Assembly: GCA_963719425.1 (NCBI GenBank) | Contig: OY970382.1 | Coordinates: forward strand, 586,880 to 650,879 | Origin: an uncultured bacterium | GTDB lineage: Bacteria > Patescibacteriota > Minisyncoccia > UBA6257 > 2-01-FULL-56-20 | Direction of reading: 5' to 3' | DNA: 64,000 bases | Shown here: positions 1 through 64,000 of the stretch, one piece after another | How the letters are laid out: every line of letters begins with the position of its first letter | Numbering within the stretch: the first letter of the stretch is position 1 | The notes under the pieces: generated by a model | Database searches by the model: none | Told to the model about the DNA's origin: nothing | The model's input: only the letters and a program-made list of their open reading frames with translations | Translations under genes and position numbers: made by a program

Positions 1-301
1 CAGTCGTGCCCACGTTGTCGGTCACGCCGGGGAGAAACCCGATCTCAACCGCCCATGCGAACTTCTTTGGCGCCTCGGCGGAATTAATTACCGCTCGTTC
101 AACGAGCGGGTTTTCAAAGAGTGCGGCGACTCCCTTGCGCTCCTTTGCCGTGAGCGGCATGTCCACCACGTATGAATCCGCGAGCGCGACGCCAGCGATC
201 CTCCCTTTGAAACCGCGGTCTTCAAACTGCCGCCGATACACCTCGGCCCGCGTGTCAGGTACTTTGTATCTGACATCAATGCGCACAGCCATTGCTTCCA
301 T
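1..301 (-). CDS. PurS-like domain protein, possibly the N-terminus of an FGAM-synthase-type protein. The 3' end runs off the window start.
   Basis: Reverse-strand ORF starting at ATG 301 (MEAMAVRIDVRYKV...LFENPLVE...VEIGFLPGVTDNVG). The pattern V.V.LK.GV.D..G occurs twice and looks like PurS, which is the basis for the call. It is truncated by the window edge. Confidence 0.3.
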   Translation of the reverse strand, partial: MEAMAVRIDVRYKVPDTRAEVYRRQFEDRGFKGRIAGVALADSYVVDMPLTAKERKGVAALFENPLVERAVINSAEAPKKFAWAVEIGFLPGVTDNVGTT

Positions 302-454
302 AATAACGTCCCCGCCAAACACGCGCAATACTCTGCTATGCCTGTCTTAGAGCACCACCCACGCACCCCGGGTGACAAACTAAGAAAGGGAGGGGGTCCT
401 CGGAAATAGCATGGCTGCGTGCGCGAAGATCCCCTCAAAATTATGGGTGCCCCA

Positions 455-751
455 TCAGGCGCAGATTCTCGGAGAACGCGGAATCGTACGGGCGAAAAGT
501 TTACCAATAGGAATCGCAGCTCCTTTAACTTCAACCCGGTGGCCATTAAAGACGTACGTCGCAGGAATGACGGTCCTTGCTTCAGAAGCCCAGGGTCCGC
601 CAGCCACGATGGCACTCTCCTTGTGAACGTACGCCTGGCTCAACTCCGAGTAAGATGCCCATTTGAAGTCCCGGTTGAGATACTTCCCTTCCCCTTTTAA
701 AACGATGAAGCCGTCTGCACTTCCCACGCTTCCGTTCATACTTCCCTCCAA
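455..751 (-). CDS. hypothetical protein (98 aa)
   Basis: Intact ORF with balanced composition, divergent from the Nudix gene. No recognisable motif. Confidence 0.3.
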   Translation of the reverse strand: MEGSMNGSVGSADGFIVLKGEGKYLNRDFKWASYSELSQAYVHKESAIVAGGPWASEARTVIPATYVFNGHRVEVKGAAIPIGKLFARTIPRSPRICA

Positions 752-841
752 AGATGGTGTCGGACACTCTTGCTGCCCGCTGCCAAAAGTTTAATCGGGC
801 GGACTTTGCATGTCAACAAAATCGGGTACAATAATACTGCT

Positions 842-1429
842 ATGGGGAACAACAGCGAACCAAGGGAGGGATTGCCACCGAACGCGCGCATGGTCTTTAA
901 GGGCGAAATTTTTGAGGTGTGGCAGTGGGAACAGAGGATGTTTGATGGAACGACGGAAATTTTTGAAAAAGTGTGGCGGCCGCCGACGGTAGAGGTCATA
1001 GCGGCGGTCGGCGACAAAATACTCATTGAAGAACAGGATCAACCCGACCATTCGCACTATATAAATTTGCCAAGCGGCAGAATTGACAATGAAAAAGCTC
1101 CGCTCGCAGAAGCAAAGCGGGAATTACTTGAAGAAACCGGCTACGAATCGGATGACTGGCAATCATTCATGCACAACAACAATAGAGGAAAGGTACTGCA
1201 TGACGGTTATTACTTCGTCGCAAGGAATTGCAAAAAGACGCGCGAGCCGAAGCTTGACGCGGGGGAAAAGATAACAACAAGGTTCATCACGTTCGACGAG
1301 CTTCTCGCGCTTGCCGACGAACCCCACTTCTGGGCCTTTCCCGAGTTCGTTACTTATCTCCTCCAGCTGCGGCTTGACCCCGCGAAGAAACAGGAATTCA
1401 AATCGCTGCTCTTCACTTATACACATTGA
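842..1429 (+). CDS. Nudix hydrolase
   Basis: Nudix box GRIDNEKAPLAEAKRELLEETGY (G-x5-E-x7-REUxEExGU). The ORF opens at 770. ATG 842 lies just after a TTGCAT...TACAAT promoter-like stretch at about 806-836. An alternative start is at 890. Confidence 0.75.
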   Translation: MGNNSEPREGLPPNARMVFKGEIFEVWQWEQRMFDGTTEIFEKVWRPPTVEVIAAVGDKILIEEQDQPDHSHYINLPSGRIDNEKAPLAEAKRELLEETGYESDDWQSFMHNNNRGKVLHDGYYFVARNCKKTREPKLDAGEKITTRFITFDELLALADEPHFWAFPEFVTYLLQLRLDPAKKQEFKSLLFTYTH

Positions 1430-1482
1430 CGCCGTAGCCAGTACGCTGTTATAGATTTTATTAGGAGAGGAGGTGATCACGA

Positions 1483-1836
1483 ATGCTGATCGCCAAAAAT
1501 GAGCGGGAGATGGAAGGGATCATCATATTTGATACCGGCATCATCCGTGCTGCAGACATAAACGGTGAAGTTCCCCTCCGTTGCAGGCTAGGTGACTGCT
1601 TGGCAGGTGGCAGAACGAAAGTGATTTTAAATCTCACCAATTGCCCCCGCCTTGGAGGCGAAGAAATCGGCGACCTCGCCGCCATAATCGCGGTCGTACG
1701 CAGTCCCGGCGGTAAGCTGAGATTAATTGTGGGGAGAAGAGTCTACGATTCGCTTCAGCTCAACAATCTCCTCACCGTCTTCGATGTTAATACTGACGAG
1801 GAGGCAGCGGTGAGAAACCTCAGGGATCAATGGTAG
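1483..1836 (+). CDS. STAS-domain protein (anti-sigma-factor antagonist family)
   Basis: STAS-like pattern VILNLTNCPRLGGEEIGDL...GGKLRLI...TDEEAAV. A strong SD (aggagaggagg) precedes the ATG. Confidence 0.6.
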   Translation: MLIAKNEREMEGIIIFDTGIIRAADINGEVPLRCRLGDCLAGGRTKVILNLTNCPRLGGEEIGDLAAIIAVVRSPGGKLRLIVGRRVYDSLQLNNLLTVFDVNTDEEAAVRNLRDQW

Positions 1837-1930
1837 CGGGGGTACGCATTTCACACTTAAACTCAATGCATGCCCCCGCACTTCCTAAGTACGGAACGAC
1901 GGTTGCATCTTTAGGAAGAGTTGCGAAGTA

Positions 1931-1960
1931 TTGACGATTGCGCCGCTATTTGCATATAGT
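1931..1960 (+). promoter_or_regulatory. sigma70-like promoter (TTGACG, 18 nt spacer, TATAGT) for the downstream hypothetical gene
   Basis: -35 TTGACG at 1931-1936 and -10 TATAGT at 1955-1960. They are followed by SD AGGGAGG at 1967-1973 and ATG at 1979. Confidence 0.4.
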
Positions 1961-1978
1961 GGTGGCAGGGAGGCAGTC

Positions 1979-2386
1979 ATGCCAAGCAAATTCATTAATT
2001 GTTGGACGTACCCACTTTCCGACCTTCTCCTTGCGGCGCTTTCCACCACTGGAAAGAATAACGATGGAGAAAAGCGGGAATTAGTGAAATTTCAAGTGAC
2101 AGCGCGGGACTTGGAAAACTTCACCCGGGAACATCACGAACTCCTGTGCTTATTACTAACAAGGGACGAATTCGAAACCGCGACAAGCGCCCTGACACTC
2201 CTCTGTCGAGCCGGTTATGTACTGGAACAGGCAGAGGTAGATGAATTCGTCGTGACCATCGAGGGATTCCAACGCGGCCAAGAGATAGTAAGTGAACATT
2301 TCAGCCGCCCGTTGGAACAGAGAGAAGATTTTGAGCGATTCTCCACCTCGTTTAACAAGCGGTTCGCTGTCGCGGGAAGTGAATGA
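1979..2386 (+). CDS. hypothetical protein (135 aa)
   Basis: The ORF track begins at TTG 1931. ATG 1979 has the good SD and is downstream of the promoter. No known motif. A 7-bp-stem hairpin follows at 2403-2438. Confidence 0.5.
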   Translation: MPSKFINCWTYPLSDLLLAALSTTGKNNDGEKRELVKFQVTARDLENFTREHHELLCLLLTRDEFETATSALTLLCRAGYVLEQAEVDEFVVTIEGFQRGQEIVSEHFSRPLEQREDFERFSTSFNKRFAVAGSE

Positions 2387-2475
2387 GGTGAGGCCAATTA
2401 TAACCAGGCCCGTTGTGAGTTCGAACCTCCTACGGGCCGGGATCTTCTTTACGTACTATAATGAACACAAGTTGT

Positions 2476-3420
2476 ATGAAAAACATCGTCACTATTGGAG
2501 GCGGTACCGGCAGCTTTAATGTTTTGAGCACCCTCAAAGGATATCCGGTACATCTCACGGCCATCGTCACGATGTCGGATGACGGCGGCTCCACGGGCCT
2601 CCTGCGCGACCAATACGGAGTGCTCCCGCCGGGCGACGTGCGGAGGGCGCTCGTCGCCCTCTCGGAGTCAAGCGCCGTGATGCGCGACCTTTTCAATTAT
2701 CGGTTTGAGAATGGAGGACTTGAGGGGCACAGTTTCGGCAATCTCTTCATTGCGGCGCTTGAAAAGGTAACCGGCAATTTTTCGGCGGCCCTTAAGGAGG
2801 TATCGGGCATTTTGAACATACGGGGAGAAGTGGCGCCGGTGACGCTTGACAACATCCGCCTGTGCGCCCGCCTTCGGAACGGGGAGGTTATTCGCGGCGA
2901 AACGAACATTGATGTTCCCGGCGCCCCGCACCGCTCCCCGATAGAAAAAGTGTGGCTTGAGCCCACCGCGCGCATGAACCCAAACCTGCGGCGCATCATA
3001 AGGAACGCCGACCTCGTCGTGATTGGTCCGGGTGATCTCTACACGAGCATCGTGCCGAATTTGCTGGTCCGCGGCGTGCGGGAGGAAATCAAAAAATCAA
3101 AGGCGAAAAAAGTGTTTCTCTGTAACCTGATGACAAAACGGGGCGAAACGGACAATTTCACTGCGGAAGATTTCGTGAAAACGGTTGAGTGGTATCTCGG
3201 CAAGAACGTGCTTGATTTTGCGGTTTTCAACAAAAAGCGGCCACAGCGGCAGCTGCTCAAAAAATACGGAGAGGAAGGCGCGCGCTTTGTAACTCCGCCG
3301 AAGGGATCCACAAGAAGCCGCAAGCCCGTCTATCTCATCGCGGACGTTCTTGATAGTTCCCGCTTCATCCGCCACGGTTCGCCCAAAAAGCTCGGGAAGT
3401 TGCTTCTTTCCCTTCTCTAA
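2476..3420 (+). CDS. YvcK/UPF0052 (CofD-like) gluconeogenesis-factor family protein
   Basis: N-terminal IVTIGGGTGSFNVLSTLK...TAIVTMSDDGGSTGLLRD typical of the YvcK/CofD family. -10 TACTATAAT at 2452-2460, with ATG at 2476. Confidence 0.8.
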   Translation: MKNIVTIGGGTGSFNVLSTLKGYPVHLTAIVTMSDDGGSTGLLRDQYGVLPPGDVRRALVALSESSAVMRDLFNYRFENGGLEGHSFGNLFIAALEKVTGNFSAALKEVSGILNIRGEVAPVTLDNIRLCARLRNGEVIRGETNIDVPGAPHRSPIEKVWLEPTARMNPNLRRIIRNADLVVIGPGDLYTSIVPNLLVRGVREEIKKSKAKKVFLCNLMTKRGETDNFTAEDFVKTVEWYLGKNVLDFAVFNKKRPQRQLLKKYGEEGARFVTPPKGSTRSRKPVYLIADVLDSSRFIRHGSPKKLGKLLLSLL

Positions 3421-3431
3421 ACGAAAATACC

Positions 3432-4223
3432 TTACGCGAGGAGCACTCCTCCATCAACCACGATCTGGCTTCCCGTCATATAGGAAGACATGTCGGAAGC
3501 GAGGAAAAGCGCGACTTTGCCGATGTCATCCGGTTCTCCCATCCGCTTCATGGGAATCCTTGCAAGAAAGTTCGCAAGCGTCTTGGTCATATCAACACCC
3601 CCGGGCGCCTGCGCCGTTTTTTGCATTCCGGTGGCCCCGGGCGTCGCGATCCCTCCCGGCGCGATCGCATTCACCCAAATGCGGTGCGGCGCGAGTTCCA
3701 ACGCCACGTTCTTTGTAAATCCCCACACGCCGTGCTTTGAAGCATCGTAGTGCGCAAGGCCGATGGATGAGGGATGCAGAGCATCAATGGAAGTAATGTT
3801 GATGATTTTCCCTCCGCGCCCCTGCGCGATCATCCGCTCGGCGACTTTTTTCGTGCACAAAAACACGCTCTTCAGATTGACGGCAAGCACCCGGTCAAAA
3901 TCGGCGGCGGCCATATTCATCACAAGAATGCTTGGATAGATGCCCGCATTGTTCACGAGAATATCCACGCCGCCGAACGCCTCCGCCGCTTTCGCTACCA
4001 TGCGCTCCACGTCCGCCTCATTGGACACATCCGTCTGCACCGCGTCCGCCTTCCAACCGTCCGTGAGAAGTTCCTGCTTCGCTTTCTCCACGTTCTCGGC
4101 ATTCACGTCCGCGAGGAGTACGTTCGCTCCCGCTTCCGCCAACCGGCGGCTGATCCCCCAGCCGATGCCCACCGCCCCGCCCGTCACGATTGCAGTTTTT
4201 CCCGAAAGATTGAGTAGTTCCAT
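3432..4223 (-). CDS. short-chain dehydrogenase/reductase (SDR) family oxidoreductase
   Basis: Rossmann motif TGGAVGIGWG, NNAG, catalytic YxxxK and the usual length of about 264 aa. The start was placed at MELLNLSGK (ATG 4223) rather than the upstream ORF opening at 4472. Confidence 0.85.
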   Translation of the reverse strand: MELLNLSGKTAIVTGGAVGIGWGISRRLAEAGANVLLADVNAENVEKAKQELLTDGWKADAVQTDVSNEADVERMVAKAAEAFGGVDILVNNAGIYPSILVMNMAAADFDRVLAVNLKSVFLCTKKVAERMIAQGRGGKIINITSIDALHPSSIGLAHYDASKHGVWGFTKNVALELAPHRIWVNAIAPGGIATPGATGMQKTAQAPGGVDMTKTLANFLARIPMKRMGEPDDIGKVALFLASDMSSYMTGSQIVVDGGVLLA

Positions 4224-4262
4224 AGGATTGCCATTTATTGTAGCACAATTTATTGCAACACA

Positions 4263-4514
4263 ATGCCCGCGGCCGAAAAGTGGTATAATGGTAATGTGCA
4301 GAAAAGGGATGCCATCTATGACGCGGAGAAGCTTGCCAGGTTTTTCGGCGTCACAAAAAAGACGGTGTGGGATTGGTGCAAGCACGGCAAGCTCCCCGGC
4401 TTCAAGATTGGAAAACAATGGAAGGTGCGCGTGGCGGATTTGCAAAAGATGATTGACCGGAAAATACGACATCCGAAGGAAGGCGCGGCGCCGACGACTC
4501 CAAAATTGTTTTAA
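4263..4514 (+). CDS. excisionase/MerR-family helix-turn-helix DNA-binding protein
   Basis: LARFFGVTKKTVWDWCKHGKLPGFKIGKQWKVRVADLQKMI matches the excisionase-type HTH_17 pattern. The start codon is uncertain. An extended -10 (TGGTATAAT) at 4281-4289 lies inside the ORF and a GTG at 4296 is an alternative start. Confidence 0.5.
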   Translation: MPAAEKWYNGNVQKRDAIYDAEKLARFFGVTKKTVWDWCKHGKLPGFKIGKQWKVRVADLQKMIDRKIRHPKEGAAPTTPKLF

Positions 4515-4551
4515 TTATTCTTAAAGGTCGGGGAAAACATTCATCATTTTT

Positions 4552-4701
4552 ATGTGGAAGCAGTGGATTAACTTCCTTCTTGGACTTCTTGTCATCATCT
4601 TCGCATATGCGACTCCGGGCCACACGCTGCGATTCGCCATCGCAGGACTTGTCATCGCGCTATTGTCGCTCTGGGCCGCGCTCGGCAAAAAGAGCGCGTA
4701 A
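4552..4701 (+). CDS. small hydrophobic membrane peptide (49 aa)
   Basis: MWKQWINFLLGLLVIIFAYATPGHTLRFAIAGLVIALLSLWAALGKKSA. One to two TM helices. An intrinsic terminator follows directly. Confidence 0.35.
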   Translation: MWKQWINFLLGLLVIIFAYATPGHTLRFAIAGLVIALLSLWAALGKKSA

Positions 4702-4710
4702 GCGTAAGGA

Positions 4711-4733
4711 ACGCCCCGAAAGGGGCGTTTTTG
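4711..4733 (+). terminator. rho-independent terminator
   Basis: ACGCCCC-GAAA-GGGGCGT stem-loop followed by TTTTT. Confidence 0.6.
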
Positions 4734-4770
4734 ATTGCCACGGATCACCTGCTCTCTCAAAAATAAACCG

Positions 4771-5418
4771 CTACGAACTCACGGCGGACTTCAAGAGCGC
4801 GTAATCCGCGCGGAAAAGATTTTTCGCAATGTGAAAGACGCCGAACGCGATGAAAAGCGCGGAGAACACGTCTATGGAATAGTGGAGATGCCCAAGGAGC
4901 ACGGAAACGCCGCCGATCGTGGTGAATGCGAAGAAAAGGTATCGTAAATATTTTTCGTCCCAAAAGACGAAGGCGAGCATAAAGGGCAATCCGGCATGCG
5001 CCGAAAAGAAGAGATCGTCGCCGGAGCTAAATCTATAGAAGAAATCGGTAGTATCAAGGTAGGAATGCACCTCTGGCGGCGCGATATGAGTAAGCACCAT
5101 AAAGATAGAACGAATGAGCGTAAAGAGGGCGATGCTTTTCAATACAAAAGGGATTCGCCGCGGCTCGTAAAAAATAATGAGAAGTACGAGGACATAGAAA
5201 ATAGTGGCTCCCTCCGTGAAGACAAAATCAACGTTTACGACAGGAATATTATCCAAGATAATGTCCGTGACGGTATTTGACGCATGCGTCACCGTAAAAA
5301 TATTCGCGTAATACGTTGCGAAGAGCGCAGCCCCATAAAATATCACACCGAAAATCACCCCGACAAGGAAGCTCTTTTTTGTCCAAATGCCTCTATGTTT
5401 TCGTATGAATCTCTCCAT
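4771..5418 (-). CDS. PAP2-superfamily membrane phosphatase (tentative)
   Basis: Multi-TM protein with SGH-like (FSSGDDLFFSAHAG) and HxxxD-like (HLHYSIDV) motifs. The start overlaps the upstream stop (TAATG). Confidence 0.45.
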   Translation of the reverse strand: MERFIRKHRGIWTKKSFLVGVIFGVIFYGAALFATYYANIFTVTHASNTVTDIILDNIPVVNVDFVFTEGATIFYVLVLLIIFYEPRRIPFVLKSIALFTLIRSIFMVLTHIAPPEVHSYLDTTDFFYRFSSGDDLFFSAHAGLPFMLAFVFWDEKYLRYLFFAFTTIGGVSVLLGHLHYSIDVFSALFIAFGVFHIAKNLFRADYALLKSAVSS

Positions 5419-7343
5419 TAGCGAACGTGAAGTTTCGCCTCGCGCACAAGTCCGGCCACAATCACATCCATATCCATCGTCGCCACCGCGACGAACTTGT
5501 CAGCTCCCCCGTAATACACGTAGAGCTGATGCTTCATCATAACCGCCCCGCAGGGAAATACAACATTCGGGACCACGCCCTCCTTTTCGTAAGACATCTC
5601 GGGCTCCAAGAGCGGGTCGTGCGTCCGATAAAGCACGAGAGAAGGATCTTTGGCATCAAGCAGCGCGGCGCGGATATTGTAATGGTTCGTGCGGCGCGAA
5701 ATGCCATGATAGAAAAGCAGCCATCCATATTCGGTTTCCAAGGGCGGCGAGGTGCCGCCAATTCGCTTTGAATCCCATTCGCTTGCGCGCGGCTGCATAA
5801 GAATCTTTCCGCCGAGGAATTTTGTCTCGCCGTCAAAATTCAAATCATCCACCGAATCAATCCAAATATCCGATCCAAGGCGATGCAAGAACCAATATTT
5901 CCCGGCAATCTTTTTGGGAAAGAGCGCTGCGTCTTTGTCGTCAAGGCCCAGCGGGGAGATCAAAACCGGCTTTGTCCAGTTCCATTTATGATCATCAAAA
6001 TCTCGCGCGCTAATGGAGGTGAACGCCACGCGCGGAGGGTTCTTCCCATCAAACGCGGTGTAGCACATATAGATCGTATCCTTTATTTGCGTAAGCCGCG
6101 GATCCTCGCAACCGGAATTGCTGCCCGGCATGAGCTTTTGCTCAAAACCTTCGCGTGGTGTGTAAATCGGATCCTGGAGCCGCTTTGCGATATGCACGCC
6201 ATCCACCGAGCTTGCGTATCCGATGACCGACGTATTGTCGTTGGACATCGCGCGGTAGAGAATCCGCACTTTCCCGTCCAAAAATATTGCCCCGGGGTTG
6301 AAGGTCGCCTTCGCTTCCCATGCATGCTCCTTGACCGGCGCGATGATGGGATTGCCTTCAAAACGGATGAGTTCCCGCCGTCTCGTGAAGACCAGTTGCG
6401 CCAAAAGGTCATTGAGCGGCAGCACTGCGGCACAAGAAACAGTATCTGCGGCGCCATAGTACAGGTATGCTTCCTTCTCGCGGATGAGCGCGCCTGACGG
6501 GAACACGGCATGCGGCACGCGCCCGTAGCACTCATATTCCTCTTCTGGCACAAGAAACGGCCGTTTCACCTCGCCAACGATTTTTTGGGGGTTCTTGAGA
6601 TCCAACAGCGCCGCCTGCACCCCGAAGATCGCCGGCGGCGAAAAGTAATTGTAAATATAGGAATAAAAAACGAACCAGCCGTCTTCGGTTTTTAGTGGCG
6701 CCGAGCCGACCTCCACTTGGTCCTTCTCCAAGTTTTCTTCAATGTCAATGACATGGCTTTTCCAATCGGCGTACCACGCGTTCCAATATTTTTCCGACCA
6801 AATGTCTTCAATGCGATCAAAAAGCGCAAAGCAGATCTTCGCCGGCGGCCGATCGGTGTTCACCGTAAGCATCGCCGCGATCTTGCCCTGGACACGCTCC
6901 GGAAAAAGCGCCATCGCCTTCGCGTTGAAAGGCGTCACAAGATGCTTCTCTTGTATCGTCCTGCAATCGTCGGTGATTGCGACGGCCACCTTGATGCCGT
7001 CCGCGGAAAATTCCCTGACCGCCGTGTAAAAAATATAGTGTTTTCCTTCGAACGTCGTCGCGCGGGGGTCTTCGCAGCCGTAGCGTTCCCAATCATGCTC
7101 CGGACCGAAGAGCCGCTCACGGTTCTTGAAATGAACGCCGTCCTCGCTTACCGCGTGGCCGATCACAGAAACTTCCACTTCGCGGTCTCCCATTTTTTGC
7201 CTCGCGCCCGTCGCGCGATAGAGCATGTGAATCAGGCCGCCTTCCGTGACGACGCACGGATTGTACGCGGCGACGGATTCCCACCCTGACTGCGGGTCGG
7301 GTGAAAGCACCGGATTTTCGGATAAACGCCTAACGAGCGGCAT
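5418..7343 (-). CDS. glycoside hydrolase family 130 (beta-mannoside phosphorylase family) protein with two tandem GH130 domains
   Basis: Two copies of the GH130 signature (NPxVxxxxxWE...YNPxxV...LYRA). The start was placed at MPLVRRLSENPVLSPD (ATG 7343). The ORF opens further upstream at 7583 and overlaps the preceding gene. Confidence 0.75.
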   Translation of the reverse strand: MPLVRRLSENPVLSPDPQSGWESVAAYNPCVVTEGGLIHMLYRATGARQKMGDREVEVSVIGHAVSEDGVHFKNRERLFGPEHDWERYGCEDPRATTFEGKHYIFYTAVREFSADGIKVAVAITDDCRTIQEKHLVTPFNAKAMALFPERVQGKIAAMLTVNTDRPPAKICFALFDRIEDIWSEKYWNAWYADWKSHVIDIEENLEKDQVEVGSAPLKTEDGWFVFYSYIYNYFSPPAIFGVQAALLDLKNPQKIVGEVKRPFLVPEEEYECYGRVPHAVFPSGALIREKEAYLYYGAADTVSCAAVLPLNDLLAQLVFTRRRELIRFEGNPIIAPVKEHAWEAKATFNPGAIFLDGKVRILYRAMSNDNTSVIGYASSVDGVHIAKRLQDPIYTPREGFEQKLMPGSNSGCEDPRLTQIKDTIYMCYTAFDGKNPPRVAFTSISARDFDDHKWNWTKPVLISPLGLDDKDAALFPKKIAGKYWFLHRLGSDIWIDSVDDLNFDGETKFLGGKILMQPRASEWDSKRIGGTSPPLETEYGWLLFYHGISRRTNHYNIRAALLDAKDPSLVLYRTHDPLLEPEMSYEKEGVVPNVVFPCGAVMMKHQLYVYYGGADKFVAVATMDMDVIVAGLVREAKLHVR

Positions 7344-8520
7344 TGCGTAACCTTGGAGCACCGTAGCGCTTGAGTCCCCTGAGAAACGTATCAAGTTTGG
7401 CCATTGCGACGCAGACCACGGAATCTCCTCCACCGTAGTACACATAAAGCTCGCCGTCTTTCGCGACCGCGCCGCAGGAATACACAACGCCGGATTTGAA
7501 CCCACCGTTCTCGTAATGCATATCCGGCTCCAAGACCGGCACCCGCGCGCGATATAAAACCTTCGTGGGATCTTTGAGGTCAAGGATCATCGCGCCGATT
7601 TTGTAGCGATCGGGGTCACGCACATCCATCGCGTGATAGAAAAGCAACCATCCCAGCTTCGTCTTTATGGGCGGCGGCCCCGCGCCGCGGATCCAGCTGT
7701 CCCAACCCCCTGTGCGCGAAACGCGGTCATAATGGCTTTGGATGACTACTTCCTCATTTTCCAATTTTTCCAAGCTGTCAAAATATTCAATTTCAACGCG
7801 CGGCGAAATACTGTGCAAAATGGCGAACTTGCCGTTGATCTTTTCAGGGAAGAGCACCCAGTTTTTGTGAATTTCTCCGGGTGGAGAGATGAGCGCCGGC
7901 TCCTTCCACGTCCAGCGCTTTTTCAAAAAATCTTCCAAACTGATGGAGGACAACGCGATGCGGATAGAGCCCCAGCCGTCAAACGCGGTATACATAAGGT
8001 ACACGGTATTGTGAAGAAGCGTGAGGCGGGGATCCTCGCAGCCACCGTTCCATCCCCCACCCGAGGAGTACGTGAGGGGTGAAACGGACACCTCGGGCAG
8101 CGGCTTCTTGCGGCTCACGGGGACAAATGCAGGTCGCTCTAAACGCTCCGCAATTGTCACCCCATCGTCGCTTCGCGCATATCCCAATACTGACATGTCG
8201 TCCCCCCCGATGGCGCGGTAGAGAAGATGCACGCGCCGATCCGCGTACACCGCACCAGGATTGAACGTTGCTTTCATTTCCCAATATCGCCCTTCGTGCG
8301 GCGAGAGGATCGGATTATGCTCGTGCCGCATAAGTTGATGGGGTTTTGCGCGCGCCCGTTCTTTCTTTTCCCTCCGCGCCCGCGCGAGCGCCGCGCGGCG
8401 CAAGGTTCGCAGCAATGCGGCGTGATGGAAATTAGATTTTTTTGTGCGGCCTCGCCGAACACGCTTTCCGGGAGAAGCGCCGGCGGACTTTTTTCTGATT
8501 GCTTTGCGGAGCAGCGGCAT
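7330..8520 (-). CDS. glycoside hydrolase family 130 (mannoside phosphorylase family)
   Basis: HNPILSPHEGRYWEMKATFNPGAVYADRRVHLLYRAIGGDD is a GH130 signature. The longest ORF adds a 63-aa Arg/Lys-rich N-terminal extension. An alternative start at ATG 8331 (MRHEHNPIL) gives a 334-aa core. Confidence 0.75.
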   Translation of the reverse strand: MPLLRKAIRKKSAGASPGKRVRRGRTKKSNFHHAALLRTLRRAALARARREKKERARAKPHQLMRHEHNPILSPHEGRYWEMKATFNPGAVYADRRVHLLYRAIGGDDMSVLGYARSDDGVTIAERLERPAFVPVSRKKPLPEVSVSPLTYSSGGGWNGGCEDPRLTLLHNTVYLMYTAFDGWGSIRIALSSISLEDFLKKRWTWKEPALISPPGEIHKNWVLFPEKINGKFAILHSISPRVEIEYFDSLEKLENEEVVIQSHYDRVSRTGGWDSWIRGAGPPPIKTKLGWLLFYHAMDVRDPDRYKIGAMILDLKDPTKVLYRARVPVLEPDMHYENGGFKSGVVYSCGAVAKDGELYVYYGGGDSVVCVAMAKLDTFLRGLKRYGAPRLRNAAR

Positions 8521-8607
8521 TGTATTAGCGATACCAAAACATGGGGATGAAAAACCCCCGACCTTATTTACAATTATACACTACACAGTACGCCGCGGAG
8601 GCCCCTC

Positions 8608-9807
8608 TTAGTGCATAAGGCCCCACGTCGCGGGGTCCAAATCCCCATCCGCCTTAAAAAGCATTGCTCCGCGAAGCCCGTATTTCTTGGCTAATGCAAT
8701 CTTATCCGCCGTTGATTGCGCATCGCTGAAGGAGACAAAAAAAGTAGTGGAGGCATTGGGATTTGTCGTCACGAGTGCGGTAGGAAGCGTGGAAGCGACA
8801 ATGGAAGTCAAGCTGGGATCGGCATCTATGTGTGTGCTGGAAGCAAAAGTGAAACTCAACTCACCGGCATTATTGCGGTACGGCGCGATGCCCAAACTGT
8901 CCGCCCGGTCCATCGCCTGGAAAAACGTAAAGCTGCGCACCCTCTCGTACGTGGTCGCCCCCATGTTCCATGAAACCTGATATTCGTAACCGTAGGTCGG
9001 GATGCCGAGTATAACTTTTTTCGGGCTAATCGTCGTGATCGTATTCTTGATCACTTTTTCCACCCATGCCGGATCCGCGGTCGGCGCGTAGAGTGTGCCG
9101 TTCCCTTTTGACGCATCAAGTTTGACGTCAATCGTTCCTTGGTCGTAGGCCATGACGCGCACCTCGTCGCAATATTTATTGAGCACGGCGTAATCTTCCG
9201 CATATTGGACCGTAGGTAATGGGTTTGAATCATAGAGTGAACTCACGGGTGTTCGCGGCAGAACGGTACAGGCAAGCGCCTTGTTCGCCGGGTGCAACCG
9301 GAGTGCGAGCCCATAGATAAAAAGAGAATAATACGGCTTCGTGCTGGATGACATTCCTTCAAAATCAATATCAATCCCGTCAAATTTTTCCGATTTCACA
9401 AGCGTGGCAATCGTATCCTCTTCCGCTTGGCGTTTCTTAGTATTGGAGAGCAGCTTATAAATGTTTGTGGTGTCAAACCAAGCAATGGTGGGAATGATCT
9501 TCACGCCCGCGTCGCGGACGGCACCGAACCACGCGTCCCATGAACCGTTGCCGATGTTGAGGTCGTCAATCAATGCGCCGCTTGAATTCAGTTCATAGGA
9601 AAACGGGCTCACCTCGTGAAGGGTGCTAAGGTTCACCGCGATGTTCGCCGCACCATTTTGGCTCTCCCAAAACGGCAGCCAGACGCCGTAGTAGAATGGC
9701 GTCTTTGCGGCCGCGTGCGCCGTTGCCATCCCTGCCGCACCCGAGAAAATTGCGGCCGGAACCGCAAGGATCGCTATAAAAATTGTGGCGATGATTTTCG
9801 TTTTCAT
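8608..9807 (-). CDS. secreted glycoside hydrolase family 18 protein (chitinase/ENGase-like)
   Basis: N-terminal signal peptide. GH18 catalytic motif FDGIDIDFEG (DGxDxDxE). Confidence 0.65.
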   Translation of the reverse strand: MKTKIIATIFIAILAVPAAIFSGAAGMATAHAAAKTPFYYGVWLPFWESQNGAANIAVNLSTLHEVSPFSYELNSSGALIDDLNIGNGSWDAWFGAVRDAGVKIIPTIAWFDTTNIYKLLSNTKKRQAEEDTIATLVKSEKFDGIDIDFEGMSSSTKPYYSLFIYGLALRLHPANKALACTVLPRTPVSSLYDSNPLPTVQYAEDYAVLNKYCDEVRVMAYDQGTIDVKLDASKGNGTLYAPTADPAWVEKVIKNTITTISPKKVILGIPTYGYEYQVSWNMGATTYERVRSFTFFQAMDRADSLGIAPYRNNAGELSFTFASSTHIDADPSLTSIVASTLPTALVTTNPNASTTFFVSFSDAQSTADKIALAKKYGLRGAMLFKADGDLDPATWGLMH

Positions 9808-9815
9808 GCTTGTTC

Positions 9816-10703
9816 CTATGTGATAAATCCTTCCCGCACGAGTGCGCGCACGATTTTCCGAATCCGCGGAAGGGGTTCTTTTATTTCCCGGTTGATCTTC
9901 CGAACGAGCGATGCCCGAGAAATATTTCCCAAGCCCCGCCCCAAAAGTAATATCCGCAATATTTTACCACGCAACTCGCGGTCCGAGCCAGCAAACCGCG
10001 GCTGCGGCCCATAATGAGCGCTTCTCCGATTCGGATTTTCGATGCTGCGCCCGCGGCGTACGCCAGCATTGCCACCTCCCCTGCCAGTCCGGGTTGCTGC
10101 GCCGAGCATCGCGCCGTAATCCATAAGCGCCCAATACCACTCGCGCACGTTCTTCCGTGGCAGGGTCCGTTTGATATAACACGCAAGCTCCCGATCAGTT
10201 ACCCGCTGTCGGCCCGTTCGGCGCGAAAGGAGCGATCGGCGCGAAAAGAAAAAATGGATGAAGACGCGGCGGACGTTCGTTTCAATAAAAATTTCCGGTT
10301 CGTTCCACACAAACGCGCGGATGGCGCCCGCCGTCGCCTTCCCTATTCCGGGCAGCGATTCAAGTTCAGCGCGGTTGCGCGGGAGTTCGCCGTTAAATTT
10401 TTCTAAAATAATCCTTGACAGGCGCTGGAGCGCAAGTGCGCGGCGGTTGTATCCCATCCCCTGCCATGCGCGGAGCACCTCCACCGTCCTTGCCCGCGCG
10501 AGCACCCGGAAATTCGGAAATTTTTTTATGAAAATCGGATAAAACTTCATCACCCGCGCGACCTGCGTCTGCTGAAGCATGATCTCCGAAACCAAAATAC
10601 GGTACGGATCGCGCGTCCGCCGCCAGGGCATTCGGCGCCCCTTATGGCGGTAATAATCCCAGATAATCCTTCTAAAATGGGCCATGGACATCGTTTTTAT
10701 CAT
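9816..10703 (-). CDS. HhH-GPD superfamily DNA glycosylase (MutY/Nth-like), apparently without Fe-S cluster cysteines
   Basis: MPWRRTRDPYRILVSEIMLQQTQVARV...LESLPGIGKATAGAI is the HhH-GPD core. The C-terminus is basic with no CxnC cluster. Possible starts are 10703, 10691 and 10685. The ORF opens at 10892. Confidence 0.75.
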   Translation of the reverse strand: MIKTMSMAHFRRIIWDYYRHKGRRMPWRRTRDPYRILVSEIMLQQTQVARVMKFYPIFIKKFPNFRVLARARTVEVLRAWQGMGYNRRALALQRLSRIILEKFNGELPRNRAELESLPGIGKATAGAIRAFVWNEPEIFIETNVRRVFIHFFFSRRSLLSRRTGRQRVTDRELACYIKRTLPRKNVREWYWALMDYGAMLGAATRTGRGGGNAGVRRGRSIENPNRRSAHYGPQPRFAGSDRELRGKILRILLLGRGLGNISRASLVRKINREIKEPLPRIRKIVRALVREGFIT

Positions 10704-10730
10704 AAACCAAAATCGGAGCCCCCGCGGGGC

Positions 10731-10760
10731 TTGCAATATTTGGCACCGTTGTGGTATAAT
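10731..10760 (+). promoter_or_regulatory. sigma70-type promoter (TTGCAA, 18 nt spacer, TGG-TATAAT extended -10)
   Basis: Near-consensus hexamers with an extended -10. It sits about 185 nt upstream of the RRM-protein gene. Confidence 0.5.
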
Positions 10761-10797
10761 ACAAACGTTGTAAGTGTTCTTAGTAGGTTTGGCTTGT

Positions 10798-10843
10798 CCA
10801 GCCGTAGTTTTGCCCGTGACTTCGTGGGTAAAACTACGGCCGG
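10798..10843. repeat. palindromic hairpin element CCAGCCGTAGTTTT...AAAACTACGGCCGG (copy 1 of 2)
   Basis: 14-bp stem with one mismatch and an 18-nt loop. The same arm sequence recurs at 26145-26176. Confidence 0.6.
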
Positions 10844-10944
10844 ATGAGAGAGCAGAGGAGAAGTAGGTCGCCTTACACAAAAATAGCAACACAGAGAACT
10901 CGGCACCAAATTGTTTTCGCGAGAAGGCGCTGGGTTTATATTGA

Positions 10945-11247
10945 ATGGCTACAAAATTATACGTTGGGGGTTTGCCCTACACCACGACGCAGGATGAGCT
11001 TCAGAATGCGTTCGCGCAGGCCGGCACCGTTTCGTCCACGACCATCATCGTGGACAAGATGACGGGCCGCTCGCGCGGGTTCGGTTTCGTCGAAATGGCG
11101 TCCGACGAGGACGCCCAGAAGGCGATCGAGATGTGGAACGGCAAGGACTTCGGCGGCCGCAAGTTGACCGTGAACGAAGCAAAGCCCCTTGAGCAGCGCG
11201 CTCCCCGGAGCGGCGGCGGCTACGGCGGCGGACGCCAGAGCTGGTAA
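10945..11247 (+). CDS. RRM-type RNA-binding protein with a Gly-rich tail
   Basis: RNP-2 LYVGGL and RNP-1 RGFGFVEM. C-terminal GGGYGGGR. Confidence 0.9.
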   Translation: MATKLYVGGLPYTTTQDELQNAFAQAGTVSSTTIIVDKMTGRSRGFGFVEMASDEDAQKAIEMWNGKDFGGRKLTVNEAKPLEQRAPRSGGGYGGGRQSW

Positions 11248-11272
11248 ATCTGCTCACTGCAGAAACAAAAAT

Positions 11273-11297
11273 CCCGCAGCAATGCGGGGTTTTTGTT
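11273..11297 (+). terminator. rho-independent terminator
   Basis: CCCGCA-GCAA-TGCGGG followed by GTTTTTGTT. Confidence 0.65.
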
Positions 11298-11469
11298 ATG
11301 TCCTGTTTTGCCTTTTTCGGAACCCGCTCATGACTTCGGAAAATCTAATTCGCTCCCGACGAAAATCCGCCACCCTCTCGCCTTCGGCGGGGGTCCCGGC
11401 AGATTTTCGGTTCGCTCGTTGATTTTTCTCGCCATTCCGCTAGGTTCCTCAAAACTCAAAACAGGACAT
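11298..11469. repeat. about 170-nt intergenic element bounded by a 13-bp inverted repeat (ATGTCCTGTTTTG / CAAAACAGGACAT)
   Basis: Perfect terminal inverted repeat. The interior holds GC hairpins (gccttcggcggggg). It lies between two convergent genes. Confidence 0.5.
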
Positions 11470-11509
11470 ATGCAAAATATCCCGCTTGTCTGCGATGACA
11501 ATTTAATTT

Positions 11510-13294
11510 TCAGACTACCTCCGCCTGATAGCACCGCTCGCAATACACGATCTCCGACCGGCCGGGAGCGTAGGGGGTTTGAAATCTGTTTGGACACGGA
11601 GCTGTACCGTGAAAATGTCTTCCGGTATTTGTGTATTTTTCTTGTTCGGACCATTGTCCCTTGCACATGCAATCCCGCTTCCAGAGCTTAAGCGGGTTTC
11701 GTTCAGCAAGACGTTCATGGTGCCGACAGTTCGGGCATAATCGCGGAAGCGGTATATTGAGCTGGCGGTAGAACTGTAATTCGCGCGGAACAATACGAAA
11801 CGCAGTCGTACACTGTTCATTGCACGCACCCTTGTGAGCGCAGCCTATAATGTCTTCCGTGATTTTGTCAGGTACGTCGCGAATATGATCTGGAAGGGTA
11901 TCGGGTTGCTTCGTGATTTGGTAATCCCTTCCACCTTCATTTTTCCAATAAAACCCTTTTGCTTTTGCATCTGCTTCCGCCAGCGTAAAGTACTCTTGCG
12001 CAACTGTTTCGTTGTATCCAAAAGGCGACAGGTCGGGAGGGAAAAACTCACCGTATTGGTACGTTCGCCCGTTCTGATCCTGATATGGCGAGGTGTTCAT
12101 GTGCTCGATAATCTTAGGAAGGAGAATTTCGTATTTTTCTTGGTCGTACTGCTTGTTCAAAATGCAGTGCGCGTTATTTCGCATTCCTACACACCCAAAT
12201 AGGTGCGACGAGTGTCCGCAGAAGGCGGTGTATTGAATATCTTGGTTGTTACCTCCCTCAGCGCCGTGAACGTTGAACCTGATCATAGCGCTGAAGGAAA
12301 TTCCTGCCCCTTGGGATTCGTAAATAAGCTGCGTATTTGATCCGCCGCTCACATCCATGGAATCTTTGATAAATGGTGCCCGCCACATGTACGCAGCATC
12401 CTCGAGGTCGTGGCTGCTGAAGGACATGCGGGCATTTTTTGAGTTGATGAGGTCGTCTCCTGTGCAATTACTGCAGTTCACCAGGGAGGCATATTTGTGC
12501 AACGCCCTCGCAGTGAGCGAAGTAAATTCTTCTATGAGCTTCGTTTGGGTATGGTAGCTGCCGAGATCGAGCTTTTCCAACTCTGCAAGATACTCTTCTT
12601 TTGTGCGTGGCATGTTTCTGATGCAGAATTCTTTGTTTCGGAGATTGGTACACAGGAAACAGTTGCGACAATTGTAGCACTCATAGAGAAATGATGAGTC
12701 AATACAATTACTGGAGTGTAAGGCGAAAGCGCAATTGTAGTTCTTGTAGCTCAGGACACTCTGGTATACGTTTTCCGAACTGGTGACGTCGAAGCTGTCG
12801 AATACAATTCTCGACTTGTCAACGTCTTTCGAGTAGTAGATCTCTTCCGAGCCGATGGCGGAGTACGATAGGTACACCGCATTACAATCCCGCAGGATGT
12901 TCCCGGCGAAGGGAGAATTCTTCACGTTGGTTTGGGAAATGTTTTGCCGTGGAACGACGGACCAAAGCGTCCGCAGTTGTTTGAAAAAGGGAGTATCCCA
13001 GTCATAATCACGGCCGTACGTAGCGGCATCCCACTTATCCGACAACCAGCATTCGGTGCAGTAGACGGGAAACGGTAAATTTTCTGCGTACATTGAGAGC
13101 ATTTTATTACCACACAGGCCGCAGTTTCGCATATGCAAAAAGCGTTCATTACGGAAAAGCAGTCGTCGAATCATACGGCACTCCGGGCACCACGTCGGCG
13201 GCGGGACCCTTATCTTCTTGTAAAAGTCAAAATCCTCCGGCTCAATCACGAACTGGATTTTGCAATTTTGGCAAAAACGTACCTCAGACTCCAT
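11510..13294 (-). CDS. hypothetical cysteine-rich protein with multiple CxxC zinc-ribbon motifs (594 aa)
   Basis: CQNC...CPEC, CGLC...CTEC, CYNCRNCFLC, CSNC, CPNC...CERC. Long intact ORF with no recognised family. Confidence 0.6.
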   Translation of the reverse strand: MESEVRFCQNCKIQFVIEPEDFDFYKKIRVPPPTWCPECRMIRRLLFRNERFLHMRNCGLCGNKMLSMYAENLPFPVYCTECWLSDKWDAATYGRDYDWDTPFFKQLRTLWSVVPRQNISQTNVKNSPFAGNILRDCNAVYLSYSAIGSEEIYYSKDVDKSRIVFDSFDVTSSENVYQSVLSYKNYNCAFALHSSNCIDSSFLYECYNCRNCFLCTNLRNKEFCIRNMPRTKEEYLAELEKLDLGSYHTQTKLIEEFTSLTARALHKYASLVNCSNCTGDDLINSKNARMSFSSHDLEDAAYMWRAPFIKDSMDVSGGSNTQLIYESQGAGISFSAMIRFNVHGAEGGNNQDIQYTAFCGHSSHLFGCVGMRNNAHCILNKQYDQEKYEILLPKIIEHMNTSPYQDQNGRTYQYGEFFPPDLSPFGYNETVAQEYFTLAEADAKAKGFYWKNEGGRDYQITKQPDTLPDHIRDVPDKITEDIIGCAHKGACNEQCTTAFRIVPRELQFYRQLNIPLPRLCPNCRHHERLAERNPLKLWKRDCMCKGQWSEQEKYTNTGRHFHGTAPCPNRFQTPYAPGRSEIVYCERCYQAEVV

Positions 13295-13368
13295 ACAACC
13301 TCATTCTACCAAAGTCCGCTCCAGCGCCGCGGCTCGCTCTCCGCCTCACGCGGTGGTAAAATGAACAC

Positions 13369-14418
13369 ATGGAAATCGCGCTCTTCGCTATCATTATTAT
13401 CATCCTCGCCGCAATCGCCTGGCGGCTCTGGAAACCGCGGGCGGCGCAACCAAAGCAGGATAACCAGGCGCTGCTTCTTATCCAAAACCAGATCCAGGAC
13501 CAGCAAAAACAGATCCAACATCAGATGAGCGATCTTTCGCGGACGCTTGATACGCGGCTCGGCGATTCCACGAAGACCATGCTCGCACAGTCGGACAAAA
13601 GCGTGCAAATCGTAAAGGAAATCACGGGCGAGATCACGAAAGTAACCGAAGGACAAAAACAGATCGCCTCACTCGCCGACCAATTGAAAGGACTGCAGGA
13701 TATTTTGAAAAATCCGAAACAGCGCGGCGTGCTCGGAGAATATTTTTTGGAAACGGTTTTGAAGAATGTCCTTCCGCCCGGCGCCTACCAACTGCAGTAT
13801 CCCTTTGCCGATGGGACAAAAGTGGACGCTGTCATTTTCTATCAGGACCGCGTGATCCCGATTGACTCAAAGTTCAGTCTGGAAAATTACAATCGTTTTG
13901 TGGGCGCGGCCACCGACGAGGAACGCAAGCGCTACGAAGACGCCCTGCGCATGGACCTCAAAACGCGCATTGACGAAACCGCAAAATACATCAAGCCCGC
14001 CGAGGATACGCTGGACTTCGCCTTTATGTTTATCCCGTCGGAGGCGCTTTACTACGACCTCCTTGTGAACAAGATCGGCGCTGCCGCCGAACGCGACCTT
14101 ATCCAATACGCGGGCGAGAAGCGTGTCTATCCTGTTTCCCCCACCACGTTCTACGCCTACCTCCAGATGGCGCTCCAAGGAATCCGCCAAATGGAGATCA
14201 ATAAATCCGCCGAGCGAATTCGCAAAAACGTTGGCGAACTGCAACGCCACCTGGAACGTTACGAGGAGTATCTGGAAAAAATCGGTTCACACCTTTCGAC
14301 CACCACAAACGCCTACAACACCGCCTACAAAGAATTCGGAAAGATAGACAAAGACATATTAAAAATCGGCGCGAGCGCCGAGTTGGATAAAGAGGAAGAA
14401 CCGGAGAAACTGCCCTAG
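13369..14418 (+). CDS. rmuC: DNA recombination protein RmuC
   Basis: N-terminal TM helix, coiled-coil and a C-terminal RmuC-like nuclease domain (IPIDSKFSLE...FMFIPSEALY). Confidence 0.8.
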   Translation: MEIALFAIIIIILAAIAWRLWKPRAAQPKQDNQALLLIQNQIQDQQKQIQHQMSDLSRTLDTRLGDSTKTMLAQSDKSVQIVKEITGEITKVTEGQKQIASLADQLKGLQDILKNPKQRGVLGEYFLETVLKNVLPPGAYQLQYPFADGTKVDAVIFYQDRVIPIDSKFSLENYNRFVGAATDEERKRYEDALRMDLKTRIDETAKYIKPAEDTLDFAFMFIPSEALYYDLLVNKIGAAAERDLIQYAGEKRVYPVSPTTFYAYLQMALQGIRQMEINKSAERIRKNVGELQRHLERYEEYLEKIGSHLSTTTNAYNTAYKEFGKIDKDILKIGASAELDKEEEPEKLP

Positions 14419-14421
14419 TTG

Positions 14422-15720
14422 TTACTTCTTCCTGCGCCGGAGGAACGCGGGGATATCCCACGCGTCGCTTTCCTTCTCTTTCTTTTCTTTGCTTGATTTT
14501 GACTCGGCGGGAGCGGAGGCTTTTGCGGGAGCGTCTATGGAGGAGAAAATCTCGCTGTCCGAAGACCGTTCGCGTTCGCTACGGGCTGTGGCGGCAGCTT
14601 CCTTCCCTGCCTGCGGCTTCTTTGTTGAAAACGATTCAAGCGCGGGCGATCCGGCGCCAGGCCGGGCGCCTCCGCCGCCGCTCGTCCCGCCGCCGAACAT
14701 GCCCGGTTGCCGCTCGTAGTGGCTCCCGCTCCCGCCGAAGAGCGCGGTCGTAGAACCCCCGTTGAAACCTGCGGCAATCACGGTTATTTTGATCTGCCCG
14801 TGCTTCAAATTGCGATCGTGATACGCGCCGAAGATGATGCGCGCGCCGGCGTCGGCGGTCTGCGCGACGATCTTCGCCGCTTCATTGATCTCGGTCATCT
14901 TCAAATCTCGTCCCCCCGATATTCCCAAGAGCACCGCTTTTGCGCCTTCGGGACTCGTCTCCAAAAGCGGCGAGTGGAGCGCTTGGTTCACTGCCGCAAC
15001 GGCGCGGTCCTGACCGCTCGCTACGGCCACACCGATAATCGTCACCCCTGCGTCCTGCATGATGTTCTTCACGTCGGCGAAATCCACGTTGATAATGCCG
15101 GGTATTGCGATAATCTCCACGATCCCCTTGAGCGCTTTCCGTAAAATGTCGTCAATCGCCTCAAACGCCTTTATGATCGGCGTGTCCTTGCTGATCACCG
15201 TGAAGATGCGGTCGTTCGGGACGACGATGAGCGCATCCACTTTGTCGCGCAATTTCATAAGTCCCTCTGCGGCAATTCGTTCGCGCTGACTCCCCTCAAA
15301 GGTGAACGGCTTTGTGACAACGGCAATCGTGAGCGCCCCTGCCTGCTTTGCGGCTTCGGCAACTATAGGCGTGGCACCCGTGCCGGTGCCGCCGCCGAAC
15401 CCCGCCGCGAGAAACACGAGATCAGCTCCCTTCACGATCTCGCCGATTTCGGAGCGGTTTTCTTCCGCGGCCTGCCTGCCGAGATCGGGATTCATGCCCG
15501 TCCCCAACCCCTTCGTAAGCCCCTTCCCTATATATAACCGGTGTTTGACGTTGCAGTGATCAAGGTCCTGGTGGTCGGTGTTGATCGCCACGAAATCAAC
15601 GCCGCGAATGAAGTCACGCGCCATTCGCGCGACCGCGTTCCCCCCTCCCCCGCCAATGCCAATCACTTTGACGTTCGTCGCAAGGGGTTGGAATTTCTCT
15701 TTCTTTTTAGAGGAAGCCAT
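14422..15720 (-). CDS. ftsZ: cell division GTPase FtsZ
   Basis: GIGGGGGNAV, the tubulin signature GGGTGTG and the C-terminal DIPAFLRR peptide. Confidence 0.95.
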   Translation of the reverse strand: MASSKKKEKFQPLATNVKVIGIGGGGGNAVARMARDFIRGVDFVAINTDHQDLDHCNVKHRLYIGKGLTKGLGTGMNPDLGRQAAEENRSEIGEIVKGADLVFLAAGFGGGTGTGATPIVAEAAKQAGALTIAVVTKPFTFEGSQRERIAAEGLMKLRDKVDALIVVPNDRIFTVISKDTPIIKAFEAIDDILRKALKGIVEIIAIPGIINVDFADVKNIMQDAGVTIIGVAVASGQDRAVAAVNQALHSPLLETSPEGAKAVLLGISGGRDLKMTEINEAAKIVAQTADAGARIIFGAYHDRNLKHGQIKITVIAAGFNGGSTTALFGGSGSHYERQPGMFGGGTSGGGGARPGAGSPALESFSTKKPQAGKEAAATARSERERSSDSEIFSSIDAPAKASAPAESKSSKEKKEKESDAWDIPAFLRRRKK

Positions 15721-15791
15721 TTAACTCAATAATAGCAAATCTTCCCGTGGCGTGCCACCTGTGCATATTTTCTCGAGTCTGCCTCAAACAA

Positions 15792-17036
15792 CTACGGCGT
15801 GAAGTAGCGGATGATCTTCCTCAAACCGAACCTGGAGGATGCTCCTTCCTTGTTCCAACCTTCGCCATCCACGCCTGAGAGGACAAGGCCGAAGGCATTT
15901 ACGAATTCGGGATCCTCAAGGAACTCCTTGAAAGGGCCGCCACTTGACTCCCAGTCGTCACTGACCGAGAAGCCGATCTGCGAGGAAAGTTTCATCTCCT
16001 GTTTCGCGAGATCGGTGATGCCGGGAAGCTTCGCGCCGCCGCCCACGAGCACCGCGCCGCCGGGAAGCTCGCCGAACTTTTGGCACAATTTCAGCTCGCC
16101 GTTTACAAGGTCAAAAATCTCCTCAAGGCGCGACTCTATGATCTCGGCCGCAAAGCGCCGCGAGACGGTGTTCTTCGCTTCCGGCAAAAACTTCTTGAGC
16201 TCAATGGACTCTTTGCTGCCAACGTCTTTGGGAAACGCATAGCCGTAATGCAGTTTTATTTCCTCCGCCGCGTCCACGGGAATTTTCAATCCCACGGCAA
16301 GATCGTTGGAAATGTTCCCCGCGCCGACGGGAAACTTCGCGACGTCTACCAGTTTCCCCTCCTCATAGACCGAAAGTCCCGTTGTACCGAAACCGATGTC
16401 CACGAGCGCAGTGCCCAAGTCGCGCTGGCGTTTGGAGAGCGCCGCACGCGCGGCGACGAGCGGTCCGAAGACGAGCCCGGAAACCTCGCCGCCGCCCAGT
16501 TCCACCACGCGGATCAAATTTTTTATGTGCGGCGAGAATGCATCAATGATCAAACTTTGCACCTCCAAACGGCTGCCCGAGAGCCCCAGAGGGTCCGCAA
16601 TCTCCCCCACGCCGTCCACGACGAATTCTTTGACAAGCGTGTGGATGATCGTCCGATTTTGCGGGAGGTTGACCGCCTGCGACGCCCGCACCGCACGGTC
16701 AATATCGTCTTGGTAGATCTCCGCATCAGCGCGCGAGACCGCGACGATCCCGCGCGAGGATTGCATTTTTGCCTGCGGCGTACCGATGGAAATATAAACG
16801 TTTTTGAGCGTTGATTTGGAAACCTTCTTCGCGCCTGCGAGCGCGCGGCTCACGGCCTGTGAAACCTCGCTCATCTCCACGATGGCTCCTTTCCGCATGC
16901 CGTAGCACGGCACTTTCTGCACGTGCACGAGTGCTGGCTTCCCATTGCGCCGTTCGGCAACCGCCACCTTGATGGAAGACGTGCCGAGGTCCAAGCCCGT
17001 CACAAAATTGCCGCCCGAAAGTCCCTTGAGCTTCAT
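15792..17036 (-). CDS. ftsA: cell division protein FtsA
   Basis: Actin-like ATPase (GLDLGTSSIKVAV) located directly upstream of ftsZ. Confidence 0.9.
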   Translation of the reverse strand: MKLKGLSGGNFVTGLDLGTSSIKVAVAERRNGKPALVHVQKVPCYGMRKGAIVEMSEVSQAVSRALAGAKKVSKSTLKNVYISIGTPQAKMQSSRGIVAVSRADAEIYQDDIDRAVRASQAVNLPQNRTIIHTLVKEFVVDGVGEIADPLGLSGSRLEVQSLIIDAFSPHIKNLIRVVELGGGEVSGLVFGPLVAARAALSKRQRDLGTALVDIGFGTTGLSVYEEGKLVDVAKFPVGAGNISNDLAVGLKIPVDAAEEIKLHYGYAFPKDVGSKESIELKKFLPEAKNTVSRRFAAEIIESRLEEIFDLVNGELKLCQKFGELPGGAVLVGGGAKLPGITDLAKQEMKLSSQIGFSVSDDWESSGGPFKEFLEDPEFVNAFGLVLSGVDGEGWNKEGASSRFGLRKIIRYFTP

Positions 17037-17113
17037 ATCCTCCTTATTCTATGCGGCGCGAGGGGCGTCCGCAACTGTGCATTGGGCCGGATTAAAAAAT
17101 TATTAAGGAATAC

Positions 17114-17229
17114 TTGACTTTGTCTCCGTATCGCAATACTGTGCCAATATGCCCGCGCGAGACGTCAGTCTCTATCGGCTCAGCTGGTAGCGGGCATGGT
17201 AAAGAATCTCCTCCGGGAGATTTTTTATT
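17114..17229 (+). ncRNA. candidate small RNA: promoter-like TTGACT-17-TACTGT, then two hairpins, the second a canonical terminator
   Basis: An ATGCCCGC...GCGGGCAT 8-bp stem is followed by AATCTCC-TCCG-GGAGATT plus TTTTTTATT. It lies in the ybeY-ftsA spacer on the opposite strand. Confidence 0.3.
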
Positions 17230-17683
17230 CCTCCATAATGCTTAAAATTTTTTCTTCCAACCGTTCCATTTTGGTTGCATCAGCTCTCTTTTTGTGGTCA
17301 TAGCCCAAGAGATGCAACATGCCGTGCAGCAAAAGCGGTGCGGTGCGATCAGGACTGCGCTGCAGGATATCGCGGTTCAAGTAGATCTCGCCGAGATACC
17401 GCTTTTTGGTCTCCGGATGAGGAAAACGGAGTGGTTCCAGGAACGACAGCACGTTCGGCTCGGAACGTTTTTTCATAAATCGCCGCTTGAGCGCCCTCAT
17501 ATCGCGGCCGGGCAACAAAAAAATGTCCAGGGTCGCGTTCTGCACGCCACGATCGGGCGCGCCGAGGGTCTTCAAGATCTCTTTTGCAAAGCGGTGTATT
17601 TTTTTCTCCATCCAGGCCGTCTGCGTCATCACGGTTATTCTCGTGCCCGCCACGTCAACCAAGTTTCTTCCTCGCGATGTCAC
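17225..17683 (-). CDS. ybeY: rRNA maturation endoribonuclease YbeY
   Basis: Zinc-binding HGMLHLLGYDH motif. The start may be internal (17629 or 17611). The longest ORF overlaps the yqeY 3' end. Confidence 0.8.
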   Translation of the reverse strand: MTSRGRNLVDVAGTRITVMTQTAWMEKKIHRFAKEILKTLGAPDRGVQNATLDIFLLPGRDMRALKRRFMKKRSEPNVLSFLEPLRFPHPETKKRYLGEIYLNRDILQRSPDRTAPLLLHGMLHLLGYDHKKRADATKMERLEEKILSIMEE

Positions 17684-18101
17684 CCACTGTTTTGCCGTCC
17701 GCGCGCCCCTTCGTGAGCTTCATTGTTTCGCGCATGAGCGAGTTGAAGTCATTGAAACCCTTTCCCTTAAGCTCATCCACCATCTTTTCAATTTCCTCCG
17801 CAGAAAGTCCCTTGGGAATATATTCATAGATCACCGCGAGCTCGGCCTCCTCCTTTTTTACGAGATCATCCCGCTTCCCCTGCCGGAAGAGTTCAATTGC
17901 CTCCTTGCGCCGCTTTGCTTCTTTTTGTAAAACCGCGACGGCCTCGTCGTCGGTCAGTGCCACGCCCGGCTGCTTTGCGTTTTTCTCTTTCTGCACATTG
18001 TAGAGCCCCGAAGACATAAACCGCAATATCCCCAGGCGCTGCCCGTCGCCGCTTTTCATCGCGGACTTCATGTCATCGCCTATTCTTTCAAAGAGTGTCA
18101 T
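17655..18101 (-). CDS. GatB/YqeY domain protein
   Basis: MTLFERIGDDMKSAMKSGD...LSAEEIEKMVDE matches the YqeY family. Start chosen at M7 of the ORF. Confidence 0.8.
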   Translation of the reverse strand: MTLFERIGDDMKSAMKSGDGQRLGILRFMSSGLYNVQKEKNAKQPGVALTDDEAVAVLQKEAKRRKEAIELFRQGKRDDLVKKEEAELAVIYEYIPKGLSAEEIEKMVDELKGKGFNDFNSLMRETMKLTKGRADGKTVGDIARKKLG

Positions 18102-18145
18102 ATCTACAGTATAAACCAAAGCCCCGCATCACGGCGGGGTTCGTA

Positions 18146-18364
18146 CTAACCAAGAAGCCCAAGCTTTTTCATCCGTTCTACCTCCGCCCGTTTCGCATCG
18201 CGGTGGATTGCCGAGAGTTTGCGTTTGATCCGGCTTACCGGGCGATCGTGGAACTTACGTGCGCGCGCTTCCTTCAAAATGCCGCTCCGCTTCACTTTCT
18301 TCGTGAAGCTGAAAAGTATGCTGTTCGGAGATTCGCCCTCCCGCTTTCGTACCTCAACTGCCAT
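18146..18364 (-). CDS. rpsU: 30S ribosomal protein S21
   Basis: MAVEVRKREGESPNSILFSFTKKVKRSGILKEARARKFHDRP is the bS21 pattern. Confidence 0.85.
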   Translation of the reverse strand: MAVEVRKREGESPNSILFSFTKKVKRSGILKEARARKFHDRPVSRIKRKLSAIHRDAKRAEVERMKKLGLLG

Positions 18365-18371
18365 GAGGAGA

Positions 18372-18399
18372 AGTATAGCAGAAAGAACAAGGCAGTCAA
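18372..18399 (-). promoter_or_regulatory. sigma70-like promoter for rpsU (TTGACT, 16 nt spacer, TATACT)
   Basis: Reverse strand: TTGACTgccttgttctttctgcTATACT lies 7 nt before the rpsU ATG. Confidence 0.4.
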
Positions 18400-18487
18400 G
18401 GAAAATTTGATGGATAAGGTGGCCTGCACACGAATTGATTTTGCAGAACCGTGCGGAGGCCGAGCGAAAAATCCGCGAGTGAATAGG

Positions 18488-18532
18488 AAAAATGCCGGGT
18501 GCCCGGGAGCCGCGACTAGGGCGGCATTTTTT
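18488..18532. terminator. bidirectional intrinsic terminator
   Basis: AAAAATGCCG...CGGCATTTTTT. A 9-bp stem flanked by an A-run and a T-run. It lies downstream of HIT/hisS on the minus strand. Confidence 0.5.
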
Positions 18533-18600
18533 CGTTATGAGCGAGCCGGATTTTGCAAGGCCGGAAAGGGTTCTACAAAATCAATTCGTGTGCAGAAGTC

Positions 18601-19026
18601 CTAGCCAGCGATTTTCTTGCGAATCTCTTCCAGGGTCTCTTTCGATTTTCTATTTACCAGTGACTGGACAGGCTCTCCCCCGTCGCCATACCATCGGGGC
18701 ATCACATGCACGTGGAGATGGTCCACTTCCTGGCCGCTCGCGCGGCCCTGGTTGATCCCAATCGTGATGCCGTCGCACTTCAATTTCCGCGAGAGCATCT
18801 CCGCCACTTTCTTTACCGCCGCAAAGAGCGGGGCGATCTCGGCGTCCGGCAGTTCAAGCAAATTCGGCGCATGCGTTTTCGGAATCACCATGGTGTGCCC
18901 AGGCGTCCGCGGCATGATATCCAAGAACGCGAGCGCGCGGCCGTCCTCGTACACTGCCTGCGCCGGAATTTCCCCGGACGCTATTTTGCAGAAAATGCAA
19001 TTTTTGTCTCGCACTGGTTCTTTCAT
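18601..19026 (-). CDS. HIT (histidine triad) family protein
   Basis: HLHVHVMPR HIT motif. Confidence 0.85.
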   Translation of the reverse strand: MKEPVRDKNCIFCKIASGEIPAQAVYEDGRALAFLDIMPRTPGHTMVIPKTHAPNLLELPDAEIAPLFAAVKKVAEMLSRKLKCDGITIGINQGRASGQEVDHLHVHVMPRWYGDGGEPVQSLVNRKSKETLEEIRKKIAG

Positions 19027-19031
19027 GGTTC

Positions 19032-20324
19032 CTAAAACCGCTTTCTGATCTCGTCCACGACCTTGTGCCGCGGCACCGCTTCCTGCAATCCGGTTTTCAA
19101 ATCGCGGACGATAACGCTGCCCTCGTAAATCTCCTTTTGGCCAAGAATGAGCGCGAGCTCAATCCCTTCCTTATCCGCGGTCTTCAGCTGCGCCGCGAGC
19201 GATTCCTTCGCGAGCACTTCGGAAACAGCGATGCCGCGCGCGCGCAGTTCCTTCAAAAGGCCGAATGATTTCTGCTTCGCCAAATCGCCCGCGTGTACAA
19301 GAAACACCCTTTTCTGGGCCCGTGCAGGCAAGATGACCGCCTTCGCCTTCATAACAGCAATCAGGCGCTCCACGCCGCATGCGGCGCCGACGGCGGGCGT
19401 GAGGTGTCCTCCGATCGTCTCCATCAGATAATCGTAGCGGCCGCCGGCCGGAAGCGCACCGATCTCGGCTTCCTTCCCATCGGCATACATTTCAAACACC
19501 GTCCGACTGTAGTAATCCAGTCCGCGCACCAGATGGTTATCAAGTTCGTATGGAATCGCCGCTTCCTCAAGATATTCCAGAACTGATTTGAAATGCTCGG
19601 CGCACGTCGCGCACAGCTTGTCCAAAAAGATCGGCGCCTTCTCCTTCAATCGCATGCAATCCTCTTCCTTGCAATCCAAAAGGCGCAAGGGGTTCGTCGC
19701 GAGCCGCTTCTTGCAATCCTCGCACAATTCCTTCTCGTGATTCTTGTAATAGTTAACAAGCTGTTTCTTGTACAGCGGGCGGCACACACGGCAGCCAATG
19801 GAATTTATCTTCAGTGTGAAGTTCTTTATCTTGAGCTCGTGAAGGAGATCCGCGCAGACGGAGATGGTTTCCGCGTCATAGATCGGATCGTTCGGCCCGG
19901 CGAGCGTTTCAAAGCCGATTTGCGTAAATTGGCGATAGCGGCCAAGCTGCGGCCGATCGTGCCGGAAGACAGGCCCGAAGTGAAAAAGCTTCTGCGGCTG
20001 GCCGAGGCGGCTTAAGCCGTTTTCAAGGTAGGCGCGCGCGATACCGGGGGTATATTCGGGACGGAGCGCAAGCACGTCGCCGCCCTTCGTACGCAACGTG
20101 TACATTTCTTTCGTGACTACGTCGCTTGCTTCGCCGGACGTCTTATTATAGAGGTCTGCAAACTCCAAGACCGGTGTCTCTATCCGCGCGAACCCGTAGG
20201 ATCGCGCGAGATCCTTCACCGCACCTTCAATCCGCTCCCAATAAGGCTGGTCGGCAGGCAACACGTCGTGCATGCCCGTCGGGGCCCGAAAGGTCCTCAC
20301 CCCCTGCTTTTCACCGGTTTTCAT
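19032..20324 (-). CDS. hisS: histidyl-tRNA synthetase
   Basis: Class II aaRS motifs with an HisRS-type N-terminus (GMHDVLP...RYRQF) and an anticodon-binding C-terminus. Confidence 0.95.
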   Translation of the reverse strand: MKTGEKQGVRTFRAPTGMHDVLPADQPYWERIEGAVKDLARSYGFARIETPVLEFADLYNKTSGEASDVVTKEMYTLRTKGGDVLALRPEYTPGIARAYLENGLSRLGQPQKLFHFGPVFRHDRPQLGRYRQFTQIGFETLAGPNDPIYDAETISVCADLLHELKIKNFTLKINSIGCRVCRPLYKKQLVNYYKNHEKELCEDCKKRLATNPLRLLDCKEEDCMRLKEKAPIFLDKLCATCAEHFKSVLEYLEEAAIPYELDNHLVRGLDYYSRTVFEMYADGKEAEIGALPAGGRYDYLMETIGGHLTPAVGAACGVERLIAVMKAKAVILPARAQKRVFLVHAGDLAKQKSFGLLKELRARGIAVSEVLAKESLAAQLKTADKEGIELALILGQKEIYEGSVIVRDLKTGLQEAVPRHKVVDEIRKRF

Positions 20325-20325
20325 T

Positions 20326-20877
20326 TTACTTATATTGCGGCGCTGCGAACGCAGTCACGTCGGTGGGCGGCCACAACCGGACGCGCACGAGGCCAACGAT
20401 GTTCTTCGCAGGCAACGCCCCCCACATGCGTGAATCATAACTGGCGGGCCGGTTGTCGCCGAGGAGCAAATAGGTGCTGGAGGACAGCGTGAAAGTGTAA
20501 TTTCCCGATGTATCCGTCCCTTTGGGCAAATAGGACTCGTCAAGTGCAAATCCCTGCGGGTGATCGTCATTAAACACCGTAACCGTATCGTTCTTGATCG
20601 TGACGCGCTCGCCGGGCAGGCCGATGACGCGCTTGATAAAATAGGTGGAATAATCCTGCGGGTCGTGGAACACGACTACCTCCCCGCGCTCCGGCGCGCG
20701 CAGGTCGTAGGTGAGTTCGTCTACAAGAACGTAATCACCATTTGAAAAATTCGGCGACATGCTTGAACCACTCACGAGGAAAGGCTGCACAAGAAACGTG
20801 CGCACAAGGAAGACGGCGCCCACGGCAATCACGGCGACCTCAAGCACCTCCAAAAAGGCAGCGAAAAACTTTCTCAT
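20326..20877 (-). CDS. lepB: signal peptidase I
   Basis: GSSMSPNF (catalytic Ser), RGEVVVFHDP and KRVIGLPGERV. Start chosen at MRKFF, which precedes the TM anchor. Confidence 0.85.
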   Translation of the reverse strand: MRKFFAAFLEVLEVAVIAVGAVFLVRTFLVQPFLVSGSSMSPNFSNGDYVLVDELTYDLRAPERGEVVVFHDPQDYSTYFIKRVIGLPGERVTIKNDTVTVFNDDHPQGFALDESYLPKGTDTSGNYTFTLSSSTYLLLGDNRPASYDSRMWGALPAKNIVGLVRVRLWPPTDVTAFAAPQYK

Positions 20878-20920
20878 GTAGTACTCATTATATCCCGCGC
20901 ATTGTGGTAAAATCAAGCCA

Positions 20921-21460
20921 ATGAAAACGGAAAAAACGATCCTCGTGGGTCTCGGCAATCCCGGACCGGAATTTAAAAACACCTACCACAACGTGGGCCA
21001 AGCCGCCCTCGCCGCGATCGCGCGGCGGCTTCCGAACGGCGAATCCCTCACATGGAAAACGCACAAAAAACTGTTCCGCTACGCCGCCCACGGTACTATG
21101 GTGCTTGCGGCACCGCTTACGTTCATGAACGAATCCGGCATGGCGGTGCGGGAAGCGATGAAGAAATTCAAGGCGGCGCCGGAGAATCTCGTCGTCATCC
21201 ACGATGAGAGCGATCTCCCCGTGGGAATGTATAAAATATCGTCCGGAAGAAGTTCTGCAGGTCATAAGGGAATCCAATCAATTATAGACACGCTCCGCAC
21301 GAATCGTTTCACCCGTATTCGCGTCGGCATCCGCGAAGCAGGCGAAAAAAAGCGCAGGAAAGCATCCGCATTCGTCCTTGCAAAAATAACTCCGAAGGAC
21401 CAGATCGTCTTTGATGCGTTGTTCTCTGCGATTGCAAGCAGGTTTCCTTACTGCCCCTAG
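20921..21460 (+). CDS. pth: peptidyl-tRNA hydrolase
   Basis: LVGLGNPGPEFKNTYHNVG and HDESDLPVG. An extended -10 TGGTAAAAT lies just upstream. Confidence 0.9.
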   Translation: MKTEKTILVGLGNPGPEFKNTYHNVGQAALAAIARRLPNGESLTWKTHKKLFRYAAHGTMVLAAPLTFMNESGMAVREAMKKFKAAPENLVVIHDESDLPVGMYKISSGRSSAGHKGIQSIIDTLRTNRFTRIRVGIREAGEKKRRKASAFVLAKITPKDQIVFDALFSAIASRFPYCP

Positions 21461-21519
21461 GAACCGAGATTTGAGAACTTGTTGGGAGACAGATGGACGG
21501 AAATTGCCGCAGCCCCGGA

Positions 21520-23019
21520 TTATTGGGCATACGAAAAAGTCATGGAAAATGAAGTAGTGAGGCCGTTTGTTTGTACCTGTCCCAATGGAAGGTTGACGGA
21601 ACTGAAATGGGAATCGCTCTCGAGCGCTGTTTCAAACGCAAGTATCGCATCCTGCGTCCGCGCGCTCCCCGAGAGCGCGATAGGAGCACCCATGGACTGA
21701 AACGCAACGTGACTCACGGTCACTTGATTGCTCCCCGCGATATCCAAAATTTTTTTTAAAATGACGCCTTTGGGGCCCGCGGCGTTCAGGGCGGCGGCGA
21801 CAAGCGCCACGGAACCATTGAAATCACTTGCAGTTGCCTGCAGTGCAACAGTTTCCGCAACCTGTGCGCTGCCCAAACTAAATGAGGAGCGTGATTCAAT
21901 GGTCGTCCTCGTTTCCGAGAGGAAAATATCTGCTCCTGCGAAGGTAACGACGAGAAGCAGCAGGGCGGCAGGAAGGGCGACGCGCCAAAATCGCATGAAA
22001 CTCAGAAGCTCCTCCCCGCGGAACATATCCCGCAAATCATTTCCCAAAAGATTGATTTCCCGATCTTTCATTTTGAACCCCGACCCGCGCAAACTGCATC
22101 CGAGCGCGGTAAACCATGCCGACGAAACCGGCTGGCCCACCGTGAGCATGCAACGTACCGCGGGAACCGAGGTGCTCTCCATGATGACTCGCTCGGTCTC
22201 TGCCTCTAAAATCACGGTGGAAAAGATGACTGCATCCAAGGATCCGGCCCAGTGCTGGTAATAAAAATTTACGACGCGTCGCACGCTTGCCCCAAGCGTT
22301 TCTTCAAATTTTGGAATTGATATCTCCCTTTTATCATCCATAAGATCCTGCCATGGGACCGCGTATTCAAAATACGGCACGCCCTTACGAATAATCGCGA
22401 AATCCAATCCAGAATCATCAATATTCACAAAGAGGTAGGACTTGGCTATATCAACGCCAGCCGCCTTTTCTCGGAGCAGTCGCGCGAGCGCAGATGCCCG
22501 CGATTCCACCGCCGTTACGATGAATCCCGCTTCAAAAAGCGCTTTCGCCATCCCATCCACCACGTCGCGCTCAATGAACGCGGAGAGGATCTGAAGCTGT
22601 AATGTGTTCTCGTCGTGTTCCACAAGCTCCCAGTCCGAATATGCCTCGTCCGCCTCAAGCGGCGAAGTCATCTTGAGGTTCAGCACTACTGCCTTTTCCA
22701 AATCCTTTTCCCCCACTGCGGGGAGCGCAAATATCTGCGTATAGGTCTCCACGGAATTGAAACATGCCGCCACGTTCATTTTCCCCTTTCTTCCTTTTTC
22801 TTGCGCTTGTTCCCTAAGCGCCGTGAGCGCCGCGACAAATCCTTCGCGATCGGCGATCTTTCCTTTCTTCACTGTGCCGGGCTCAAGGCGCACCGCATGC
22901 ATCTGCCAAGCTTTCCCGTCAAAATGCACGAGCCGCACCACCTGATCGCTTACGGAAAGCCCCACAGCCGCCGAATGGACGCGAAGGAGCAAAAGTAGTT
23001 TTTGGAACCAGCGTTGCAT
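21520..23019 (-). CDS. type IV pilus assembly protein: PilM (actin-like) fused to PilN/PilO-like membrane segments
   Basis: N-terminal PilM-like ATPase fold, a central TM helix (ALPAALLLLVVTF) and a C-terminal periplasmic region. Last gene of the pilB-pilC operon. Confidence 0.65.
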   Translation of the reverse strand: MQRWFQKLLLLLRVHSAAVGLSVSDQVVRLVHFDGKAWQMHAVRLEPGTVKKGKIADREGFVAALTALREQAQEKGRKGKMNVAACFNSVETYTQIFALPAVGEKDLEKAVVLNLKMTSPLEADEAYSDWELVEHDENTLQLQILSAFIERDVVDGMAKALFEAGFIVTAVESRASALARLLREKAAGVDIAKSYLFVNIDDSGLDFAIIRKGVPYFEYAVPWQDLMDDKREISIPKFEETLGASVRRVVNFYYQHWAGSLDAVIFSTVILEAETERVIMESTSVPAVRCMLTVGQPVSSAWFTALGCSLRGSGFKMKDREINLLGNDLRDMFRGEELLSFMRFWRVALPAALLLLVVTFAGADIFLSETRTTIESRSSFSLGSAQVAETVALQATASDFNGSVALVAAALNAAGPKGVILKKILDIAGSNQVTVSHVAFQSMGAPIALSGSARTQDAILAFETALESDSHFSSVNLPLGQVQTNGLTTSFSMTFSYAQ

Positions 23020-23030
23020 AGTTTAGTGGC

Positions 23031-24236
23031 CTAGAAAGAACTCGTGAGCTGGTAGATCGGCACAATGATGGAAAGCGCGATGATCATCACCATCAATCCC
23101 ATGCCTAGGAGAAGAATGGGCTCCAAGAGCGACACGAGCGTCTGGATGCTGCTATCAATGTTCGCGCCGTAGAAGTCGGCGAGGGTGGCGAGCACCTCGT
23201 CCAAGTGCCCCGCTTTTTCCGAGATGGCGATCAGATTGCTCAATGTTTTCGGGAAAACCGCCTCGCGCTTGAATGATTCCCCGATCGTAAGGCCTTTTGC
23301 CAAACCTTCGTTCGCAACCCGCATGAGCGCATATTGATAATCGCGGTGGTTAACGGTTTCCGCCGCGACCGTGATGGTTTCAATGATGGGTAATCCCGCC
23401 TTGATGAGCGAGCTCATCGTAGAGGCCATGCGTTGCACCGCAAGGTCGCTGTAAACCTTCCGAATGACAGGGAGGTTCGCCAAGATATTATGAAGGATTC
23501 TTTTCCCCGTCTCCGTCTTTTTTGCTCCCACAATGCACACGATGATCGCCGTAATTAAAATCGTGTAGATCGGCACGACATTCGCGCCGATGAAAAGCCC
23601 GACGCCGAAGACGATGCTCGAGAAAAGGGGCGGATTGATGGCCCCGTTTGAAAATGCCACGGCGAGTTTCGGCAGCGCAAAGGTAAAGAGAAACGTAAGG
23701 ATGGCGGCCGCCATGCACAAAACGACTATTGGATAGATAAGCGCCGCGCGGATTTTGGATTTTAACTCCGCATCGCGCTCAAGCGAAACAGAAAGGTCTT
23801 CAAAGGTTTTCTGCAAGTTGCCGGAAATCTCCGCGGCTTTGACCAAGTTCACGAACGTCGATGAAAAACTCTCCGGATGCCGCGCAAACGATTCGTAGAA
23901 CGGCTGGCCGCGGCTCAAACTGTCGTACACTTCAAGGAGAAAGTTCTTGACGGAGGGCTTGTCAAAATCCGCGATGAGGATGTTCACTGCGGAAAGAAGG
24001 TCGGTGCCCACGCGCAGCATAAGCGCAAGGTATTTGGTCAAAAACACCTCGTCGGACGTGGTGATGCCTCCCCAGAACCTCGGTGCGCTGAACCGGTCGC
24101 GCGCGAGCGCCTTGACCGCGATTGGGCGGAGCTCCTTTCCTGAAAGATAATGCAGAACGTCGTCAAGGGTCCCCGCATCAAAATCGGCCTCCTGCGTCTC
24201 TCCGGAGCGGTCCACTGCGACATAATGATAGAGCAT
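23031..24236 (-). CDS. pilC: type IV pilus platform protein PilC (GspF family)
   Basis: Two GspF repeats and polytopic membrane topology. Confidence 0.9.
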   Translation of the reverse strand: MLYHYVAVDRSGETQEADFDAGTLDDVLHYLSGKELRPIAVKALARDRFSAPRFWGGITTSDEVFLTKYLALMLRVGTDLLSAVNILIADFDKPSVKNFLLEVYDSLSRGQPFYESFARHPESFSSTFVNLVKAAEISGNLQKTFEDLSVSLERDAELKSKIRAALIYPIVVLCMAAAILTFLFTFALPKLAVAFSNGAINPPLFSSIVFGVGLFIGANVVPIYTILITAIIVCIVGAKKTETGKRILHNILANLPVIRKVYSDLAVQRMASTMSSLIKAGLPIIETITVAAETVNHRDYQYALMRVANEGLAKGLTIGESFKREAVFPKTLSNLIAISEKAGHLDEVLATLADFYGANIDSSIQTLVSLLEPILLLGMGLMVMIIALSIIVPIYQLTSSF

Positions 24237-24250
24237 AATCTTATTGTACC

Positions 24251-24412
24251 AGAACCCATATCAAAAGTAGGATTCGTCTATTCCGTGTCAGTTTCGAGCG
24301 AGAAAGGTGAATCCCGACGAAGCTGTAGCCATGCCTACTGCGAGGAGGGATTCGCCTTTCGCAGCCGAAATTGGCCGGAAGAGGCGATTGATCTACTTTT
24401 GATATGGGTTCT
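24251..24412. repeat. 162-nt palindromic element closed by a perfect 20-bp inverted repeat (AGAACCCATATCAAAAGTAG / CTACTTTTGATATGGGTTCT)
   Basis: It fills the pilB-pilC intergenic spacer and its right arm overlaps the pilB stop codon. Nested inner inverted repeats include GAATCCC/GGGATTC. Confidence 0.6.
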
Positions 24413-26127
24413 CATTCGCGTATCACGCGGAGCACTTCTTCCAATGTCGTGAGCGCAAGCTCGGCTTTCTGAAGGCCATCCTCAAACATTGTCTTTTCAC
24501 CTTCTTTTCTTGTGGCGGCGCGCAGGTCTTCAAGATTGAAATTTTCCGCAGTGACGACCCTTTTCACGGCATCGGTCACGCGGAGCAACTCAAAAATGCC
24601 AAGGCGGCCGCGATACCCCGTCATTCCGCAGGAGCTGCACCCTTTTCCCCGATAAAGGGTCTTTGGCGCGGACATGGCATCTTCCGGCACGCCAAGTTCA
24701 TGCAGTTGGACCCGAACGGTCCGGGCAACATCGGGACCGGCGTCGTACGAATAGATACAGGACGGGCACACGCGCCGGACGAGACGCTGGGCGATAATGA
24801 GATTTAGCACCGATCCGGCGAGGAACGGCGGAATCTTGAGATCAAACAGACGCGGGATTGCGGTGGGGGCATCGTTCGTGTGAAGTGAAGAAAGGAAAAG
24901 ATGACCTGTCAAGGCCGCCTGGACAGCGATGTCGGCGGTTTCCGCATCGCGGATTTCGCCGACCATGATGATGTTCGGATCCTGCCGGAGGAGCGCGCGG
25001 AGTCCCGATGCGAACGTGACTCCTGCCTGTGCATTGACCTGCGTCTGGTTCACGTAGCGCATGTTGTATTCAATAGGGTCCTCAATGGTCACCACATTCA
25101 CCTGTGGCTTGTTCAGAATGTTCATAAGCGCATAGAGCGTCGTCGTTTTTCCCGAGCCAGTCGGCCCGCAAGAAAGCACCATGCCATAGGCCTTCTTGAG
25201 TTCTTCTCTCGCCACGGCGGCATCTCCGGCCGCCATGCCGATTTCTTCAAGCGAAAGGGGCTTTTGCGACGATGTGAGCACCCGCATTTCCACCTTTTCC
25301 CCGTAAAACGTGGGCATTACGGAAACGCGCACGTCGGTCAACTCGTTCCCCACCTGTTCTCTGAACCGCCCGTCTTGCGGCTCGTAGTGTTCATCAATCT
25401 TGAGGCCCGACAAAAGCTTGATGCGCGCGACGATCGCGGGATGGATGGTTTTCGAAACGTTCAACACTTCGTAGAGGATGCCGTCAATGCGGTACCGTAT
25501 GAACATTGATTCTTCCAACACTTCTATATGGATGTCCGACGCTCGCGAAGCGATCGCGTAGGAAAGGATATTGTCCACAATAGCAACGATAGGAAGATCT
25601 CCCGCTGCTTCCTCGGCGCTCTTCGCCCGCGCCGCGAGCGACGCTTTGACGTTCTCTTCGATGAGCTTTTTGAAATCCTTACCGAGCTCGTAGCCGAAAA
25701 CCGAAAAACCGCGATTGAGATCTTCCTCGGTGGCGAGGAATGGCTTGATTTTCGCTTTCAAGCGCTGCGCAAGGAATTCTATCGTTTCAAGGTTGGACGG
25801 ATCCCTCATGGCAACGTCGTACGTCCCGTCGGCTTCCTTGGCAAAGATGACAACCTGGCGCTGGCGCGCGACATCTTCCGGAATAAGTTTTACCACATCT
25901 TTTTCCACCTCCTGCGCGCTGAAATCAACGCGTGGGACGCCCAGCGCCTTCGCCACAAGGCTATTCAAATAGTCCGCAGTGGTGAACTGTTCCGAAATAA
26001 GTACATCAAGAATGTTCTGGCTCTTCCTCTCGGCTTCGGCAAAAAGCTCATCAAATTTTTCTGCCGAGACGAGCCCTTCGTCAACAAGCAGTTTCTTAAG
26101 CTCTGGCAGCGGAAGCGGTAATCGCAT
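24412..26127 (-). CDS. pilB: type IV pilus assembly ATPase PilB (GspE family)
   Basis: Walker A GPTGSGKTT, GspE N-domain and a tetracysteine motif. Confidence 0.9.
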   Translation of the reverse strand: MRLPLPLPELKKLLVDEGLVSAEKFDELFAEAERKSQNILDVLISEQFTTADYLNSLVAKALGVPRVDFSAQEVEKDVVKLIPEDVARQRQVVIFAKEADGTYDVAMRDPSNLETIEFLAQRLKAKIKPFLATEEDLNRGFSVFGYELGKDFKKLIEENVKASLAARAKSAEEAAGDLPIVAIVDNILSYAIASRASDIHIEVLEESMFIRYRIDGILYEVLNVSKTIHPAIVARIKLLSGLKIDEHYEPQDGRFREQVGNELTDVRVSVMPTFYGEKVEMRVLTSSQKPLSLEEIGMAAGDAAVAREELKKAYGMVLSCGPTGSGKTTTLYALMNILNKPQVNVVTIEDPIEYNMRYVNQTQVNAQAGVTFASGLRALLRQDPNIIMVGEIRDAETADIAVQAALTGHLFLSSLHTNDAPTAIPRLFDLKIPPFLAGSVLNLIIAQRLVRRVCPSCIYSYDAGPDVARTVRVQLHELGVPEDAMSAPKTLYRGKGCSSCGMTGYRGRLGIFELLRVTDAVKRVVTAENFNLEDLRAATRKEGEKTMFEDGLQKAELALTTLEEVLRVIRE

Positions 26128-26142
26128 AGTTATATAATACCA

Positions 26143-26178
26143 ATCCAGCCGTAGTTTCGGAAGAAACTACGGCTGGAT
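26143..26178. repeat. palindromic hairpin element CCAGCCGTAGTTTC-GGAA-GAAACTACGGCTGG (copy 2 of 2)
   Basis: Perfect 14-16-bp stem with a GGAA tetraloop, between the pilin gene and pilB. The arms match the hairpin at 10798-10843. Confidence 0.6.
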
Positions 26179-26200
26179 GGATTTCGCTCAACAAAAACCC

Positions 26201-26863
26201 TTACAAGCTCAAGCTCGTCCCCTGTTCGTAGACGTAGTTATTGTTGCCACCATCGTTGTCCGTCACGTGGCCGGCACCTCCGTAGTAGAACTTCGAGCTT
26301 TCCATGAAGGCCGCAAGTTTGTACAAGGTACTGGTCGCGGTATAGCTATAGAAGAGGGAGCAGGACGAGAGGGAGGGACTTGATCCGGTACAACTAGCTG
26401 TGCCCGTACTATTTACCGGATCAATCGGCTCCTGACCAATCGGCGAGCCGGAACTGATGCCCGAGAAGTTTACCGGAATCCAACCGCCCCCAGTGATACC
26501 TCTATTCGTAAGTGCCAGGATAGTCGTGGACGTGGTGTTACCCGCAAACCAGTTATTACAAGTCGCATTCACGGCGGGGGCAGTCCACGATCCAGCAGCG
26601 CTCACAGTAGCCCATGCCGTAGACGACTGGCTCACGTCACACCACGTCGAGGTCCCGAGAGTCGGGGATGCCACGTCCACAAGATAGAGCGAGATAGCGC
26701 TCTTTAAGGTTGCCATATCCGAGATGCGGTTAGAATCCCTCGCTTGACGCAAAAGCTCCGCCGGGTTGAGGGACAAAATGATAACAACCGACAAAACCGC
26801 AATGATCGCGATCACGATCAGAAGCTCAATGAGGGTAAAGCCCTTTCGGTTCTTATATTTCAT
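26201..26863 (-). CDS. type IV pilin (prepilin, N-terminal methylation motif)
   Basis: MKYKNRKGFTLIELLIVIAIIAVLS is the class III signal peptide plus hydrophobic helix. The C-terminal half is Ser/Thr/Gly-rich. A -10 TATAAT lies upstream. Confidence 0.8.
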   Translation of the reverse strand: MKYKNRKGFTLIELLIVIAIIAVLSVVIILSLNPAELLRQARDSNRISDMATLKSAISLYLVDVASPTLGTSTWCDVSQSSTAWATVSAAGSWTAPAVNATCNNWFAGNTTSTTILALTNRGITGGGWIPVNFSGISSGSPIGQEPIDPVNSTGTASCTGSSPSLSSCSLFYSYTATSTLYKLAAFMESSKFYYGGAGHVTDNDGGNNNYVYEQGTSLSL

Positions 26864-27006
26864 ACAGTTTGTTCGGTGAAACGACCTTTTAAGGATTAAT
26901 TCATTATAACAACTGCCCGGGAAACATGGAAAGGACGGCTGTGGATAAGTAAGAAACCCATATCTCACGCTTGTGCGCCCTTTGAGCGCCGACGGTAACT
27001 CACGCA

Positions 27007-36765: not shown

Positions 36766-38994
36766 ATGGACCTCATCATCGTGGAATCGCCGACGAAAGC
36801 GAAAACCATCGGAAAATTTGTGGGCAAGAACTTTGCCGTGGAATCATCCTACGGGCACATTCGCGACCTCCCGAAAAGCAAAATGGGAATTGATACAGAA
36901 CACAATTTTGAGCCGCAGTATGTGATCCCCGCGAAGGCAAAACCCGTGGTAGCGAACCTGAAAAAACTGGCCGCGAAAGCTACGAAGGTAATCCTCGCAA
37001 CCGATGAAGACCGCGAAGGCGAAGCGATCGCGTGGCACTTGGTCGCGGCGCTCGGCCTTCAAGGAAAAAAGGACGGGGTGGAACGGATTGCATTCCACGA
37101 GATCACCGAATCCGCAATCAAAGAAGCGCTCCTCGCGCCGCGCGGCCTTGATGTGAACCTAGTAGACGCCCAGCAAGCACGGCGCGTGCTTGACCGGCTC
37201 GTGGGCTACGGCCTTTCGCCGTTTCTGTGGCGGAAGGTGCGGTATGGACTCTCTGCGGGGCGTGTGCAATCCGTCGCCGTGCGGCTCGTTGTTGAGCGCG
37301 AGCGTGAAATCCAGGCATTTAAAAAAGAAGAATACTGGTCCATTGAGGCGATGTTCAGGCCGCCCGAAGTCAAAACCGCATTCCCCGCTTTCCTGCAGTC
37401 CATTTCCGGAAAAGCATTCGGAAAAATGGACATCAAAAACGAGAAGGACGCGAAGCGCATCATAAAAAATCTTGACGGCGCGCACTACCGCGTCAAAGAG
37501 ATCACTACAAAAGAAATCCGGCGGTATCCCGCGGCGCCGTTCGTGACCTCCACGCTCCAGCAGGAAGCAGCGCGCAAGCTGGGATTCTCGGCGAAGCAAA
37601 CGATGGTCGTCGCGCAGAAGCTCTATGAGAACGGGCACATTACGTACATGAGAACGGACAGCGTGCACCTCGCGGAGGCAGCGCTCGTCGCTGCACAGCA
37701 AGCAATCGGGAAAGAATTCGGGAAGGAATATCAGCTTGCTGAACCGCGGCGATACGCCACACGGACGAAAGGAGCGCAGGAAGCGCACGAAGCCATCCGC
37801 CCCACGAATCTCAACGCCGCCTCCGGGCACGCGCTCGGCATAAAAGAGCGCAATGACCAACGGCTCTACGACCTGATTTGGAAACGCACCATCGCATCGC
37901 AAATGAGAGAAGCGCTCCTTGAACAAACCTCGGTGGACATTGAAGCGGATACCGCGCACAAAGAAATCTTCCGCGCGAACGGGCAGGTCGTGAAGTTTGA
38001 CGGTTTTATCCGCGCTTACACCGAAGGCCGCGACGAAGGCGCGAACGGCGAGAGCGCGAGCACTACGGAAATAGAGGGGCAGTTACCGAAGCTCACGAAA
38101 GATATGGCGCTCGCACTCCAAAAGATAACGCCCGTCCAGCACTTCACGGAACCCTTGCCCCGCTATACCGACGCCACGCTTGTGAAAGCGCTGGAAGCCG
38201 AAGGGGTAGGCCGTCCCTCCACGTACGCGCCGACCTTGAGCGTGATCCAGGACCGCGGCTACGTGGAAAAAATGGAGAAAAAATACCACCCGACGGACAT
38301 TGGCTTCGTCGTAAACGATCTGCTCGTCCTAAATTTCCCGGAGATCGTAGATATCAAATTCACTTCGCACATAGAGGAGGAACTGGACGAGATCGCCGAA
38401 GGGAAGATGAAGTGGACCGATGTCTGCCGCGAATTCTACGGCCCATTCAAAAAAGAATTGGATGAAAAGGAGGCGTCTGTAGAAAAGCAGGTGGAAATTT
38501 CGGACACCCCCTGTCCGCACTGCGGGAAACCGATGGTGATCAAGTTCGGTCGCATGGGAAAATTCCTTGCGTGTCCCGATCCCGCAGTGAAGGTGACACT
38601 GCCGATGCCCGAGGAGGCGGCGAAGATCAAAGAACTGGAAGAAAAAACAAAAGACGAGCGCTGTCCCATTTGCGGCAAACCCATGAAAGTGCGCCGCGGA
38701 CGCTTCGGATTTTTCCTCGGCTGCACGGACTATCCGAACTGCAAAGGCGTGGCAAAGATCTGGAACAAAACAGGCTTCGCTTGCCCCGCGTGCCGCGACT
38801 CCGCCGACCGTTGGGAAAAGCCCGGCGACATCGTAGAGAAAAAATCCCGCGGCCGCGGACGGCCGTTCTACGCTTGCACGCGCTACCCCGTCTGTACGTT
38901 CGTTATGAACAAAAAACCGGAATCGGAGGCCGACCTTGAAGAAGCGCTGAGGCATTGGCGAGAAAACCCACCGAAGACGAAGGTGAAAAAATAG
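36766..38994 (+). CDS. topA: DNA topoisomerase I
   Basis: TOPRIM (IVESPTKAKTI), a catalytic Tyr region and three C-terminal Cys4 zinc ribbons. Confidence 0.95.
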   Translation: MDLIIVESPTKAKTIGKFVGKNFAVESSYGHIRDLPKSKMGIDTEHNFEPQYVIPAKAKPVVANLKKLAAKATKVILATDEDREGEAIAWHLVAALGLQGKKDGVERIAFHEITESAIKEALLAPRGLDVNLVDAQQARRVLDRLVGYGLSPFLWRKVRYGLSAGRVQSVAVRLVVEREREIQAFKKEEYWSIEAMFRPPEVKTAFPAFLQSISGKAFGKMDIKNEKDAKRIIKNLDGAHYRVKEITTKEIRRYPAAPFVTSTLQQEAARKLGFSAKQTMVVAQKLYENGHITYMRTDSVHLAEAALVAAQQAIGKEFGKEYQLAEPRRYATRTKGAQEAHEAIRPTNLNAASGHALGIKERNDQRLYDLIWKRTIASQMREALLEQTSVDIEADTAHKEIFRANGQVVKFDGFIRAYTEGRDEGANGESASTTEIEGQLPKLTKDMALALQKITPVQHFTEPLPRYTDATLVKALEAEGVGRPSTYAPTLSVIQDRGYVEKMEKKYHPTDIGFVVNDLLVLNFPEIVDIKFTSHIEEELDEIAEGKMKWTDVCREFYGPFKKELDEKEASVEKQVEISDTPCPHCGKPMVIKFGRMGKFLACPDPAVKVTLPMPEEAAKIKELEEKTKDERCPICGKPMKVRRGRFGFFLGCTDYPNCKGVAKIWNKTGFACPACRDSADRWEKPGDIVEKKSRGRGRPFYACTRYPVCTFVMNKKPESEADLEEALRHWRENPPKTKVKK

Positions 38995-39039
38995 CGTGCG
39001 GGATTTGCGCGCTCTTCGCCGCGGTCATAAGATAGATAC

Positions 39040-40737
39040 ATGACCATAAAAGAGCTCGTGAAGAAACAACCCGACAGCCTGATTGGCAAAGCATACGCCT
39101 TCGCTCTCCGCGTGCACAAAGCGCAACAAAGGAAAACCGGCGAGCCCTATTTTAATCACCCGCTCGCGACTGCGGAAACGTTGAATGGGTGGCATCTTGA
39201 CGAAGACACGATTGCTGCGGGTCTCCTTCATGACACCGTGGAAGATACCGGTATTCCTCTTGAAACCGTAAAAAAGGATTTCGGGGACGATGTCGCATTC
39301 CTTGTGGACAGCGTGACGAAACTCGGCCACATCAAATACCGCGGCGCGGAAAACCGGGCGGAAAATCTTCGCAAGATGATCCTTGCACTTTCACAAGATT
39401 TGCGCGTCGTTTTCATAAAGCTCGCTGACCGCCTCCATAACATGCAGACGCTCGCGGCCCTCCCGCCCGCAAAGCAAAAGCGGATCGCGGTGGAAACGGA
39501 CGAGATCTACGCGCCGCTCGCCTACCGCCTCGGCATGCACAATCTTTCCGGCGAATTGGAAGATCTCGCATTCCCCTACCTCCATCCTACCGAGTACCGA
39601 TGGCTCCTCTCTACGGCGAAAGAACAATACAAAGAGCGGCTCGCATATCTCTTAAAGATGAAGCCGCAGGTGCGCAAGCTCCTTGAGGAACACGCGATCA
39701 AGCCGCTGGATATTGAAATCCGGGCCAAACGTTACGCCAGTCTGTACAAAAAACTTCTGCGCCGCGACATGAACATGGGGAAAATCTACGACCTCGTCGC
39801 GATGCGCGTGATCGTAGCCACCGTCCCCGAATGCTACGCGGCACTCGGCGTTATCCACGAAGCATGGCCGCCGGTTCCTCACCGCATCAAGGACTACATC
39901 GCCTTGCCGAAGCCGAACGGCTACCGCAGTTTGCACACCACGGTGATCGGCCCGGATGACAAAACAATTGAGTTTCAAATACGGACGAGGAAAATGCACG
40001 ACGAGAACGAATACGGCGTCGCCGCGCACTGGCTCTATGACCAGAAGCGCCGCGGCGAAAAAATTTCCGGGAAACAGCTTGCGGAAGACCTCTCCTGGGT
40101 GCAACAACTGAGAGCTTGGCAAGAACGGTTCTTTGGCGGGGGAGAAAAACCGCAAGAGTTTTTGGACGCGATGAAAATTGACTTCTTCCGCGGACGCATC
40201 TTCGCCGTCACGCCGCGCGGCGACGTCATTGACCTGCCGCAAGGCGCCACGCCCGTGGATTTCGCGTACCACATCCACTCTGACGTCGGGAACGCTGCTG
40301 CGGGGGCGCGGGTGAACGGCACGCTCGTGCCGCTCGACCACAAGCTGAAATCGGGGGACGTGGTCTATATTATCACTCAAAAAGGAAAAAAGCCGTCGGA
40401 CGACTGGCTCCGCTTCGTCGCGACTGGCATCGCCCGCGATCACATTCGCGCGGCGCTCCGCGAGAAAAACAGGTTCGTGCGCATGGCGAAAGCGCCCACG
40501 CACGCGGAACTGAAGCTCACCGTGGAGCCCCGCATCGGCCTCATTAAAAACATTTCAGAGGTGATTGCACGCCAGCACCTCGCCATCATGAACTTTTACA
40601 CCGAAAACCCGAGAGGGGGCCGCTACCAGTTCTATCGGATTGAAATCAAAACCGCCGACAAGGACAAAATTGAAAAACTGATCGTCAAGCTGAAAGCGAT
40701 AAAAGAAGTGAAGGAGGAAAGTTACAAATTAAGTTAG
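39040..40737 (+). CDS. rel: bifunctional (p)ppGpp synthetase/hydrolase (RelA/SpoT homologue)
   Basis: HD domain (HDTVEDT), a synthetase domain (YRSLHTTVIGPDDKTIEFQIRT), TGS and a C-terminal ACT-like region. Confidence 0.9.
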   Translation: MTIKELVKKQPDSLIGKAYAFALRVHKAQQRKTGEPYFNHPLATAETLNGWHLDEDTIAAGLLHDTVEDTGIPLETVKKDFGDDVAFLVDSVTKLGHIKYRGAENRAENLRKMILALSQDLRVVFIKLADRLHNMQTLAALPPAKQKRIAVETDEIYAPLAYRLGMHNLSGELEDLAFPYLHPTEYRWLLSTAKEQYKERLAYLLKMKPQVRKLLEEHAIKPLDIEIRAKRYASLYKKLLRRDMNMGKIYDLVAMRVIVATVPECYAALGVIHEAWPPVPHRIKDYIALPKPNGYRSLHTTVIGPDDKTIEFQIRTRKMHDENEYGVAAHWLYDQKRRGEKISGKQLAEDLSWVQQLRAWQERFFGGGEKPQEFLDAMKIDFFRGRIFAVTPRGDVIDLPQGATPVDFAYHIHSDVGNAAAGARVNGTLVPLDHKLKSGDVVYIITQKGKKPSDDWLRFVATGIARDHIRAALREKNRFVRMAKAPTHAELKLTVEPRIGLIKNISEVIARQHLAIMNFYTENPRGGRYQFYRIEIKTADKDKIEKLIVKLKAIKEVKEESYKLS

Positions 40738-41924
40738 CTCTCCTTCCCGAGCCGGCGCAGAATATTTTCCAATTCTTCTTCCGAATAAAAGGTGATGGTG
40801 ATCTTCCCGGTATTCGCGCCCTTGTGAATTGTGACGGGAGCGCCGAGATCCGTGGAAAGCGACTCCTGCATCGCTTTGAGTTCCGGCGGCAGGGGCGCTT
40901 CCGCACTTTTCGGGGGACGACCGCGGCGGCGCCCGCCCGCAACACTGCTGCCGAACTCACCCACGCGCTCTCTTACGTCGCGCGTCGTGAGCCCATGATG
41001 CACGACATCCTCAAAGAGGCGCTGTTGCGCGCCCGGATCCCGAATGGCCAGAAGCAGTCGCGCGCTGCTCTCGGAAATCTCCCCTCTTTCCACCGCCGTC
41101 CGGACGTATTCCGGAAGGTCCAAAAGTCGCACGCTGTTTGCAATCACTTCGCGCGACTTGCCGAGCTTCACCGCAATCTCGCGCTGGGTCATCCGGAATT
41201 CCTCCTGCAGCCGCTGGAACGCGCGCGCGGCCTCTATCGGATTCAAATTCTCGCGCTGGATATTTTCCAAAACGGCGAGCTCCAATTTTTCGCGTTCAAG
41301 ATCCACGTTCCGGATAATAGCGGGTACCGTCGCAAGCCCGAGCATCCTTGCGGCCAGAAGCCGCCGCTCACCCGCGACCAATTGATATGCAACGCCTACG
41401 CCCCCGGCAGTTTCCTTTTCAATGCGCGACACCACAAGCGGCTGCAAAAAGCCGAACTCGCGAATGGAATGCGCGAGGTCGCGAAGCCCCGCTTCGTCAA
41501 AATTCCTGCGCGGCTGGTTCGGATTCGGCGTTATCCTATCCACTTCAATATGAAAGACCGAGCCCATTTCCTGCGGTTCGCCCCTAAACGCTTTCGCTGC
41601 AACCGACGCGGGAGAAACCGTTGGTTGTGGTTGCGGCTGTGCGGGTTGCGGTTGAGGCTGGGGTTGTGAAATCGGCGCGGCTGCTGGCGCCTCAACCAGT
41701 GGCACTGGCCGCGACACTTCTTGCGGCACCGCATCGGCGTGCACAATTTCCGTTTCCGAATCCGGCGGCAGAGCCGGCGACCGCGCGGCCGGTGGTTGCG
41801 AAGCCAGCGGCTGCGATGACGGAACATTCTGCCCGCCGCCGTTCCCGTTACCGCCGCCACCGCCACCACCGCCGCTTCCATTCCCCTTCTTCGGTATTAA
41901 CGACTCAAGTCCTTTGCCGAGCAT
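40734..41924 (-). CDS. parB: chromosome partitioning protein ParB with a low-complexity Gly-rich and (QP)n N-terminal insertion
   Basis: ParB box ISPNPNQPRRNFDE...LAHSIREFGFLQPLVV and HTH. N-terminal G9...QPQPQPQP tract. Confidence 0.9.
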   Translation of the reverse strand: MLGKGLESLIPKKGNGSGGGGGGGGNGNGGGQNVPSSQPLASQPPAARSPALPPDSETEIVHADAVPQEVSRPVPLVEAPAAAPISQPQPQPQPAQPQPQPTVSPASVAAKAFRGEPQEMGSVFHIEVDRITPNPNQPRRNFDEAGLRDLAHSIREFGFLQPLVVSRIEKETAGGVGVAYQLVAGERRLLAARMLGLATVPAIIRNVDLEREKLELAVLENIQRENLNPIEAARAFQRLQEEFRMTQREIAVKLGKSREVIANSVRLLDLPEYVRTAVERGEISESSARLLLAIRDPGAQQRLFEDVVHHGLTTRDVRERVGEFGSSVAGGRRRGRPPKSAEAPLPPELKAMQESLSTDLGAPVTIHKGANTGKITITFYSEEELENILRRLGKES

Positions 41925-41936
41925 ATGTGCAGTAAA

Positions 41937-42755
41937 TCAAATATTGAAATTCCCGAAATTTTCGCTCGCGACGACCTCCCGCGGCAGATTGAAGTCCTTT
42001 TCCTGTTCCATGATCTCGTCCGCGAGTCGTTTATACGCCGTGGCCCCCGGCGAATCCGGCCGGTATAAAATAATCGGCTTTGAAAAACTCGGTGCTTCCG
42101 CGAGCGCGACCGCGCGCGGAATCTCCACGTCAAACACGTGATGCGGGAAATGTCGCCGGAGGTTCTTAGAAACCTCGCGGCTCAAGTGCTCACGTTTGTC
42201 ATACATCGTGACGAGCGCGCCGGCGACGCGGAGCGGATGTCTTAAGTTATTCCTGATAAGCTCCACGGTTTCCAAAAGCTGCCCTATACCTTCCAGGCTG
42301 TAATATTCCGTCTGCACGGGGATCAAAACCTCGTCCGCGGCGACTAGGCCGTTCACGGTAAGCAGGCTCAAGCTCGGCGGCAGGTCAACGAGAACGTAAT
42401 CGTAATTGTGCCGCAGCCGGTTCACGAACTTCCGCAAAAAATATTCACGGTCGGGGACGTCCACGAGTTCAACAAGCGCGCCTGCCAGATGCGGCGCCGC
42501 GGGCACAAGATGGTAATTGAAAATTATGGTCGGCTTTACAATCTGCTCGCACGGCACAGTTCCCAAAATACCGTGGTACACGCTCAACTCCTCTTTTATG
42601 TCGTGGCCGAGCGCCGAGCTTGCGTTCGCCTGTGGATCAAAATCAATCAGGAGCACGCGGCGCCCCGCGGCAGCAAGATACGCGCCCAAATTAACCGCGG
42701 TCGTGGTCTTCCCCACGCCCCCTTTTTGATTACAAATTGCGATCACGCGCGCCAT
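41937..42755 (-). CDS. parA: chromosome partitioning ATPase ParA/Soj
   Basis: Deviant Walker A KGGVGKTT. Confidence 0.95.
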   Translation of the reverse strand: MARVIAICNQKGGVGKTTTAVNLGAYLAAAGRRVLLIDFDPQANASSALGHDIKEELSVYHGILGTVPCEQIVKPTIIFNYHLVPAAPHLAGALVELVDVPDREYFLRKFVNRLRHNYDYVLVDLPPSLSLLTVNGLVAADEVLIPVQTEYYSLEGIGQLLETVELIRNNLRHPLRVAGALVTMYDKREHLSREVSKNLRRHFPHHVFDVEIPRAVALAEAPSFSKPIILYRPDSPGATAYKRLADEIMEQEKDFNLPREVVASENFGNFNI

Positions 42756-42833
42756 ATAGCTTGATTTTAGCGCGTAAAATAACTATTATCAATCGTGCGA
42801 GCGCGCGAGGTTACAGCCCCACGCGTCCCACGC

Positions 42834-42916
42834 GCCCGGGTGGCGGAATGGCAGACGCAATCGCCTCAAGAGCGATCGGCCGTAAGGCCATGCGAGTTCG
42901 ACTCTCGCCTCGGGCA
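42834..42916 (+). tRNA. tRNA-Leu (anticodon CAA)
   Basis: Type II tRNA with acceptor GCCCGGG/CTCGGGC (one G-U pair), anticodon loop CTCAAGA and long variable arm GGCCGTAAGGCC. CC is encoded. Confidence 0.85.
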
Positions 42917-42975
42917 CCGCGAGAATTTAACAAAAACTTAATACTTATTTAATGCCGCGTTGGTAGTATAGTGTC

Positions 42976-43683
42976 GTGCCCAAAAGAAGGTTACCGCCAA
43001 AGAATTTCGAATGGACGCCGAAACTTGCGTATGTGGTGGGGCTTTTGGTAACCGATGGGAATTTATCAAAGAACGGACGGCAGGTTATTATGCGCTCGGC
43101 AGAGCTTCCATTGCTCGAAACTTTTAAACAATGTCTCGGCATTGACGCAAAGATTGGAGTCGCAAAGAAAAAGACCGGCGATGTTTCCTATCGGGTGCAA
43201 TTCAGCAATGTCCAATTCTATGACTGGTTGCTCAGGATAGGACTATTCCCCGCAAAAAGTTATACAATAGGTCGTATTGACATCCCAGATAAATTTTTCC
43301 GGGATTATTTCCGCGGCTGCATAGATGGCGACGGCAGTATCCAAACCTATAAAGATAGTTATAATGTTTATCGCGGGCGGCGATATAGCACGCAACGTCT
43401 CTTTATAAAACTTGTTTCGGCGAGCGAAAAACACATTCGCTGGGCACGCTATAGAATAAATAATCTCGTAGGAATTTGCGGTGCGATTATAAGAAATAAA
43501 CCTGCCAGCGAAAATCGAGTTCTGATGTGGGAATTAAAATTCGCCAAGAAAGAATCACTACGCTTAATTAACTGGATGTATTATGCGCCAGATATTCCTT
43601 GTTTAGAACGAAAACGAGCGATTGCCCGAAACGCGCTCGCTATCATAAAGCAAGAAAAGCGACGCGAATACAGCCGAATATAA
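42976..43683 (+). CDS. LAGLIDADG homing endonuclease (two-motif, free-standing)
   Basis: Motif 1 LAYVVGLLVTDGNL and motif 2 FRGCIDGDGSI. GTG start. It lies between tRNA-Leu(CAA) and tRNA-Leu(UAA). Confidence 0.8.
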   Translation: MPKRRLPPKNFEWTPKLAYVVGLLVTDGNLSKNGRQVIMRSAELPLLETFKQCLGIDAKIGVAKKKTGDVSYRVQFSNVQFYDWLLRIGLFPAKSYTIGRIDIPDKFFRDYFRGCIDGDGSIQTYKDSYNVYRGRRYSTQRLFIKLVSASEKHIRWARYRINNLVGICGAIIRNKPASENRVLMWELKFAKKESLRLINWMYYAPDIPCLERKRAIARNALAIIKQEKRREYSRI

Positions 43684-43695
43684 TCTGAAGCAATG

Positions 43696-43779
43696 TGCCC
43701 GGGGTCGGGATCGAACCGACACGCTCTTGCGAGCAGGGGATTTTAAGTCCCCTCTGTCTACCGATTTCAGCACCCGGGC
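43696..43779 (-). tRNA. tRNA-Leu (anticodon UAA)
   Basis: Acceptor GCCCGGG/CCCGGGC, anticodon loop CTTAAAA, variable arm GCTCGCAAGAGC and T-arm GTCGG-TTCGATC-CCGAC. Confidence 0.85.
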
Positions 43780-43791
43780 AAATCGGGTTGG

Positions 43792-43864
43792 AGGCCTGGG
43801 CGGGAATCGAACCCGCGTATATGGGTTTTGCAGACCCATGCCTTGACCATTTGGCTACCAGGCC
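43792..43864 (-). tRNA. tRNA-Cys (anticodon GCA)
   Basis: Acceptor GGCCTGG/CCAGGCC, anticodon loop CTGCAAA and T-arm GCGGG-TTCGATT-CCCGC. CCA is encoded. Confidence 0.85.
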
Positions 43865-43875
43865 GTTCCTCAATC

Positions 43876-44205
43876 TTACTTTTTTAGGAGCGCTTTTTCA
43901 ACCGCCGCGGCGTTCTCCACGCCATGATCAATATAGAACGATATCCGCGGCATCGGTTTGATATTGATCTTCTTCATCAAAAGATGCTGGAGATAGCCCG
44001 TGCGCTTTTGGAGTTCGGCGAGCGCGGCGTCGCCCGCAGACGACGGGATTGCACTCACGCTGACCTTCGCACGCTCCAACTTTTTATCCACCGTGACCCC
44101 GGTAATCGTGACAAGGGCGTCGGGGAACTCAACTTCGCGGATAATGATCTTTGAAAGTTCCGCACGTATTAATTTGCCGACCCGCTCGGAACGAAAAAAG
44201 CGCAT
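43876..44205 (-). CDS. rbfA: ribosome-binding factor A
   Basis: RbfA KH-like pattern ...RVGKLIRAELSKII...VTITGVTVDKKLERAKV... Confidence 0.85.
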   Translation of the reverse strand: MRFFRSERVGKLIRAELSKIIIREVEFPDALVTITGVTVDKKLERAKVSVSAIPSSAGDAALAELQKRTGYLQHLLMKKINIKPMPRISFYIDHGVENAAAVEKALLKK

Positions 44206-44212
44206 TGCGAAA

Positions 44213-45793
44213 TTATTTACGAATGACGAGCGTGTCGCCTGTTTTGATCAAAACCTGCGAGTTCGCGAGTACACCAATCTCCTTTCCTTTTTCCGCCTGC
44301 GTGATTTCCGATTTCTTCTCGCGCAAGTTGAGGACGCGGCCCGTGCCGACCGCCACTTTCGGCATATCACGGGAAGCACCTTCCGCAGGAGCACCCTTCT
44401 CGCGAGCGTCTTTCTCAGAAACGGCCTCCGCCGCGCCGCGCCGCAGAATTTCAAACGACGCCTTTTCGCGGAAGATACCCTTCATGACGCGCCCCCCTAC
44501 GAGCTGCTTGTCTAATTTCTCTTGATTGAAAACCGCAAGCACCTCAAGCTCCCCCGCGGCCACCGGACCCAATCTTCCGGCAAGAAAATCTTCCACGGCC
44601 TTCACGAGATCGTAGACGATTTCCGAGGTAATGATCATGACGGACTGCGCATCCGCAAGATTCCGCGCTCCCTTCTCCACTTTATTTTTAAACCCGATGA
44701 TCGTAGCGTGCGTCGCCTGTGCGCGCCGCACATCGCCGTCGGTCACATCCCCCACCGATTCCTCAACCACATTGACCTCTTTGCCCCCCTGCTTATCAAC
44801 GCTTTTCAAGATCACGGAAAGCGCTTCAAGCGATCCGGCGTCGGAAGCTTTGAGAATCAGGTTCAGCGTATTCGGTTTTGATTTTGCGATCTGCGTGGCG
44901 ACCATAGTGCGCTGCGCAGGTGACGCGGCCTCCTTAATTTCTCCCACCGCGAATTCCTCCCCGACTTTCGGAAGCCCTTCAAAACCAATGATAACCGCAG
45001 GCGCAGACGGCTCCAAGCTCGCCGTGGACCTCCCGGCAAAATCCTCAAGCATCTTCACTTTGCCGCTCGCCGTGCGCGTCGCGACCAGATCACCGCGGTG
45101 GAGCGTCCCGTTTTTTACGATCACACTCGCTTCAACGCCGCGCCGCGGATCACGCCGCGCTTCAAGGATATAACCGGAAGCCGGCGCTTTCGGATCGTAG
45201 GTTAAATTTTCCATGTCGGAGGCAAGGAGCACGAGGTCTAAGAGTTCGTTCACTCCCTCGCCCGTCTTTGCGGAAACCCCGTGATAGCTCACCTGCCCAC
45301 CGTAACCCTCAAGCATCACCCCGGCGTTCATCAAGTCCGTTTTTGCCTTTTCAAGATTGCCGCCCTGCACTTTGTCAATTTTGTTGAACGCGACAATGAA
45401 CGGCGTCTTCGCGTCCTCCAAAATCTTGATGGATTCTTTTGTTTGTGGCTTCACCCCTTCGTCCGCGGCAACAACAAGAATCGCCATGTCCGCCGTCTGC
45501 GCCCCCCGCGCGCGCATCGCCATGAACGCCTCGTGCCCGGGCGTGTCAATAAAGGTAATCTTCCGCGGCGCACTCGCGTTTCCCTCCTTAGCTCCCGCCG
45601 GTGCGTGCACAATCTCGTACGCACCCACGGCCTGCGTGATACCGCCCGCCTCCCGCGCCGCAACGGTTGTCTTTCGAATGTAATCCAGAAGCGTCGTCTT
45701 CCCGTGGTCCACGTGCCCCACGACAACCACGATTGGCGGGCGCGGTTTTATATTCCTGCTCGCAGTTTTTACATTTTCACTTGCCATAACCAA
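44213..45793 (-). CDS. infB: translation initiation factor IF-2 (short form without an extended N-terminus)
   Basis: G-domain [17 protein letters not shown] and NKID. C-terminal beta-barrels. Confidence 0.95.
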
Positions 45794-45854
45794 TGAAATG
45801 TAGCAAAAAACATTGATAAAAACAAGTTTCTCGTGTACGTTTAACGAGTGCGCT

Positions 45855-45941
45855 GGAGGCGTGGCCGAGTGGTTTAAGGCAGCATCCTGCTAAGATGTTA
45901 AGGGAGAAATCCCTTCGAAGGTTCGAATCCTTCCGCCTCCG
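45855..45941 (+). tRNA. tRNA-Ser (anticodon GCU)
   Basis: Type II tRNA with acceptor GGAGGCG/CGCCTCC, anticodon loop CTGCTAA, a long variable arm and T-arm AAGG-TTCGAAT-CCTT. Confidence 0.85.
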
Positions 45942-46052
45942 CCCGTTAGGGCATCGGTTCGAGAGACCTTCCGGCCTCGGATTTTGCTATCTTTTTGAAA
46001 CGCAGTTCAGGCGACGAATCGCGACAGGTGTCTAGGACTCGAACCTCAAGAT

Positions 46053-47513
46053 CTAATAAGCCGCGGTCACCGTCCGATGATACGGCTTTTCGTGCTTGCT
46101 CTTGTCTTGCCCCATGAGCCAGAGGTGATCATTGATGCCAATAGGCATGACTCGCTTGCCGATCTTTTCGAGTTCCTGTCGGATGAATTCAATCGCCCAG
46201 ATAGTGTTTGCGCGGATATCGATCTCTTCCTGTTCGCCGTGGATCAGAGGAGTTTTGCTGTCCACCTTCTCCGCCAGACTTTTTGTATACGAGATAATAC
46301 CCAGCGTCCTCAACGACTGTGGAAGCTTGTAATCAGCGCATGCGGTGAGTCGCTCGGCGTTCGTGAGATTACCGTAGCCCTTCCTATCGAAAAGTTGGTA
46401 GATGTCGGCGACCAAGAGCTGCGCTCGCTTGTAAAATTCAATCTTCTGGCCGTAGAAGATGGCGGTGTCGTCAAATGAGGGAAAGTTCCGGATGATGTGT
46501 CCCAAGAGTTTCACGGCGTCGCCATTGGCTTGTTTCACGAATTCTGTGAAGCTGCCTCCATTGTTTTTCATAAGGTGGGCGGCGACCTCCTTCGTGATTT
46601 TCCATCGCTCTTCAAAGAGCGGAATTTCCACGTTGCCTCCCAAGATTTCTTGATATTCTCTTCTGCTTATCTTCGATCGGTATTTCGCGTCCAGAATCGG
46701 CTTGCCGTTCTCAAGCGCCCGCAGGATGGCGGCCACCATGCCCCATGAACCGTCGTAGCGCTCGCCGCGATATTCTACCATCCACTTCGGATCGCCCCAG
46801 TAGCAGAAGCTCGTGGAGTTGAAGACCAAGAGGAAGTTCAGTTTCTCTTCGTCGCTCAAGTGCGAGAAGCTCAACGGGGAGCCGCTTAGCCAATGTAGAA
46901 CATTGCGATGCTTGAATGTTTTGGCGAATTCGGTGATTTTCTCTCTATCGATTTTTACATACTTCGACTTCTCGACCGCGATCCGGGTCGTTTCCAAAAC
47001 CTTGGGTTCTGCAATGATAAGGAACAGTTTTATGGTCGACTTGAACCCTTCCGTATATTTCTTCGGATTCGCCTGCATGTCCTTCAAAACGTTTTCTGGC
47101 TTTGCCCAGTACACGCTCTTGACCTCGTCCTCTTTGAGCCGCACAGGATTTGCCTTGCAGACGTATACCCTGAACATATGCCTGCTATCGAACGCCTCAC
47201 CGTCGAAGTTCTTACCGACGTCGCGGGCTTGTGTCGAACCTATACTGCGCAGCTGAACGCCCGCGACGCCAAGCTCTTCTTCCAATTCGCGCTTGGCCGC
47301 AACGAAGTATTCCTCTCCGGCATCTACGTGGCCCGCCGACGAATGATCAAGATGGCCGTCTTTCGCCCGCTCGTTCACGAGAATTTCTCCTTTGTCGTTC
47401 ACGAGGTAAATGACGGCGACCCGATGGAGCAGTCCTTCTTTATGCGCCTTCCGGCGCGTTACCTCACCAATCACATTGTCGCGGTCGTCGACCCAGATGA
47501 CATTATTGTTCAT
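46053..47513 (-). CDS. Nudix hydrolase fused to a Qng1/DUF2419 queuosine-salvage domain
   Basis: N-terminal Nudix box GHVDAGEEYFVAAKRELEEELGV. The C-terminal roughly 330 aa carry FYKRAQLLVADIYQLF, ADYKLPQSLRTLGII and EEIDIRANTIWAIEFIR, which match conserved Qng1 (C9orf64) blocks. Confidence 0.7.
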   Translation of the reverse strand: MNNNVIWVDDRDNVIGEVTRRKAHKEGLLHRVAVIYLVNDKGEILVNERAKDGHLDHSSAGHVDAGEEYFVAAKRELEEELGVAGVQLRSIGSTQARDVGKNFDGEAFDSRHMFRVYVCKANPVRLKEDEVKSVYWAKPENVLKDMQANPKKYTEGFKSTIKLFLIIAEPKVLETTRIAVEKSKYVKIDREKITEFAKTFKHRNVLHWLSGSPLSFSHLSDEEKLNFLLVFNSTSFCYWGDPKWMVEYRGERYDGSWGMVAAILRALENGKPILDAKYRSKISRREYQEILGGNVEIPLFEERWKITKEVAAHLMKNNGGSFTEFVKQANGDAVKLLGHIIRNFPSFDDTAIFYGQKIEFYKRAQLLVADIYQLFDRKGYGNLTNAERLTACADYKLPQSLRTLGIISYTKSLAEKVDSKTPLIHGEQEEIDIRANTIWAIEFIRQELEKIGKRVMPIGINDHLWLMGQDKSKHEKPYHRTVTAAY

Positions 47514-48261
47514 ATTTATTCTTGAGATACTTATCCACGAATTTTCCGACTTCTTCGTTTACTTGCTTGATTACTTCTGGATGATAGCGATAATCATGAT
47601 CGCAATCCACTTTCACTACAATTTTCGGCTCTGGCACTTCGGCAAATAATTTTTCAGCTATTTCGGTTGGGGTAAATTCGTCTTGTGTTCCATAGATTAA
47701 AAGCTTCGGTTTCGTGAGGGTTCTTAAAATTTCTCCCGCATTGTATTGTTTACCATCCTCCCAATAAGCGATCGGCAGCTTGAATTCCTTCCGCTCTTTC
47801 GTTATAGAAGTTCCGGGTGGCAAATCCCTGCGCGATAACTTATACCCTTGTTTAGCTGCATCTTCGCCCGGGGCAGTAGGTTCGCCAAAATTCGCCATGA
47901 TTGGTACGAGGCCGACCACAGCAGGATTTGAGCTTGCGAATATCGCCGTGGCCGCCCCTCGGCTGTGACCGATTAACAGAGTTGGCCTGTTCCCGAAATA
48001 TTCAATCAGTTCATTAACGGCCTTGATGTAATTCGTGGTGGTATATAAATCGATGCTACCCGGGCTTTCCCATGTGCCCGGCGGGTCAAACGCTACCGCA
48101 TAAAAACCTCGTTCAGCGAGATAATCCGCATGGCTTGGAAAACATGCGTAATCTTTGGTGTCCAGTCGGCCGGGCAAAATCAACGCTAACTTCTTCGCAC
48201 TTCGATCACCTCGCGAAAGCACTGCAAGTTCAAACGATTTTGTTTTGATGACATCTCCCAT
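47503..48261 (-). CDS. alpha/beta hydrolase (dienelactone hydrolase/esterase-like)
   Basis: GHSRG nucleophile elbow. Start moved to MGDVIKTK (48261) to avoid an 89-nt overlap with the upstream gene. Confidence 0.65.
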   Translation of the reverse strand: MGDVIKTKSFELAVLSRGDRSAKKLALILPGRLDTKDYACFPSHADYLAERGFYAVAFDPPGTWESPGSIDLYTTTNYIKAVNELIEYFGNRPTLLIGHSRGAATAIFASSNPAVVGLVPIMANFGEPTAPGEDAAKQGYKLSRRDLPPGTSITKERKEFKLPIAYWEDGKQYNAGEILRTLTKPKLLIYGTQDEFTPTEIAEKLFAEVPEPKIVVKVDCDHDYRYHPEVIKQVNEEVGKFVDKYLKNKYEQ

Positions 48262-48262
48262 A

Positions 48263-48724
48263 TTATTGTCCCCAATCGATGAGTTCAGTAAACCGCAGAT
48301 AGAAGCCAAATGGATCCTCGACCCTGAAATCACGCCAGAGCGTATCGCCATCTTTCTTATCCATGACGGGTTGTTTGATGTGATCTTTTATCTTTGGCTC
48401 TATCTCGCCATAGAACTCATTAATGCGTGTAATGGGAATTGTCACCTCGGTTGCATACCCGCGCTTTGTATCTTTGGGAAAATTCTTGAAGTAGGATTGG
48501 TCGTAAACTTTCTCGCTGCCGCCATAAAAATTAAGGATTGTATCACCTTCGACAGCGCGCCGTTTTAGCACGAGGTAACCGGACTCTGTCGCGGTAATTG
48601 GGTTCTCCATAATTGGCGTGAAGCCAAGGAGACCGTAAAACTTTTTTGCGACATCGAAGTCTGGGACATGAAGCTCGATAATGAGGTTGTTCCGTATGGG
48701 GTTTGTCATTTTCAAAAGCAGCAA
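48263..48724 (-). CDS. VOC (glyoxalase/bleomycin-resistance) family protein
   Basis: IELHVPDFDVAKKFYGLLGF beta-alpha-beta-beta-beta module. Confidence 0.65.
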   Translation of the reverse strand: MLLLKMTNPIRNNLIIELHVPDFDVAKKFYGLLGFTPIMENPITATESGYLVLKRRAVEGDTILNFYGGSEKVYDQSYFKNFPKDTKRGYATEVTIPITRINEFYGEIEPKIKDHIKQPVMDKKDGDTLWRDFRVEDPFGFYLRFTELIDWGQ

Positions 48725-48741
48725 CGATTGCGTTATCGTCT

Positions 48742-49350
48742 TTAAGTATCAGCTTTAATCAACTTAACGATTTCAGGAAACTTCGGCACATTAAAATGTC
48801 CGTTCTTGCTCTTATACACAACAATGTGCGCGTTCTTTAGTTTCTTCCTATATTTTTCGGCCTGGGAAACGGGTACTATATCGTCATCCTTGGAAAAAAG
48901 GAGGTGGAGATTTCTACAATTCTTCTCAATCAACGAGAGATTTACCTTCAGCTTAAAGCCGCCAACCAGATCCTCCTCGGGTAAGGTGTTGTCGAATGGC
49001 GGGCAGACTAAATATGCTGCCAAGGCCTTCCTGGGCAATTTGTTTTCAGAGAGATATTTTGCGAGAAAAACCCCACCAAGCGAAGAACCTATCAAGATAA
49101 AGTTGCTCCCCAAAATGGGGACATACCGCTCAAAGATAATTTTCCAATCTCGATATTTCGCGTTGTCTTGCAGGGGCATACGCGGCGCAATGATCTCGAA
49201 TTTCCTGCCCAGGCTTTTTTCGAGATAGTCGCCAGCCCAATACACTTTTTTCTTCGCCGAAATTTTTTTAGTTCTGAGGTAACGAAGATAATCCTTCTCG
49301 CTTTTGAAGGTCATTCCACCGTGCACTGTTAAAATTCGGATCTTTTTCAT
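48742..49350 (-). CDS. alpha/beta-fold serine hydrolase (RBBP9/YdeN-like)
   Basis: GSSLGG nucleophile motif, about 200 aa. AT-rich gene. Confidence 0.55.
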   Translation of the reverse strand: MKKIRILTVHGGMTFKSEKDYLRYLRTKKISAKKKVYWAGDYLEKSLGRKFEIIAPRMPLQDNAKYRDWKIIFERYVPILGSNFILIGSSLGGVFLAKYLSENKLPRKALAAYLVCPPFDNTLPEEDLVGGFKLKVNLSLIEKNCRNLHLLFSKDDDIVPVSQAEKYRKKLKNAHIVVYKSKNGHFNVPKFPEIVKLIKADT

Positions 49351-49367
49351 ATTTGTAGTAACGCAGT

Positions 49368-50381
49368 TTAAATTTCTAAAACGATTTTCCCCATCTGTTT
49401 ACTTTCTTCCATCCGCCGCTGAGCTTCCGCGGCCTCTTTGAGCGGAAAAACTTTATCAACCACTGGCTTTAACTTGCCATCGTTAAAAAGTGAAACCACT
49501 TTTTCAAATTCTGTTTTCGTGCCCATGCGTGCGCCCAAAATCGTAAGTTGGCGGTAATATATTTCGCTTAAATCCTGCGTTCCCATATCTCCGCTCGTCG
49601 TCCCTGCGATGACGACCCGGCCATACGGACGAAGCATCATCAAGCTCGTTTCCCAAGTCTTCGCGCCGACGCTCTCGAAGACCGCGTCAACGCCGCGCCC
49701 ATTTGTCAGCCGCCTTACAGAATCTTCTACGCTCCCTTTGGTATAAATAACAACTTCACTCGCACCGTTTTCTTTGAACCTCTTTGCATCTTCCTCTGAT
49801 TTTGCTGCCGCGATGATTTTTGCACCGAGATATTTTGCAACTTGCATGCCAGCGGAGCCCAATCCGCCAGAAGCGCCCCAGATAAAAACAGTTTCTCCTT
49901 TTTGGAGATTTGCCCGGCTGGTAAGCATATGCCAAGCAGTAAGAAAGGTGAGCGGAAATGCCGCGGCTTCGGGGAAAGAAAGATTCTTGGGCTTTGGATA
50001 GAGTTGCCCAATGGGGATGGTAACGTACTCGGCGTACCCCCCTTGAGTTTTATAACCAAAGATCGTAACCAATTCACACGCTAACCCATTTTCACAGGGT
50101 GGACATACACCGCAGGAAATCGCCGGATTTATGATCATCTCGTCTCCGATGTCCAATGAGCTTTTCCCATTGATCTTCTCTATCACTCCGGCAACATCTG
50201 AGCCGGAGATATGAGGCATCGGACCCTCTATTTTCCCTCTCCGCTGTTGGACGTCGAGGTTATTAATCGCACATGCTCGCACTCTCACAAGAGCTTCGCC
50301 TATTTTTGGTTCGGGGGTCGGGACCTCTCCGTATTTCAAGACTTCCGTTCCGCCCGTCTTTTCAAAAAATATCGCCTTCAT
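49368..50381 (-). CDS. zinc-type alcohol dehydrogenase / quinone oxidoreductase (MDR family)
   Basis: GroES-like N-domain and Rossmann GASGGLGSAGMQ. Confidence 0.85.
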   Translation of the reverse strand: MKAIFFEKTGGTEVLKYGEVPTPEPKIGEALVRVRACAINNLDVQQRRGKIEGPMPHISGSDVAGVIEKINGKSSLDIGDEMIINPAISCGVCPPCENGLACELVTIFGYKTQGGYAEYVTIPIGQLYPKPKNLSFPEAAAFPLTFLTAWHMLTSRANLQKGETVFIWGASGGLGSAGMQVAKYLGAKIIAAAKSEEDAKRFKENGASEVVIYTKGSVEDSVRRLTNGRGVDAVFESVGAKTWETSLMMLRPYGRVVIAGTTSGDMGTQDLSEIYYRQLTILGARMGTKTEFEKVVSLFNDGKLKPVVDKVFPLKEAAEAQRRMEESKQMGKIVLEI

Positions 50382-50431
50382 GGTTGAGAAATGTTCTATA
50401 TGAGAAATATAACAGAAAAAACCGCAGAAAA

Positions 50432-51778
50432 CTAACTGTTTTCTTCAATCAAAATCTGCTTGTTCTTCAGCTTCAACCAACTCTTCAGGTTCACAAGCAA
50501 CTCTCGCTTCTCGGTAATGCTGCCCTCTTTGAGGAGATATTTTGCGTAGGTCTTGAAATCGATATCCTCAGCTTCTTTCTTTATCTTTTGCTCGATTTTG
50601 TCGATGCCAAACATGGCTCGTTTGAAGTGCTTATAGCGCTCAATCTCTTCCTCAAATTTCTTTTTAACGCCGATCTCATTCATATCAATCTGGTCCATAA
50701 GCTTCACGAGTTGCGCGATAAGATCCTCTTCCCGGATCGCCCCGCCCTTGCAGTGCAAATCGCGGCTCCGTGTGCAGGCATAATAGACGTAACGATGTAC
50801 GTTGCCATTCTTCTGCTTCTTGAACTTCTCATCGGCCGTGATGCCCGATCCGCACTCGGCGCATTTGATGAGCTTCGTGAAAGCGAACTCTTTTGATTCC
50901 CGCTGGATATGATCGCGCTTCAATTGTTCCTGCACTTTGTCGAAGAGATCCCGTGAGACGAGCGGCTCGTGTTTCCCGTTGTACCAGTTACCGCTTTTCT
51001 GGGGATATTCGAAGACGCCGTAATAAAAAGTGTTTTGTAAGATCACGTAGATATTTCCGAGCGATAAATGATGGTTGCTCTTCGTCCGGAAGTTCAGCTC
51101 GAATTTGAGCCAGTGGAAAAGCTTTCTCCCAGACCAGCGATCAAATGCCACTTTCTCAAACATCTTTTTGATCACAGGCGCTCGCTCGGCGTCGATGATA
51201 ACTTGGCATTTCCGCTCGGCAAGCCGCTGCGTGAGGTAGCCTGTTGGCGGGGTCGTTGGCCACAATCCCATCTCGCATCGTGCCCGCTGACCTCGCCTGA
51301 TATTCACCCCTCGGTTATCGTTCTCGAGTTTCGCCTGCGAACACAGGATCATAAGAAGGAATTTCTCATTCGGCGAATTCGAGAAATGCTGGCCATACGT
51401 CCGTATCTCGAGCAATAGTTTTTGATCCATCAGATCAACGAGCGAACCGAGGTCGCCCGCGTTCCTGCTTAACCGATCCGGCGCCCACGTGAGGATGCCG
51501 TTGAACTTGCCCATACGAAGATCATTAATCATCTCGTTGAAGATCGGCCGCTGCCCGGTCGCTTTCGCCGAGTGGCTCTCCCGCTTCATCTCCACAATCT
51601 CCAAATTCTCACGTTCTGCGATCTGAAGCATCTCCTTAATTTGCGAGTCGATGGAAAGGATCTGACGCTCCTCCGATTCAGTGCTTTTTCTTGCGTAGAG
51701 GCAGTATTTGACCTTTATGGGAATCTCCACTGTTGGCTGGATCCCGACTCCCCGGGGATCCGTTGTTTTTGCGGTCAT
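50432..51778 (-). CDS. large serine recombinase (integrase/resolvase family)
   Basis: N-terminal resolvase domain (YARKSTESEERQILSIDSQ), recombinase domain and a C-terminal zinc ribbon (CAECGS...YYAC) with coiled-coil. Confidence 0.85.
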   Translation of the reverse strand: MTAKTTDPRGVGIQPTVEIPIKVKYCLYARKSTESEERQILSIDSQIKEMLQIAERENLEIVEMKRESHSAKATGQRPIFNEMINDLRMGKFNGILTWAPDRLSRNAGDLGSLVDLMDQKLLLEIRTYGQHFSNSPNEKFLLMILCSQAKLENDNRGVNIRRGQRARCEMGLWPTTPPTGYLTQRLAERKCQVIIDAERAPVIKKMFEKVAFDRWSGRKLFHWLKFELNFRTKSNHHLSLGNIYVILQNTFYYGVFEYPQKSGNWYNGKHEPLVSRDLFDKVQEQLKRDHIQRESKEFAFTKLIKCAECGSGITADEKFKKQKNGNVHRYVYYACTRSRDLHCKGGAIREEDLIAQLVKLMDQIDMNEIGVKKKFEEEIERYKHFKRAMFGIDKIEQKIKKEAEDIDFKTYAKYLLKEGSITEKRELLVNLKSWLKLKNKQILIEENS

Positions 51779-51899
51779 ACCACAAGGGATGACGCAACGG
51801 CGGGTGGAGTCCAGGGCTCGCTACAAGGCGACGAAGAGACGAATGATGCAAGGAGCGACCAAACCATTGTTGTGCTTCTACGATTGACGGTCTCTGCGT

Positions 51900-52409
51900 G
51901 TGGGGCTTATGATTCGCGTAAACAAGATTAGTATCTATATGGCCGCTAAATCCAAAGTGGAACTCGTAAAGGAGGTCCGAAGTAAAATAGAATTTTCTAT
52001 CGTGGTGGCGATCTTCTTTTCGTCCCTGTTTTATATGGCGAGCAAAGCGAGCGGATCAAGTGATATCCAATCCAACAGCAACGGTTTGATCTGGGGCATC
52101 GCCGTCGCGGTCCACATTTTAAATTATCTCCTGATCGATCTGTTGGGCGGAGAGATAAAGAAAAACTGGTTCGCCTGGATTCGGGCGTCCCTCGTCCTTG
52201 GCATCCTCGCATTCGTTCCGGCCATTATCATCACGGTTGTGTATTACAACAAGGCCCTGCCTGTGGGATATGCCCTTACTTTTGAGGCCTCATTGATTGC
52301 GGCGCTCGCGATGCCAGTCCTGACATTTTTCCTCATCTGCGGGCACCTCGATTGGATGGCGATCAAGGGTTTCTGGAAAATGATACGTGATACATTTAGC
52401 AAGCAGTAA
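51900..52409 (+). CDS. hypothetical membrane protein (169 aa)
   Basis: Four predicted TM helices. An alternative start is at 51939. A terminator follows. Confidence 0.4.
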   Translation: MGLMIRVNKISIYMAAKSKVELVKEVRSKIEFSIVVAIFFSSLFYMASKASGSSDIQSNSNGLIWGIAVAVHILNYLLIDLLGGEIKKNWFAWIRASLVLGILAFVPAIIITVVYYNKALPVGYALTFEASLIAALAMPVLTFFLICGHLDWMAIKGFWKMIRDTFSKQ

Positions 52410-52418
52410 TCCGCAATC

Positions 52419-52450
52419 AAAAATCCTCCGTCGTGGAGGATTTTTGATTC
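52419..52450. terminator. bidirectional intrinsic terminator
   Basis: AAAAATCCTCC-gtcgt-GGAGGATTTTT. Confidence 0.6.
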
Positions 52451-52465
52451 TCATCGGTTCGGTTG

Positions 52466-53263
52466 TTACAGCTTGTATTGCGGTATATCCCCGTACTGCG
52501 GATTTCCTGCCTCAATGGCGTTTTCCGCTTGCCGTAAGTTGCTTGCCAACACCGTACAACCAACATATGAATTGGCACGCTCCGCGCTTGGCATCGTGTC
52601 GAACTCTTCCCTGATGAACGCGCAGAGGTGAATGTCGTTCTGAACCGTTGCGAGGCCGCCCCAATTGATCTTTGTATACAGCGGTCGATCCACCACGTAC
52701 GACATGAGCAAGCTGCTTGTCGAGTTGCCGTACTGGTCGGTCGTCTGTCCGTAGAAGGCGACGAGCACGTCGTAGAAGTTCGGATCAATCGGGAAGACGT
52801 TTTGGAATATCCCGGCAGCAAGTTGTCCGCTGCCAGTGATAAATGAATCTTCATTGAACGTTTCGCCCGTATTGATGTCGACCGTAACATACTCCGATCC
52901 CTTCGGCTTGTTCGAATCGTCGCTTTCGATGTTTGCATCTTTATACGATACCTGCATCGATGTTTGCTGTAGTTGCGCCTTCACCGCGTCATCCAATTTC
53001 TGTTGCGCCGTTTCCGGTACGGCAGTTTGTGCCGGTGCGGCTGCCGTCTGATTTATTGAGGGGGTAGATGCTGGCGCATTGTCCGTCGGCGTAATCGAAA
53101 CGCCGATAACAAAGAGAACGATGGTCGCAATGCCAAACGTCCAGCCAATCTTTTTTCTCGTGGCGTTGCCTTTGAAGACCTTATTAAAGTAAGGCGGCTT
53201 GATAAGCCCAACGACAAGCGCGACAAGCGACAGAAATGCTAGCACTCCGAATAATGGTCCCAT
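52466..53263 (-). CDS. hypothetical membrane-anchored protein (266 aa)
   Basis: Start chosen at MGPLFGVLAF (ATG 53263), which precedes two TM helices. The ORF track extends to a GTG at 53434. Confidence 0.4.
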   Translation of the reverse strand: MGPLFGVLAFLSLVALVVGLIKPPYFNKVFKGNATRKKIGWTFGIATIVLFVIGVSITPTDNAPASTPSINQTAAAPAQTAVPETAQQKLDDAVKAQLQQTSMQVSYKDANIESDDSNKPKGSEYVTVDINTGETFNEDSFITGSGQLAAGIFQNVFPIDPNFYDVLVAFYGQTTDQYGNSTSSLLMSYVVDRPLYTKINWGGLATVQNDIHLCAFIREEFDTMPSAERANSYVGCTVLASNLRQAENAIEAGNPQYGDIPQYKL

Positions 53264-53564
53264 GGTTTTGCTGATTTTCGTTTCGACCTTTGCGGAGCGG
53301 CCTGTTTGCCCTCCAACAACATGAATGACGCAACGGCCATGGAAGTCCAGCGTCCACGAAGGCCCAAAAACTCTGAACCCCGTGTCAGCTAGGCCTTGCG
53401 GCCCCATACCGGTTTCCCGATATGGCCCAATCACGAGTCGCTGAACGCGGGGTTCAGAATTCGTGATTGGGTCTTACGAGCCATGCCGAGCAAGACGCTT
53501 GGTTTAGACTCAGGGGCTTGCGCCCCACTATTCAGTTGTTGCCTTTATGATAGCGCTTTTAATG

Positions 53565-55365
53565 TTATTTTTTCAAGAAGTCACCTCGCGCGAAACCCTC
53601 AAAGAAATCGTCCCAGCCCCCTCCCGACGAACCGTGAGAAGACCCGCCGCCGTTCTCGTCCGACCAGCCGAGGCGCGGGGAACCGCCTCCCGACGAGAAG
53701 CGTATGCCCGACGATCCTCCACCAGAGGGTCCACCAGAATCATCGTTCCACGACGGGTTTCTCTCGTACAATCGCTCAGCCGCATCCGAGAGTATGCTAT
53801 GCAGCCGCTCGCTGTTCATTGGCCCGTCGTCAATGAGCGGCGTGAAAGAAGGACGCGAGGAAGGGCCGAGATCGATCCAATGAATGGCGGGCAACGTGCC
53901 GTCATCAACGTAGCCCTCAATGATCTGCCGGACGGCGGTCGTGAAGGCGTCGACCAGATCATCGAAGCGCTCCGTACCGAAGCCGGTGAGCTGCCGGATG
54001 AGCTCTTCGGCTCCGTAACGTGGGAATAAAACCTTTCCCGCGTAGAGGAGATCCGTGCACGACGCGAGGCGCGACCGCTTGTCCGTCGTCACGTGGATGC
54101 CCTTGACCTTGTCGTCGTGGATGCCGTCGCTTTTCAATTGGTCCACCGCCGCCTGCTGGAACTGGTTGTTCTCGATGTCGATCTCCGTGTGGCCGCGCTG
54201 TGCAAGCGTGCGATAGAGTTCCTTCATCTTTGCAATCGTGGCCGGAAAATCCATCCGGTCGTTCACGATGTTTGGTAGCACGTAGGCGGTGAATTCTTTG
54301 CCGTAGCCGGACACGAGGATCGGCACCATGGCCGTTTTATCGGCGGTTTCTTTTTGCGAAATCGCCAAGTCCGTGCCGATGTGCGTCGCGCGATAGTGCT
54401 CGATCTCAGGAAGCTCGTCGTAGTAGTGAATCATCTCATTGCGCACCACCTGATCTTCGTCGGGCACGATGTTCAAGAGGTATTCCCTCTGCCATGCAAT
54501 CTCGTTGCCGACCCGCAGGCGTTCTTTGATCACGTCCTTGATGCCCGCGTATTTGCCGGGCCAGAGTACCGTGTCGTTCTCGGCGATCAGTGGGTACCGC
54601 TTGTAGGCGCCAGAGCGCTTGCCCTCGTCAATCTCCCGGATGAGCCGCATGAGCAAAGAGTCGTCATGCAAGAGATTCCCGATCACAATAAACCGCGTGG
54701 TCTTGTCGCCCAAAGGAAAGATGTCGCGCGTCACCCATTCGTAGGTGGCGTTTCTCGTTTCCTGCGTGCGCACGCTCGCAACATCCTCACAGTCGTCCAA
54801 AATGCAGAGGTCGGGCCGGAACGCGCCGTGTTTGATACCGCGCACGCTCTGCTCGGCGCTCGCCGCCGTGATCCTCGCGTTGTAATTCGGGATCACGAGC
54901 GAGAAGGAATTCCAGTCGTCCTCCTCGCGGAAGGGACCGAGGTCGTTCCTCAAAAGCGGATTGCCGTCCAGCTGGTCCTTGATGTTCCGGAGGTACTGCT
55001 TCGCCTGCGCGAGCGTCTTCCCGAAGATGACGACGTGTTTTTTCTTCTGCTTGCCCGTGACAGCCCAGATTGGATAAAGCTCCGCGAATAGGGTCGTCTT
55101 GCCGCTGCCCCCTGAACGCCATAACAATGGCAAGGTCGGCCGAGTCCGACTCTATGATCTGGTGCATTTCGTAGTGCATGGGCGCGGGCGCGTAGGTCAT
55201 CCGGTCCGGGAAGTAGCACGGCACGAACCAGCTGAAGCTCTGGCCCGTGACGGCGACCCGAAAGTCACGGTCAACGAGCATCCGCTCCAGTATCTTCTTG
55301 ATCTCATCCGCGTTTCCGGCTCCGTACGCCGGTATATTACTATTGTTGTTTTGATTCTGTTCCAT
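53565..55365 (-). pseudogene. phage terminase large subunit (TerL), interrupted by a +1 frameshift in a G5 homopolymer
   Basis: N-terminal 95 aa sit in one frame (ORF 54787..55365, ...LAIVMAFRG). The ATPase and nuclease domains sit in the next frame (Walker A RSGGSGKTT, Walker B DLCILDD, nuclease GTDLAIS...). The frames join at AGGGGGCAG near 55107-55113, where AGGGGCAGC would give ...FRGSGKTT. Confidence 0.65.
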
Positions 55366-55828
55366 TTTGATTGTTGTTATCGGTTAATTTATTTTGACTG
55401 TCTTTTTCCTCACCGGAACCGACTGCTCCCGGCGGGGACTTGCCCGCAAGAAAAGGAGCGTTGATCAAAGCTCGCTCCACCGCCGCCTGGAATTCCGCGT
55501 TCTCCTCCGGCGTCATGGCGTCGCGCTTGACGTGGGCCGTAATCTCTATGCGGTCGCGGAACTTGGGGTTCCTGGCCTTGAGCCAAAAGGAAATCGCGGG
55601 CCAATGCTTGTCCTTTATTAACGAAATGAGCTGGCTTTCGCTCAAGTCGTTCATAAAGGCGTCCCCTTGGTTCATTGCTTCAACAACCGCCTTGTCGAAT
55701 TCCTTGTCCGCTTTGCGCCAGCGGTCGATCGACATCCTCGAGACGTTCACCTTCTCGCAGCAAACCTCAATGATCGGCACGCGCCGCAGGTGGTCAAGGA
55801 ACGCTTCCCGCACCCTGTCTTTTTTCAT
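55340..55828 (-). CDS. phage terminase small subunit-like HTH protein
   Basis: N-terminal HTH (VREAFLDHLRRVPIIEVCCEKVNVSRMSIDRWRK) located immediately upstream of TerL. Confidence 0.45.
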   Translation of the reverse strand: MKKDRVREAFLDHLRRVPIIEVCCEKVNVSRMSIDRWRKADKEFDKAVVEAMNQGDAFMNDLSESQLISLIKDKHWPAISFWLKARNPKFRDRIEITAHVKRDAMTPEENAEFQAAVERALINAPFLAGKSPPGAVGSGEEKDSQNKLTDNNNQNGTESKQQ

Positions 55829-56593
55829 TTACGTGATGCGGCGAGGTGTGAGGCCGAACAACTTCTCCATGCGGGTCAAAATCGTCTGGCAATACTCCTC
55901 GTCGCGTTCTATTAACACGCTCGACCTTTTGACCTGTTCGGCGGCGACGGCCGTCGTGCCGGAACCGGCACAACAGTCGTACACCGCGTCTCCAATAGCC
56001 GTGGAATTGAGGATGAGCCGCCGCACGAGGCCGACGGGCTTCATTGTGGGGTGAAGCGGGCTCTTCGCCGGTTTTGGGAACCAGAGCACCGACTTGTCCT
56101 TCGCCTTGCGGAATTCGTGCTTGCCATACCAGCCGTAGGCGATGAGTTCGAACTGCGGGAGGTAATCCTTGCGTCCTATCACCGCATTGTTTTTGAGCCA
56201 CAGAAGGAGCTGGGAGAAATGGATGCCCGCCCGCTGCATTCCTTCGCGCAGGGCGAAGATCATGAAGTCGCTGTTGAAAACGTAGAAAGCATTCTTGGTC
56301 GCGAGATGCGGCAGGACGGGCATGATCCAGTCCTTCGTAAACTGCACATACTCGGACTCGCTCGTAATGTCGTCGTTCCAGACCTTCTTCGGCTTTCTGA
56401 TTTTGGAAAATCCCTCTTTGGATTCCACGATCCTAACTCCGTAAGGGGGATCGACTATCACGGCGCGTATTTTTGCGTTGCCGATTACGCGATCCACGAA
56501 CTTGGCGTCGCGAGCATCGCCGCACCCGAGCACGTGGTTGCCGATCCGGAAAATATCGCCGCACGCTATTTTGTTGATGGGAGATTTTTTCAT
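55829..56593 (-). CDS. DNA methyltransferase (N6-adenine/N4-cytosine, DPPY family)
   Basis: IVDPPYG motif IV and C-terminal AdoMet motif I (DCCAGSGTT). Confidence 0.85.
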   Translation of the reverse strand: MKKSPINKIACGDIFRIGNHVLGCGDARDAKFVDRVIGNAKIRAVIVDPPYGVRIVESKEGFSKIRKPKKVWNDDITSESEYVQFTKDWIMPVLPHLATKNAFYVFNSDFMIFALREGMQRAGIHFSQLLLWLKNNAVIGRKDYLPQFELIAYGWYGKHEFRKAKDKSVLWFPKPAKSPLHPTMKPVGLVRRLILNSTAIGDAVYDCCAGSGTTAVAAEQVKRSSVLIERDEEYCQTILTRMEKLFGLTPRRIT

Positions 56594-56598
56594 GAGGG

Positions 56599-57861
56599 TT
56601 ATTGCGTTAGCTTTTTATATCTGGCGACGATGAGGTCGCAGAACACGGGCTCCAATTCGACGAGGTAGGCCCGGCGTTTCAATTGGTGCGCGGCCACGAG
56701 CGTGCTGCCGCTTCCAGCAAAACTGTCCAAGATGATGTCGCCTGGCCGCGTACAGCGCCTGATCGCTTTTTCATGGAGAGTCGGCGGCTTGGCAGTCGCA
56801 TGCGTGTACTCGGTGCCCGGCAGTCGCCGCACGAGCCACAGATCAAGTTGGTCCAGAATGTCGTCGATCAGCCGATTGCCAGACGAGAGTTCCTTGTTCT
56901 GGATCTCGTTGAACGATTGAAGTCCCCTCGCGAGGAACGGCTTCCCGCGAACGCCATAGACCGCCGGTTCGTAGCACTTTGAAAAGGCGACGTCGGGCGT
57001 CGGGTTTTGCCCGTTCTTAACCCACAGGCACACGCGCTTGTTGTGGATGCCGAGTTCGGCATAGAGGGTCTGCAAAAGCCATACGTAGCTCTGGTCGCAG
57101 TAATAAAAGACGTGCGTATCGTCCTTCGCAACAGCAAGTGCGTTCACGATGCTCTCACGCAAGAACTCCTTGTATTCCGGATCGCTCCGTGTGTCGTTCA
57201 CGGTTGCCCCGTAGTTCGCGTGGCCGCCCACGCCTTTCGCGTATGACACGCCGCCTTTGAGGTTATAAACGGGATCAGAATAAATCATGGACGCCTTCTC
57301 GCTCCCGAAGAGTTTCTTCAAAATAGCGGCGTCGGTCGCATCGCCGCAAATCAATTTATGAGGGCCGAGCGTGATGACGTCGCCGAGCTTCGTCTTCGGT
57401 TTCTTTATTTTTTCCAGCTCGCGATCAATGTTGAATTCGTCATCTTCCACTTCCGCGATGTCGTCCCAGAGGTGCGCCAGTTCCTCGTCTTTAAAACCGA
57501 CGGTCAATAACAATTCCGTGTCGAATGTGCGGAGCAACTCGTATGCCCAGTCGCCACGCACGGCGTTTGAGGTGAGTAAGTATTGTTCGAACTCACGCTT
57601 CGTCAATTTGCGGTTCGGCACGCGCACTTCTATCTCCTCATTGCCGCGCCCCAAAAGTTGCAGCGCCTTCAACCTTTGGTGACCGGCGACCACCGTGCCG
57701 TCCGCGTCGATCGCGGGAAGTTCCACGACATTGAATTTCTTTAAACTATTTTTGAGCGCTTCAAGCTGCGCTTCGCCGATGGTGCGAGGATTTTTGGAAA
57801 ACGGAACGAGGGCGTTGATAACTTTTTTTTCCGTATGCCAAGTCAAAGATTGTTTACTCAT
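56599..57861 (-). CDS. ParB-like nuclease domain fused to a DNA methyltransferase
   Basis: N-terminal ParB/Srx fold (ELPAIDADGTVVAGHQRL), then SDPVYN (motif IV variant) and DSFAGSGST. Confidence 0.85.
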   Translation of the reverse strand: MSKQSLTWHTEKKVINALVPFSKNPRTIGEAQLEALKNSLKKFNVVELPAIDADGTVVAGHQRLKALQLLGRGNEEIEVRVPNRKLTKREFEQYLLTSNAVRGDWAYELLRTFDTELLLTVGFKDEELAHLWDDIAEVEDDEFNIDRELEKIKKPKTKLGDVITLGPHKLICGDATDAAILKKLFGSEKASMIYSDPVYNLKGGVSYAKGVGGHANYGATVNDTRSDPEYKEFLRESIVNALAVAKDDTHVFYYCDQSYVWLLQTLYAELGIHNKRVCLWVKNGQNPTPDVAFSKCYEPAVYGVRGKPFLARGLQSFNEIQNKELSSGNRLIDDILDQLDLWLVRRLPGTEYTHATAKPPTLHEKAIRRCTRPGDIILDSFAGSGSTLVAAHQLKRRAYLVELEPVFCDLIVARYKKLTQ

Positions 57862-57871
57862 GTTTTATTGA

Positions 57872-58111
57872 TTAATGCTTTGGGGTAAGGCAGCGACCGA
57901 CATCGCGCCAGAATGATGGCTCAGTTTGCCAATGTTCCAAGACGGGCACGGCAACGCCGAGCGATTGAGCGAATGCCTTCAGGGCACTGGGCGTTTTTTC
58001 CCTCATTGCGGCATACCACTCTGCGAACGCAAGACGCTTGCGCGGGTCGCGATTCTCGAGCACAAGGAGCGCGTTCCCGGGATTGTTTGATGTTTGAGGT
58101 TTATTTTTCAT
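57872..58111 (-). CDS. hypothetical protein (about 80 aa)
   Basis: The ORF opens at 58180 and an internal ATG at 58111 is preferred. No motif. Confidence 0.3.
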   Translation of the reverse strand: MKNKPQTSNNPGNALLVLENRDPRKRLAFAEWYAAMREKTPSALKAFAQSLGVAVPVLEHWQTEPSFWRDVGRCLTPKH

Positions 58112-58265
58112 TGATGCGATAAAAGTGTTCTCTGGCCTTTTTCTTTTAATGGAAACATCCCACCCCACTCCCTCGTCCAATCCATTTTTTATGAGAAATA
58201 CAACAAAAAATGCCGACTTTTCGGCATTTCACTTTTCGCTATCCACTGGAGAGGGCGAGGGAGTC

Positions 58266-59078
58266 CTACGAATCAGAGATTTCTATAACTTTGTATTCTT
58301 CGTTAATCATATAGCCGCTTGGAGCGTGCGAGATGATGAAGCGTTGGTCCTCACGTTTCCCGAGAGAAAAGGTACGACGGGCGGTGACGTTCATTACGCG
58401 GATTGCTTCTCGGAGCGATCCGGCGTTTACATAATCGGTTTTCCCGCGCAGCTCGTCGGTTGACACAAAAGACTCTCGTCCCAAAAGCGCCTCAAAGATT
58501 TGGCGGCGCATTTTATCCAAATGATAGCACTGCGAAGATTTTGATCTGCGATATAAATTCCCGTCAGTTTGATTGAATATAAAAACATTAACGTTCGTCT
58601 CGCCGGATGCAGACATAATCGGCAGCGTCGTCAGTAATTTCTGCGCTGTCTGCGTGCTGATTTTGGAAATCACCTCTTCGCTCAACTCAACTTTATTATT
58701 TGTCTCTGGCCCTGGACTTCTCATCGCCGGACGCGGCGGAGGCAACATCGTAATCCTCGGCGGCCAATCAAGAGAGGTTTTGATAATTTTGGAATAATTG
58801 TCTGCCAGCTTGGCAATGTCCATTATGCCGGAACTTCTCATCGCATTAGAGAGATTTTCAGCCATAGCGCTAAACTGTCGCATCATGGGTTCGGCGTCGA
58901 TCGCCAATTTTTCCATAACCGCTTGTATTTTCATATTCTGCTCGGCGAGATACCGCTGCCCTTCCGGCGTAGTGAAATATTCCCGCGCTGTCATTTCGAG
59001 AGCGGACTTTTCCTTTTTCATAATGGCCGTCGTGGTAGGCTGGACGATTTTTTCTGTTTTACGTTTCTGCTTGGGCAT
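58266..59078 (-). CDS. hypothetical protein (270 aa), divergently transcribed from the LexA-domain giant gene
   Basis: Intact ORF with a Lys-rich N-terminus. No motif. Confidence 0.4.
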   Translation of the reverse strand: MPKQKRKTEKIVQPTTTAIMKKEKSALEMTAREYFTTPEGQRYLAEQNMKIQAVMEKLAIDAEPMMRQFSAMAENLSNAMRSSGIMDIAKLADNYSKIIKTSLDWPPRITMLPPPRPAMRSPGPETNNKVELSEEVISKISTQTAQKLLTTLPIMSASGETNVNVFIFNQTDGNLYRRSKSSQCYHLDKMRRQIFEALLGRESFVSTDELRGKTDYVNAGSLREAIRVMNVTARRTFSLGKREDQRFIISHAPSGYMINEEYKVIEISDS

Positions 59079-59172
59079 TGCAAGCTAATGGTAATTCACC
59101 TGTTTCGCTCGAGCAAATTGGTATAGCGAATCACGGCCTGAGAACCAAAGATCTACGCCACGAGGTAGGGGT

Positions 59173-59204
59173 GTTGACACCTGAGTATTTACTCAGGTAA
59201 TATA
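59173..59204 (+). promoter_or_regulatory. sigma70 promoter (TTGACA, 18 nt spacer, TAATAT) with a perfect palindrome CCTGAGTA-TT-TACTCAGG in the spacer (candidate operator)
   Basis: Consensus -35. The dyad-symmetric site sits between -35 and -10, about 10 nt before the start codon of the LexA-DBD gene. Coordinates are within 1 nt. Confidence 0.5.
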
Positions 59205-59209
59205 CTCTT

Positions 59210-62200
59210 ATGGCAAAACCCATCACTGGACGACAACTCGAAGCCCTCCAGAAGATACAACTTCTTTCCGGGCGCGGCACCCCTCCAACTTTTAAAGAAC
59301 TTCGTAGGGCGCTGGGGGTCGCGTCCGACCAGGGTGTTATAGAGCTGGTGGATCACTTAATCGCGGGCGGCTATCTCCGAAAAGATGTCGGCCAAGCTCG
59401 CGGCATTTTTTTGACTCCGAAGGCGCATCTGACGCTCGGGCCGTCCGCGAAAGGAACCGATGAGCAAAGCGCACGAACGTTCCGCTTCAAGCCGGTCCAA
59501 AGGCGAGTGTACGAAGGTCTCCTGAGAATCGATCCGCGCTTGGGCCGCGCGTACGAAGGCGGCTTGCGCGTATTGCTCGATCGTAGCAATCCAGAAAGTA
59601 TTTCCCAGTCGGCTCATTCTATGCGGGAAATAGGCATGATGCTTGCCCGTAAAGCCGGAGAACCCAAAGATGATGCGAAAGATGAAAAGAGCAAGGAACG
59701 AAGCGCCTTTTCCAAAAAGATCTGGAAGGTGCTCGATCCTCGCGGGGGAACCACGGAACTCAAAACGGTTTACGATATTTGGAACGAGGAATTCCAGACG
59801 TTTTTCACGAAAATCGCGCACCATAACAATGGAGAAGAAGTTCCGCGAGAGGCGTACGACAAGAAGTTGGCCGAATTTGATGAGCTTTTACGATATGTCC
59901 TTGCCTTTCAAACGGAAATATACGAGGAGATCGACGGAATAATCAAAAAGGGCCCGGGCAAAGCTCACCCTCAACGTTTGGCGTTCTTGATCAAACGAAA
60001 CGTGGAATCGTATGGCTATTTCTTCCGGAACGCCAACGCGTCATGGCTCGATTTTTTGAAGGCCAATCTTCTCTTGACCTCGACGTGGGAGGTTGGCCAG
60101 TATCTTTTAAAAATCGCCAAAGAAAAACCCGCTGACGTGATGGACGTCATACTCAAAATGAAAGCCGTTCCGATGGCGTGGCGCATCAGGGATGCCATGG
60201 TGACGGCGGCCTCTAAAATGCCGTCGGATGTTGCGGCGAAGATTGTCCCTAAAATCGTTCGCCAGGAACACTGGCTCGAAACTACGCCCGGCCACTTGCG
60301 CGACCTGCTGCTCCACTCCCTAAACGATCTTCTGAAGACCCTTATCTCGGGCGGAAAATATCCAGAAGTCTTGAGCCTTACGCATAAGATGCTGGAGGTC
60401 AAAGTCACCGTCGATCCGACGACGAAACGAGCGATCGAGCGGCCGATGGACAGTTATTATTACGGCGAAATAATAAAAACTTTGCACACCCTGCCCGATG
60501 AGCAAGCCGGGAATTTGGCGAAGGTTCTTCGCGAGAAACTTTGCGAGGCGATCGCCGTTGAATCACCAGAAAGAAACGAGCAAGATTATTCTCATATCTG
60601 GCGTCCGGCCATTGAGGCAAACAGGCAAAATTGGGGGAACGAGAATACCAAGGAAATTTTGGTGACCGCTTTGCGCGATTTTCTGGAACGCCATGTCGCA
60701 TTTCTCATACAAACGGGCGCGACCGATATTCCCAAAAAAATCGCCGCGATCTTGGCGAATAAAATTGACTACGCCATTTTGAAGCGGTTGCGCCTCCATG
60801 TTTATCGTTTGCATATTCTCCAATTCAAAAGGGAAATTCCCGCTGAGCTACTTCGGAACGAAGAGGATTCGGATTTGTGGCATGAATATTTCCTACTTCT
60901 TCAAGCGGCGTTTTCTGAGATGCCCGCCGCATTTCAGCGTTCTTACGTCGCCCGCCTTTTGAAAAAGAAGCCTCGCAACATCCGGAAAGAAATGATTCCG
61001 TATTGGCGGGCGCGCCGCCTCGTGGCGATCAAGAATTATCTCCCGGAAGGAACGGCGAAGAGGTTTGAGAAAATGATTTCAAAATTTGACGATGATGACG
61101 CCGCCTTCACGATGCGACACGAAACCTTCCACGGCCCGACTTCTCCGTTGACCGAAGAAGAGATGGAAAAGGCCACGATCGAGGAATTGGTGGAGCGTTT
61201 TATAACGTGGGAACCTGCGTCCGACATTTTTTCTCCTTCCCGAGGAGGCCTCGGCTTGAGCTTCGCGAACGTCATAAAGAAACAGCCCGATCTTTATATC
61301 GGGAAGGTGACTCTTTTCAAAAACCCGAGGTTGCGACCCGTTTTTTTCTATCATCTTTTCGGAGCGCTGAGGGAAGTGTTGCACAAGCGGGGCGATCGGG
61401 ACTGGTCCGGCGTGGTGGATCTTGCGGCTTATCTCGTCCAGAACGGTCAAAAAGGTTTATTACCGGTTTTCGAGGATCCCAAAGAACGGGAGGCCGATTG
61501 GAACGATGTTTTCCAGAACGTGGCCCATTTTTTGAGCGACGGGTTGCAGTTCCAAGAGTACGGTTTCAAAAAAGATGATGATGAAAAGATATGGAATTGC
61601 ATTCAATTTCTTTGCCAAAACGAAGACCCGACCCCGCAGCGCGAGAAACAATACATGGAAGGGAATTTCGATCCCTACGGTCTTTCAATCAACACCGCCC
61701 GGGGGCAGGCATTCCACGCCCTCATCATGTACATCTTTTGGGCCAACCGAAACGCGAAAGCCGCGAAGCGCTTTATACCGGAAGGAGTAAAAACAATATT
61801 AGAAGAGCACCTTGACGTTTCCCGCGACGGCAGCTTGGCCGTCCGGTCGGTGTACGGCAGATTCTTCCCGTGGCTTTATTCCCATGATCGTGAATGGGTT
61901 GAGAAAATTACCCCTCTCATTTTCCCCGATGACAATGAGGAGCTTTGGTATGCCGCATGGGAAGGTTATCTTTTCACTTTCTTCGGCGACGTGTATCGCG
62001 CGTTCCGCGGTCTTTATGACAAAGCAATAGAAAAAATCGCGACACCGAAGCCGACCAGGCGCTATTTTATAGATCCCGTCGAAAGGTTGGGCGAACACGT
62101 CATGGTGGGGCTGGCCCACGGTTACGACGATGCCGGGGTCGCTCCGCTTTATGAAAAATTTTTCGCAAAAGCGAACCCAAAGCAACGAGGCGACGCCATC

Positions 62201-62698
62201 AGTTTCGCCGGCAGGCATTGGATCGTACGTGATCAAATACCCGAGGGTGAGCGATTGACCAGCACGAAACCGTTGGAGAAGTTTTGGGAATGGAGACTGA
62301 AAAATTCAAACTCCCCGGAGGAACTCCGGGAATTCGGTTGGTGGGTGAAGCCGGGTGCGTTCGACGATCGATGGATGCTTGAGAATCTCATCTGGACGCT
62401 GGAAAAAACGGAGGGGGATGTTGATGGGGAATTTAAAGTGATACAAGCGTTGGCCGAGCTCGCCGACAAGCACCCCCTCGCGTGCGCCAAGGTCATTTCC
62501 TTGGTCACACGCTCGCGTGTTAGGGAGAAAGTCATTTTTCACACCAACGAGGATGAAATAGGGCAAGCCCTGAAGAAAATATATGCTTCTAAAAACAAAG
62601 ATGCCCTTGAACTGGCCGATGGGATCGTCGATCACCTCACCAAGCTGGGCTTCGAGAGATTCCGATATATAAAAACACCGAGAGAGCCAGAGAAATAA
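59210..62698 (+). CDS. 1162-aa protein with an N-terminal LexA-type winged-HTH DNA-binding domain fused to a large alpha-helical repeat region of unknown function
   Basis: ITGRQLEALQKIQLLSGRGTPPTFKELRRALGVASDQGVIELVDHLIAGGYLRKDVGQARGIFL resembles the LexA N-terminal domain. No S24 peptidase domain follows. The rest is helical with no known motif. Confidence 0.7.
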   Translation: MAKPITGRQLEALQKIQLLSGRGTPPTFKELRRALGVASDQGVIELVDHLIAGGYLRKDVGQARGIFLTPKAHLTLGPSAKGTDEQSARTFRFKPVQRRVYEGLLRIDPRLGRAYEGGLRVLLDRSNPESISQSAHSMREIGMMLARKAGEPKDDAKDEKSKERSAFSKKIWKVLDPRGGTTELKTVYDIWNEEFQTFFTKIAHHNNGEEVPREAYDKKLAEFDELLRYVLAFQTEIYEEIDGIIKKGPGKAHPQRLAFLIKRNVESYGYFFRNANASWLDFLKANLLLTSTWEVGQYLLKIAKEKPADVMDVILKMKAVPMAWRIRDAMVTAASKMPSDVAAKIVPKIVRQEHWLETTPGHLRDLLLHSLNDLLKTLISGGKYPEVLSLTHKMLEVKVTVDPTTKRAIERPMDSYYYGEIIKTLHTLPDEQAGNLAKVLREKLCEAIAVESPERNEQDYSHIWRPAIEANRQNWGNENTKEILVTALRDFLERHVAFLIQTGATDIPKKIAAILANKIDYAILKRLRLHVYRLHILQFKREIPAELLRNEEDSDLWHEYFLLLQAAFSEMPAAFQRSYVARLLKKKPRNIRKEMIPYWRARRLVAIKNYLPEGTAKRFEKMISKFDDDDAAFTMRHETFHGPTSPLTEEEMEKATIEELVERFITWEPASDIFSPSRGGLGLSFANVIKKQPDLYIGKVTLFKNPRLRPVFFYHLFGALREVLHKRGDRDWSGVVDLAAYLVQNGQKGLLPVFEDPKEREADWNDVFQNVAHFLSDGLQFQEYGFKKDDDEKIWNCIQFLCQNEDPTPQREKQYMEGNFDPYGLSINTARGQAFHALIMYIFWANRNAKAAKRFIPEGVKTILEEHLDVSRDGSLAVRSVYGRFFPWLYSHDREWVEKITPLIFPDDNEELWYAAWEGYLFTFFGDVYRAFRGLYDKAIEKIATPKPTRRYFIDPVERLGEHVMVGLAHGYDDAGVAPLYEKFFAKANPKQRGDAISFAGRHWIVRDQIPEGERLTSTKPLEKFWEWRLKNSNSPEELREFGWWVKPGAFDDRWMLENLIWTLEKTEGDVDGEFKVIQALAELADKHPLACAKVISLVTRSRVREKVIFHTNEDEIGQALKKIYASKNKDALELADGIVDHLTKLGFERFRYIKTPREPEK

Positions 62699-62889
62699 AT
62701 GTTACACGTCTCGGCGGGGCGGCGATGCTCCATAAGCGCTGTATTTCTTAATCTTTTCGGAAAATGTTACCCTGATTGTGACATGCCCCTCCCGTGTAAC
62801 ATTTGTAACATTTTGCTCCTTTTCCAAAACTCCGAGAGCGACCTCCCGGCTTCGAAAACCACGTTTCCAAGAAAGCCCTGAAAGGCTCA

Positions 62890-64000
62890 TCAAAAAGAGG
62901 TTCCCGACCGATGATCACCGCAAATAGAGACTTCGCGATCAGAAAGAAATTTACCCTGCGTCCGCGCGGCGGACGCAACTGCCAAAATCTCGCGCCGCTT
63001 CGCGGCAAACTGGCTGGGTTCGGAAAATTCAAACAGGGCGGATTTATCACGAACCCTCGGGTTCGTTCCGATTTTTTGGACAAACGTTTTCAGATCACGG
63101 AACGTGCCGCCGTTTGCCAAAAAATCCGCTTGCTTCGTATCTTGTATCCATCCCCGCAAGGGTTCGACCCAGTTTTTTCTCCCGCGTTCAAAATCGTTCA
63201 GTTTTTCTTGGAGCGAGGCCGAGGCGCGCAACAATTCGTCCTTCCGTTTGAGATAGGTCGGCTTGGGGATGTCGCCATCCAGATAAGTTGAAACGAGCTT
63301 CTCCATCCGCGCCTCATTCGCCTTGATCTCATCGTTCAGATTTTGAACCGCGCTTTGCGACACCGATACATCTCCATTCTCCCACTCTTTGACCTTGCCT
63401 AGCATCCAATCGGTGTAGCGGTCGGAAAGCGCGATGGTTTGAAGCCGTACTTTGATCTGTCCCGCCAGCTCTGGCTCTTGGAGATAGGACTGCGAGCACC
63501 CGCCGCGCTTCTTGGAACAGCGGTAGTAGCGGTATTTCGTGCCCCAGCGATTGGTCGTCCACTGCGCGGAGATCATGGAGCCGCACTCGGCGCACCTGAA
63601 GAGTCCCGTGAAAGGAAAATCGTGTTTCGCGCGGCGGTGGCGCGGCCGTTCTTTGGACTTCAATACCTTCTGCACGGCTTCAAACAATGCGGGAGAAATA
63701 ATGGGTTCAAATTTTCCCTCAAACCATTCGTCGTTGTGCTTCACGAAACCGAGATAGGCGCGGTTCGTCAAAAGCCGCTTGATGGAAAATTTGGCAAGGG
63801 GCGTTCCGTTCTTAGAGACAACACCGAGGTCTTTCAGAAATAAGGCGAGGGACACGAACGAGTGCGTGCCTTTTTCGTACTCCTCGAAGGCGCGGCGGAC
63901 GATGCGGGCTTCCGTCGGATGCGGCTCGATGTTGCGCTTCAAGGGATTGTTCTGATAACCGAACGGCGCAAGATTGAGCCACTCGCCCCGCCGCAATTTC
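62890..64000 (-). CDS. large serine recombinase. The window holds the C-terminal recombinase and zinc-ribbon domains. The N-terminus lies beyond the window end.
   Basis: Recombinase domain, Zn ribbon CAECGS...YYRCSKKRGGC and coiled-coil. The ORF is open to position 64000. Confidence 0.8.
   Translation of the reverse strand, partial: KLRRGEWLNLAPFGYQNNPLKRNIEPHPTEARIVRRAFEEYEKGTHSFVSLALFLKDLGVVSKNGTPLAKFSIKRLLTNRAYLGFVKHNDEWFEGKFEPIISPALFEAVQKVLKSKERPRHRRAKHDFPFTGLFRCAECGSMISAQWTTNRWGTKYRYYRCSKKRGGCSQSYLQEPELAGQIKVRLQTIALSDRYTDWMLGKVKEWENGDVSVSQSAVQNLNDEIKANEARMEKLVSTYLDGDIPKPTYLKRKDELLRASASLQEKLNDFERGRKNWVEPLRGWIQDTKQADFLANGGTFRDLKTFVQKIGTNPRVRDKSALFEFSEPSQFAAKRREILAVASAARTQGKFLSDREVSICGDHRSGTSF

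Follow-up and report, generated by a model that had tools for sequence, protein, structure and literature searches.

A very large uncharacterised family of Parcubacteria proteins with a probable nested-duplication architecture of zinc fingers and solenoids

The gene and its surroundings

Within the window, the 64-kb stretch of DNA analysed here, an open reading frame occupies positions 11510-13294 of the minus strand, exactly as first described. It begins with ATG and encodes 594 amino acids followed by a stop codon (11510-11512), and both the ORF listing and the homologues present it as a complete coding sequence. The protein contains 31 cysteines, or 5.2% of its residues, as against 0.85% in 32 further long ORFs from the window. 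At least seven CxxC pairs had been reported. Counted with overlaps there are ten, beginning at residues 8, 36, 58, 79, 206, 209, 212, 274, 520, and 585, where shuffles of the sequence give 1.54 +/- 1.18 and reach ten in 0 of 20,000 trials.

The public gene call (P0001) is shorter, 540 aa, beginning at Met55 and thereby cutting off the first zinc finger. Two observations favour the 594-aa start: C8, C11, C36, and C39 are 97-100% conserved in homologues (133 diverse family members, alignment A3), and an independent call from a separate assembly (P0269) has the identical 594-aa product. A GAGG motif, similar to a Shine-Dalgarno sequence, precedes the ATG by 4 nt. The first cysteine falls within residues 3-16 in all 133 of the diverse members. 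The protein has no hydrophobic segment (KD19 maximum 0.64) and no signal peptide, which by sequence makes it cytoplasmic.

The gene was called monocistronic, and by layout it is: the upstream neighbour, encoding RmuC (13369-14418, plus strand), is divergent, and the downstream neighbour, encoding an RRM protein (10945-11247, plus strand), is convergent. The claim that structured palindromes flank the gene holds on the 3' side but not on the 5' side. The intergenic region that the gene shares with the RRM gene (11255-11509) is a long imperfect palindrome, folding as a single hairpin of -108.3 kcal/mol with a z score of -7.87 on the minus strand and -7.03 on the plus strand. A terminator scan and inverted repeats place a bidirectional intrinsic-terminator hairpin within it, at 11264-11297. 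No Rfam family matched the palindrome, and a search for further copies found none elsewhere. The 74-bp divergent region shared with rmuC (13295-13368) yielded neither an inverted repeat nor a consensus sigma-70 site.

What kind of protein is this? Pfam gives no match to the whole protein at E<=10, PADLOC none at E<=1, and NCBIfam, PHROGs, and PDB sequences nothing meaningful; profile searches of Pfam, NCBIfam, and PDB return only weak matches to the fingers. The statement that the protein belongs to no recognisable family is therefore right at standard thresholds for the protein as a whole but needs correcting for its ends, which are of a recognisable domain type: one family member (P0085) exceeds the cut-off of PF13451. 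That the protein carries no recognisable enzymatic motif, as had been claimed, is borne out: searches of Pfam, NCBIfam, and PDB sequences match it to no catalytic family.

The preliminary description had set its claims against a known-family match or a mis-assembly, and searches of Pfam, NCBIfam, and homologues turned up neither. A radical-SAM or Fe-S maturase would be expected to match Radical_SAM in Pfam or NCBIfam, which this protein does not, and its list of cysteines holds no CxxxCxxC. No HNH or other nuclease model was matched, as would be expected of a known Zn-ribbon nuclease. A fused mis-assembly is at odds with an architecture that recurs at full length in thousands of independent assemblies and with the identical P0269 product. 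The probability that the gene is an artefact of any of these kinds (a mis-assembly, a maturase fragment, or a known nuclease) is negligible.

Fingers, solenoids and the M domain

The order of parts is, with little doubt, a pair of treble-clef fingers, a solenoid (B1), a helical hairpin, a second solenoid (B2), an M domain, and a second pair of treble-clef fingers. AlphaFold2 models the protein with a pLDDT of 90.6 and a pTM of 0.92. The predicted architecture is an unusual one: two narrow beta-helices of 12-residue period framed by four treble-clef fingers.

CxxC pairs do exist at both termini, as had been claimed, but the rubredoxin-like ribbons read into them are instead treble-clef fingers, distant matches to zf_Tbcl (PF13451) and zf_Tbcl_2 (PF23477). 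N-terminal finger 1 (residues 1-52, 13139-13294, minus strand, as are all parts of the protein) is of the zf_Tbcl type, with putative ligands C8, C11, C36, and C39, and is followed by a conserved basic helix, CPECRxxRRxxxRNER. In the model C8 and C11 lie between strands 4-7 and 14-17, while C36 and C39 lie at the N-terminus of helix 37-45. C520 and C523, at helix 521-529, repeat that arrangement. Each finger is thus predicted to have treble-clef topology, with a knuckle between two strands and the second CxxC at the N-terminus of a helix. N-terminal finger 2 (residues 53-105, 12980-13138; zf_Tbcl_2-like, putative ligands C58, C61, C79, and C82) leads into a conserved SDKWD / YGxDYDFSxPFFEQ segment. 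Its site is missing in about half of the family, C61, C79, and C82 being about 54% conserved.

The C-terminal module repeats the N-terminal one (BLASTP E 3e-11; hhalign 98.8%, E 7.7e-17). C-terminal finger 1 (residues 483-535, 11690-11848) is homologous to N-terminal finger 1. It has putative ligands C485, C495, C520, and C523, conserved at 80-99%, with C491 in an insertion, and it too is followed by a basic helix, CPNCRHxxRLxxRNP. C-terminal finger 2 (residues 536-594, 11513-11689) has putative ligands C542, C567, C585, and C588, and its core cysteines are 97-98% conserved. About 72% of members have an optional insertion bearing C544, H560, and H562, and about 28% lack it. The protein closes on a conserved VYCExCYxxEVV.

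How good are the matches to named domains? The N-module of the window's protein scores 17.6 bits against PF13451 (E 0.0038) where the cut-off is 24, but P0085 scores 30.7 bits, and 25 of the 40 closer family members (alignment A1) match at E<=1. All scores against PF23477 fall below the 27-bit cut-off: 10.1-19.3 bits for the second fingers of the N- and C-modules of three members, 10-14 bits for the window's protein. The similarity of the second fingers to zf_Tbcl_2 is suggestive only. The finger cysteines are conserved in the manner of true metal ligands, all four putative Cys4 sites being intact in the 594-aa copy, and the insertion's cysteine and histidines make a fifth C/H site possible. 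A stand-alone gene for a finger module seemed to lie among the family's neighbours. It sits at the cut edge of its locus, at coordinates 3-320 of L039, and in all likelihood represents the C-terminal end of another full-length copy.

B1 (residues 128-235, 12590-12913) consists of eight repeats of 12 residues, whose consensus is C-Y-x-C-x-x-C-x-x-[SC]-x-N. Its cysteine frequency is autocorrelated at lag 3 (0.67) and at lag 12 (0.55), and DSSP finds bridges at every third residue of the AlphaFold2 model. The domain ends in a conserved cap, CxNCFxCxNLRNKxYCIxNxQYSKEEY. The string CYNCRNCFLC (residues 206-215, 12650-12679), present as described, is the last coil of B1. It had been taken for a cluster, and its appearance invites the idea of a metal or redox site. 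If it were one, then its cysteines should be held as a set, and they are not. C206, C209, C212, and C215, spaced by two residues, are cysteine in 79, 88, 94, and 76% of members, otherwise Leu or Ser, and they stand in register with a ladder of Cys, Ser, and Val that runs through all eight repeats.

The same is true of the ladder as a whole. Its cysteines are 30-94% conserved and are swapped for Ser, Val, or Leu, whereas the finger cysteines, outside N-terminal finger 2, are 80-100% conserved. Their co-occurrence reaches a pairwise r of 0.39 at most, with no quartets and no all-or-none sets. Most have gone from the 594-aa copy itself (V140, I152, V164, S167, V176, and others), whose relatives are richer in them, yet the fold is retained in its model. 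The solenoid cysteines behave as interchangeable small core residues of a buried ladder, not as obligate ligands. Substitution and co-occurrence together rule out CYNCRNCFLC as an obligate Fe-S or zinc site, and a ferredoxin-type [4Fe-4S] site, which would call for an invariant set of the CxxCxxCxxxCP type, is excluded by positions that are replaceable and in ladder register. The redox scaffold of the preliminary description is disfavoured for the same reason, that the string is a solenoid coil with cysteines that exchange freely. The lesson is a cautionary one: dense strings of CxxC need not mean metal sites.

Between the solenoids lies a variable helical hairpin (residues 236-264, 12503-12589; helices 232-241 and 247-262 in the model), at 2.98 bits the segment of highest entropy. 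B2 (residues 265-384, 12143-12502) is homologous to B1 (hhalign probability 99.8%, E 2.3e-27), and no other stretch of the family is as conserved as its end, FGCVGLRNKQYCILNKQY[ST]KEEY. A helix (residues 385-401) and the M domain (residues 402-482) follow, together at 11849-12142. The M domain carries a near-invariant motif, YGEFFPxxxSPFxYNETxAQEYFP (12008-12055), is modelled with a pLDDT of 91-98, and has no PDB sequence match even when sought with a domain profile.

Such conservation raises the thought of an enzyme with a new catalytic domain, in which the M-domain motif and the two LRNK cap coils would form an active site while fingers and solenoids position a substrate, be it nucleic acid, protein, or metabolite. 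The family's most conserved 15-mers do lie in the B2 cap coil (entropy 1.06 bits) and the M domain (1.20 bits). Invariant or nearly invariant polar residues (E416, S423, N428, E429, T430, Q433, and E434) are found where pLDDT is above 90, and paralogues with distinct variable surfaces would suit enzymes acting on different substrates. Against this, neither sequence searches (the domain profile included) nor Foldseek connect the protein with a catalytic family, and there is no family-wide His/Cys/Ser triad, P-loop, or HxH; the insertion that brings H560 and H562 is dispensable, as noted above. I consider an enzyme unlikely.

Distribution of the family and the company it keeps

The protein has at least 5,969 homologues, of which the top 120 are full length with 47-58% identity. 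Grouped at 50% identity, 5,108 clusters match it at E<=1e-3, and at least 2,192 of them, at E<=1e-30, retain the full-length architecture, which bears out the earlier remark that the protein is conserved. The clusters are all from Patescibacteria/Parcubacteria, with no product name beyond "hypothetical", and every named match is to a lineage of the Parcubacteria group. A single match labelled "Woesearchaeota" hinted at archaeal (DPANN) membership, but on its contig it adjoins a bacterial RF-1 gene. Phage, plasmid, and IMG/VR collections lack the family, apart from one marginal match to the N-module. A literature search found no description of it, the nearest paper being one on T4CP homologues of Patescibacteria (PMC12102498). 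The 594-aa protein almost certainly belongs to a very large uncharacterised family that is confined to the Parcubacteria group within the Patescibacteria (CPR) and has a nested-duplication architecture.

The window has a single isolated copy. Elsewhere the family is usually found in tandem arrays on one strand, up to eight copies side by side over about 14 kb in one locus, and members adjoin one another 60 times where shuffled gene order gives 33 +/- 3.9. One might suppose that these arrays are recent amplifications. However, 115 of 117 array members find their best match in another genome, at 58% identity, as opposed to 44% to their neighbour, from which it follows that the paralogues are ancient. 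By sequence the family comprises several ancient paralogous subfamilies.

This history bears on another view, that the protein is a metal-buffering or redox scaffold, using its cysteines as a store or relay for Zn, Cu, or Fe-S clusters or as a thiol redox buffer, with arrays that raise capacity as arrays of metallothionein do. The cysteine content, higher still in the ladders of relatives, and the CxxCxxCxxC string speak for it, as does CutA1, a protein of divalent-ion tolerance, which accounts for 6 of 146 immediately flanking genes and twice lies within an array. But ancient and distinct paralogues are not dosage amplifications, ladder cysteines are replaced one by one and mostly lost from the copy at hand, and no radical-SAM or ferredoxin model is matched. 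Many conserved motifs without cysteine and a fixed 590-aa architecture are not expected of a storage protein. A store like metallothionein, with sets of cysteines and little other constraint, can be rejected, and the broader idea of a buffer or redox scaffold is improbable.

The genes flanking the family are about 85% co-directional, with short gaps, and arrays abut the infA-rpsM-rpsK-rpsD-rpoA-rplQ and secDF clusters. A link to FtsZ/FtsA or RmuC, suggested by the window's neighbours, was not seen in other genomes. Only one type of gene outside housekeeping does recur: ATPases resembling VirD4, TraD, HerA, and CedD are near the family in 25 of 82 loci (about 30%), at 3.7 per 100 kb. They are absent within +/-6 kb in the other 70% of loci, and none of the VirD4/HerA kind is found in the 64-kb window. 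VirD4-type ATPases number roughly two per Patescibacteria genome, by detection criteria different from those of the count per 100 kb (PMC12102498). Within loci, immediate adjacency of ATPase and family amounts to 20 pairs as against 16.8 +/- 3.1 at random (P = 0.19). The tight operon that had been entertained is thus no more frequent than random gene order provides, and the association is regional, not operonic.

Paralogue arrays together with VirD4-like ATPases bring to mind the Bep arrays of Bartonella, which are encoded next to virD4. [quoted passage not shown] Patescibacteria do have T4SS, to which a part in host interaction is ascribed, but only 148 of their 5,713 T4CP homologues lie near virB4 (PMC12102498), and the arrays keep to strings of ribosomal and secDF operons. 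The C-terminus is a zinc knuckle, conserved right up to its final residue, not a disordered positive tail, and matches neither BID nor any other Pfam domain. A tightly folded multi-zinc beta-helix would probably make a poor substrate for unfolding. Nor do ancient paralogues, 45-58% conserved across candidate phyla, resemble fast-evolving effectors. It is hard to give this explanation more than a slight chance.

The ATPases lend themselves to yet another explanation, since some of them have weak PADLOC matches to mad8 and HerA (E 1e-11 to 1e-16). The family could serve as sensors in conflict with phage, variable solenoid faces recognising the invader and signalling to the ATPase nearby, and a variable outward repeat surface over a conserved core, in a multi-copy family, is what one would look for. 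It is too much to expect, though, of orthologous ancient subfamilies that are not lineage-specific expansions and that reside among housekeeping genes and not in islands. The 594-aa protein itself has no PADLOC match, mobile-element collections are almost devoid of the family, and strict adjacency to the ATPases does not exceed chance. Defence, too, is a poor prospect.

A proposed function and its relation to known systems

I propose, tentatively, that these proteins may be zinc-stabilised scaffolds that bind nucleic acid or nucleoprotein. A rigid, pseudo-symmetric frame would grip its client through four conserved basic elements related by the symmetry of the protein. Each module would contribute the Arg-rich helix that comes after the second knuckle of its finger 1 (CRxxRRxxxRN in the N-module, CRHxxRLxxRN in the C-module), and each solenoid its LRNK cap coil. 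Among the 133 diverse members, R40, R43, R44, R524, R528, and K381 all reach at least 90% conservation. R48 never varies among the 40 closer members, where R219, K374, and K381 likewise reach at least 90%. The M domain would supply a further surface for binding, possibly for catalysis, and the specificity of each paralogue would come from the outward solenoid faces, which vary. Binding of nucleic acid is plausible because the Arg-rich helices after the knuckles are conserved and because ATPases resembling DNA translocases are regionally present. Counting against the scaffold are a near-neutral pI of 6.4 for the whole protein and an acidic M domain (pI 4.6), only the C-module being basic (pI 8.9). 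Treble-clef fingers, moreover, mediate contacts between proteins as well.

The partner of such a scaffold could plausibly be the orphan VirD4/TraD/HerA-like translocases that are enriched in its region. More speculative, and rather doubtful, is the view that the family is the signature part of a nucleoprotein machinery specific to Parcubacteria, in which ancient, zinc-clamped beta-helix paralogues present DNA or some other polymer to orphan VirD4/HerA-like translocases, encoded apart from any T4SS. In that case the family would also stand for an intracellular fold class not seen before, in which a pseudo-symmetric multi-zinc frame holds two copies of a beta-helix with 12-residue coils and a Cys ladder. 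Such a machinery might serve the uptake and salvage of DNA or the handling of the chromosome. If the scaffold does work with a translocase, that would point to a new pathway of DNA handling in organisms reliant on scavenging for their nucleic acids.

Parcubacteria rank with the most abundant uncultured bacteria, and their genomes are roughly 1 Mb or less. Such small genomes nonetheless keep up to eight copies of a 590-aa protein, each conserved since before the candidate phyla split. Ancient retention in multiple copies implies an important function, specific to the lineage, that current annotation has missed.

How does the protein compare with known systems? Its termini share the "probable treble-clef zinc finger" type of zf_Tbcl, zf_Tbcl_2, and NCBIfam TIGR04272 (CxxC-x17-CxxC), each module having a CxxC...CxxC finger that matches PF13451 and then one that matches PF23477. 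Those are small domains, annotated without function and mostly found in short proteins, whereas here about 380 residues of solenoid and M domain, unrelated to the fingers, lie between two finger pairs.

A Foldseek search of PDB with the AlphaFold2 model finds no significant match. The weak ones are to left-handed beta-helix enzymes only (E >= 0.27, TM <= 0.2, rmsd 12-19 A), while weak structural matches of the finger region, phage HNH endonucleases among them (E 0.06-3), are typical of any zinc knuckle. Gamma-carbonic anhydrase, LpxA/LpxD, and GlmU share the local geometry of a solenoid. Their hexapeptide coils, however, take 18 residues where these take 12; there is no Hexapep match in Pfam, and none of their catalytic or trimer features was identified in the 594-aa protein.

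The antifreeze protein of Tenebrio molitor (TmAFP, 1EZG) is closer in its repeat, with the same period of 12 and a small residue or cysteine at every third position. The register taken from the 1EZG sequence is TCTxSxxCxxAx, as compared with C-Y-x-C-x-x-C-x-x-S-x-N here, and C2, S5, C8, and A11 of the TmAFP repeat face inward. Homology can be dismissed, since hhalign gives a probability of only 5-9% and TmAFP is missing from the Foldseek matches. TmAFP is secreted and disulfide-bonded, with a face of threonines that binds ice, while members of this family appear cytoplasmic, tolerate Ser, Val, or Leu for Cys, and cap each solenoid with LRNK...KEEY. The resemblance is one of repeat geometry only.

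An analogy of function, and of function only, may be drawn with the pentapeptide-repeat proteins MfpA and Qnr, cytoplasmic beta-solenoids that mimic DNA and act on DNA enzymes. Both are rigid cytoplasmic rods, regularly charged on the surface, in a setting related to DNA. The period of the pentapeptide solenoid is 20 (5 x 4), not 12 (3 x 4), Pfam finds no pentapeptide match here, and the finger modules and M domain have no counterpart in MfpA or Qnr.

There remain the orphan VirD4-type homologues of Patescibacteria, multi-copy and mostly unlinked to virB4, whose exaptation "cannot be ruled out" (PMC12102498). They are neighbours of the family, not relatives, and the family is a possible handle on these so far unexplained ATPases.

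The gene and its relatives

The preliminary description singled out a 594-aa protein, dense in CxxC motifs and belonging to no recognisable family, and both points hold. The open reading frame (11510-13294, minus strand, ATG start) encodes 31 cysteines, or 5.2% of its residues; for 32 other long ORFs of the window the figure is 0.85%. Its CxxC motifs, ten when overlaps are counted, compare with 1.54 +/- 1.18 in shuffles of its own residues, and 0 of 20,000 shuffles reach ten. A Pfam search gave no match even at E<=10, and NCBIfam, PHROGs, PADLOC and PDB sequences gave noise only.

Then there are the relatives. Among 5.8 billion proteins, a word-indexed search found at least 5,969 homologues. 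The best 120 of these are 47-58% identical to the protein over its whole length and are 553-650 aa long, except for P0025 (a 464-aa partial) and P0001 (a truncated call of 540 aa); where any name is given, it is 'hypothetical protein'. A single UniRef entry among family members is titled 'Zinc-binding domain-containing protein'. When 1.84 billion cluster representatives were searched exhaustively with a profile, 5,108 clusters passed E<=1e-3, and 2,192 of them E<=1e-30. With thousands of homologous clusters and full-length relatives, the fused mis-assembly considered earlier is ruled out. Readings of the protein as artefact, radical SAM or nuclease are effectively excluded.

At least 582 family copies are confirmed in GTDB representatives (one genome per species). 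Among the matches listed, all informative record titles name Parcubacteria-group lineages (Liptonbacteria, Giovannonibacteria, Jorgensenbacteria, Nomurabacteria, Niyogibacteria, Sungiibacteriota, Paceibacterota, Minisyncoccia). Organism labels pointing outside that group are unreliable, and those of many MAG records with family members look generic or wrong. The protein of the top 'uncultured Candidatus Saccharibacteria' locus (L005, CAZYEL010000005.1) is identical to P0003, from Liptonbacteria at NCBI, while P0035 (L085/L086), deposited as 'Candidatus Woesearchaeota archaeon', adjoins a bacterial-type peptide chain release factor (PCRF/RF-1) and a glutaredoxin; its archaeal label probably reflects a binning error. 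L035, a contig of 267 kb under a Burkholderiales label, has a VirD4-like ATPase and three copies of the family gene, of which two are full-length and the third is truncated by the locus edge. GenBank phages contain no relatives except one marginal finger match, and PLSDB plasmids and IMG/VR contain none. The family is large, ancient and lineage-defining, and its predicted structure is unusual.

The public call for the same locus, P0001, is a 100%-identical entry on an 887,956-bp contig. That entry places the start at Met55 and so runs to only 540 aa, dropping residues 1-54 (13133-13294) and hence the first, most conserved zinc finger. The longer start is supported by the conservation of C8, C11, C36 and C39 (97-100%) and by P0269, a full 594-aa product called in an independent assembly.

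The gene is alone on its own strand, as first described, with a divergent RmuC gene on one side (13369-14418, plus) and a convergent RRM protein gene on the other (10945-11247, plus). Of the palindromes said to flank it, only that on the 3' side was borne out; no inverted repeat was found in the 5' spacer. The 3' element fills the roughly 250 nt between the convergent genes (11255-11509), a single long imperfect palindrome with a fold energy of -108.3 kcal/mol (z = -7.9 on the minus strand, -7.0 on the plus). Its structure far exceeds the needs of the bidirectional terminator embedded in it (11264-11297). Possible identities are a long 3' UTR structure, an ncRNA or the relic of a MITE; a search of Rfam gave no family, and no second copy occurs in the window or related loci.

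Elsewhere the window holds a full-length match to LOOT RNA (Rfam RF03000; 53391-53510, minus; 73.3 bits against a gathering score of 46.4), an sRNA family without assigned function. Just downstream of an HhH-GPD gene is a run of glycan-active genes (5418-9807, minus). Two encode GH130 proteins resembling beta-1,4-mannooligosaccharide phosphorylase, of which one is 721 aa long and bears an additional N-terminal region; another encodes a GH18-like protein that seems to carry a signal peptide. Two ORFs are very long for a small-genome organism: 27896-32098 (minus; 1,400 aa) and 59210-62698 (plus; 1,162 aa).

Fingers, solenoids and the cysteine ladder

Duplications nested one inside the other make up the protein: the stretch 1-105 has its homologue in 478-594 (BLASTP E 3e-11; hhalign 98.8%, E 7.7e-17), and between these two a first solenoid, B1 (about 131-242), is homologous to a second, B2 (about 279-395; hhalign 99.8%, E 2.3e-27). 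Each terminal module has two fingers. The first resembles Pfam zf_Tbcl, scoring 17.6 bits here, short of the 24-bit cut-off, but 30.7 bits in P0085, another family member; the second weakly matches zf_Tbcl_2, and an NCBIfam CxxC-x17-CxxC model weakly matches the family. In an AlphaFold2 model built from 133 sequences (pLDDT 90.6, pTM 0.92), each finger is a treble clef, with the first CxxC in a knuckle between two strands and the second at a helix N-terminus. Among 133 diverse members, site 1 (C8/11/36/39) is 97-100% conserved, site 3 (C485/495/520/523) 80-99% and site 4 (C542/567/585/588) 97-98%; site 2 (C58/61/79/82), intact here, is kept in about half, and an optional insertion (C544/H560/H562) is present in about 72%.

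The cysteines of the middle region form a structural ladder. B1 consists of eight 12-residue repeats (consensus C-Y-x-C-x-x-C-x-x-[S/C]-x-N); autocorrelation of the family-wide cysteine frequency is 0.67 at lag 3 and 0.55 at lag 12, and the model places beta-bridges at every third residue. The cluster CYNCRNCFLC (residues 206-215) is the last and best-conserved coil of B1. Ladder positions hold Cys in 30-94% of members, with Ser, Val or Leu in the rest; Cys at one scarcely predicts Cys at another (maximum r = 0.39, no quartets), and this protein has lost most ladder Cys of coils 1-4 while keeping the predicted fold. These data argue against an obligate Fe-S or zinc site at the cluster, and therefore against the redox scaffold first suggested; facultative zinc in the last coil is possible. 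A role in metal buffering or redox is very unlikely, the interchangeable ladder Cys being part of the specific evidence against it.

The most constrained stretches include the solenoid cap coils CxNCFxCxNLRNKxYCIxN and FGCVGLRNKQYCILNKQY[ST]KEEY, the knuckles with basic helices CPECRxxRRxxxRNER and CPNCRHxxRLxxRNP, a segment YGxDYDFSxPFFEQ, and YGEFFPxxxSPFxYNETxAQEYFP in the M domain that follows B2. An undiscovered enzymatic activity centred on M is the main rival to the scaffold proposed below, though an improbable one. What varies is the first half of B2, the helical hairpin 236-264 and, within the repeats, the positions that face outward (5, 6, 8 and 9). The whole protein has a pI of 6.4, M being acidic (4.6) and the C-module basic (8.9).

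Genomic setting

Across 82 family loci (+/-6 kb each), 45 hold two to eight same-strand copies, and family members adjoin each other in 60 pairs against 33 +/- 3.9 with shuffled gene order. For 115 of 117 array members the closest relative lies in another genome (median identity 58%, against 44% to the next-door copy). The copies are therefore not recent duplicates, and the arrays are sets of ancient, separately maintained subfamilies. The densest seen (L064, CAZGST010000001.1, 22230-35954) packs eight copies, one cut at the locus edge, into 13.7 kb, a striking share of a genome of about 1 Mb.

Some 85% of the flanking genes are co-directional, spacers are short, and most of these neighbours are housekeeping genes (infA-rpsM-rpsK-rpsD-rpoA-rplQ, secDF, dnaK/dnaJ/grpE, aminoacyl-tRNA synthetases). 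That the protein is a defence sensor is very unlikely, and specific evidence stands against it. Only two non-housekeeping neighbours recur. CutA1, a divalent-ion tolerance protein, accounts for 6 of 146 immediate neighbours, adjoining or inside arrays (L009:6323-6628, L071:9285-9593, L052:7898-8203 and others), which hints weakly at a link to metals. Divergent VirD4/TraD/HerA/CedD-like P-loop ATPases occur at 25 of the 82 loci. Their density, 3.7 per 100 kb, is an order of magnitude above the roughly two per genome (5,713 T4CP homologues in 2,918 Patescibacteria genomes, 148 near virB4) of a study with different detection criteria, which considered exaptation of these homologues possible (PMC12102498). 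The ATPase genes directly adjoin family genes no more often than chance (20 against 16.8 +/- 3.1 in random order within loci) and the 64-kb window has no such ATPase, so the link is regional, not operonic. No hydrophobic segment or signal peptide was found in the protein; that it is a secreted T4SS substrate is a slim prospect, with specific evidence against it.

Upstream of several arrays (L042:1541-5992, L010, L052, L071, L008, L026) a block recurs: secD, secF, a Sigma70_r4 + HARE-HTH protein (about 342 aa), an ATPase-like protein of about 450 aa without Pfam match, a protein of about 172 aa, and a VirD4-like ATPase (about 490 aa). The 450-aa and 172-aa proteins are uncharacterised.

A tentative scaffold and its known parts

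I tentatively propose that the protein is a zinc-stabilised scaffold that binds nucleic acid, nucleoprotein or a partner protein, possibly serving orphan translocases. It is predicted to be a cytoplasmic, rigid, pseudo-symmetric frame whose true zinc sites lie in the four treble-clef fingers alone. Its conserved basic elements, related by the pseudo-symmetry, are four in number: an Arg-rich helix after a knuckle, twice, and the two LRNK coils. These may offer contacts; M has a conserved surface, and the outer surfaces are paralogue-specific. Together with the housekeeping-like setting and the ATPase enrichment, these features make the scaffold the best fit, doubtful as it is.

Pfam, NCBIfam, the PDB and the searchable literature contain no description of the family as a whole, nor of its paired 12-residue Cys-ladder solenoids, its M domain or its symmetric layout. 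The parts have precedents: the terminal fingers are of a known type, functionally uncharacterised, and beta-solenoids are a known fold class.

Follow-up and report, generated by a model that had tools for sequence, protein, structure and literature searches.

A candidate mobile hairpin repeat in the pilB–pilC spacer of a Patescibacteria genome

Why does a long palindrome separate two neighbouring genes of a type IV pilus operon? In the 64,000-nt stretch of Patescibacteria DNA analysed here (the window), assigned to Paceibacterota/Minisyncoccia from its PilB homologues, the minus strand carries a pseudopilin gene, pilB, pilC, and a PilM-like gene, which together make up a type IV pilus block. 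The spacer between pilB and pilC is 175 nt long, and 162 nt of it is taken up by a single palindromic element, designated C (Table 1). The original prediction had offered four roles for this element: an attenuator, a processing site that sets pilB:pilC stoichiometry, a protein-binding RNA, or an inserted MITE. The reading preferred here, with a probability of about 0.68, is close to the fourth: element C is a copy of a previously undescribed, non-coding, hairpin-forming mobile repeat family of Patescibacteria, around 160–180 nt in length and of the same general kind as MITEs and the ERIC, Correia, and REP elements.

The palindrome and its flanking genes

Element C was found where it had been placed, with the perfect 20-bp closing stem attributed to it. 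Its terminal arms are AGAACCCATATCAAAAGTAG and CTACTTTTGATATGGGTTCT; a search of the 64 kb that allowed up to three mismatches returned these two sites only, with none expected from 100 shuffles. The overlap claimed between the right arm and the pilB stop codon is also present and amounts to exactly one base (24412), the stop being the UGA at 24414–24412. The nested inverted repeats reported in the interior fared unevenly: GAATCCC/GGGATTC does lie inside a 27-nt arm pair of 78% complementarity, but GCCGAAATTGGC forms no independent palindrome and pairs with the left arm in predicted folds of the element. Because of this pairing, the predicted fold is one continuous rod-like hairpin, and not the large multi-hairpin structure that had been envisaged on the pilB–pilC mRNA.

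The minimum free energy (MFE) of the element is −79 kcal/mol for the mRNA (minus) strand (z = −8.0; equalled by none of 200 shuffles) and −99.1 kcal/mol for the plus strand (z = −11.8); with DNA parameters, the corresponding values are −41.6 and −51.9 kcal/mol. A 200-nt sliding scan places the lowest plus-strand energy of the window at element C, with only a further palindrome, element D, being comparable. The plus strand, antisense to pilB and pilC, corresponds to what is here called the top strand of the C family, the strand whose internal loops are rich in purines. The sole open reading frame across the element (24150..24452, plus strand) is likewise antisense to both genes and has no Pfam match; at 162 nt and non-coding, the element lies within the MITE size range (below about 500 bp).

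Table 1. Coordinates of the palindromes, their parts, and the flanking pil genes in the window
Feature	Position	Strand	Remarks
Palindromic element C	24251..24412	+	162 nt; scores 189 (R1) and 170 (R2) bits with the covariance models
Left arm, perfect 20-bp terminal inverted repeat	24251..24270		First two bases (24251–24252) align with the relatives' empty site
Right arm, perfect 20-bp terminal inverted repeat	24393..24412		Last five bases, GTTCT (24408–24412), align with the empty site
Extra sequence relative to the L001-type empty site	24253..24407		155 nt; boundary ambiguous by 1 nt; no target-site duplication
TTTCGAGCGAGAAA, internal-loop segment	24292..24305	+	Identical in C and C2
CGACGAAG, 5′ half of internal loop	24315..24322	+	Invariant in 5/5 full-length members
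GAGGAG, 3′ half of the CGACGAAG internal loop	24342..24347	+	Invariant in 5/5 full-length members
GCAGCCGAAA, 3′ partner segment	24361..24370	+	Identical in the window copy, C2, and L052
pilB, T2SSE/MshEN ATPase, 571 aa	24412..26127	−	Pfam T2SSE 1e-118, MshEN; upstream of element C
pilC, T2SSF platform protein, 401 aa	23031..24236	−	Pfam T2SSF 8e-46; downstream of element C
TGGTACAAT, extended −10-like box	24243..24251	−	In the window and L001, 6 nt ahead of pilC (ATG in the window); element C directly 5′
Element A, rod-like palindrome, family A/B	11290..11477	−	Homologous to B, nhmmer E = 5.6e-8
Element B, rod-like palindrome, family A/B	18424..18595	+	HIT-S21 spacer
Element D, Y-shaped palindrome, third family	32153..32300		G+C-rich; no Rfam match

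No terminator-like site was detected on either strand between 23900 and 24800, and no U-tract follows the stem of element C; the sequence that comes after the stem on the mRNA strand, GGUACAAUAAGAUU, is not that of an intrinsic terminator or attenuator. Neither a tRNA nor a tmRNA occurs at the site. Between the element and pilC lies an extended −10-like box. A −10-like hexamer (TACAAT, TATACT, or TATCAT) also precedes pilC in relatives that lack element C, sitting 6–14 nt before the gene in the more distant L007–L009, and three of four such relatives (L007 and L009 included) have also retained the TG extension. This retention suggests that pilC may have its own internal, possibly leaderless, promoter, which the insertion of element C would have spared.

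Filled and empty sites in related pil loci

In the sister lineage L001–L006 (six contigs; PilB 93% identical), the pilB–pilC spacer measures 19 nt and presents a clean empty site. Absence from a close relative with a collinear junction, which the original prediction had linked to a selfish MITE, is thus what was found in the L001-type lineage. On the sense strand, the empty site reads ...CGCGAGTAGAACC|TGGTACAATAAAAGTATG, and the window reads ...CGCGAATGAGAACC[155 nt]TGGTACAATAAGATTATG. An orthologous copy of element C is present at pilB–pilC in L113, an 898,885-bp contig whose PilB is 94% identical. Among outgroups with PilB 56%–77% identical, the spacers are mostly short (1–33 nt in L007–L011 and 18–55 nt in L119–L121; mostly 1–55 nt where PilB is 65%–77% identical), and element C was not found in about 75 other Patescibacteria pilB–pilC junctions, most of which have spacers below around 40 nt. 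The element-free spacers range mostly from −1 to 55 nt, with the longer ones containing unrelated sequence; those of L012 and L013 (PilB about 64% identical), for example, span 118–125 nt and are filled by an unrelated hairpin. Genomes that are around 91%–93% identical in their pil genes differ in the presence or absence of C-family copies. A conserved pilB–pilC cis-regulatory RNA would be present at the orthologous position across related pil loci, in one orientation; the C family departs from this on both counts, and on the junctions compared element C is neither conserved among pil loci nor a conserved pilus regulator.

Long hairpins of other kinds are found at this junction in several genomes. 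In L012, L013, L016, L019, L028, and L040 the spacer is 110–170 nt and each is filled by a long hairpin of its own; in sequence these are unrelated to element C, and for most of them the sense strand gives the better fold.

Two insertions of the C family can be compared between filled and empty sites: element C itself and a paralogue, C2, in the pilC–pilM spacer of L113. At C there is no direct repeat (the boundary being ambiguous by 1 nt), and at C2 there is a possible 3-nt ACC repeat. Neither site thus provides a clear target-site duplication of the MITE type, and one standard MITE hallmark is therefore missing. The upstream flanks are already present in the empty sites, as AGAACC after the pilB stop and as TAGACC (which includes the pilC stop), and for this reason the outermost 'perfect' stem is half native; AGAACC and TAGACC are complementary to the inserted far ends, GGTTC and GGTCTA, respectively. 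The target at C, TAGAACC^T, resembles that at C2, TAGACC^G/A, and from these two sites insertion seems to favour targets that mimic the terminus of the element itself. The anatomy seen at the pair would result equally from a choice of targets that mimic the terminus and from template switching primed by microhomology. In the palindrome families A/B and B′/E1, the cores are homologous and the outermost perfect stems are copy-specific, which suggests that palindrome stems can grow into their flanks; template switching may account for this extension.

The orthologues of element C in the window (24251–24412) and in L113 (11716–11877) are identical at 156 of 162 positions (96.3%, with 3.7% differing). 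Third codon positions, compared between the same two genomes, are 79% identical in pilB and 84% in pilC (binomial P about 7e-9). A recombination tract around the element was considered as the cause of this high identity and rejected, as the 300-nt flanks are only 90%–92% identical. The three lineages lie near a trichotomy at the pil locus and carry a mosaic signal, with 244, 165, and 157 informative sites for the respective groupings. An identity of 96.3% is not expected of a neutrally decaying insertion, and it would mean that the element is strongly constrained throughout or that it arrived well after the lineages split; in the latter case, the route would be site-specific insertion or short-patch exchange.

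Dispersed copies and a covarying fold

Dispersed identical copies had been named as the mark of a MITE. Dispersed copies do exist, in L113, L063, and L052, but they are diverged and not identical. The closest paralogue, C2, matches element C at 122 of 166 positions (73%; nhmmer E = 3e-20) and lies in the opposite orientation relative to the pil operon; the corresponding 11-nt pilC–pilM spacer is empty in the window and in the L001-type lineage. The arms of C and C2 agree at 15 of 20 positions, and the two elements thus share terminal inverted repeats, as MITEs do. A covariance model, R1, built from three sequences only (element C, its L113 orthologue, and C2), recovered a full-length copy at L063:12836–13001 (40 bits, E about 1e-6), where pilC and a pseudopilin gene flank it, and, with filters off, a further full-length copy at L052:2330–2513 (44 bits), between mraY and tpiA. 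L063 and L052 belong to distant Patescibacteria, with PilB 43% identical. A second model, R2, matched a 76-nt internally deleted copy with unchanged termini at L063:1617–1692, and a solo right arm came up in a pattern search, at about L063:17478–17506. Within L063, GAGGTCATYTGARAAYTC occurs at four arms, and at a fifth with two mismatches, against 0.05 expected.

Known copies are few: two in 43 kb of L113, two plus the solo arm in 22 kb of L063, and one within the 64-kb window of the source genome (from a contig of 887,956 bp); the IF-2-centred loci of sister genomes contain none. All copies seen are intergenic, and both sites that could be compared across lineages (C and C2) are insertion-polymorphic. 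Relative to its neighbouring genes, the top strand runs antisense at three independent sites and sense at two. Type IV pilus operons house four of the six independent sites, which is not significant, as the loci sampled centre on pilB. The family thus displays the size, terminal repeats, polymorphism, and deletion derivatives of palindromic repeats. The absence of element C from a close lineage, together with paralogous and deleted copies elsewhere and in either orientation, supports the fourth of the original proposals, an inserted MITE.

Covariation had been proposed as a check on the fold, and it is strong. Across the five full-length members, 41 of the 67 stem pairs have changed on both sides, in compensatory fashion; the mean for shuffled alignments is 18.9, with none of 500 reaching 41, and the maximum in slid controls is 17. 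Across these members 87% of cells are paired, where the slid controls do not exceed 47%. Embedded in the covarying rod is an invariant internal loop formed by CGACGAAG and GAGGAG, which could be drawn as two tandem G·A/A·G mismatches around one C–G pair. The segments GCAGCCGAAA and TTTCGAGCGAGAAA are kept in most members of the family, the L113 orthologue having GTAGCCGAAA in place of GCAGCCGAAA, with one base different. Covarying stems around an invariant loop fit selection on a folded single strand, be it DNA or RNA, and palindromic mobile elements recognised as hairpins would give a covariation pattern identical to that of structured RNAs.

The two strands are not equivalent in their predicted folding. 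In six of six copies tested (families C and A/B), the top strand folds 8–22 kcal/mol better than the bottom strand, and purine–purine mismatches concentrate on the top strand. G·U counts in arm-to-arm alignments have no consistent strand bias; a G·U strand preference was accordingly dropped as evidence for RNA, the MFE differences being consistent and the G·U counts not, and for this reason the better folding of the top strand is not taken as evidence for an RNA either.

A different repeat, CATTGCGAGGAGC...GCGACGAAGCAATC, occurs in three other Patescibacteria loci (L031:~5781, L034:~104, and L047:~1201); it contains both purine motifs of the C-family core loop, differently arranged.

Database searches gave element C no known identity. 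Rfam 15 holds no family that matches it: the best hit of a permissive search, mir-9447, reached only 20.8 bits (E = 0.4), where the gathering score is 67, and is a generic hairpin match. A search of the whole window at gathering thresholds returned tRNAs and the LOOT RNA only, and permissive searches around elements A, B, and D returned nothing. The exact 18-mer arm has 22 single-arm hits in JGI metagenomes and four in IMG/VR, all chance matches without wider similarity; a gapped pattern of the core gave one hit in IMG/VR, which failed the covariance model, and BLAST against phage and plasmid records found no match to element C. A literature search found no description of such palindromic repeats in Patescibacteria.

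Known repeat families and competing explanations

The Correia elements (NEMIS) of Neisseria are among the characterised repeats closest to element C. They are non-coding repeats of around 100–160 bp with terminal inverted repeats of about 26 bp, are often found between co-transcribed genes, and are polymorphic among strains; RNase III cuts their long RNA hairpins at the terminal repeats, changing the expression of neighbouring genes (PMC10969869). More generally, comparable repeats in Neisseria and Yersinia expose RNase E sites or undergo RNase III cleavage, with changes in neighbouring expression (PMC10969869). Element C resembles Correia elements in size, in being non-coding, in its terminal inverted repeats, in its position between two genes of an operon, in its polymorphism, and in its long (here predicted) RNA hairpin. 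Correia elements, however, duplicate a TA target and exist in hundreds of near-identical copies, whereas the C family has no target duplication seen, few copies, and 73% identity between paralogues; moreover, element C forms a rod with conserved internal loops over its full length and not at its ends alone. The ERIC elements are imperfect palindromes over their full length of around 127 bp, intergenic, transcribed within operons, and able to affect mRNA decay (PMC10969869). They share with element C the whole-element palindrome, the intergenic location, the occurrence in either orientation, and a presence that varies among related species, but they belong to another phylum, have no sequence similarity to it, and keep a strong consensus, where the C family keeps a structure and one loop while its stems diverge. 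The ~150-bp Rickettsia palindromic elements (RPEs) have spread in the reduced genome of a host-dependent bacterium (PMC10969869); unlike the C-family copies seen, which are all intergenic, RPEs often lie in frame inside genes and encode peptide segments.

The hairpins of REP/BIME elements, which are associated with RAYT (Y1 HUH) enzymes, and those of the IS200/IS605-derived PATEs are conserved through compensatory changes and not in sequence, and these elements insert beside a short specific sequence with no target duplication. In both respects—compensatory conservation of the hairpin and insertion without a clear target duplication—the C family seems similar, and recognition as folded single-stranded DNA would, by analogy, explain its conserved loop and covarying stems. 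REPs, however, are 20–40 nt long, have a GTAG head, and number in the hundreds, and IS200/IS605 ends carry subterminal hairpins; element C is a 162-nt full-length palindrome, and the sequence read contains no Y1 transposase gene. A strict REP/RAYT identity was rejected on this length, on the absence of a Y1 transposase gene, and on the inner-arm GTAG, which is not kept (C2 has ATAG).

In the preferred reading, element C would have entered the pilB–pilC spacer right after the pilB stop, directly upstream of the pilC −10-like box, adding 155 nt with no target duplication. A putative trans-acting enzyme would recognise the hairpin and the conserved loop, as single-stranded DNA or as RNA, and move or copy the element, with copies decaying into internally deleted forms and solo arms. 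No transposase or partner enzyme is evident in the window or in the related loci, and none adjoins any C-family copy. When transcribed in the operon, element C would fold into a hairpin of −79 kcal/mol whose outer 20 bp pair perfectly; if it behaves as Correia and ERIC elements do, this hairpin could be a substrate for RNase III or shift the pilB:pilC mRNA ratio. Any such effect on pilB:pilC expression would probably be a by-product and not the reason for the element's existence. A more elaborate form of this reading, which we consider quite unlikely, joins terminus-mimicking insertion, a double tandem-G·A protein-binding loop, and a pil-operon preference that tunes expression into one mobile module. 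If this were true, a hairpin-guided or microhomology-primed mechanism, hitherto undescribed, would operate in bacteria with tiny genomes, the high identity of the C orthologues would reflect recent horizontal spread or function, and the machinery being tuned would be the pili used for episymbiont attachment and DNA uptake.

The covariation is also what would be seen if the family were a mobile or multi-copy gene for a structured non-coding RNA, in which the top-strand RNA is functional—possibly through a k-turn-like protein-binding loop—and spread is secondary. The 41 compensatory pairs and invariant loops persist across genomes whose PilB is only 43% identical, the top strand folds better in every copy tested, and the C orthologues are far more conserved than synonymous sites. 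Hairpin-recognised DNA palindromes would, however, covary equally, and the G·U counts are without strand bias. The mixed orientation of the top strand (antisense at three sites and sense at two) means that host transcription would yield it inconsistently, and no promoter-like or terminator-like signals flank it at element C. Since internally deleted copies and a solo arm also persist, and near-identical lineages differ in presence and absence, such an RNA gene is considered unlikely, though worth weighing. The other roles first proposed would make the element a cis-regulatory RNA that evolved within the type IV pilus operon—as attenuator, RNase processing site, or stability element—to set the pilB:pilC ratio, and this is very unlikely. 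The exact position between pilB and pilC and the hairpin in the read-through transcript speak for it, as do members in the pilC–pilM (L113) and pilC–pseudopilin (L063) spacers and the unrelated long hairpins in pilB–pilC spacers of several other Patescibacteria. Yet the sister lineage and all outgroups have the junction without the element, the pil-operon copies differ in orientation, no U-tract comes after the stem of element C, one member sits between mraY and tpiA and another upstream of unrelated genes, and the association with pil genes is confounded, every related locus having been fetched through pilB. As evolved functions, the attenuator, the stoichiometry-setting processing site, and a dedicated protein-binding RNA of the pil operon are all left unsupported, given some 75 junctions without the element, the want of a U-tract terminator, and the lack of an Rfam family.

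That the palindrome might simply have been generated in place, by a fold-back or template-switch duplication of the spacer and with neither mobility nor function, is a highly improbable explanation. It would account for the perfect outer stem, the missing target duplication, one end being native flank and the other its inverted copy, and the copy-specific outermost extensions in families A/B and B′/E1; the 155 extra bases, however, have no source in the empty-site sequence, and homologous copies with conserved asymmetric internal loops occur at unrelated sites in distant genomes, so that as a full explanation it is contradicted by the paralogues. Barely conceivable is a guide-RNA-type module of an RNA-guided system, for example a TIGR stem-loop unit or a bridge RNA of the IS110 type. 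TIGR-Tas systems do occur in Patescibacteria, and some use palindromic stem-loop units with box C/D-like internal-loop motifs (PMC12045711), which recalls the purine-rich internal loops on the rod of element C. By the definition of these systems (tandem units, box C/D-like motifs, and a Nop-domain Tas gene; PMC12045711), the comparison fails: the copies are single and dispersed, and the neighbouring genes are pilB, pilC, and pilM, with no tandem array, no RUGAUGA/CUGA boxes, no Nop domain among the window ORFs scanned, and no Tas gene next to any copy. The bridge-RNA form was rejected in the same way, there being no arrays and no IS110-type recombinase adjoining any copy.

Element C is one of four long palindromes, in three families (C, A/B, and D), within the 64 kb. 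Patescibacteria genomes are smaller than 1 Mb and are usually called streamlined; that four such palindromes lie in this window, one of them inside a core pilus operon, would mean that selfish or semi-selfish hairpin repeats are active in them. Recognition of the C family also keeps spacers of this kind from being annotated as operon-specific riboswitches or attenuators, and its covariance model is usable across Patescibacteria genomes. Populations with the insertion (the window and L113 types) and without it (the L001 type, for example JGI 3300038418) provide a natural comparison for the effect of a 160-nt pilB–pilC hairpin on pilus gene dosage, and the mechanistic question raised is how an element comes to move that duplicates no target and inserts beside a copy of its own end.

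Families A/B and C have no homology, being unlinked by nhmmer and by the covariance models, and a single family uniting them was rejected; the outermost stem extensions of A and B are not homologous to each other either. GGTTC/GAACC was likewise discarded as a universal bracket of all the palindrome families, as it is enriched but missing in some copies. Element B has an orthologue at L113:17659–17825 that is 88% identical, with compensatory stem changes, and the neighbour gene of element A has no close orthologue in the sister genomes. Element D immediately precedes the promoter-like region of an LCAT-domain gene (1400 aa); homologues occur in a sister genome (L116:21343–21492; L116/L118) and in a more distant one (L010:9182–9291 and 21600–21712), and the family has compensatory changes in one inner stem.

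Other loci hold further palindromes. The HIT-S21 spacer, occupied by B in the window and in L113, contains an unrelated Y-shaped palindrome, B′, in the L001 lineage (L001:17346–17505). The B′ stem is 28 bp and perfect, and the core recurs at L113:812–977 with a wholly different 31-bp perfect outer stem. L020 carries a palindromic repeat of around 110 nt in three copies (6513–6620, 16749–16897, and 17533–17663) and a rod of about 220 nt in two (13732–13952 and 14047–14273), all within 18 kb. Because L020 carries several copies, multi-copy hairpin repeats appear to be common in Patescibacteria. Two more palindromes are probably not repeats: that at L024:18573–18724 resembles, by eye, a 5S rRNA in a long processing stem, and that at L008:135–289 is bracketed, again by eye, by sequences resembling tRNA T-arms. 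Elsewhere in the window, a prophage-like block at about 50400–59100 contains a serine recombinase gene (50432–51778), two N6/N4 DNA methylase genes, and a LOOT RNA (Rfam RF03000; 53391–53510, minus strand; 73 bits against a gathering score of 46), which adjoins a terminase large-subunit gene.

Follow-up and report, generated by a model that had tools for sequence, protein, structure and literature searches.

A free-standing LAGLIDADG endonuclease family tied to the tRNA-Leu(CAA) gene as a probable site-specific homing element in bacteria

In cellular bacteria, to our knowledge, nearly all known homing endonucleases reside in introns or inteins; free-standing examples come mainly from phages and organelles. 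Group I introns are known to occur in the tRNA-Leu(UAA) gene. WhiA, a LAGLIDADG-fold protein without the catalytic acids, is conserved across its host clades. LAGLIDADG genes have been described in the 16S and 23S rRNA genes of CPR bacteria, where they lie within insertions or introns and where their patchiness was taken as a sign of homing, in a paper that mentions tRNA 0 times (PMC11270868). Free-standing endonucleases within tRNA gene clusters are exemplified by SegB of phage T4, a GIY-YIG enzyme that cuts the tRNA region of a related genome and drives the inheritance of segB and of the tRNA genes that flank it (PMC2330249).

The locus studied here (Table 1) belongs to a 64-kb stretch of bacterial DNA (hereafter the window). 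Intact tRNA-Leu(CAA) and tRNA-Leu(UAA) genes enclose an interval of 776 bp whose only open reading frame (ORF) is of the LAGLIDADG type, and the tRNA genes of the locus score 51-71 bits against Rfam. The sequence-only reading had placed the ORF 60 nt after the first of these tRNA genes and 13 nt before the 3' end of the second; the layout holds, with the distances corrected to 57 nt (ARAGORN) or 59 nt (Rfam) on the upstream side and 11-12 nt from the stop codon on the downstream side.

Table 1. Features of the tRNA-Leu(CAA) locus in the window and the evidence for each.
Feature	Position	Strand	Evidence
parB-parA operon, divergent from tRNA-Leu(CAA)	40734..42755	-	Pfam AAA_31/CbiA/ParA + ParB_N/HTH_ParB/ParB_C
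Promoter-like site TTGATT-17-TATTAT, upstream of tRNA-Leu(CAA)	42761..42789	+	Consensus scan only
tRNA-Leu(CAA), intact, without encoded CCA	42834-42918	+	ARAGORN; Rfam 51.1 bits
A+T-rich spacer, 57 nt	42919..42975	+	Sequence
LAGLIDADG homing-endonuclease gene, free-standing	42976-43683	+	GTG start, 235 aa (ORF list)
tRNA-Leu(UAA), intact, convergent with the endonuclease gene	43695-43779	-	ARAGORN; Rfam 53 bits
tRNA-Cys(GCA), intact, context outside the element	43789-43864	-	ARAGORN; Rfam 71.4 bits

The ORF probably encodes a monomeric two-domain LAGLIDADG homing endonuclease that looks active, its activity being predicted. Its two motifs, LAYVVGLLVTDGNL and FRGCIDGDGSI, each close on an aspartate followed by a glycine (VTD27-G28 and DGD119-G120), with Asp27 encoded at 43054-43056 (GAT) and Asp119 at 43330-43332 (GAC). 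The Pfam LAGLIDADG_3 profile matches with 29.7 bits (cut-off 22.5) and covers motif 1 only, motif 2 being read from the alignment and the fold. Both D27 and D119 are invariant across an alignment of 28 homologues that are 51-73% identical to the window protein, as are about 40 further positions. Unsaturated homologue pairs give dN/dS values of 0.04-0.23, and the gene is under purifying selection. Translation from the GTG, the first start codon in the open frame, agrees with the same 28 homologues: their conserved N-terminal sequence (MPKxKLPxKxFxWTP) matches the protein from its first residue onward. In the public annotation (P0001, 197 aa) the protein begins at Met39, 38 codons late, and thereby loses motif 1.

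The AlphaFold2 model (pLDDT 90.3, pTM 0.87) consists of two pseudo-symmetric alpha-beta-beta-alpha-beta-beta-alpha halves, and its best Foldseek match is I-Tsp061I (E 4e-12), followed by E-DreI/I-DmoI and intein endonucleases. All 50 of the best 50 Foldseek matches listed are LAGLIDADG-fold proteins, comprising homing endonucleases and their engineered variants, intein endonucleases, the bI3 maturase, and WhiA, with the WhiA structure 3hyi in 10th place. As judged from the predicted model, the nearest structural relatives are archaeal rRNA-intron and intein enzymes. The sequence-only description of a complete two-motif LAGLIDADG gene with a GTG start is borne out by the ORF, the Pfam match, the predicted fold, and the alignment, and the acidic residues, whose inactivation had been named as a refutation, are intact.

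The gene is also free-standing, as had been proposed. Because LAGLIDADG_3 is the sole domain match, an in-frame stop lies 9 nt ahead of the start, and the full length folds as an endonuclease core, the ORF is not of the intein type. A search for Rfam intron families across 41500-46500 gave no match at E<=10, and a scan of 20 related loci at the Rfam gathering score gave none either. Only tRNAs were returned by the two scans, on which the idea that the ORF lies in an intron, of group I or any other type, was rejected.

The linkage of this gene to tRNA-Leu(CAA) extends far beyond the window. Of 79 metagenomic homologues that could be assessed (42-68% identity), 78 directly adjoin a tRNA-Leu(CAA) gene on the same strand; it lies upstream in 62 and downstream in 16, and the one remaining locus is interrupted by a contig end. 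The 16 loci with the tRNA downstream form a clade with an added helix-turn-helix (HTH) domain, whose named members come from Rokubacteria. Six of six homologues found by protein look-up likewise have tRNA-Leu(CAA) directly upstream, with variable downstream genes. Only a short spacer separates the tRNA end from the start codon: its median length in the non-redundant set is 6 nt, and 46 of 63 spacers measure at most 12 nt. Sequence searches recovered about two thousand database homologues (760 with the window protein as query and 1,281 with a Rokubacteria-type query), and the family spans at least two bacterial phyla. Phage and plasmid collections yielded no close relatives (only 24-30% identity), no NCBIfam family was found for the window protein, and a literature search returned no paper that connects tRNA genes of these bacteria with LAGLIDADG genes. 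The family is large and apparently undescribed.

This linkage bears directly on the origin that the sequence-only reading had put forward as one option, namely that the gene is the relic of an intron-encoded endonuclease left after a group I intron was lost from tRNA-Leu(UAA). The position of that tRNA gene 11 nt downstream in the window, together with its history as an intron host, gives this account its appeal. It is nevertheless very improbable and already contradicted by the context data: neither the window at E<=10 nor the 20 related loci at gathering score show an intron signal, both tRNA-Leu genes are intact, the endonuclease gene is convergent with tRNA-Leu(UAA) and lies outside it, and tRNA-Leu(UAA) adjoins the endonuclease only in the small clade of the window (three lineages: the window, L001, and L007), as against the near-constant presence of tRNA-Leu(CAA). 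The other option, an endonuclease that targets tRNA-Leu genes, fits a sporadic family tied to a tRNA-Leu gene, with the correction that this gene is tRNA-Leu(CAA) and not tRNA-Leu(UAA).

Comparison of the locus in relatives, which had been suggested as a check, used the parB-parA operon as the host backbone for locating empty sites. A ParA-based scan yielded 80 species-representative loci, 70 of which have the parA/tRNA-Leu(CAA) pair, and the endonuclease is present in 4 of these 70 (L027, L053, L055, and L059); other LAGLIDADG_3 genes, unrelated to it, occupy the same site in 4 more loci (L018, L033, L062, and L084). The closest relative (L013, ParA 93%) carries no endonuclease. Its blastn alignment with the window spans 39123-42918 and ends exactly at the 3' end of tRNA-Leu(CAA), and the two tRNA genes differ by a single variable-loop base (GTAA in the window versus GCAA). 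The region 3' of tRNA-Leu(CAA) varies among relatives, and the sequences downstream of empty sites show no conservation. With one fixed site and a patchy presence among relatives, the gene appears, on sequence comparison, to behave as a mobile element. The first six look-ups had suggested that a conserved linkage to parA marked a vertically kept gene, and the ParA scan overturned this idea: the parA/tRNA pair is a conserved host backbone in which the endonuclease is rare. Many homologues in metagenome loci, moreover, have no parA nearby.

The G+C content of the endonuclease gene is 0.44 in the window versus 0.55 in its flanks; this deficit of 11 points was considered as a sign of recent transfer and rejected, since endonuclease G+C tracks host G+C across the family (r 0.94) with a constant offset of about 7 points. 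Endonuclease and ParA distances are weakly correlated (r 0.34, compared with r 0.71 for ParB and ParA), and the nearest neighbors by endonuclease and by ParA are often the same. Given the agreement in G+C and in nearest neighbors, much of the inheritance is vertical and transfers may be rare. This fit to each host, the partial agreement with ParA, the strong purifying selection, and the invariance of catalytic and other residues are what would be put forward for a domesticated LAGLIDADG host protein, retained for some role connected with tRNA-Leu(CAA), such as its processing or regulation or a DNA transaction at the locus, and inherited vertically with repeated loss. Such a protein would also be in keeping with a one-tRNA linkage kept over two phyla and in two gene orders, and with the gain of an HTH domain in the Rokubacteria-type clade, like that of the domesticated WhiA. 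We consider domestication unlikely, given the rarity of the gene among species-representative relatives, its absence from the closest one, the presence of unrelated LAGLIDADG genes at the same site, and at least one copy that looks degenerate (L124). WhiA-type relatives without catalytic acids are, in addition, near-universal in their clades, whereas this family keeps both aspartates and is patchy.

Of the 62 occupied loci, 11 (as many as 16 when judged by eye) have a partial copy of the tRNA 3' end right after the endonuclease stop codon, starting 0-35 nt past it, and endonuclease-free loci carry such fragments in 4 of 64 cases (L042, L061, L076, and L080), a borderline enrichment (Fisher p 0.057). 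The fragments mostly begin at tRNA position 57-63, in the T-arm, and others begin at 31-34, in the anticodon arm; these are reportedly the two classic classes of integrase crossover in tRNA genes. Together with the variable region after tRNA-Leu(CAA) and the fragments in endonuclease-free loci, these starting points speak for a gene that was carried along as a passenger when an integrase-type island inserted into the 3' end of tRNA-Leu(CAA), and that persists either as an island remnant or as a minimal cis-mobilisable form, in which the endonuclease would play no role in mobility. Such a passenger origin seems quite unlikely to us, because the window interval and the immediate surroundings of the gene in L001-L012 contain no integrase, the supposed island would consist of the endonuclease gene alone with the fragments directly behind its stop codon, and the endonuclease is the sole constant component of more than 70 independent loci. 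The window also counts against it, as no tRNA 3'-end copy occurs at the locus or anywhere in the 64 kb; att-type repeats were looked for there and none was found.

The tRNA sequences were examined across the family as well. A tRNA base marking resistant alleles was rejected as a candidate, since column-by-column and variable-arm comparison gave only covarying stem pairs that follow lineage, and no tRNA base separates occupied from empty loci across the family. The tRNA distances correlate weakly with those of the endonuclease (r 0.19) and of ParA (r 0.21). Close hosts can carry strongly different tRNAs, as in L109 and L121 (ParA 94% but tRNA 62%); endonuclease-free pairs likewise differ strongly in tRNA-Leu(CAA), and unlinked tRNA genes, including tRNA-Leu(UAA) and tRNA-Cys, vary as much in the same genomes. 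Strongly different tRNAs are therefore no specific mark of a tRNA gene replaced along with the endonuclease, as in the mobile cassette raised by the sequence-only reading.

Regarding expression, the promoter-like site ahead of tRNA-Leu(CAA) is the likely source of a transcript carrying both this tRNA and the endonuclease ORF. The window's spacer contains TTAATACTTATTTAAT at 42938-42953 and a -10-like TAGTAT (42964-42969) that ends 6 nt before the GTG, and it lacks a Shine-Dalgarno sequence over its 57 nt. An alignment of nine spacers shows a conserved TTTAAT...TTTAAT repeat, and five of six endonuclease-bearing spacers (the window, L001, L002, L007, and L093) have a TA(n)(n)AT hexamer separated from the start codon by 6 nt; in the sixth, L095, the gap from hexamer to start is 14 nt and contains GAGGG. 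The TTAAT...TTTAAT motif has one further copy elsewhere in the window, differently arranged, at 17091-17106. A promoter scan called no sigma-70 promoter in the window spacer, and to regard TAGTAT as a promoter is only a guess.

The explanation that we favor, and hold to be probable, is that of a selfish, site-specific, free-standing homing endonuclease that has specialized on the locus of tRNA-Leu(CAA) and relies on the tRNA transcript for its expression. The enzyme would make a double-strand break, presumably at or near the tRNA gene, and repair would copy the endonuclease gene in from an occupied allele, with the tRNA gene as the main homology arm and, in some lineages, the leftover copy of the tRNA 3' end as the other. 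The gene would thereby come to rest a few nucleotides behind an intact tRNA, where neither a dedicated promoter nor a dedicated ribosome-binding site would be needed: the gene would be co-transcribed with the tRNA, and tRNA 3' processing would leave an almost leaderless endonuclease mRNA. In the clade of the window, the A+T-rich spacer of 43-57 nt, possibly with its own promoter, may fill that role. The comparison with the closest relative constrains where the target may lie. Since the window and L013 tRNA genes differ by one base, a target wholly inside the tRNA would also exist in the carrier genome, and the lack of conservation downstream of empty sites is awkward for a classic site spanning the insertion point. 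Also weighing against this account are the largely vertical inheritance, the lack of a tRNA base that sets occupied loci apart, the borderline enrichment of tRNA fragments, and the absence of such a fragment from the window locus.

A broader formulation, which we advance tentatively and consider possible rather than probable, is that the family represents a previously unrecognized homing element, a LAGLIDADG lineage for which tRNA-Leu(CAA) serves at once as cleavage target, portable homology arm, and expression platform. If so, with the tRNA gene and the leftover 3' fragment as arms, the element could move between genomes whose loci have nothing else in common, and repeated breaks at the site would account for the change in gene order precisely at the 3' end of the tRNA. 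The significance lies in a large free-standing family that is faithful to one uninterrupted tRNA gene and appears to borrow its transcription and processing signals. Confirmation would add to the known routes by which homing elements persist, would show that homing in the reduced genomes of Patescibacteria targets tRNA genes as well as rRNA genes, and would supply natural meganucleases with a guessable target in the tRNA-Leu(CAA) gene region. It would also offer a possible explanation for the recurrent gene-order breakpoint beside parA in these genomes.

Set against known systems, the predicted protein shares its fold and size with the monomeric two-motif enzymes of archaeal rRNA introns, the I-Tsp061I/I-DmoI class (TM 0.62-0.70 to 2dch; phmmer E 0.02), including two LAGLIDADG helices that each end in an acidic residue followed by glycine. 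The identity is only 17%, however, and the window gene is bacterial (Patescibacteria), lies outside introns, and sits beside a tRNA gene, whereas genes of that class reside inside an rRNA gene. The LAGLIDADG genes of CPR rRNA insertions come from the same phylum and superfamily and are likewise patchy and site-specific in highly conserved RNA genes, but they interrupt their host RNA gene, and the tRNA gene in the window is uninterrupted. WhiA (DUF199) also presents a two-domain LAGLIDADG fold in a bacterial chromosome, and its combination of this fold with an HTH domain recurs in the Rokubacteria-type clade; the window family differs in retaining both catalytic aspartates and in its patchy occurrence (4/70 relatives). 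T4 SegB belongs to another nuclease family, resides in a phage and not in a cellular chromosome, and is not tied, as a family, to any single tRNA gene, yet it is probably the closest match to the way in which the element in the window would work.

The locus is laid out much as the sequence-only reading had described it: three complete tRNA genes (51-71 bits, Rfam) flank an endonuclease ORF that is the sole long ORF between the two tRNA-Leu genes, and the spacings were slightly corrected to 57-59 nt from tRNA-Leu(CAA) to the ORF and 11-12 nt from the ORF to tRNA-Leu(UAA). Upstream lie the divergent parA and parB, and downstream rbfA and a short infB. The window ParB carries a long low-complexity N-terminal extension of ~110 aa, a poly-Gly run and PQ repeats, ahead of its ParB_N domain.

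Coordinates of the features discussed (L-numbers denote related loci compared with the window)
Feature	Location	Strand	Basis or remark
tRNA-Leu(CAA)	window 42834-42918	+	ARAGORN; Rfam complete
Endonuclease ORF, 235 aa, GTG start	window 42976-43683	+	ORF list
tRNA-Leu(UAA)	window 43695-43779	-	ARAGORN; Rfam complete
tRNA-Cys(GCA)	window 43789-43864	-	ARAGORN; Rfam complete
ParB	window 40734-41924	-	
tRNA-Ser(GCT)	window 45854-45944		then NUDIX/queuosine-salvage gene
TTAAT-N5-8-TTTAAT motif	window 42938-42953		
TTAAT-N5-8-TTTAAT motif	window 17091-17106	-	
Other LAGLIDADG_3 gene	L018:3229-3849	-	
Other LAGLIDADG_3 gene	L062:3229-3834	-	
Other LAGLIDADG_3 gene	L033:3204-3848	-	
Other LAGLIDADG_3 gene	L084:3152-3823	-	
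LAGLIDADG gene	L015:1339-2136	+	ends inside or just before tRNA-Cys
LAGLIDADG gene	L018:2-469	+	ends just before tRNA-Leu(UAA)
HTH-LAGLIDADG gene	L001:7637-8653	+	beyond infB, where window has tRNA-Ser(GCT)
Serine recombinase gene	L007:7288-8768		adjoins tRNA-Ser(GCT)
Homologue, partial match	L124:2399-2752		
HTH sister clade, example	L156:2312-3265		

The window protein matches LAGLIDADG_3 above the curated Pfam cut-off, shows weak sequence similarity to archaeal I-Tsp061I and contains two LAGLIDADG motifs, ending Asp27-Gly28 and Asp119-Gly120. A database search returned 760 homologues, whose named sources are all uncultured Patescibacteria-type, and an alignment of 28 homologues at 51-73% identity to the window protein revealed 41 invariant positions, including both catalytic Asp residues. 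Because the conserved N-terminus of this alignment begins at the window GTG (42976), the public annotation P0001 (197 aa, from Met39, ATG at 43090) is judged to start 38 codons too late; it lacks the first LAGLIDADG motif and hence Asp27. An AlphaFold2 model built from the family alignment (pLDDT 90.3, pTM 0.87) shows two alpha-beta-beta-alpha-beta-beta-alpha halves, for which Foldseek returned I-Tsp061I as the best PDB match (E 4e-12), followed by E-DreI/I-DmoI, intein endonucleases, maturases, WhiA and the I-OnuI group. Homologue pairs without saturation have dN/dS of 0.04-0.23. Taken together, the window protein looks functional, its catalytic centre intact. One homologue, at L124, fits the family profile in one frame along only part of its sequence, has aberrant dN values and is probably frameshifted and decaying.

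The linkage to a tRNA-Leu gene that the sequence-only reading had proposed for a free-standing endonuclease was borne out by this layout and by adjacency across the family, with a different isoacceptor as the partner. Six homologues at 54-73% identity were examined on long contigs, and all of them follow tRNA-Leu(CAA) on the same strand, divergent from parA-parB, with differing genes beyond the endonuclease. Scanning metagenomes with the alignment of the family provided 80 further loci, 79 with enough flank: tRNA-Leu(CAA) lies directly upstream on the same strand in 62, with parA nearby or not, and directly downstream in 16, then usually followed by tRNA-Ala(GGC), and the last one is truncated at the contig end. 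The 16 tRNA-downstream loci belong to high-G+C hosts and encode proteins with an extra N-terminal helix-turn-helix; the sister clade with this addition (L143, L147-L152, L156, L160, L163-L171) precedes tRNA-Leu(CAA)-tRNA-Ala(GGC) at a distance of 6-144 nt, in most cases 6-71 nt, and a search with one member found at least 1,281 homologues at E<=1e-20, the named ones being Rokubacteria. The tRNA-Leu(UAA) gene, which the sequence-only reading had stressed, adjoins the endonuclease only in the window and two relatives (L001, L007). A scan of window 41500-46500 against Rfam intron families (E<=10) gave no match, and descent from a tRNA-Leu(UAA) group I intron, the ancestry first suggested, is thus less likely, the intron being missing and the tRNA the wrong one.

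Four loci carry LAGLIDADG_3 genes only distantly related to the window endonuclease at the same position, directly after tRNA-Leu(CAA); several lineages of endonuclease make use of this site. LAGLIDADG genes also occur near other tRNA positions (L015, L018 and L001 in the table), and tRNA association may be broader than the window family; the tRNA-Ser(GCT) position, where L007 has a serine recombinase gene, may represent a second variable tRNA-linked site.

Presence of the endonuclease is patchy. Scanning species-representative genomes with the window ParA yielded 80 loci (93-49% ParA identity), of which 70 have tRNA-Leu(CAA) upstream of parA, and the pair is therefore old host backbone; only four of the 70 (L027, L053, L055, L059) carry a homologue of the window endonuclease behind the tRNA. 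The closest relative, L013 (ParA 93%), has no endonuclease and a tRNA-Leu(CAA) one base off that of the window, and at the nucleotide level the two genomes are homologous from 39123 up to 42918, precisely where the tRNA ends, and no further. The gene-order break likewise falls exactly at this 3' end (L013:3859). Other relatives have 1.2-3.2 kb of varying genes between tRNA-Leu(CAA) and tRNA-Leu(UAA), several of these intervals holding a conserved 314-341-aa ORF (77-86% identity). Between endonuclease and ParA distances the correlation is r 0.34 (Mantel p about 0.001), whereas ParB and ParA distances reach r 0.71; nearest neighbours agree at some loci and disagree at others; and the G+C of the endonuclease gene moves with that of its host (r 0.94), staying about 7 points lower throughout. 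The picture drawn from these comparisons is one of long residence within lineages, frequent absence and some discordance, as would be expected of a homing element, unlike a gene kept by all. Domestication as a host protein is less likely, being at odds with so patchy a distribution.

A partial direct copy of a tRNA-Leu 3' part lies 0-35 nt past the stop codon in 11/62 occupied loci at a threshold of z>=4.7, and in up to 16 by inspection, vs 4/64 empty loci within 1 kb (Fisher p 0.057); none was found at the window locus. Loci with such a copy just behind the endonuclease are L059, L106, L107, L110, L112, L119, L125, L127, L130, L131, L137, L155, L162, L165 and L172. The fragments usually span tRNA position 57-63 to the 3' end, beginning at the anticodon arm in two loci, and differ from the intact upstream tRNA, often in the acceptor strand. 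They suggest a role for the 3' third of the tRNA gene in insertion, in which the tRNA would have been kept whole by duplication, and a fragment could also have served as a second homology arm during repair. L127 has two fragments in tandem, and in L162 the endonuclease stop codon lies inside the fragment. Fragments of tRNA-Leu(CAA) also occur 30-210 nt past the intact tRNA in endonuclease-free L080, L042, L076 and L061 (L085 by eye), and may have been left behind by elements since lost or by integrase-type events. That the endonuclease itself is the remnant of an integrase-type island is less likely, since no integrase was found in the window interval or beside the gene in L001-L012, and the "island" would consist of the endonuclease alone.

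Among non-redundant loci with the tRNA upstream, the median distance from the tRNA end (ARAGORN) to the start codon is 6 nt, with spacers of <=12 nt in 46/63, too short to hold a promoter and, in most cases, a Shine-Dalgarno sequence as well. Most simply, the endonuclease would be co-transcribed with the tRNA, tRNA 3' processing providing the mRNA 5' end. In the window clade (window, L001, L002, L007, L093, L095), by contrast, the spacer is A+T-rich, measures 43-57 nt and includes a conserved TTTAAT...TTTAAT repeat; in 5/6 cases 6 nt separate the start codon from the end of a TA(n)(n)AT hexamer, and the exception, L095, has a 14-nt gap holding GAGGG. A promoter scan called no sigma-70 promoter in the window spacer. 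Behind the tRNA, this repeat is also present in two loci with another LAGLIDADG gene, L018 and L062, and in endonuclease-free L021. A TTAAT-N5-8-TTTAAT motif occurs twice in the window (0.14 expected by chance), and one clade (L001, L007, L018, L021, L062, L093, L095) conserves it after tRNA-Leu(CAA), with or without an endonuclease and whichever one it is. In endonuclease-free L043, L044, L048 and L058, an ATG lies 0-12 nt from the tRNA-Leu(CAA) 3' end, and the L044 and L048 frames open with similar sequences; from these candidate reading frames, tight tRNA-mRNA packing may be general in these genomes and not endonuclease-specific.

Overall, the reading with the best support is that of a selfish LAGLIDADG homing endonuclease, free-standing and specialised on the tRNA-Leu(CAA) locus, because the site is fixed across two phyla and two gene orders, several LAGLIDADG lineages share it, and presence is patchy while the catalytic centre is intact. 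Three observations advise caution: no tRNA base was found that separates carriers from non-carriers, conservation is lacking in the sequences downstream of empty sites, and the tRNAs themselves vary widely. Across one set of 11 genomes (window, L001, L007, L014-L016, L021-L023, L054, L062), mean pairwise identity is 0.78 for Leu(CAA), 0.76 for Leu(UAA) and 0.80 for Cys, an unusual variability although ParA is ~80% identical, with most changes being compensatory stem changes; tRNAs here are generally so variable that they speak neither for nor against co-transfer of tRNA and endonuclease. The family-wide tRNA-Leu(CAA) rule is striking and directly testable; the activity, target and transfer of the endonuclease are putative.

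By the fold of its predicted model (Foldseek), the window protein belongs to the monomeric I-DmoI/I-Tsp061I class. Within the host phylum, insertions in rRNA genes have been documented to carry LAGLIDADG genes, in a study that makes no mention of tRNA (PMC11270868); phage and plasmid collections hold relatives only 24-30% identical, and our literature search turned up no account of LAGLIDADG genes linked to tRNA genes in these bacteria. Both enzyme class and homing principle are known, but the niche and the apparent use of a tRNA gene seem not to have been described. In function, the nearest parallel is T4 SegB: encoded within a tRNA gene cluster of the phage, this free-standing GIY-YIG enzyme promotes the inheritance of the cluster region (PMC2330249).

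Follow-up and report, generated by a model that had tools for sequence, protein, structure and literature searches.

Results

The stretch of DNA analysed here (the window, 64,000 nt) comes from an ultra-small bacterium of the CPR/Patescibacteria, as indicated by its IF-2 relatives, which are 'Minisyncoccia'/Saccharibacteria MAGs. Beyond a tRNA-Ser(GCU) gene lie five lower-GC metabolic genes, a large serine recombinase (SR1), a membrane-protein gene preceded by a LOOT RNA, a large (TerL) and a small (TerS) terminase gene, two DNA methyltransferase (MTase) genes, a 1162-aa protein gene and a second large serine recombinase (SR2) cut by the window end (Table 1). Relatives and family loci are designated below by an L and a number.

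Table 1. Features of the accessory region (window coordinates) and the basis of their assignment.
Position	Strand	Feature	Basis
45854-45944	+	tRNA-Ser(GCU); its 3' end faces the 3' end of SR1 (convergent), as in other family loci	ARAGORN; Rfam; family-wide tRNA/SR geometry
45945-46052		tRNA flank with a terminator-like hairpin; candidate tRNA-proximal junction of the accessory block, exact att site not resolved	blastn and sequence comparison with relative L001
46053-47513	-	Nudix + queuosine-salvage (Q_salvage) fusion protein	Pfam; homologue search
47503-48351	-	alpha/beta hydrolase	Pfam
48263-48724	-	153-aa ORF	no hit in Pfam, NCBIfam or PDB sequences
48742-49350	-	Ser_hydrolase-family protein	Pfam
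49368-50381	-	Zn-dependent dehydrogenase / quinone oxidoreductase family (Zn-ADH)	Pfam; NCBIfam
50432-51778	-	SR1, large serine recombinase, integrase of the terminase module	Pfam (Resolvase + Recombinase + Zn_ribbon_recom); PHROG 95 integrase; identity to SRs downstream of TerL
51900-52409	+	169-aa multi-pass membrane ORF of unknown function; promoter-like site at 51884-51913	sequence analysis
52466-53263	-	LOOT-led gene: membrane-anchored protein with a TM helix, a Pro/Thr-rich linker and an extracytoplasmic domain; the mechanical ORF extends to 53434 and overlaps LOOT, likely start Met58	sequence analysis; weak PHROG hits
53391-53510	-	LOOT RNA (Rfam RF03000), full length, four hairpins	cmscan; own covariance model; covariation
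53547-53576	-	sigma-70-like promoter (TTGAAA-18-TATCAT) about 35 nt upstream of LOOT	consensus match only
53565-55365	-	TerL (Terminase_6 type), split by a +1 base in the G5 run at 55108-55112; repaired protein 599 aa with a Gly/Ser-rich C tail	PHROG 38, E 2.5e-63; weak Pfam 6N/6C hits
55340-55828	-	TerS (small terminase)	PHROG 4044, E 2.7e-11; its cluster (cluster 3) lies directly upstream of TerL in 86 loci
55829-56593	-	N6/N4 DNA methyltransferase (MT1)	Pfam; PADLOC; PHROG
56599-57861	-	ParB_N-like + N6/N4 DNA methyltransferase (MT2), the most constant neighbour of TerL	Pfam; PHROG; MTase upstream in 90/93 loci
57872-58180	-	102-aa ORF of unknown function	
58207-58230	-	intrinsic-terminator-like hairpin + T-run between the 270-aa and 102-aa ORFs	sequence analysis
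58266-59078	-	270-aa ORF of unknown function; first gene of the leftward operon	
59174-59203	+	promoter (TTGACA-18-TAATAT) of the 1162-aa gene; the perfect palindrome CCTGAGTAtttACTCAGG (59180-59197) between the hexamers is a LexA-box-like operator, inferred from sequence	sequence analysis
59210-62698	+	1162-aa protein: LexA-type winged-helix DNA-binding domain + predicted all-alpha solenoid homologous to the C-terminal (sensor) region of DSR1; no SIR2 domain	Pfam; PADLOC Dsr1; AF2 model; Foldseek; homologues
62697-62813		four copies of AAATGTTAC (two on each strand) between the convergent ends of the 1162-aa gene and SR2; candidate protein-binding or junction site	only copies in the window (4 observed, 0.33 expected); an independent Logan contig ends at 62893
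62890-64000	-	SR2, large serine recombinase of another lineage, cut by the window end	Pfam (Recombinase + Zn_ribbon; catalytic N-terminus lies beyond 64000)

The observation on which this work rests, namely a tRNA-Ser-associated block with two serine recombinases, lower-GC cargo, TerS/TerL and two MTases but no portal, capsid or tail gene, is confirmed. Indeed, Pfam and PHROG searches returned no portal, capsid or tail hit for any ORF between 51.8 and 64 kb. GC content is 0.45-0.51 over 46-53 kb and 58-63 kb, against about 0.55 for the core, while the MTase-TerS-TerL stretch is 0.56-0.58, like the host. Nucleotide synteny with the closest relative, L001 (IF-2 88% identical at the amino acid level), ends at 45985, although by eye it is traceable to about 46040. 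The stand-alone 318-aa form of Q_salvage is common in CPR (up to 80% identity), whereas the Nudix fusion is rare, with one other example.

Several points of the preliminary description had to be amended. The 153-aa ORF that it called a VOC protein is unconfirmed, as no database searched gave a hit. The TerL gene carries one extra base exactly in its Walker A motif (AFRG|SGKTT), and the LOOT RNA had not been noticed. We found no repeat of the tRNA-Ser 3' end within the window, but att direct repeats are not expected for serine recombinases. The preliminary description had proposed comparison with related genomes as a test, yet the far side of tRNA-Ser proved non-syntenic in all four relatives examined, so that no clean empty site exists.

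The LOOT match scores 73.3 bits against a gathering score of 46.4 and covers model positions 1-121; our own covariance model gave 91 bits. In the alignment, which was fitted to the model, 96.5% of cells are paired against 28-42% in slid controls, and 21 of 26 pairs show double changes. LOOT occurs in 34% of the family loci described below, about 57 nt upstream of a variable gene that usually encodes a membrane-anchored protein.

In the 1162-aa protein, residues 374-1151 match positions 465-1217 of 1227 of the PADLOC Dsr1 model (E 1.3e-39). The N-terminus is a LexA_DNA_bind wHTH, no SIR2 hit was obtained, the AF2 model is all-alpha after residue 70, and no enzymatic fold is predicted. Its closest homologue (88%) sits in the cargo slot of another element and not at the regulator position.

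A recurrent terminase module

More than 1,148 TerL homologues reach E<=1e-10, at about 50% identity; nearly all named ones are from CPR, and many sit on 0.2-0.9 Mb chromosomal contigs. In 134 non-redundant loci drawn from these homologues we found the same module order: ParB-MTase, (MTase), TerS, TerL, variable cargo, SR1-type recombinase. An MTase lies upstream in 90 of 93 loci, TerS lies directly upstream of TerL in 86, and a same-strand SR lies downstream in 82, with a median gap of 1.1 kb (range 16-9546 bp). The Walker A/B and nuclease Asp residues of TerL are invariant in 30 diverse members, and the repaired TerL of the window keeps 78 of 81 family-invariant residues.

None of the 134 loci has a structural gene within ±10 kb of TerL. 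Portal and capsid clusters occur only in true phages whose TerL matches the family query at 26-36% identity, and HMMs of 67 phage-only clusters hit only TerS and MTases in family loci. Defence systems fill the cargo slot, which comprises type I, IIG and III R-M, PLD+SNF2, UG/DRT-type RT, PDC-S11 and a DSR1-like protein, and phage-type regulators (LexA/S24, ImmR/ImmA-like) sit at the divergent position. A tRNA gene lies convergent with the SR gene, 95-4500 nt downstream, in at least 20 loci, with Ser isoacceptors enriched. The related genome L003 has an SR1 orthologue (62.6%) plus LOOT beside the same tRNA-Ser, and tandem arrays occur on single contigs.

SR1 belongs to this module. It is 57-70% identical to recombinases that follow TerL in unrelated CPR genomes (57-63% for L016 and L020), and 79 recombinases lying downstream of TerL on the same strand in other loci are 41-70% identical to it (median 56.7%). 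SR2 is of a different lineage, 24-34% identical to nearly all others, but 73.6% identical to an SR next to a TerL module in locus L134.

Discussion

The interpretation given in the preliminary description, of two tandem serine-recombinase elements with the second a satellite-like or degraded phage element, is only partly supported. The region is indeed a tRNA-Ser-associated accessory region with large serine recombinases and a capsid-less, phage-derived element, and 'satellite-like' fits better than 'degraded'. However, the partition that it proposed is not supported, as SR1 is the recombinase of the TerS/TerL module and not of the hydrolase block.

Our best reading, which we hold with moderate confidence, is that the core of the 18-kb block (about 50.4-62.7 kb) is one member of a large, conserved and apparently undescribed family of compact, phage-satellite-like integrative elements of CPR bacteria. 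Read on the minus strand, it comprises a divergent regulator or cargo gene, small ORFs, the ParB-like MTase and a second MTase, TerS and TerL, a cargo slot (here the LOOT-led membrane-protein gene plus a membrane ORF), and an SR1-type recombinase pointing at the 3' end of a tRNA gene. As a tRNA gene lies convergent with the SR in the family, the five low-GC metabolic genes most plausibly lie inside the same element, as cargo between SR1 and the tRNA-proximal end, but this is inferred. With no synteny beyond tRNA-Ser in any relative, and Q_salvage being a common CPR gene, they could also be ordinary variable chromosome. SR2 most likely ends a neighbouring element whose body lies beyond 64000.

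What our analysis demonstrates is the architecture, its conservation, the absence of structural genes in the regions inspected, the defence cargo in the slot, the tRNA-convergent geometry, and LOOT as a covarying RNA upstream of mostly membrane-protein genes. The mechanism, including dependence on a helper phage, is inferred. In this view SR1 would integrate and excise the element next to the tRNA, and a phage-type repressor would keep the packaging operon silent; in relatives this would be LexA/S24 or ImmR/ImmA, and here the LexA-wHTH fused to a DSR1-like sensor, with an operator in its own promoter, may play that role. On induction, the element's own TerS/TerL would recognise and cut its DNA and load it into procapsids supplied by a helper phage, which would make the element satellite-like, while the MTases would protect the transferred DNA. 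In the resident state, the element would benefit its host through defence cargo and a LOOT-controlled surface protein, possibly for superinfection exclusion.

Several observations weigh against this view. We identified no helper phage, and no excised or circular form among the contigs examined. No primase, Rep or other replication module was recognised among the window ORFs or the recurrent upstream clusters, nor was a capsid-size-redirecting gene, unlike in PICIs, P4 and PLEs. A satellite that brings its own TerL must still dock on a foreign portal, which is unusual. The closest homologue of the 1162-aa protein sits in a cargo slot and not at the regulator position. Finally, the TerL of this copy is frameshifted, so this particular element may be immobile, and the element ends and att sites remain undefined.

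Among known systems, the phage-inducible chromosomal islands (PICIs/SaPIs) are likewise small (about 8-18 kb), site-specifically integrated islands with a phage-type repressor, their own small terminase and accessory/defence cargo, and no tail genes; the proposed helper dependence is also shared. However, the integrase here is a large serine recombinase and not a tyrosine integrase, both TerS and TerL are encoded, a ParB-MTase is a constant partner, the host is CPR, and no primase/replicase, capsid-remodelling gene or Ppi/Rpp-type redirecting factor was found. Capsid-forming PICIs (cf-PICIs) also encode their own TerS and TerL, but together with capsid, portal, protease and head-tail adaptors, none of which occurs here or in the 134 family loci. 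Markers of P4-like and PLE satellites (Psu/Sid/Delta/alpha primase; PLE RepA, TcaP etc.) gave no hits in Pfam and PHROG scans of all ORFs, general scans which would be expected to pick up such domains, as opposed to dedicated satellite-marker models.

Temperate Caudoviricetes using serine integrases share the MTase-TerS-TerL order, the LexA/CI or ImmR/ImmA control and the LSR integrase, and the Terminase_6-type TerL has its best isolate-phage matches in Mu-like phages, at about 25% identity. Nevertheless, no morphogenesis, lysis or replication modules are present in the element, and the nearest true phages in IMG/VR, in which TerL is followed by a portal, have TerLs that match the family query at only 33-36% identity. 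The LOOT family (Weinberg et al. 2017 motif collection) was reportedly known only from metagenomes, without host or function; here it is placed in CPR integrative elements. As for DSR1 (defence-associated sirtuin 1), the SIR2 NADase effector is absent from the 1162-aa protein and a LexA-type wHTH replaces it.

Of the alternatives, a non-transferring defence island survives best, although we consider it unlikely. TerS/TerL and the ParB-MTase would be domesticated to interfere with the packaging of invading phages or to cut their DNA, and the recombinase would only move the island occasionally. The cargo is overwhelmingly defence systems, no replication or capsid genes are present, and satellites such as PLEs interfere with helper packaging. 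However, no PADLOC model matches TerL or TerS, and the module keeps the canonical phage order under phage-type repressors. It is also tightly linked with an integrase and tRNA-adjacent sites, and occurs in tandem copies; these features indicate a mobile element.

It is also improbable that the element produces particles without a helper, as a GTA-like system or split prophage with capsid and tail genes elsewhere in the same small genome. Only ±10 kb around TerL was inspected in relatives and only 64 kb here, and dispersed GTA loci exist in other bacteria. Yet variable cargo, integrase linkage, tRNA targeting and tandem copies point to a mobile element and not to a domesticated host function, and the long chromosomal flanks in L016, L018 and L020 show ordinary host genes.

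Equally doubtful is the original partition, with a first element running from tRNA-Ser to SR1 with hydrolase cargo and a second, the TerS/TerL module, integrated by SR2. SR1 and the five metabolic genes do share low GC and one strand with short gaps, an SR2-like recombinase lies beside the TerL module in L134, and tandem elements exist in the family. However, SR1-type recombinases follow TerL in 79 loci, including in distant CPR genomes, and none of the five metabolic genes recurs in any of 183 loci.

The least likely alternative is a decaying prophage: the TerL frameshift, the lack of structural genes, the mosaic GC and the split TerL of another family copy (L136 versus L023) would fit, but independent decay would not converge on one architecture in 134 loci from many CPR lineages with invariant catalytic residues, and since the repaired TerL keeps nearly all invariant residues and eight neighbouring core genes are intact, the lesion is recent or an assembly error.

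A bolder reading, which is not excluded but remains tentative, is that of a CPR-specific class of 'terminase-only' phage satellites, minimal LSR-integrating elements that carry their own TerS/TerL motor and ParB-methylase but no capsid or replication genes. They would hijack procapsids of still-unknown CPR phages, or initiate in-situ (lateral-transduction-like) packaging next to tRNA genes, and would serve as the main vehicles of defence systems in these tiny genomes. LOOT RNA would then be their dedicated leader or regulatory RNA and, in this copy, the wHTH-DSR1-like fusion would act as a phage-sensing repressor, analogous to SaPI Stl.

CPR/Patescibacteria make up a large share of bacterial diversity, yet only one or a few of their phages and very few defence systems have been described (PMC12366544), and genomic islands with R-M systems have been noted without a mechanism being given (PMC12455944). 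One member of the family lies in the genome of Ca. Microsyncoccus archaeolyticus (L016), which is reportedly maintained in co-culture; if so, experiments are feasible. A conserved, abundant element that couples a packaging motor and a serine integrase to a swappable defence slot would explain how defence genes move among these reduced genomes, and would provide a handle for finding CPR helper phages through TerL-portal compatibility. It would also add a satellite design that brings its own TerL but no capsid, and would give the orphan LOOT RNA a host, a genomic context and a testable role.

Gene content of the region downstream of tRNA-Ser(GCU)

ARAGORN and Rfam place tRNA-Ser(GCU) at the left end of the accessory region, and every plausible gene to its right is on the minus strand except two, a small membrane ORF and the gene of a 1162-aa protein (see the table below). 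The gene content listed in the preliminary description was found to be present, with the exception of the 153-aa ORF annotated there as 'VOC', which has no hit and is therefore unconfirmed. No ORF has a portal, capsid or tail signature. The GC content is 0.45-0.51 over the metabolic genes, SR1 (the first large serine recombinase) and the 58-63 kb stretch, and 0.56-0.58 over the MTase-TerS-TerL stretch, against about 0.55 in the core.

Features of the tRNA-Ser(GCU) region and of the neighbouring tRNA-Leu cluster
Feature	Position	Strand	Remarks
tRNA-Leu(CAA)	42834-42918
LAGLIDADG_3-domain ORF	42976-43683	+	free-standing, between the two tRNA-Leu genes
tRNA-Leu(UAA)	43695-43779
tRNA-Ser(GCU)	45854-45944	+	ARAGORN and Rfam
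Five metabolic genes	46053-50381	-	Nudix + Q_salvage fusion, alpha/beta hydrolase, 153-aa ORF, Ser_hydrolase, Zn-dehydrogenase
Nudix + Q_salvage fusion	46053-47513	-
Direct repeat, 31 nt	50394-50424 and 58185-58215		81% identity; intergenic, upstream of the ADH gene and of the 102-aa ORF
SR1	50432-51778	-	complete large serine recombinase
Small membrane ORF	51900-52409	+
ORF overlapping a structured RNA	52466-53434	-	overlap in its 5' part
LOOT RNA (RF03000)	53391-53510	-	full length; 73 bits, gathering score 46
TerL	53565-55365	-	single extra base in the G5 run at 55108-55112
TerL C-terminal tail	53565-53800	-	about 80 aa, Gly/Ser-rich, low complexity
TerS	55340-55828	-
Two N6/N4 methyltransferases	55829-57861	-	the second with a ParB-like N-terminus
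Two unknown ORFs	57872-59078	-
Perfect 8+8 palindrome CCTGAGTAtttACTCAGG	59180-59197		between the -35 and -10 hexamers of the promoter of the 1162-aa gene
1162-aa protein	59210-62698	+
Four copies of the 9-mer AAATGTTAC	62697-62813	two per strand	between the convergent ends of the 1162-aa gene and SR2
SR2	62890 to the window end	-	second large serine recombinase, cut by the window

Two features had been missed in the preliminary description. The first is that TerL is broken by a single extra base in a G5 run, exactly in Walker A (AFRG/SGKTT, broken at the slash). The repaired protein keeps 78 of the 81 positions that are invariant in 30 relatives, and eight neighbouring core genes show no frameshift relative to a close relative, so that the lesion is either very recent or a sporadic assembly error. 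Exact-sequence look-ups of IF-2, SR1, TerS and MT1 (one of the N6/N4 methyltransferases) found nothing. Another element of the family was however recovered from two samples, once with an intact TerL of 510 aa (L023) and once with a split TerL of 395+113 aa (L136), and TerL disruption, or indel error, therefore recurs in the family. The TerL of the window also ends in a Gly/Ser-rich tail that is absent from typical family members (median 503 aa), while some relatives are 700-780 aa with other extensions. The second missed feature is a full-length LOOT RNA found with Rfam, which we describe below.

Host and chromosomal neighbourhood

The gene located to the left of the tRNA is a short IF-2, whose relatives are CPR MAGs ('Minisyncoccia', Saccharibacteria), and the source contig is 887,956 bp. 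Four relatives (L001, L002, L003 and L007) keep IF-2 next to tRNA-Ser(GCU). Nucleotide similarity to the closest of them, L001, stops at 45985 and is traceable by eye to about 46040. None of the genes of the 18-kb block lies within 10 kb of tRNA-Ser in these relatives, with one exception: L003 has an SR1 orthologue (62.6% aa) in the same orientation, 1.6 kb from the tRNA, plus a LOOT RNA and a type III Mod-like cargo gene. An empty-site comparison failed, since the far side of tRNA-Ser carries different genes in every relative. This is a hypervariable hotspot, and no clean 'empty site' exists among the relatives examined.

A second integration hotspot was found in the neighbouring tRNA cluster, where a free-standing LAGLIDADG_3-domain ORF lies between the two tRNA-Leu genes. 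This interval does not align with L001, and in L002 it holds an insertion of about 7.7 kb carrying an SR2-like serine recombinase.

The terminase module is conserved in a family of loci

The repaired TerL has more than 1,148 homologues at E<=1e-10, at about 50% identity. The named sources are almost all CPR, and many of the homologues lie on chromosomal contigs of 0.2-0.9 Mb. Isolate phages reach only about 25% identity, the best being Mu-like. The contexts in Ca. Microsyncoccus archaeolyticus, in a 388-kb ENA contig and in a 148-kb scaffold show one layout, ParB-MTase, (MTase), small ORF, TerL, variable genes and large serine recombinase, with host genes beyond and no structural genes. In Ca. 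Microsyncoccus archaeolyticus (L016), a group I intron (RF00028, 89 bits) lies a few kb from the TerL element, at 18003-18231 (-) of the locus, apparently outside an rRNA or tRNA context.

A single-sequence TerL scan of IMG/VR found nothing, but a profile scan did work, and we fetched 160 more loci with a TerL profile, in which ORFs were called, clustered and counted. The counts refer to 134 non-redundant loci whose TerL matches the family query at >=37% identity. An MTase lies just upstream of TerL in 90 of the 93 loci with enough flank, the TerS cluster lies directly upstream in 86 loci, and a same-strand recombinase lies downstream in 82 loci, with a median gap of 1.1 kb and a range of 16-9546 bp. 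Portal and capsid clusters occur only in loci whose TerL matches the query at 26-36% identity, which are true phages where TerL is followed by a portal. Furthermore, HMMs of 67 phage-only clusters hit only TerS and MTases in the family loci. The Walker A/B and nuclease aspartates are invariant. This is not what independent prophage decay would produce.

Assignment of the two recombinases

SR1 is 57-63% identical to the recombinases that follow TerL in L016 and in another family locus, L020, and its median identity to 79 such recombinases is 56.7%. In contrast, SR2 is 24-34% identical to nearly all of them, and its one close relative (73.6%) lies beside another TerL module, in locus L134. SR1 is therefore the integrase of the terminase module, contrary to the preliminary description, which had split the region into two tandem elements with SR1 outside the one that carries the terminase genes. 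The interpretation proposed there is consequently only partly supported.

Tandem modules do occur in the family. Indeed, two single contigs, IMGVR_UViG_3300014205_009253 (loci L054 and L061) and IMGVR_UViG_3300033402_000781 (loci L052 and L059), each carry two complete MTase-TerS-TerL-recombinase modules, and in L061 a LOOT RNA heads a long leftward cargo operon that includes a DSR1-like gene. SR2 probably closes a neighbouring element whose body lies beyond position 64000. Two weak hints place a junction near 62.7-62.9 kb. An independently assembled Logan contig is identical over 5,809 bp and ends at 62893, and the 9-mer AAATGTTAC occurs four times in the window, against 0.33 expected, with all copies grouped between the convergent ends of the 1162-aa gene and SR2. 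This may be a junction or a protein-binding site. No terminal repeats were found in the contigs examined.

tRNA targeting and the metabolic genes

Across the family, at least 20 loci have a tRNA gene convergent with the recombinase gene, 95 to about 4,500 nt downstream. Serine isoacceptors are over-represented (GCU five times, CGA twice and GGA twice), and the tRNAs are intact. The window fits this geometry with a 4.5-kb gap. The five low-GC, same-strand, tightly spaced metabolic genes are therefore most simply viewed as cargo between SR1 and the tRNA-proximal end, although this is inferred. They recur in no other locus, and Q_salvage by itself is an ordinary CPR gene. Only the Nudix fusion is rare, with a single other fused homologue (58% identity) found against hundreds of stand-alone 318-aa Q_salvage proteins in CPR.

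Exact att sites were not found. Long direct repeats are not expected for serine recombinases, and no tRNA-derived repeat was found in the window. A 31-nt direct repeat turned out to consist of terminator T-runs, each followed by a shared motif, TATTTCTCATA, which may be a common promoter or leader element. No motif is conserved downstream of the recombinase stop codons in the family, except reverse tRNA T-arms. However, in the tRNA-Ser (CGA/GGA) flanks of loci L052, L147 and L177, a 12-nt direct repeat, (A/T)TGG(A/G)ACTTTT, lies just after the tRNA 3' end and again 160-190 nt further on, beside the recombinase stop codon. This repeat may be att-related. Reverse-oriented tRNA T-arm-like fragments also lie in these flanks.

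Cargo and regulation

Between TerL and the recombinase, or divergently upstream, the family carries type I R-M (HsdR/M/S + YgjP), type III R-M and type IIG enzymes, a PLD+SNF2 helicase (DrmD-like), UG/DRT-type reverse transcriptases (12 loci) and PDC-S11-like proteins. The divergent regulator position holds a LexA/S24 repressor in 19 of 72 loci, or an ImmR-like HTH with an ImmA-like protease.

In the window this position is occupied by the 1162-aa protein, which has a LexA-type wHTH at residues 3-65 and no SIR2 domain, and whose residues 374-1151 match the C-terminal region of PADLOC Dsr1 (E 1.3e-39). An AlphaFold model (pLDDT 76) is all-alpha after the wHTH and, in a Foldseek search, resembles only generic HEAT-repeat solenoid proteins, while phmmer against the PDB found nothing. 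The promoter of the gene (TTGACA-18-TAATAT) encloses a perfect palindrome, CCTGAGTAtttACTCAGG, which resembles a LexA box (CTGA-N8-TCAG) and is unique in the window. Only about a dozen full-length homologues exist, and the closest (88%) sits in the cargo slot of another family element. A role as the phage-sensing repressor of the element is therefore attractive but unproven, and the protein may simply be defence cargo with a DNA-binding output.

LOOT RNA

A covariance model built from four hits found LOOT in 46 of the 134 family loci and in none of the true-phage loci. An exact-pattern scan of IMG/VR, which was too narrow, gave one hit. Of the copies in the family, 39 lie downstream of TerL and 7 upstream, and 43 are on the strand opposite TerL, often divergent from the recombinase gene, the window being one of three same-strand cases. 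The 3' end of the RNA lies a median of 57 nt before an ORF on the same strand. An N-terminal transmembrane-like segment is found in 35 of 47 such ORFs (74%), against 19.5% of control ORFs, and the downstream families include DUF4352, tRNA_anti-like OB, bPH_2, SNase and PDC-S11-like.

Pairing is 96.5%, against 28-42% in slid controls, although the alignment is model-fitted. In this alignment 21 of 26 pairs show compensatory changes, and G-U pairs are frequent, which indicates an RNA on that strand. In the window, a promoter-like site lies about 35 nt upstream. We considered a retron as an explanation for LOOT but rejected it, since the RT is present in only 12 loci and, where present, lies upstream of LOOT. 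The supported reading is a 5' leader of a resident-state cargo gene.

Discussion

Our analysis shows a conserved, mobile, tRNA-adjacent and capsid-less element, which associates an intact-type packaging ATPase-nuclease with its small subunit and methylases, a serine integrase, phage-type repressors and defence cargo. Its satellite-like transfer in the capsids of a helper is, on the other hand, an inference. Against it stand the facts that no helper phage, replication module or excised form was seen in the sequences examined, that bringing one's own TerL is atypical for satellites, and that this copy may be dead. The alternatives are a domesticated anti-packaging defence island, a GTA-like system with structural genes located elsewhere, and the partition of the preliminary description, which all appear unlikely. 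A decaying prophage is the least likely, given the conservation of the module across the family.

Literature searches found no description of this family or of the context of LOOT, although they were not exhaustive and a prior description cannot be excluded. Phage-derived integrative or satellite-like islands are already known as a kind, and the window holds one member of the present family, possibly inactivated. Relative to PICIs, cf-PICIs, P4 and PLE, the gene set of the family is a distinct combination, TerS + TerL + ParB-MTase + LSR, with no capsid and no replicon.
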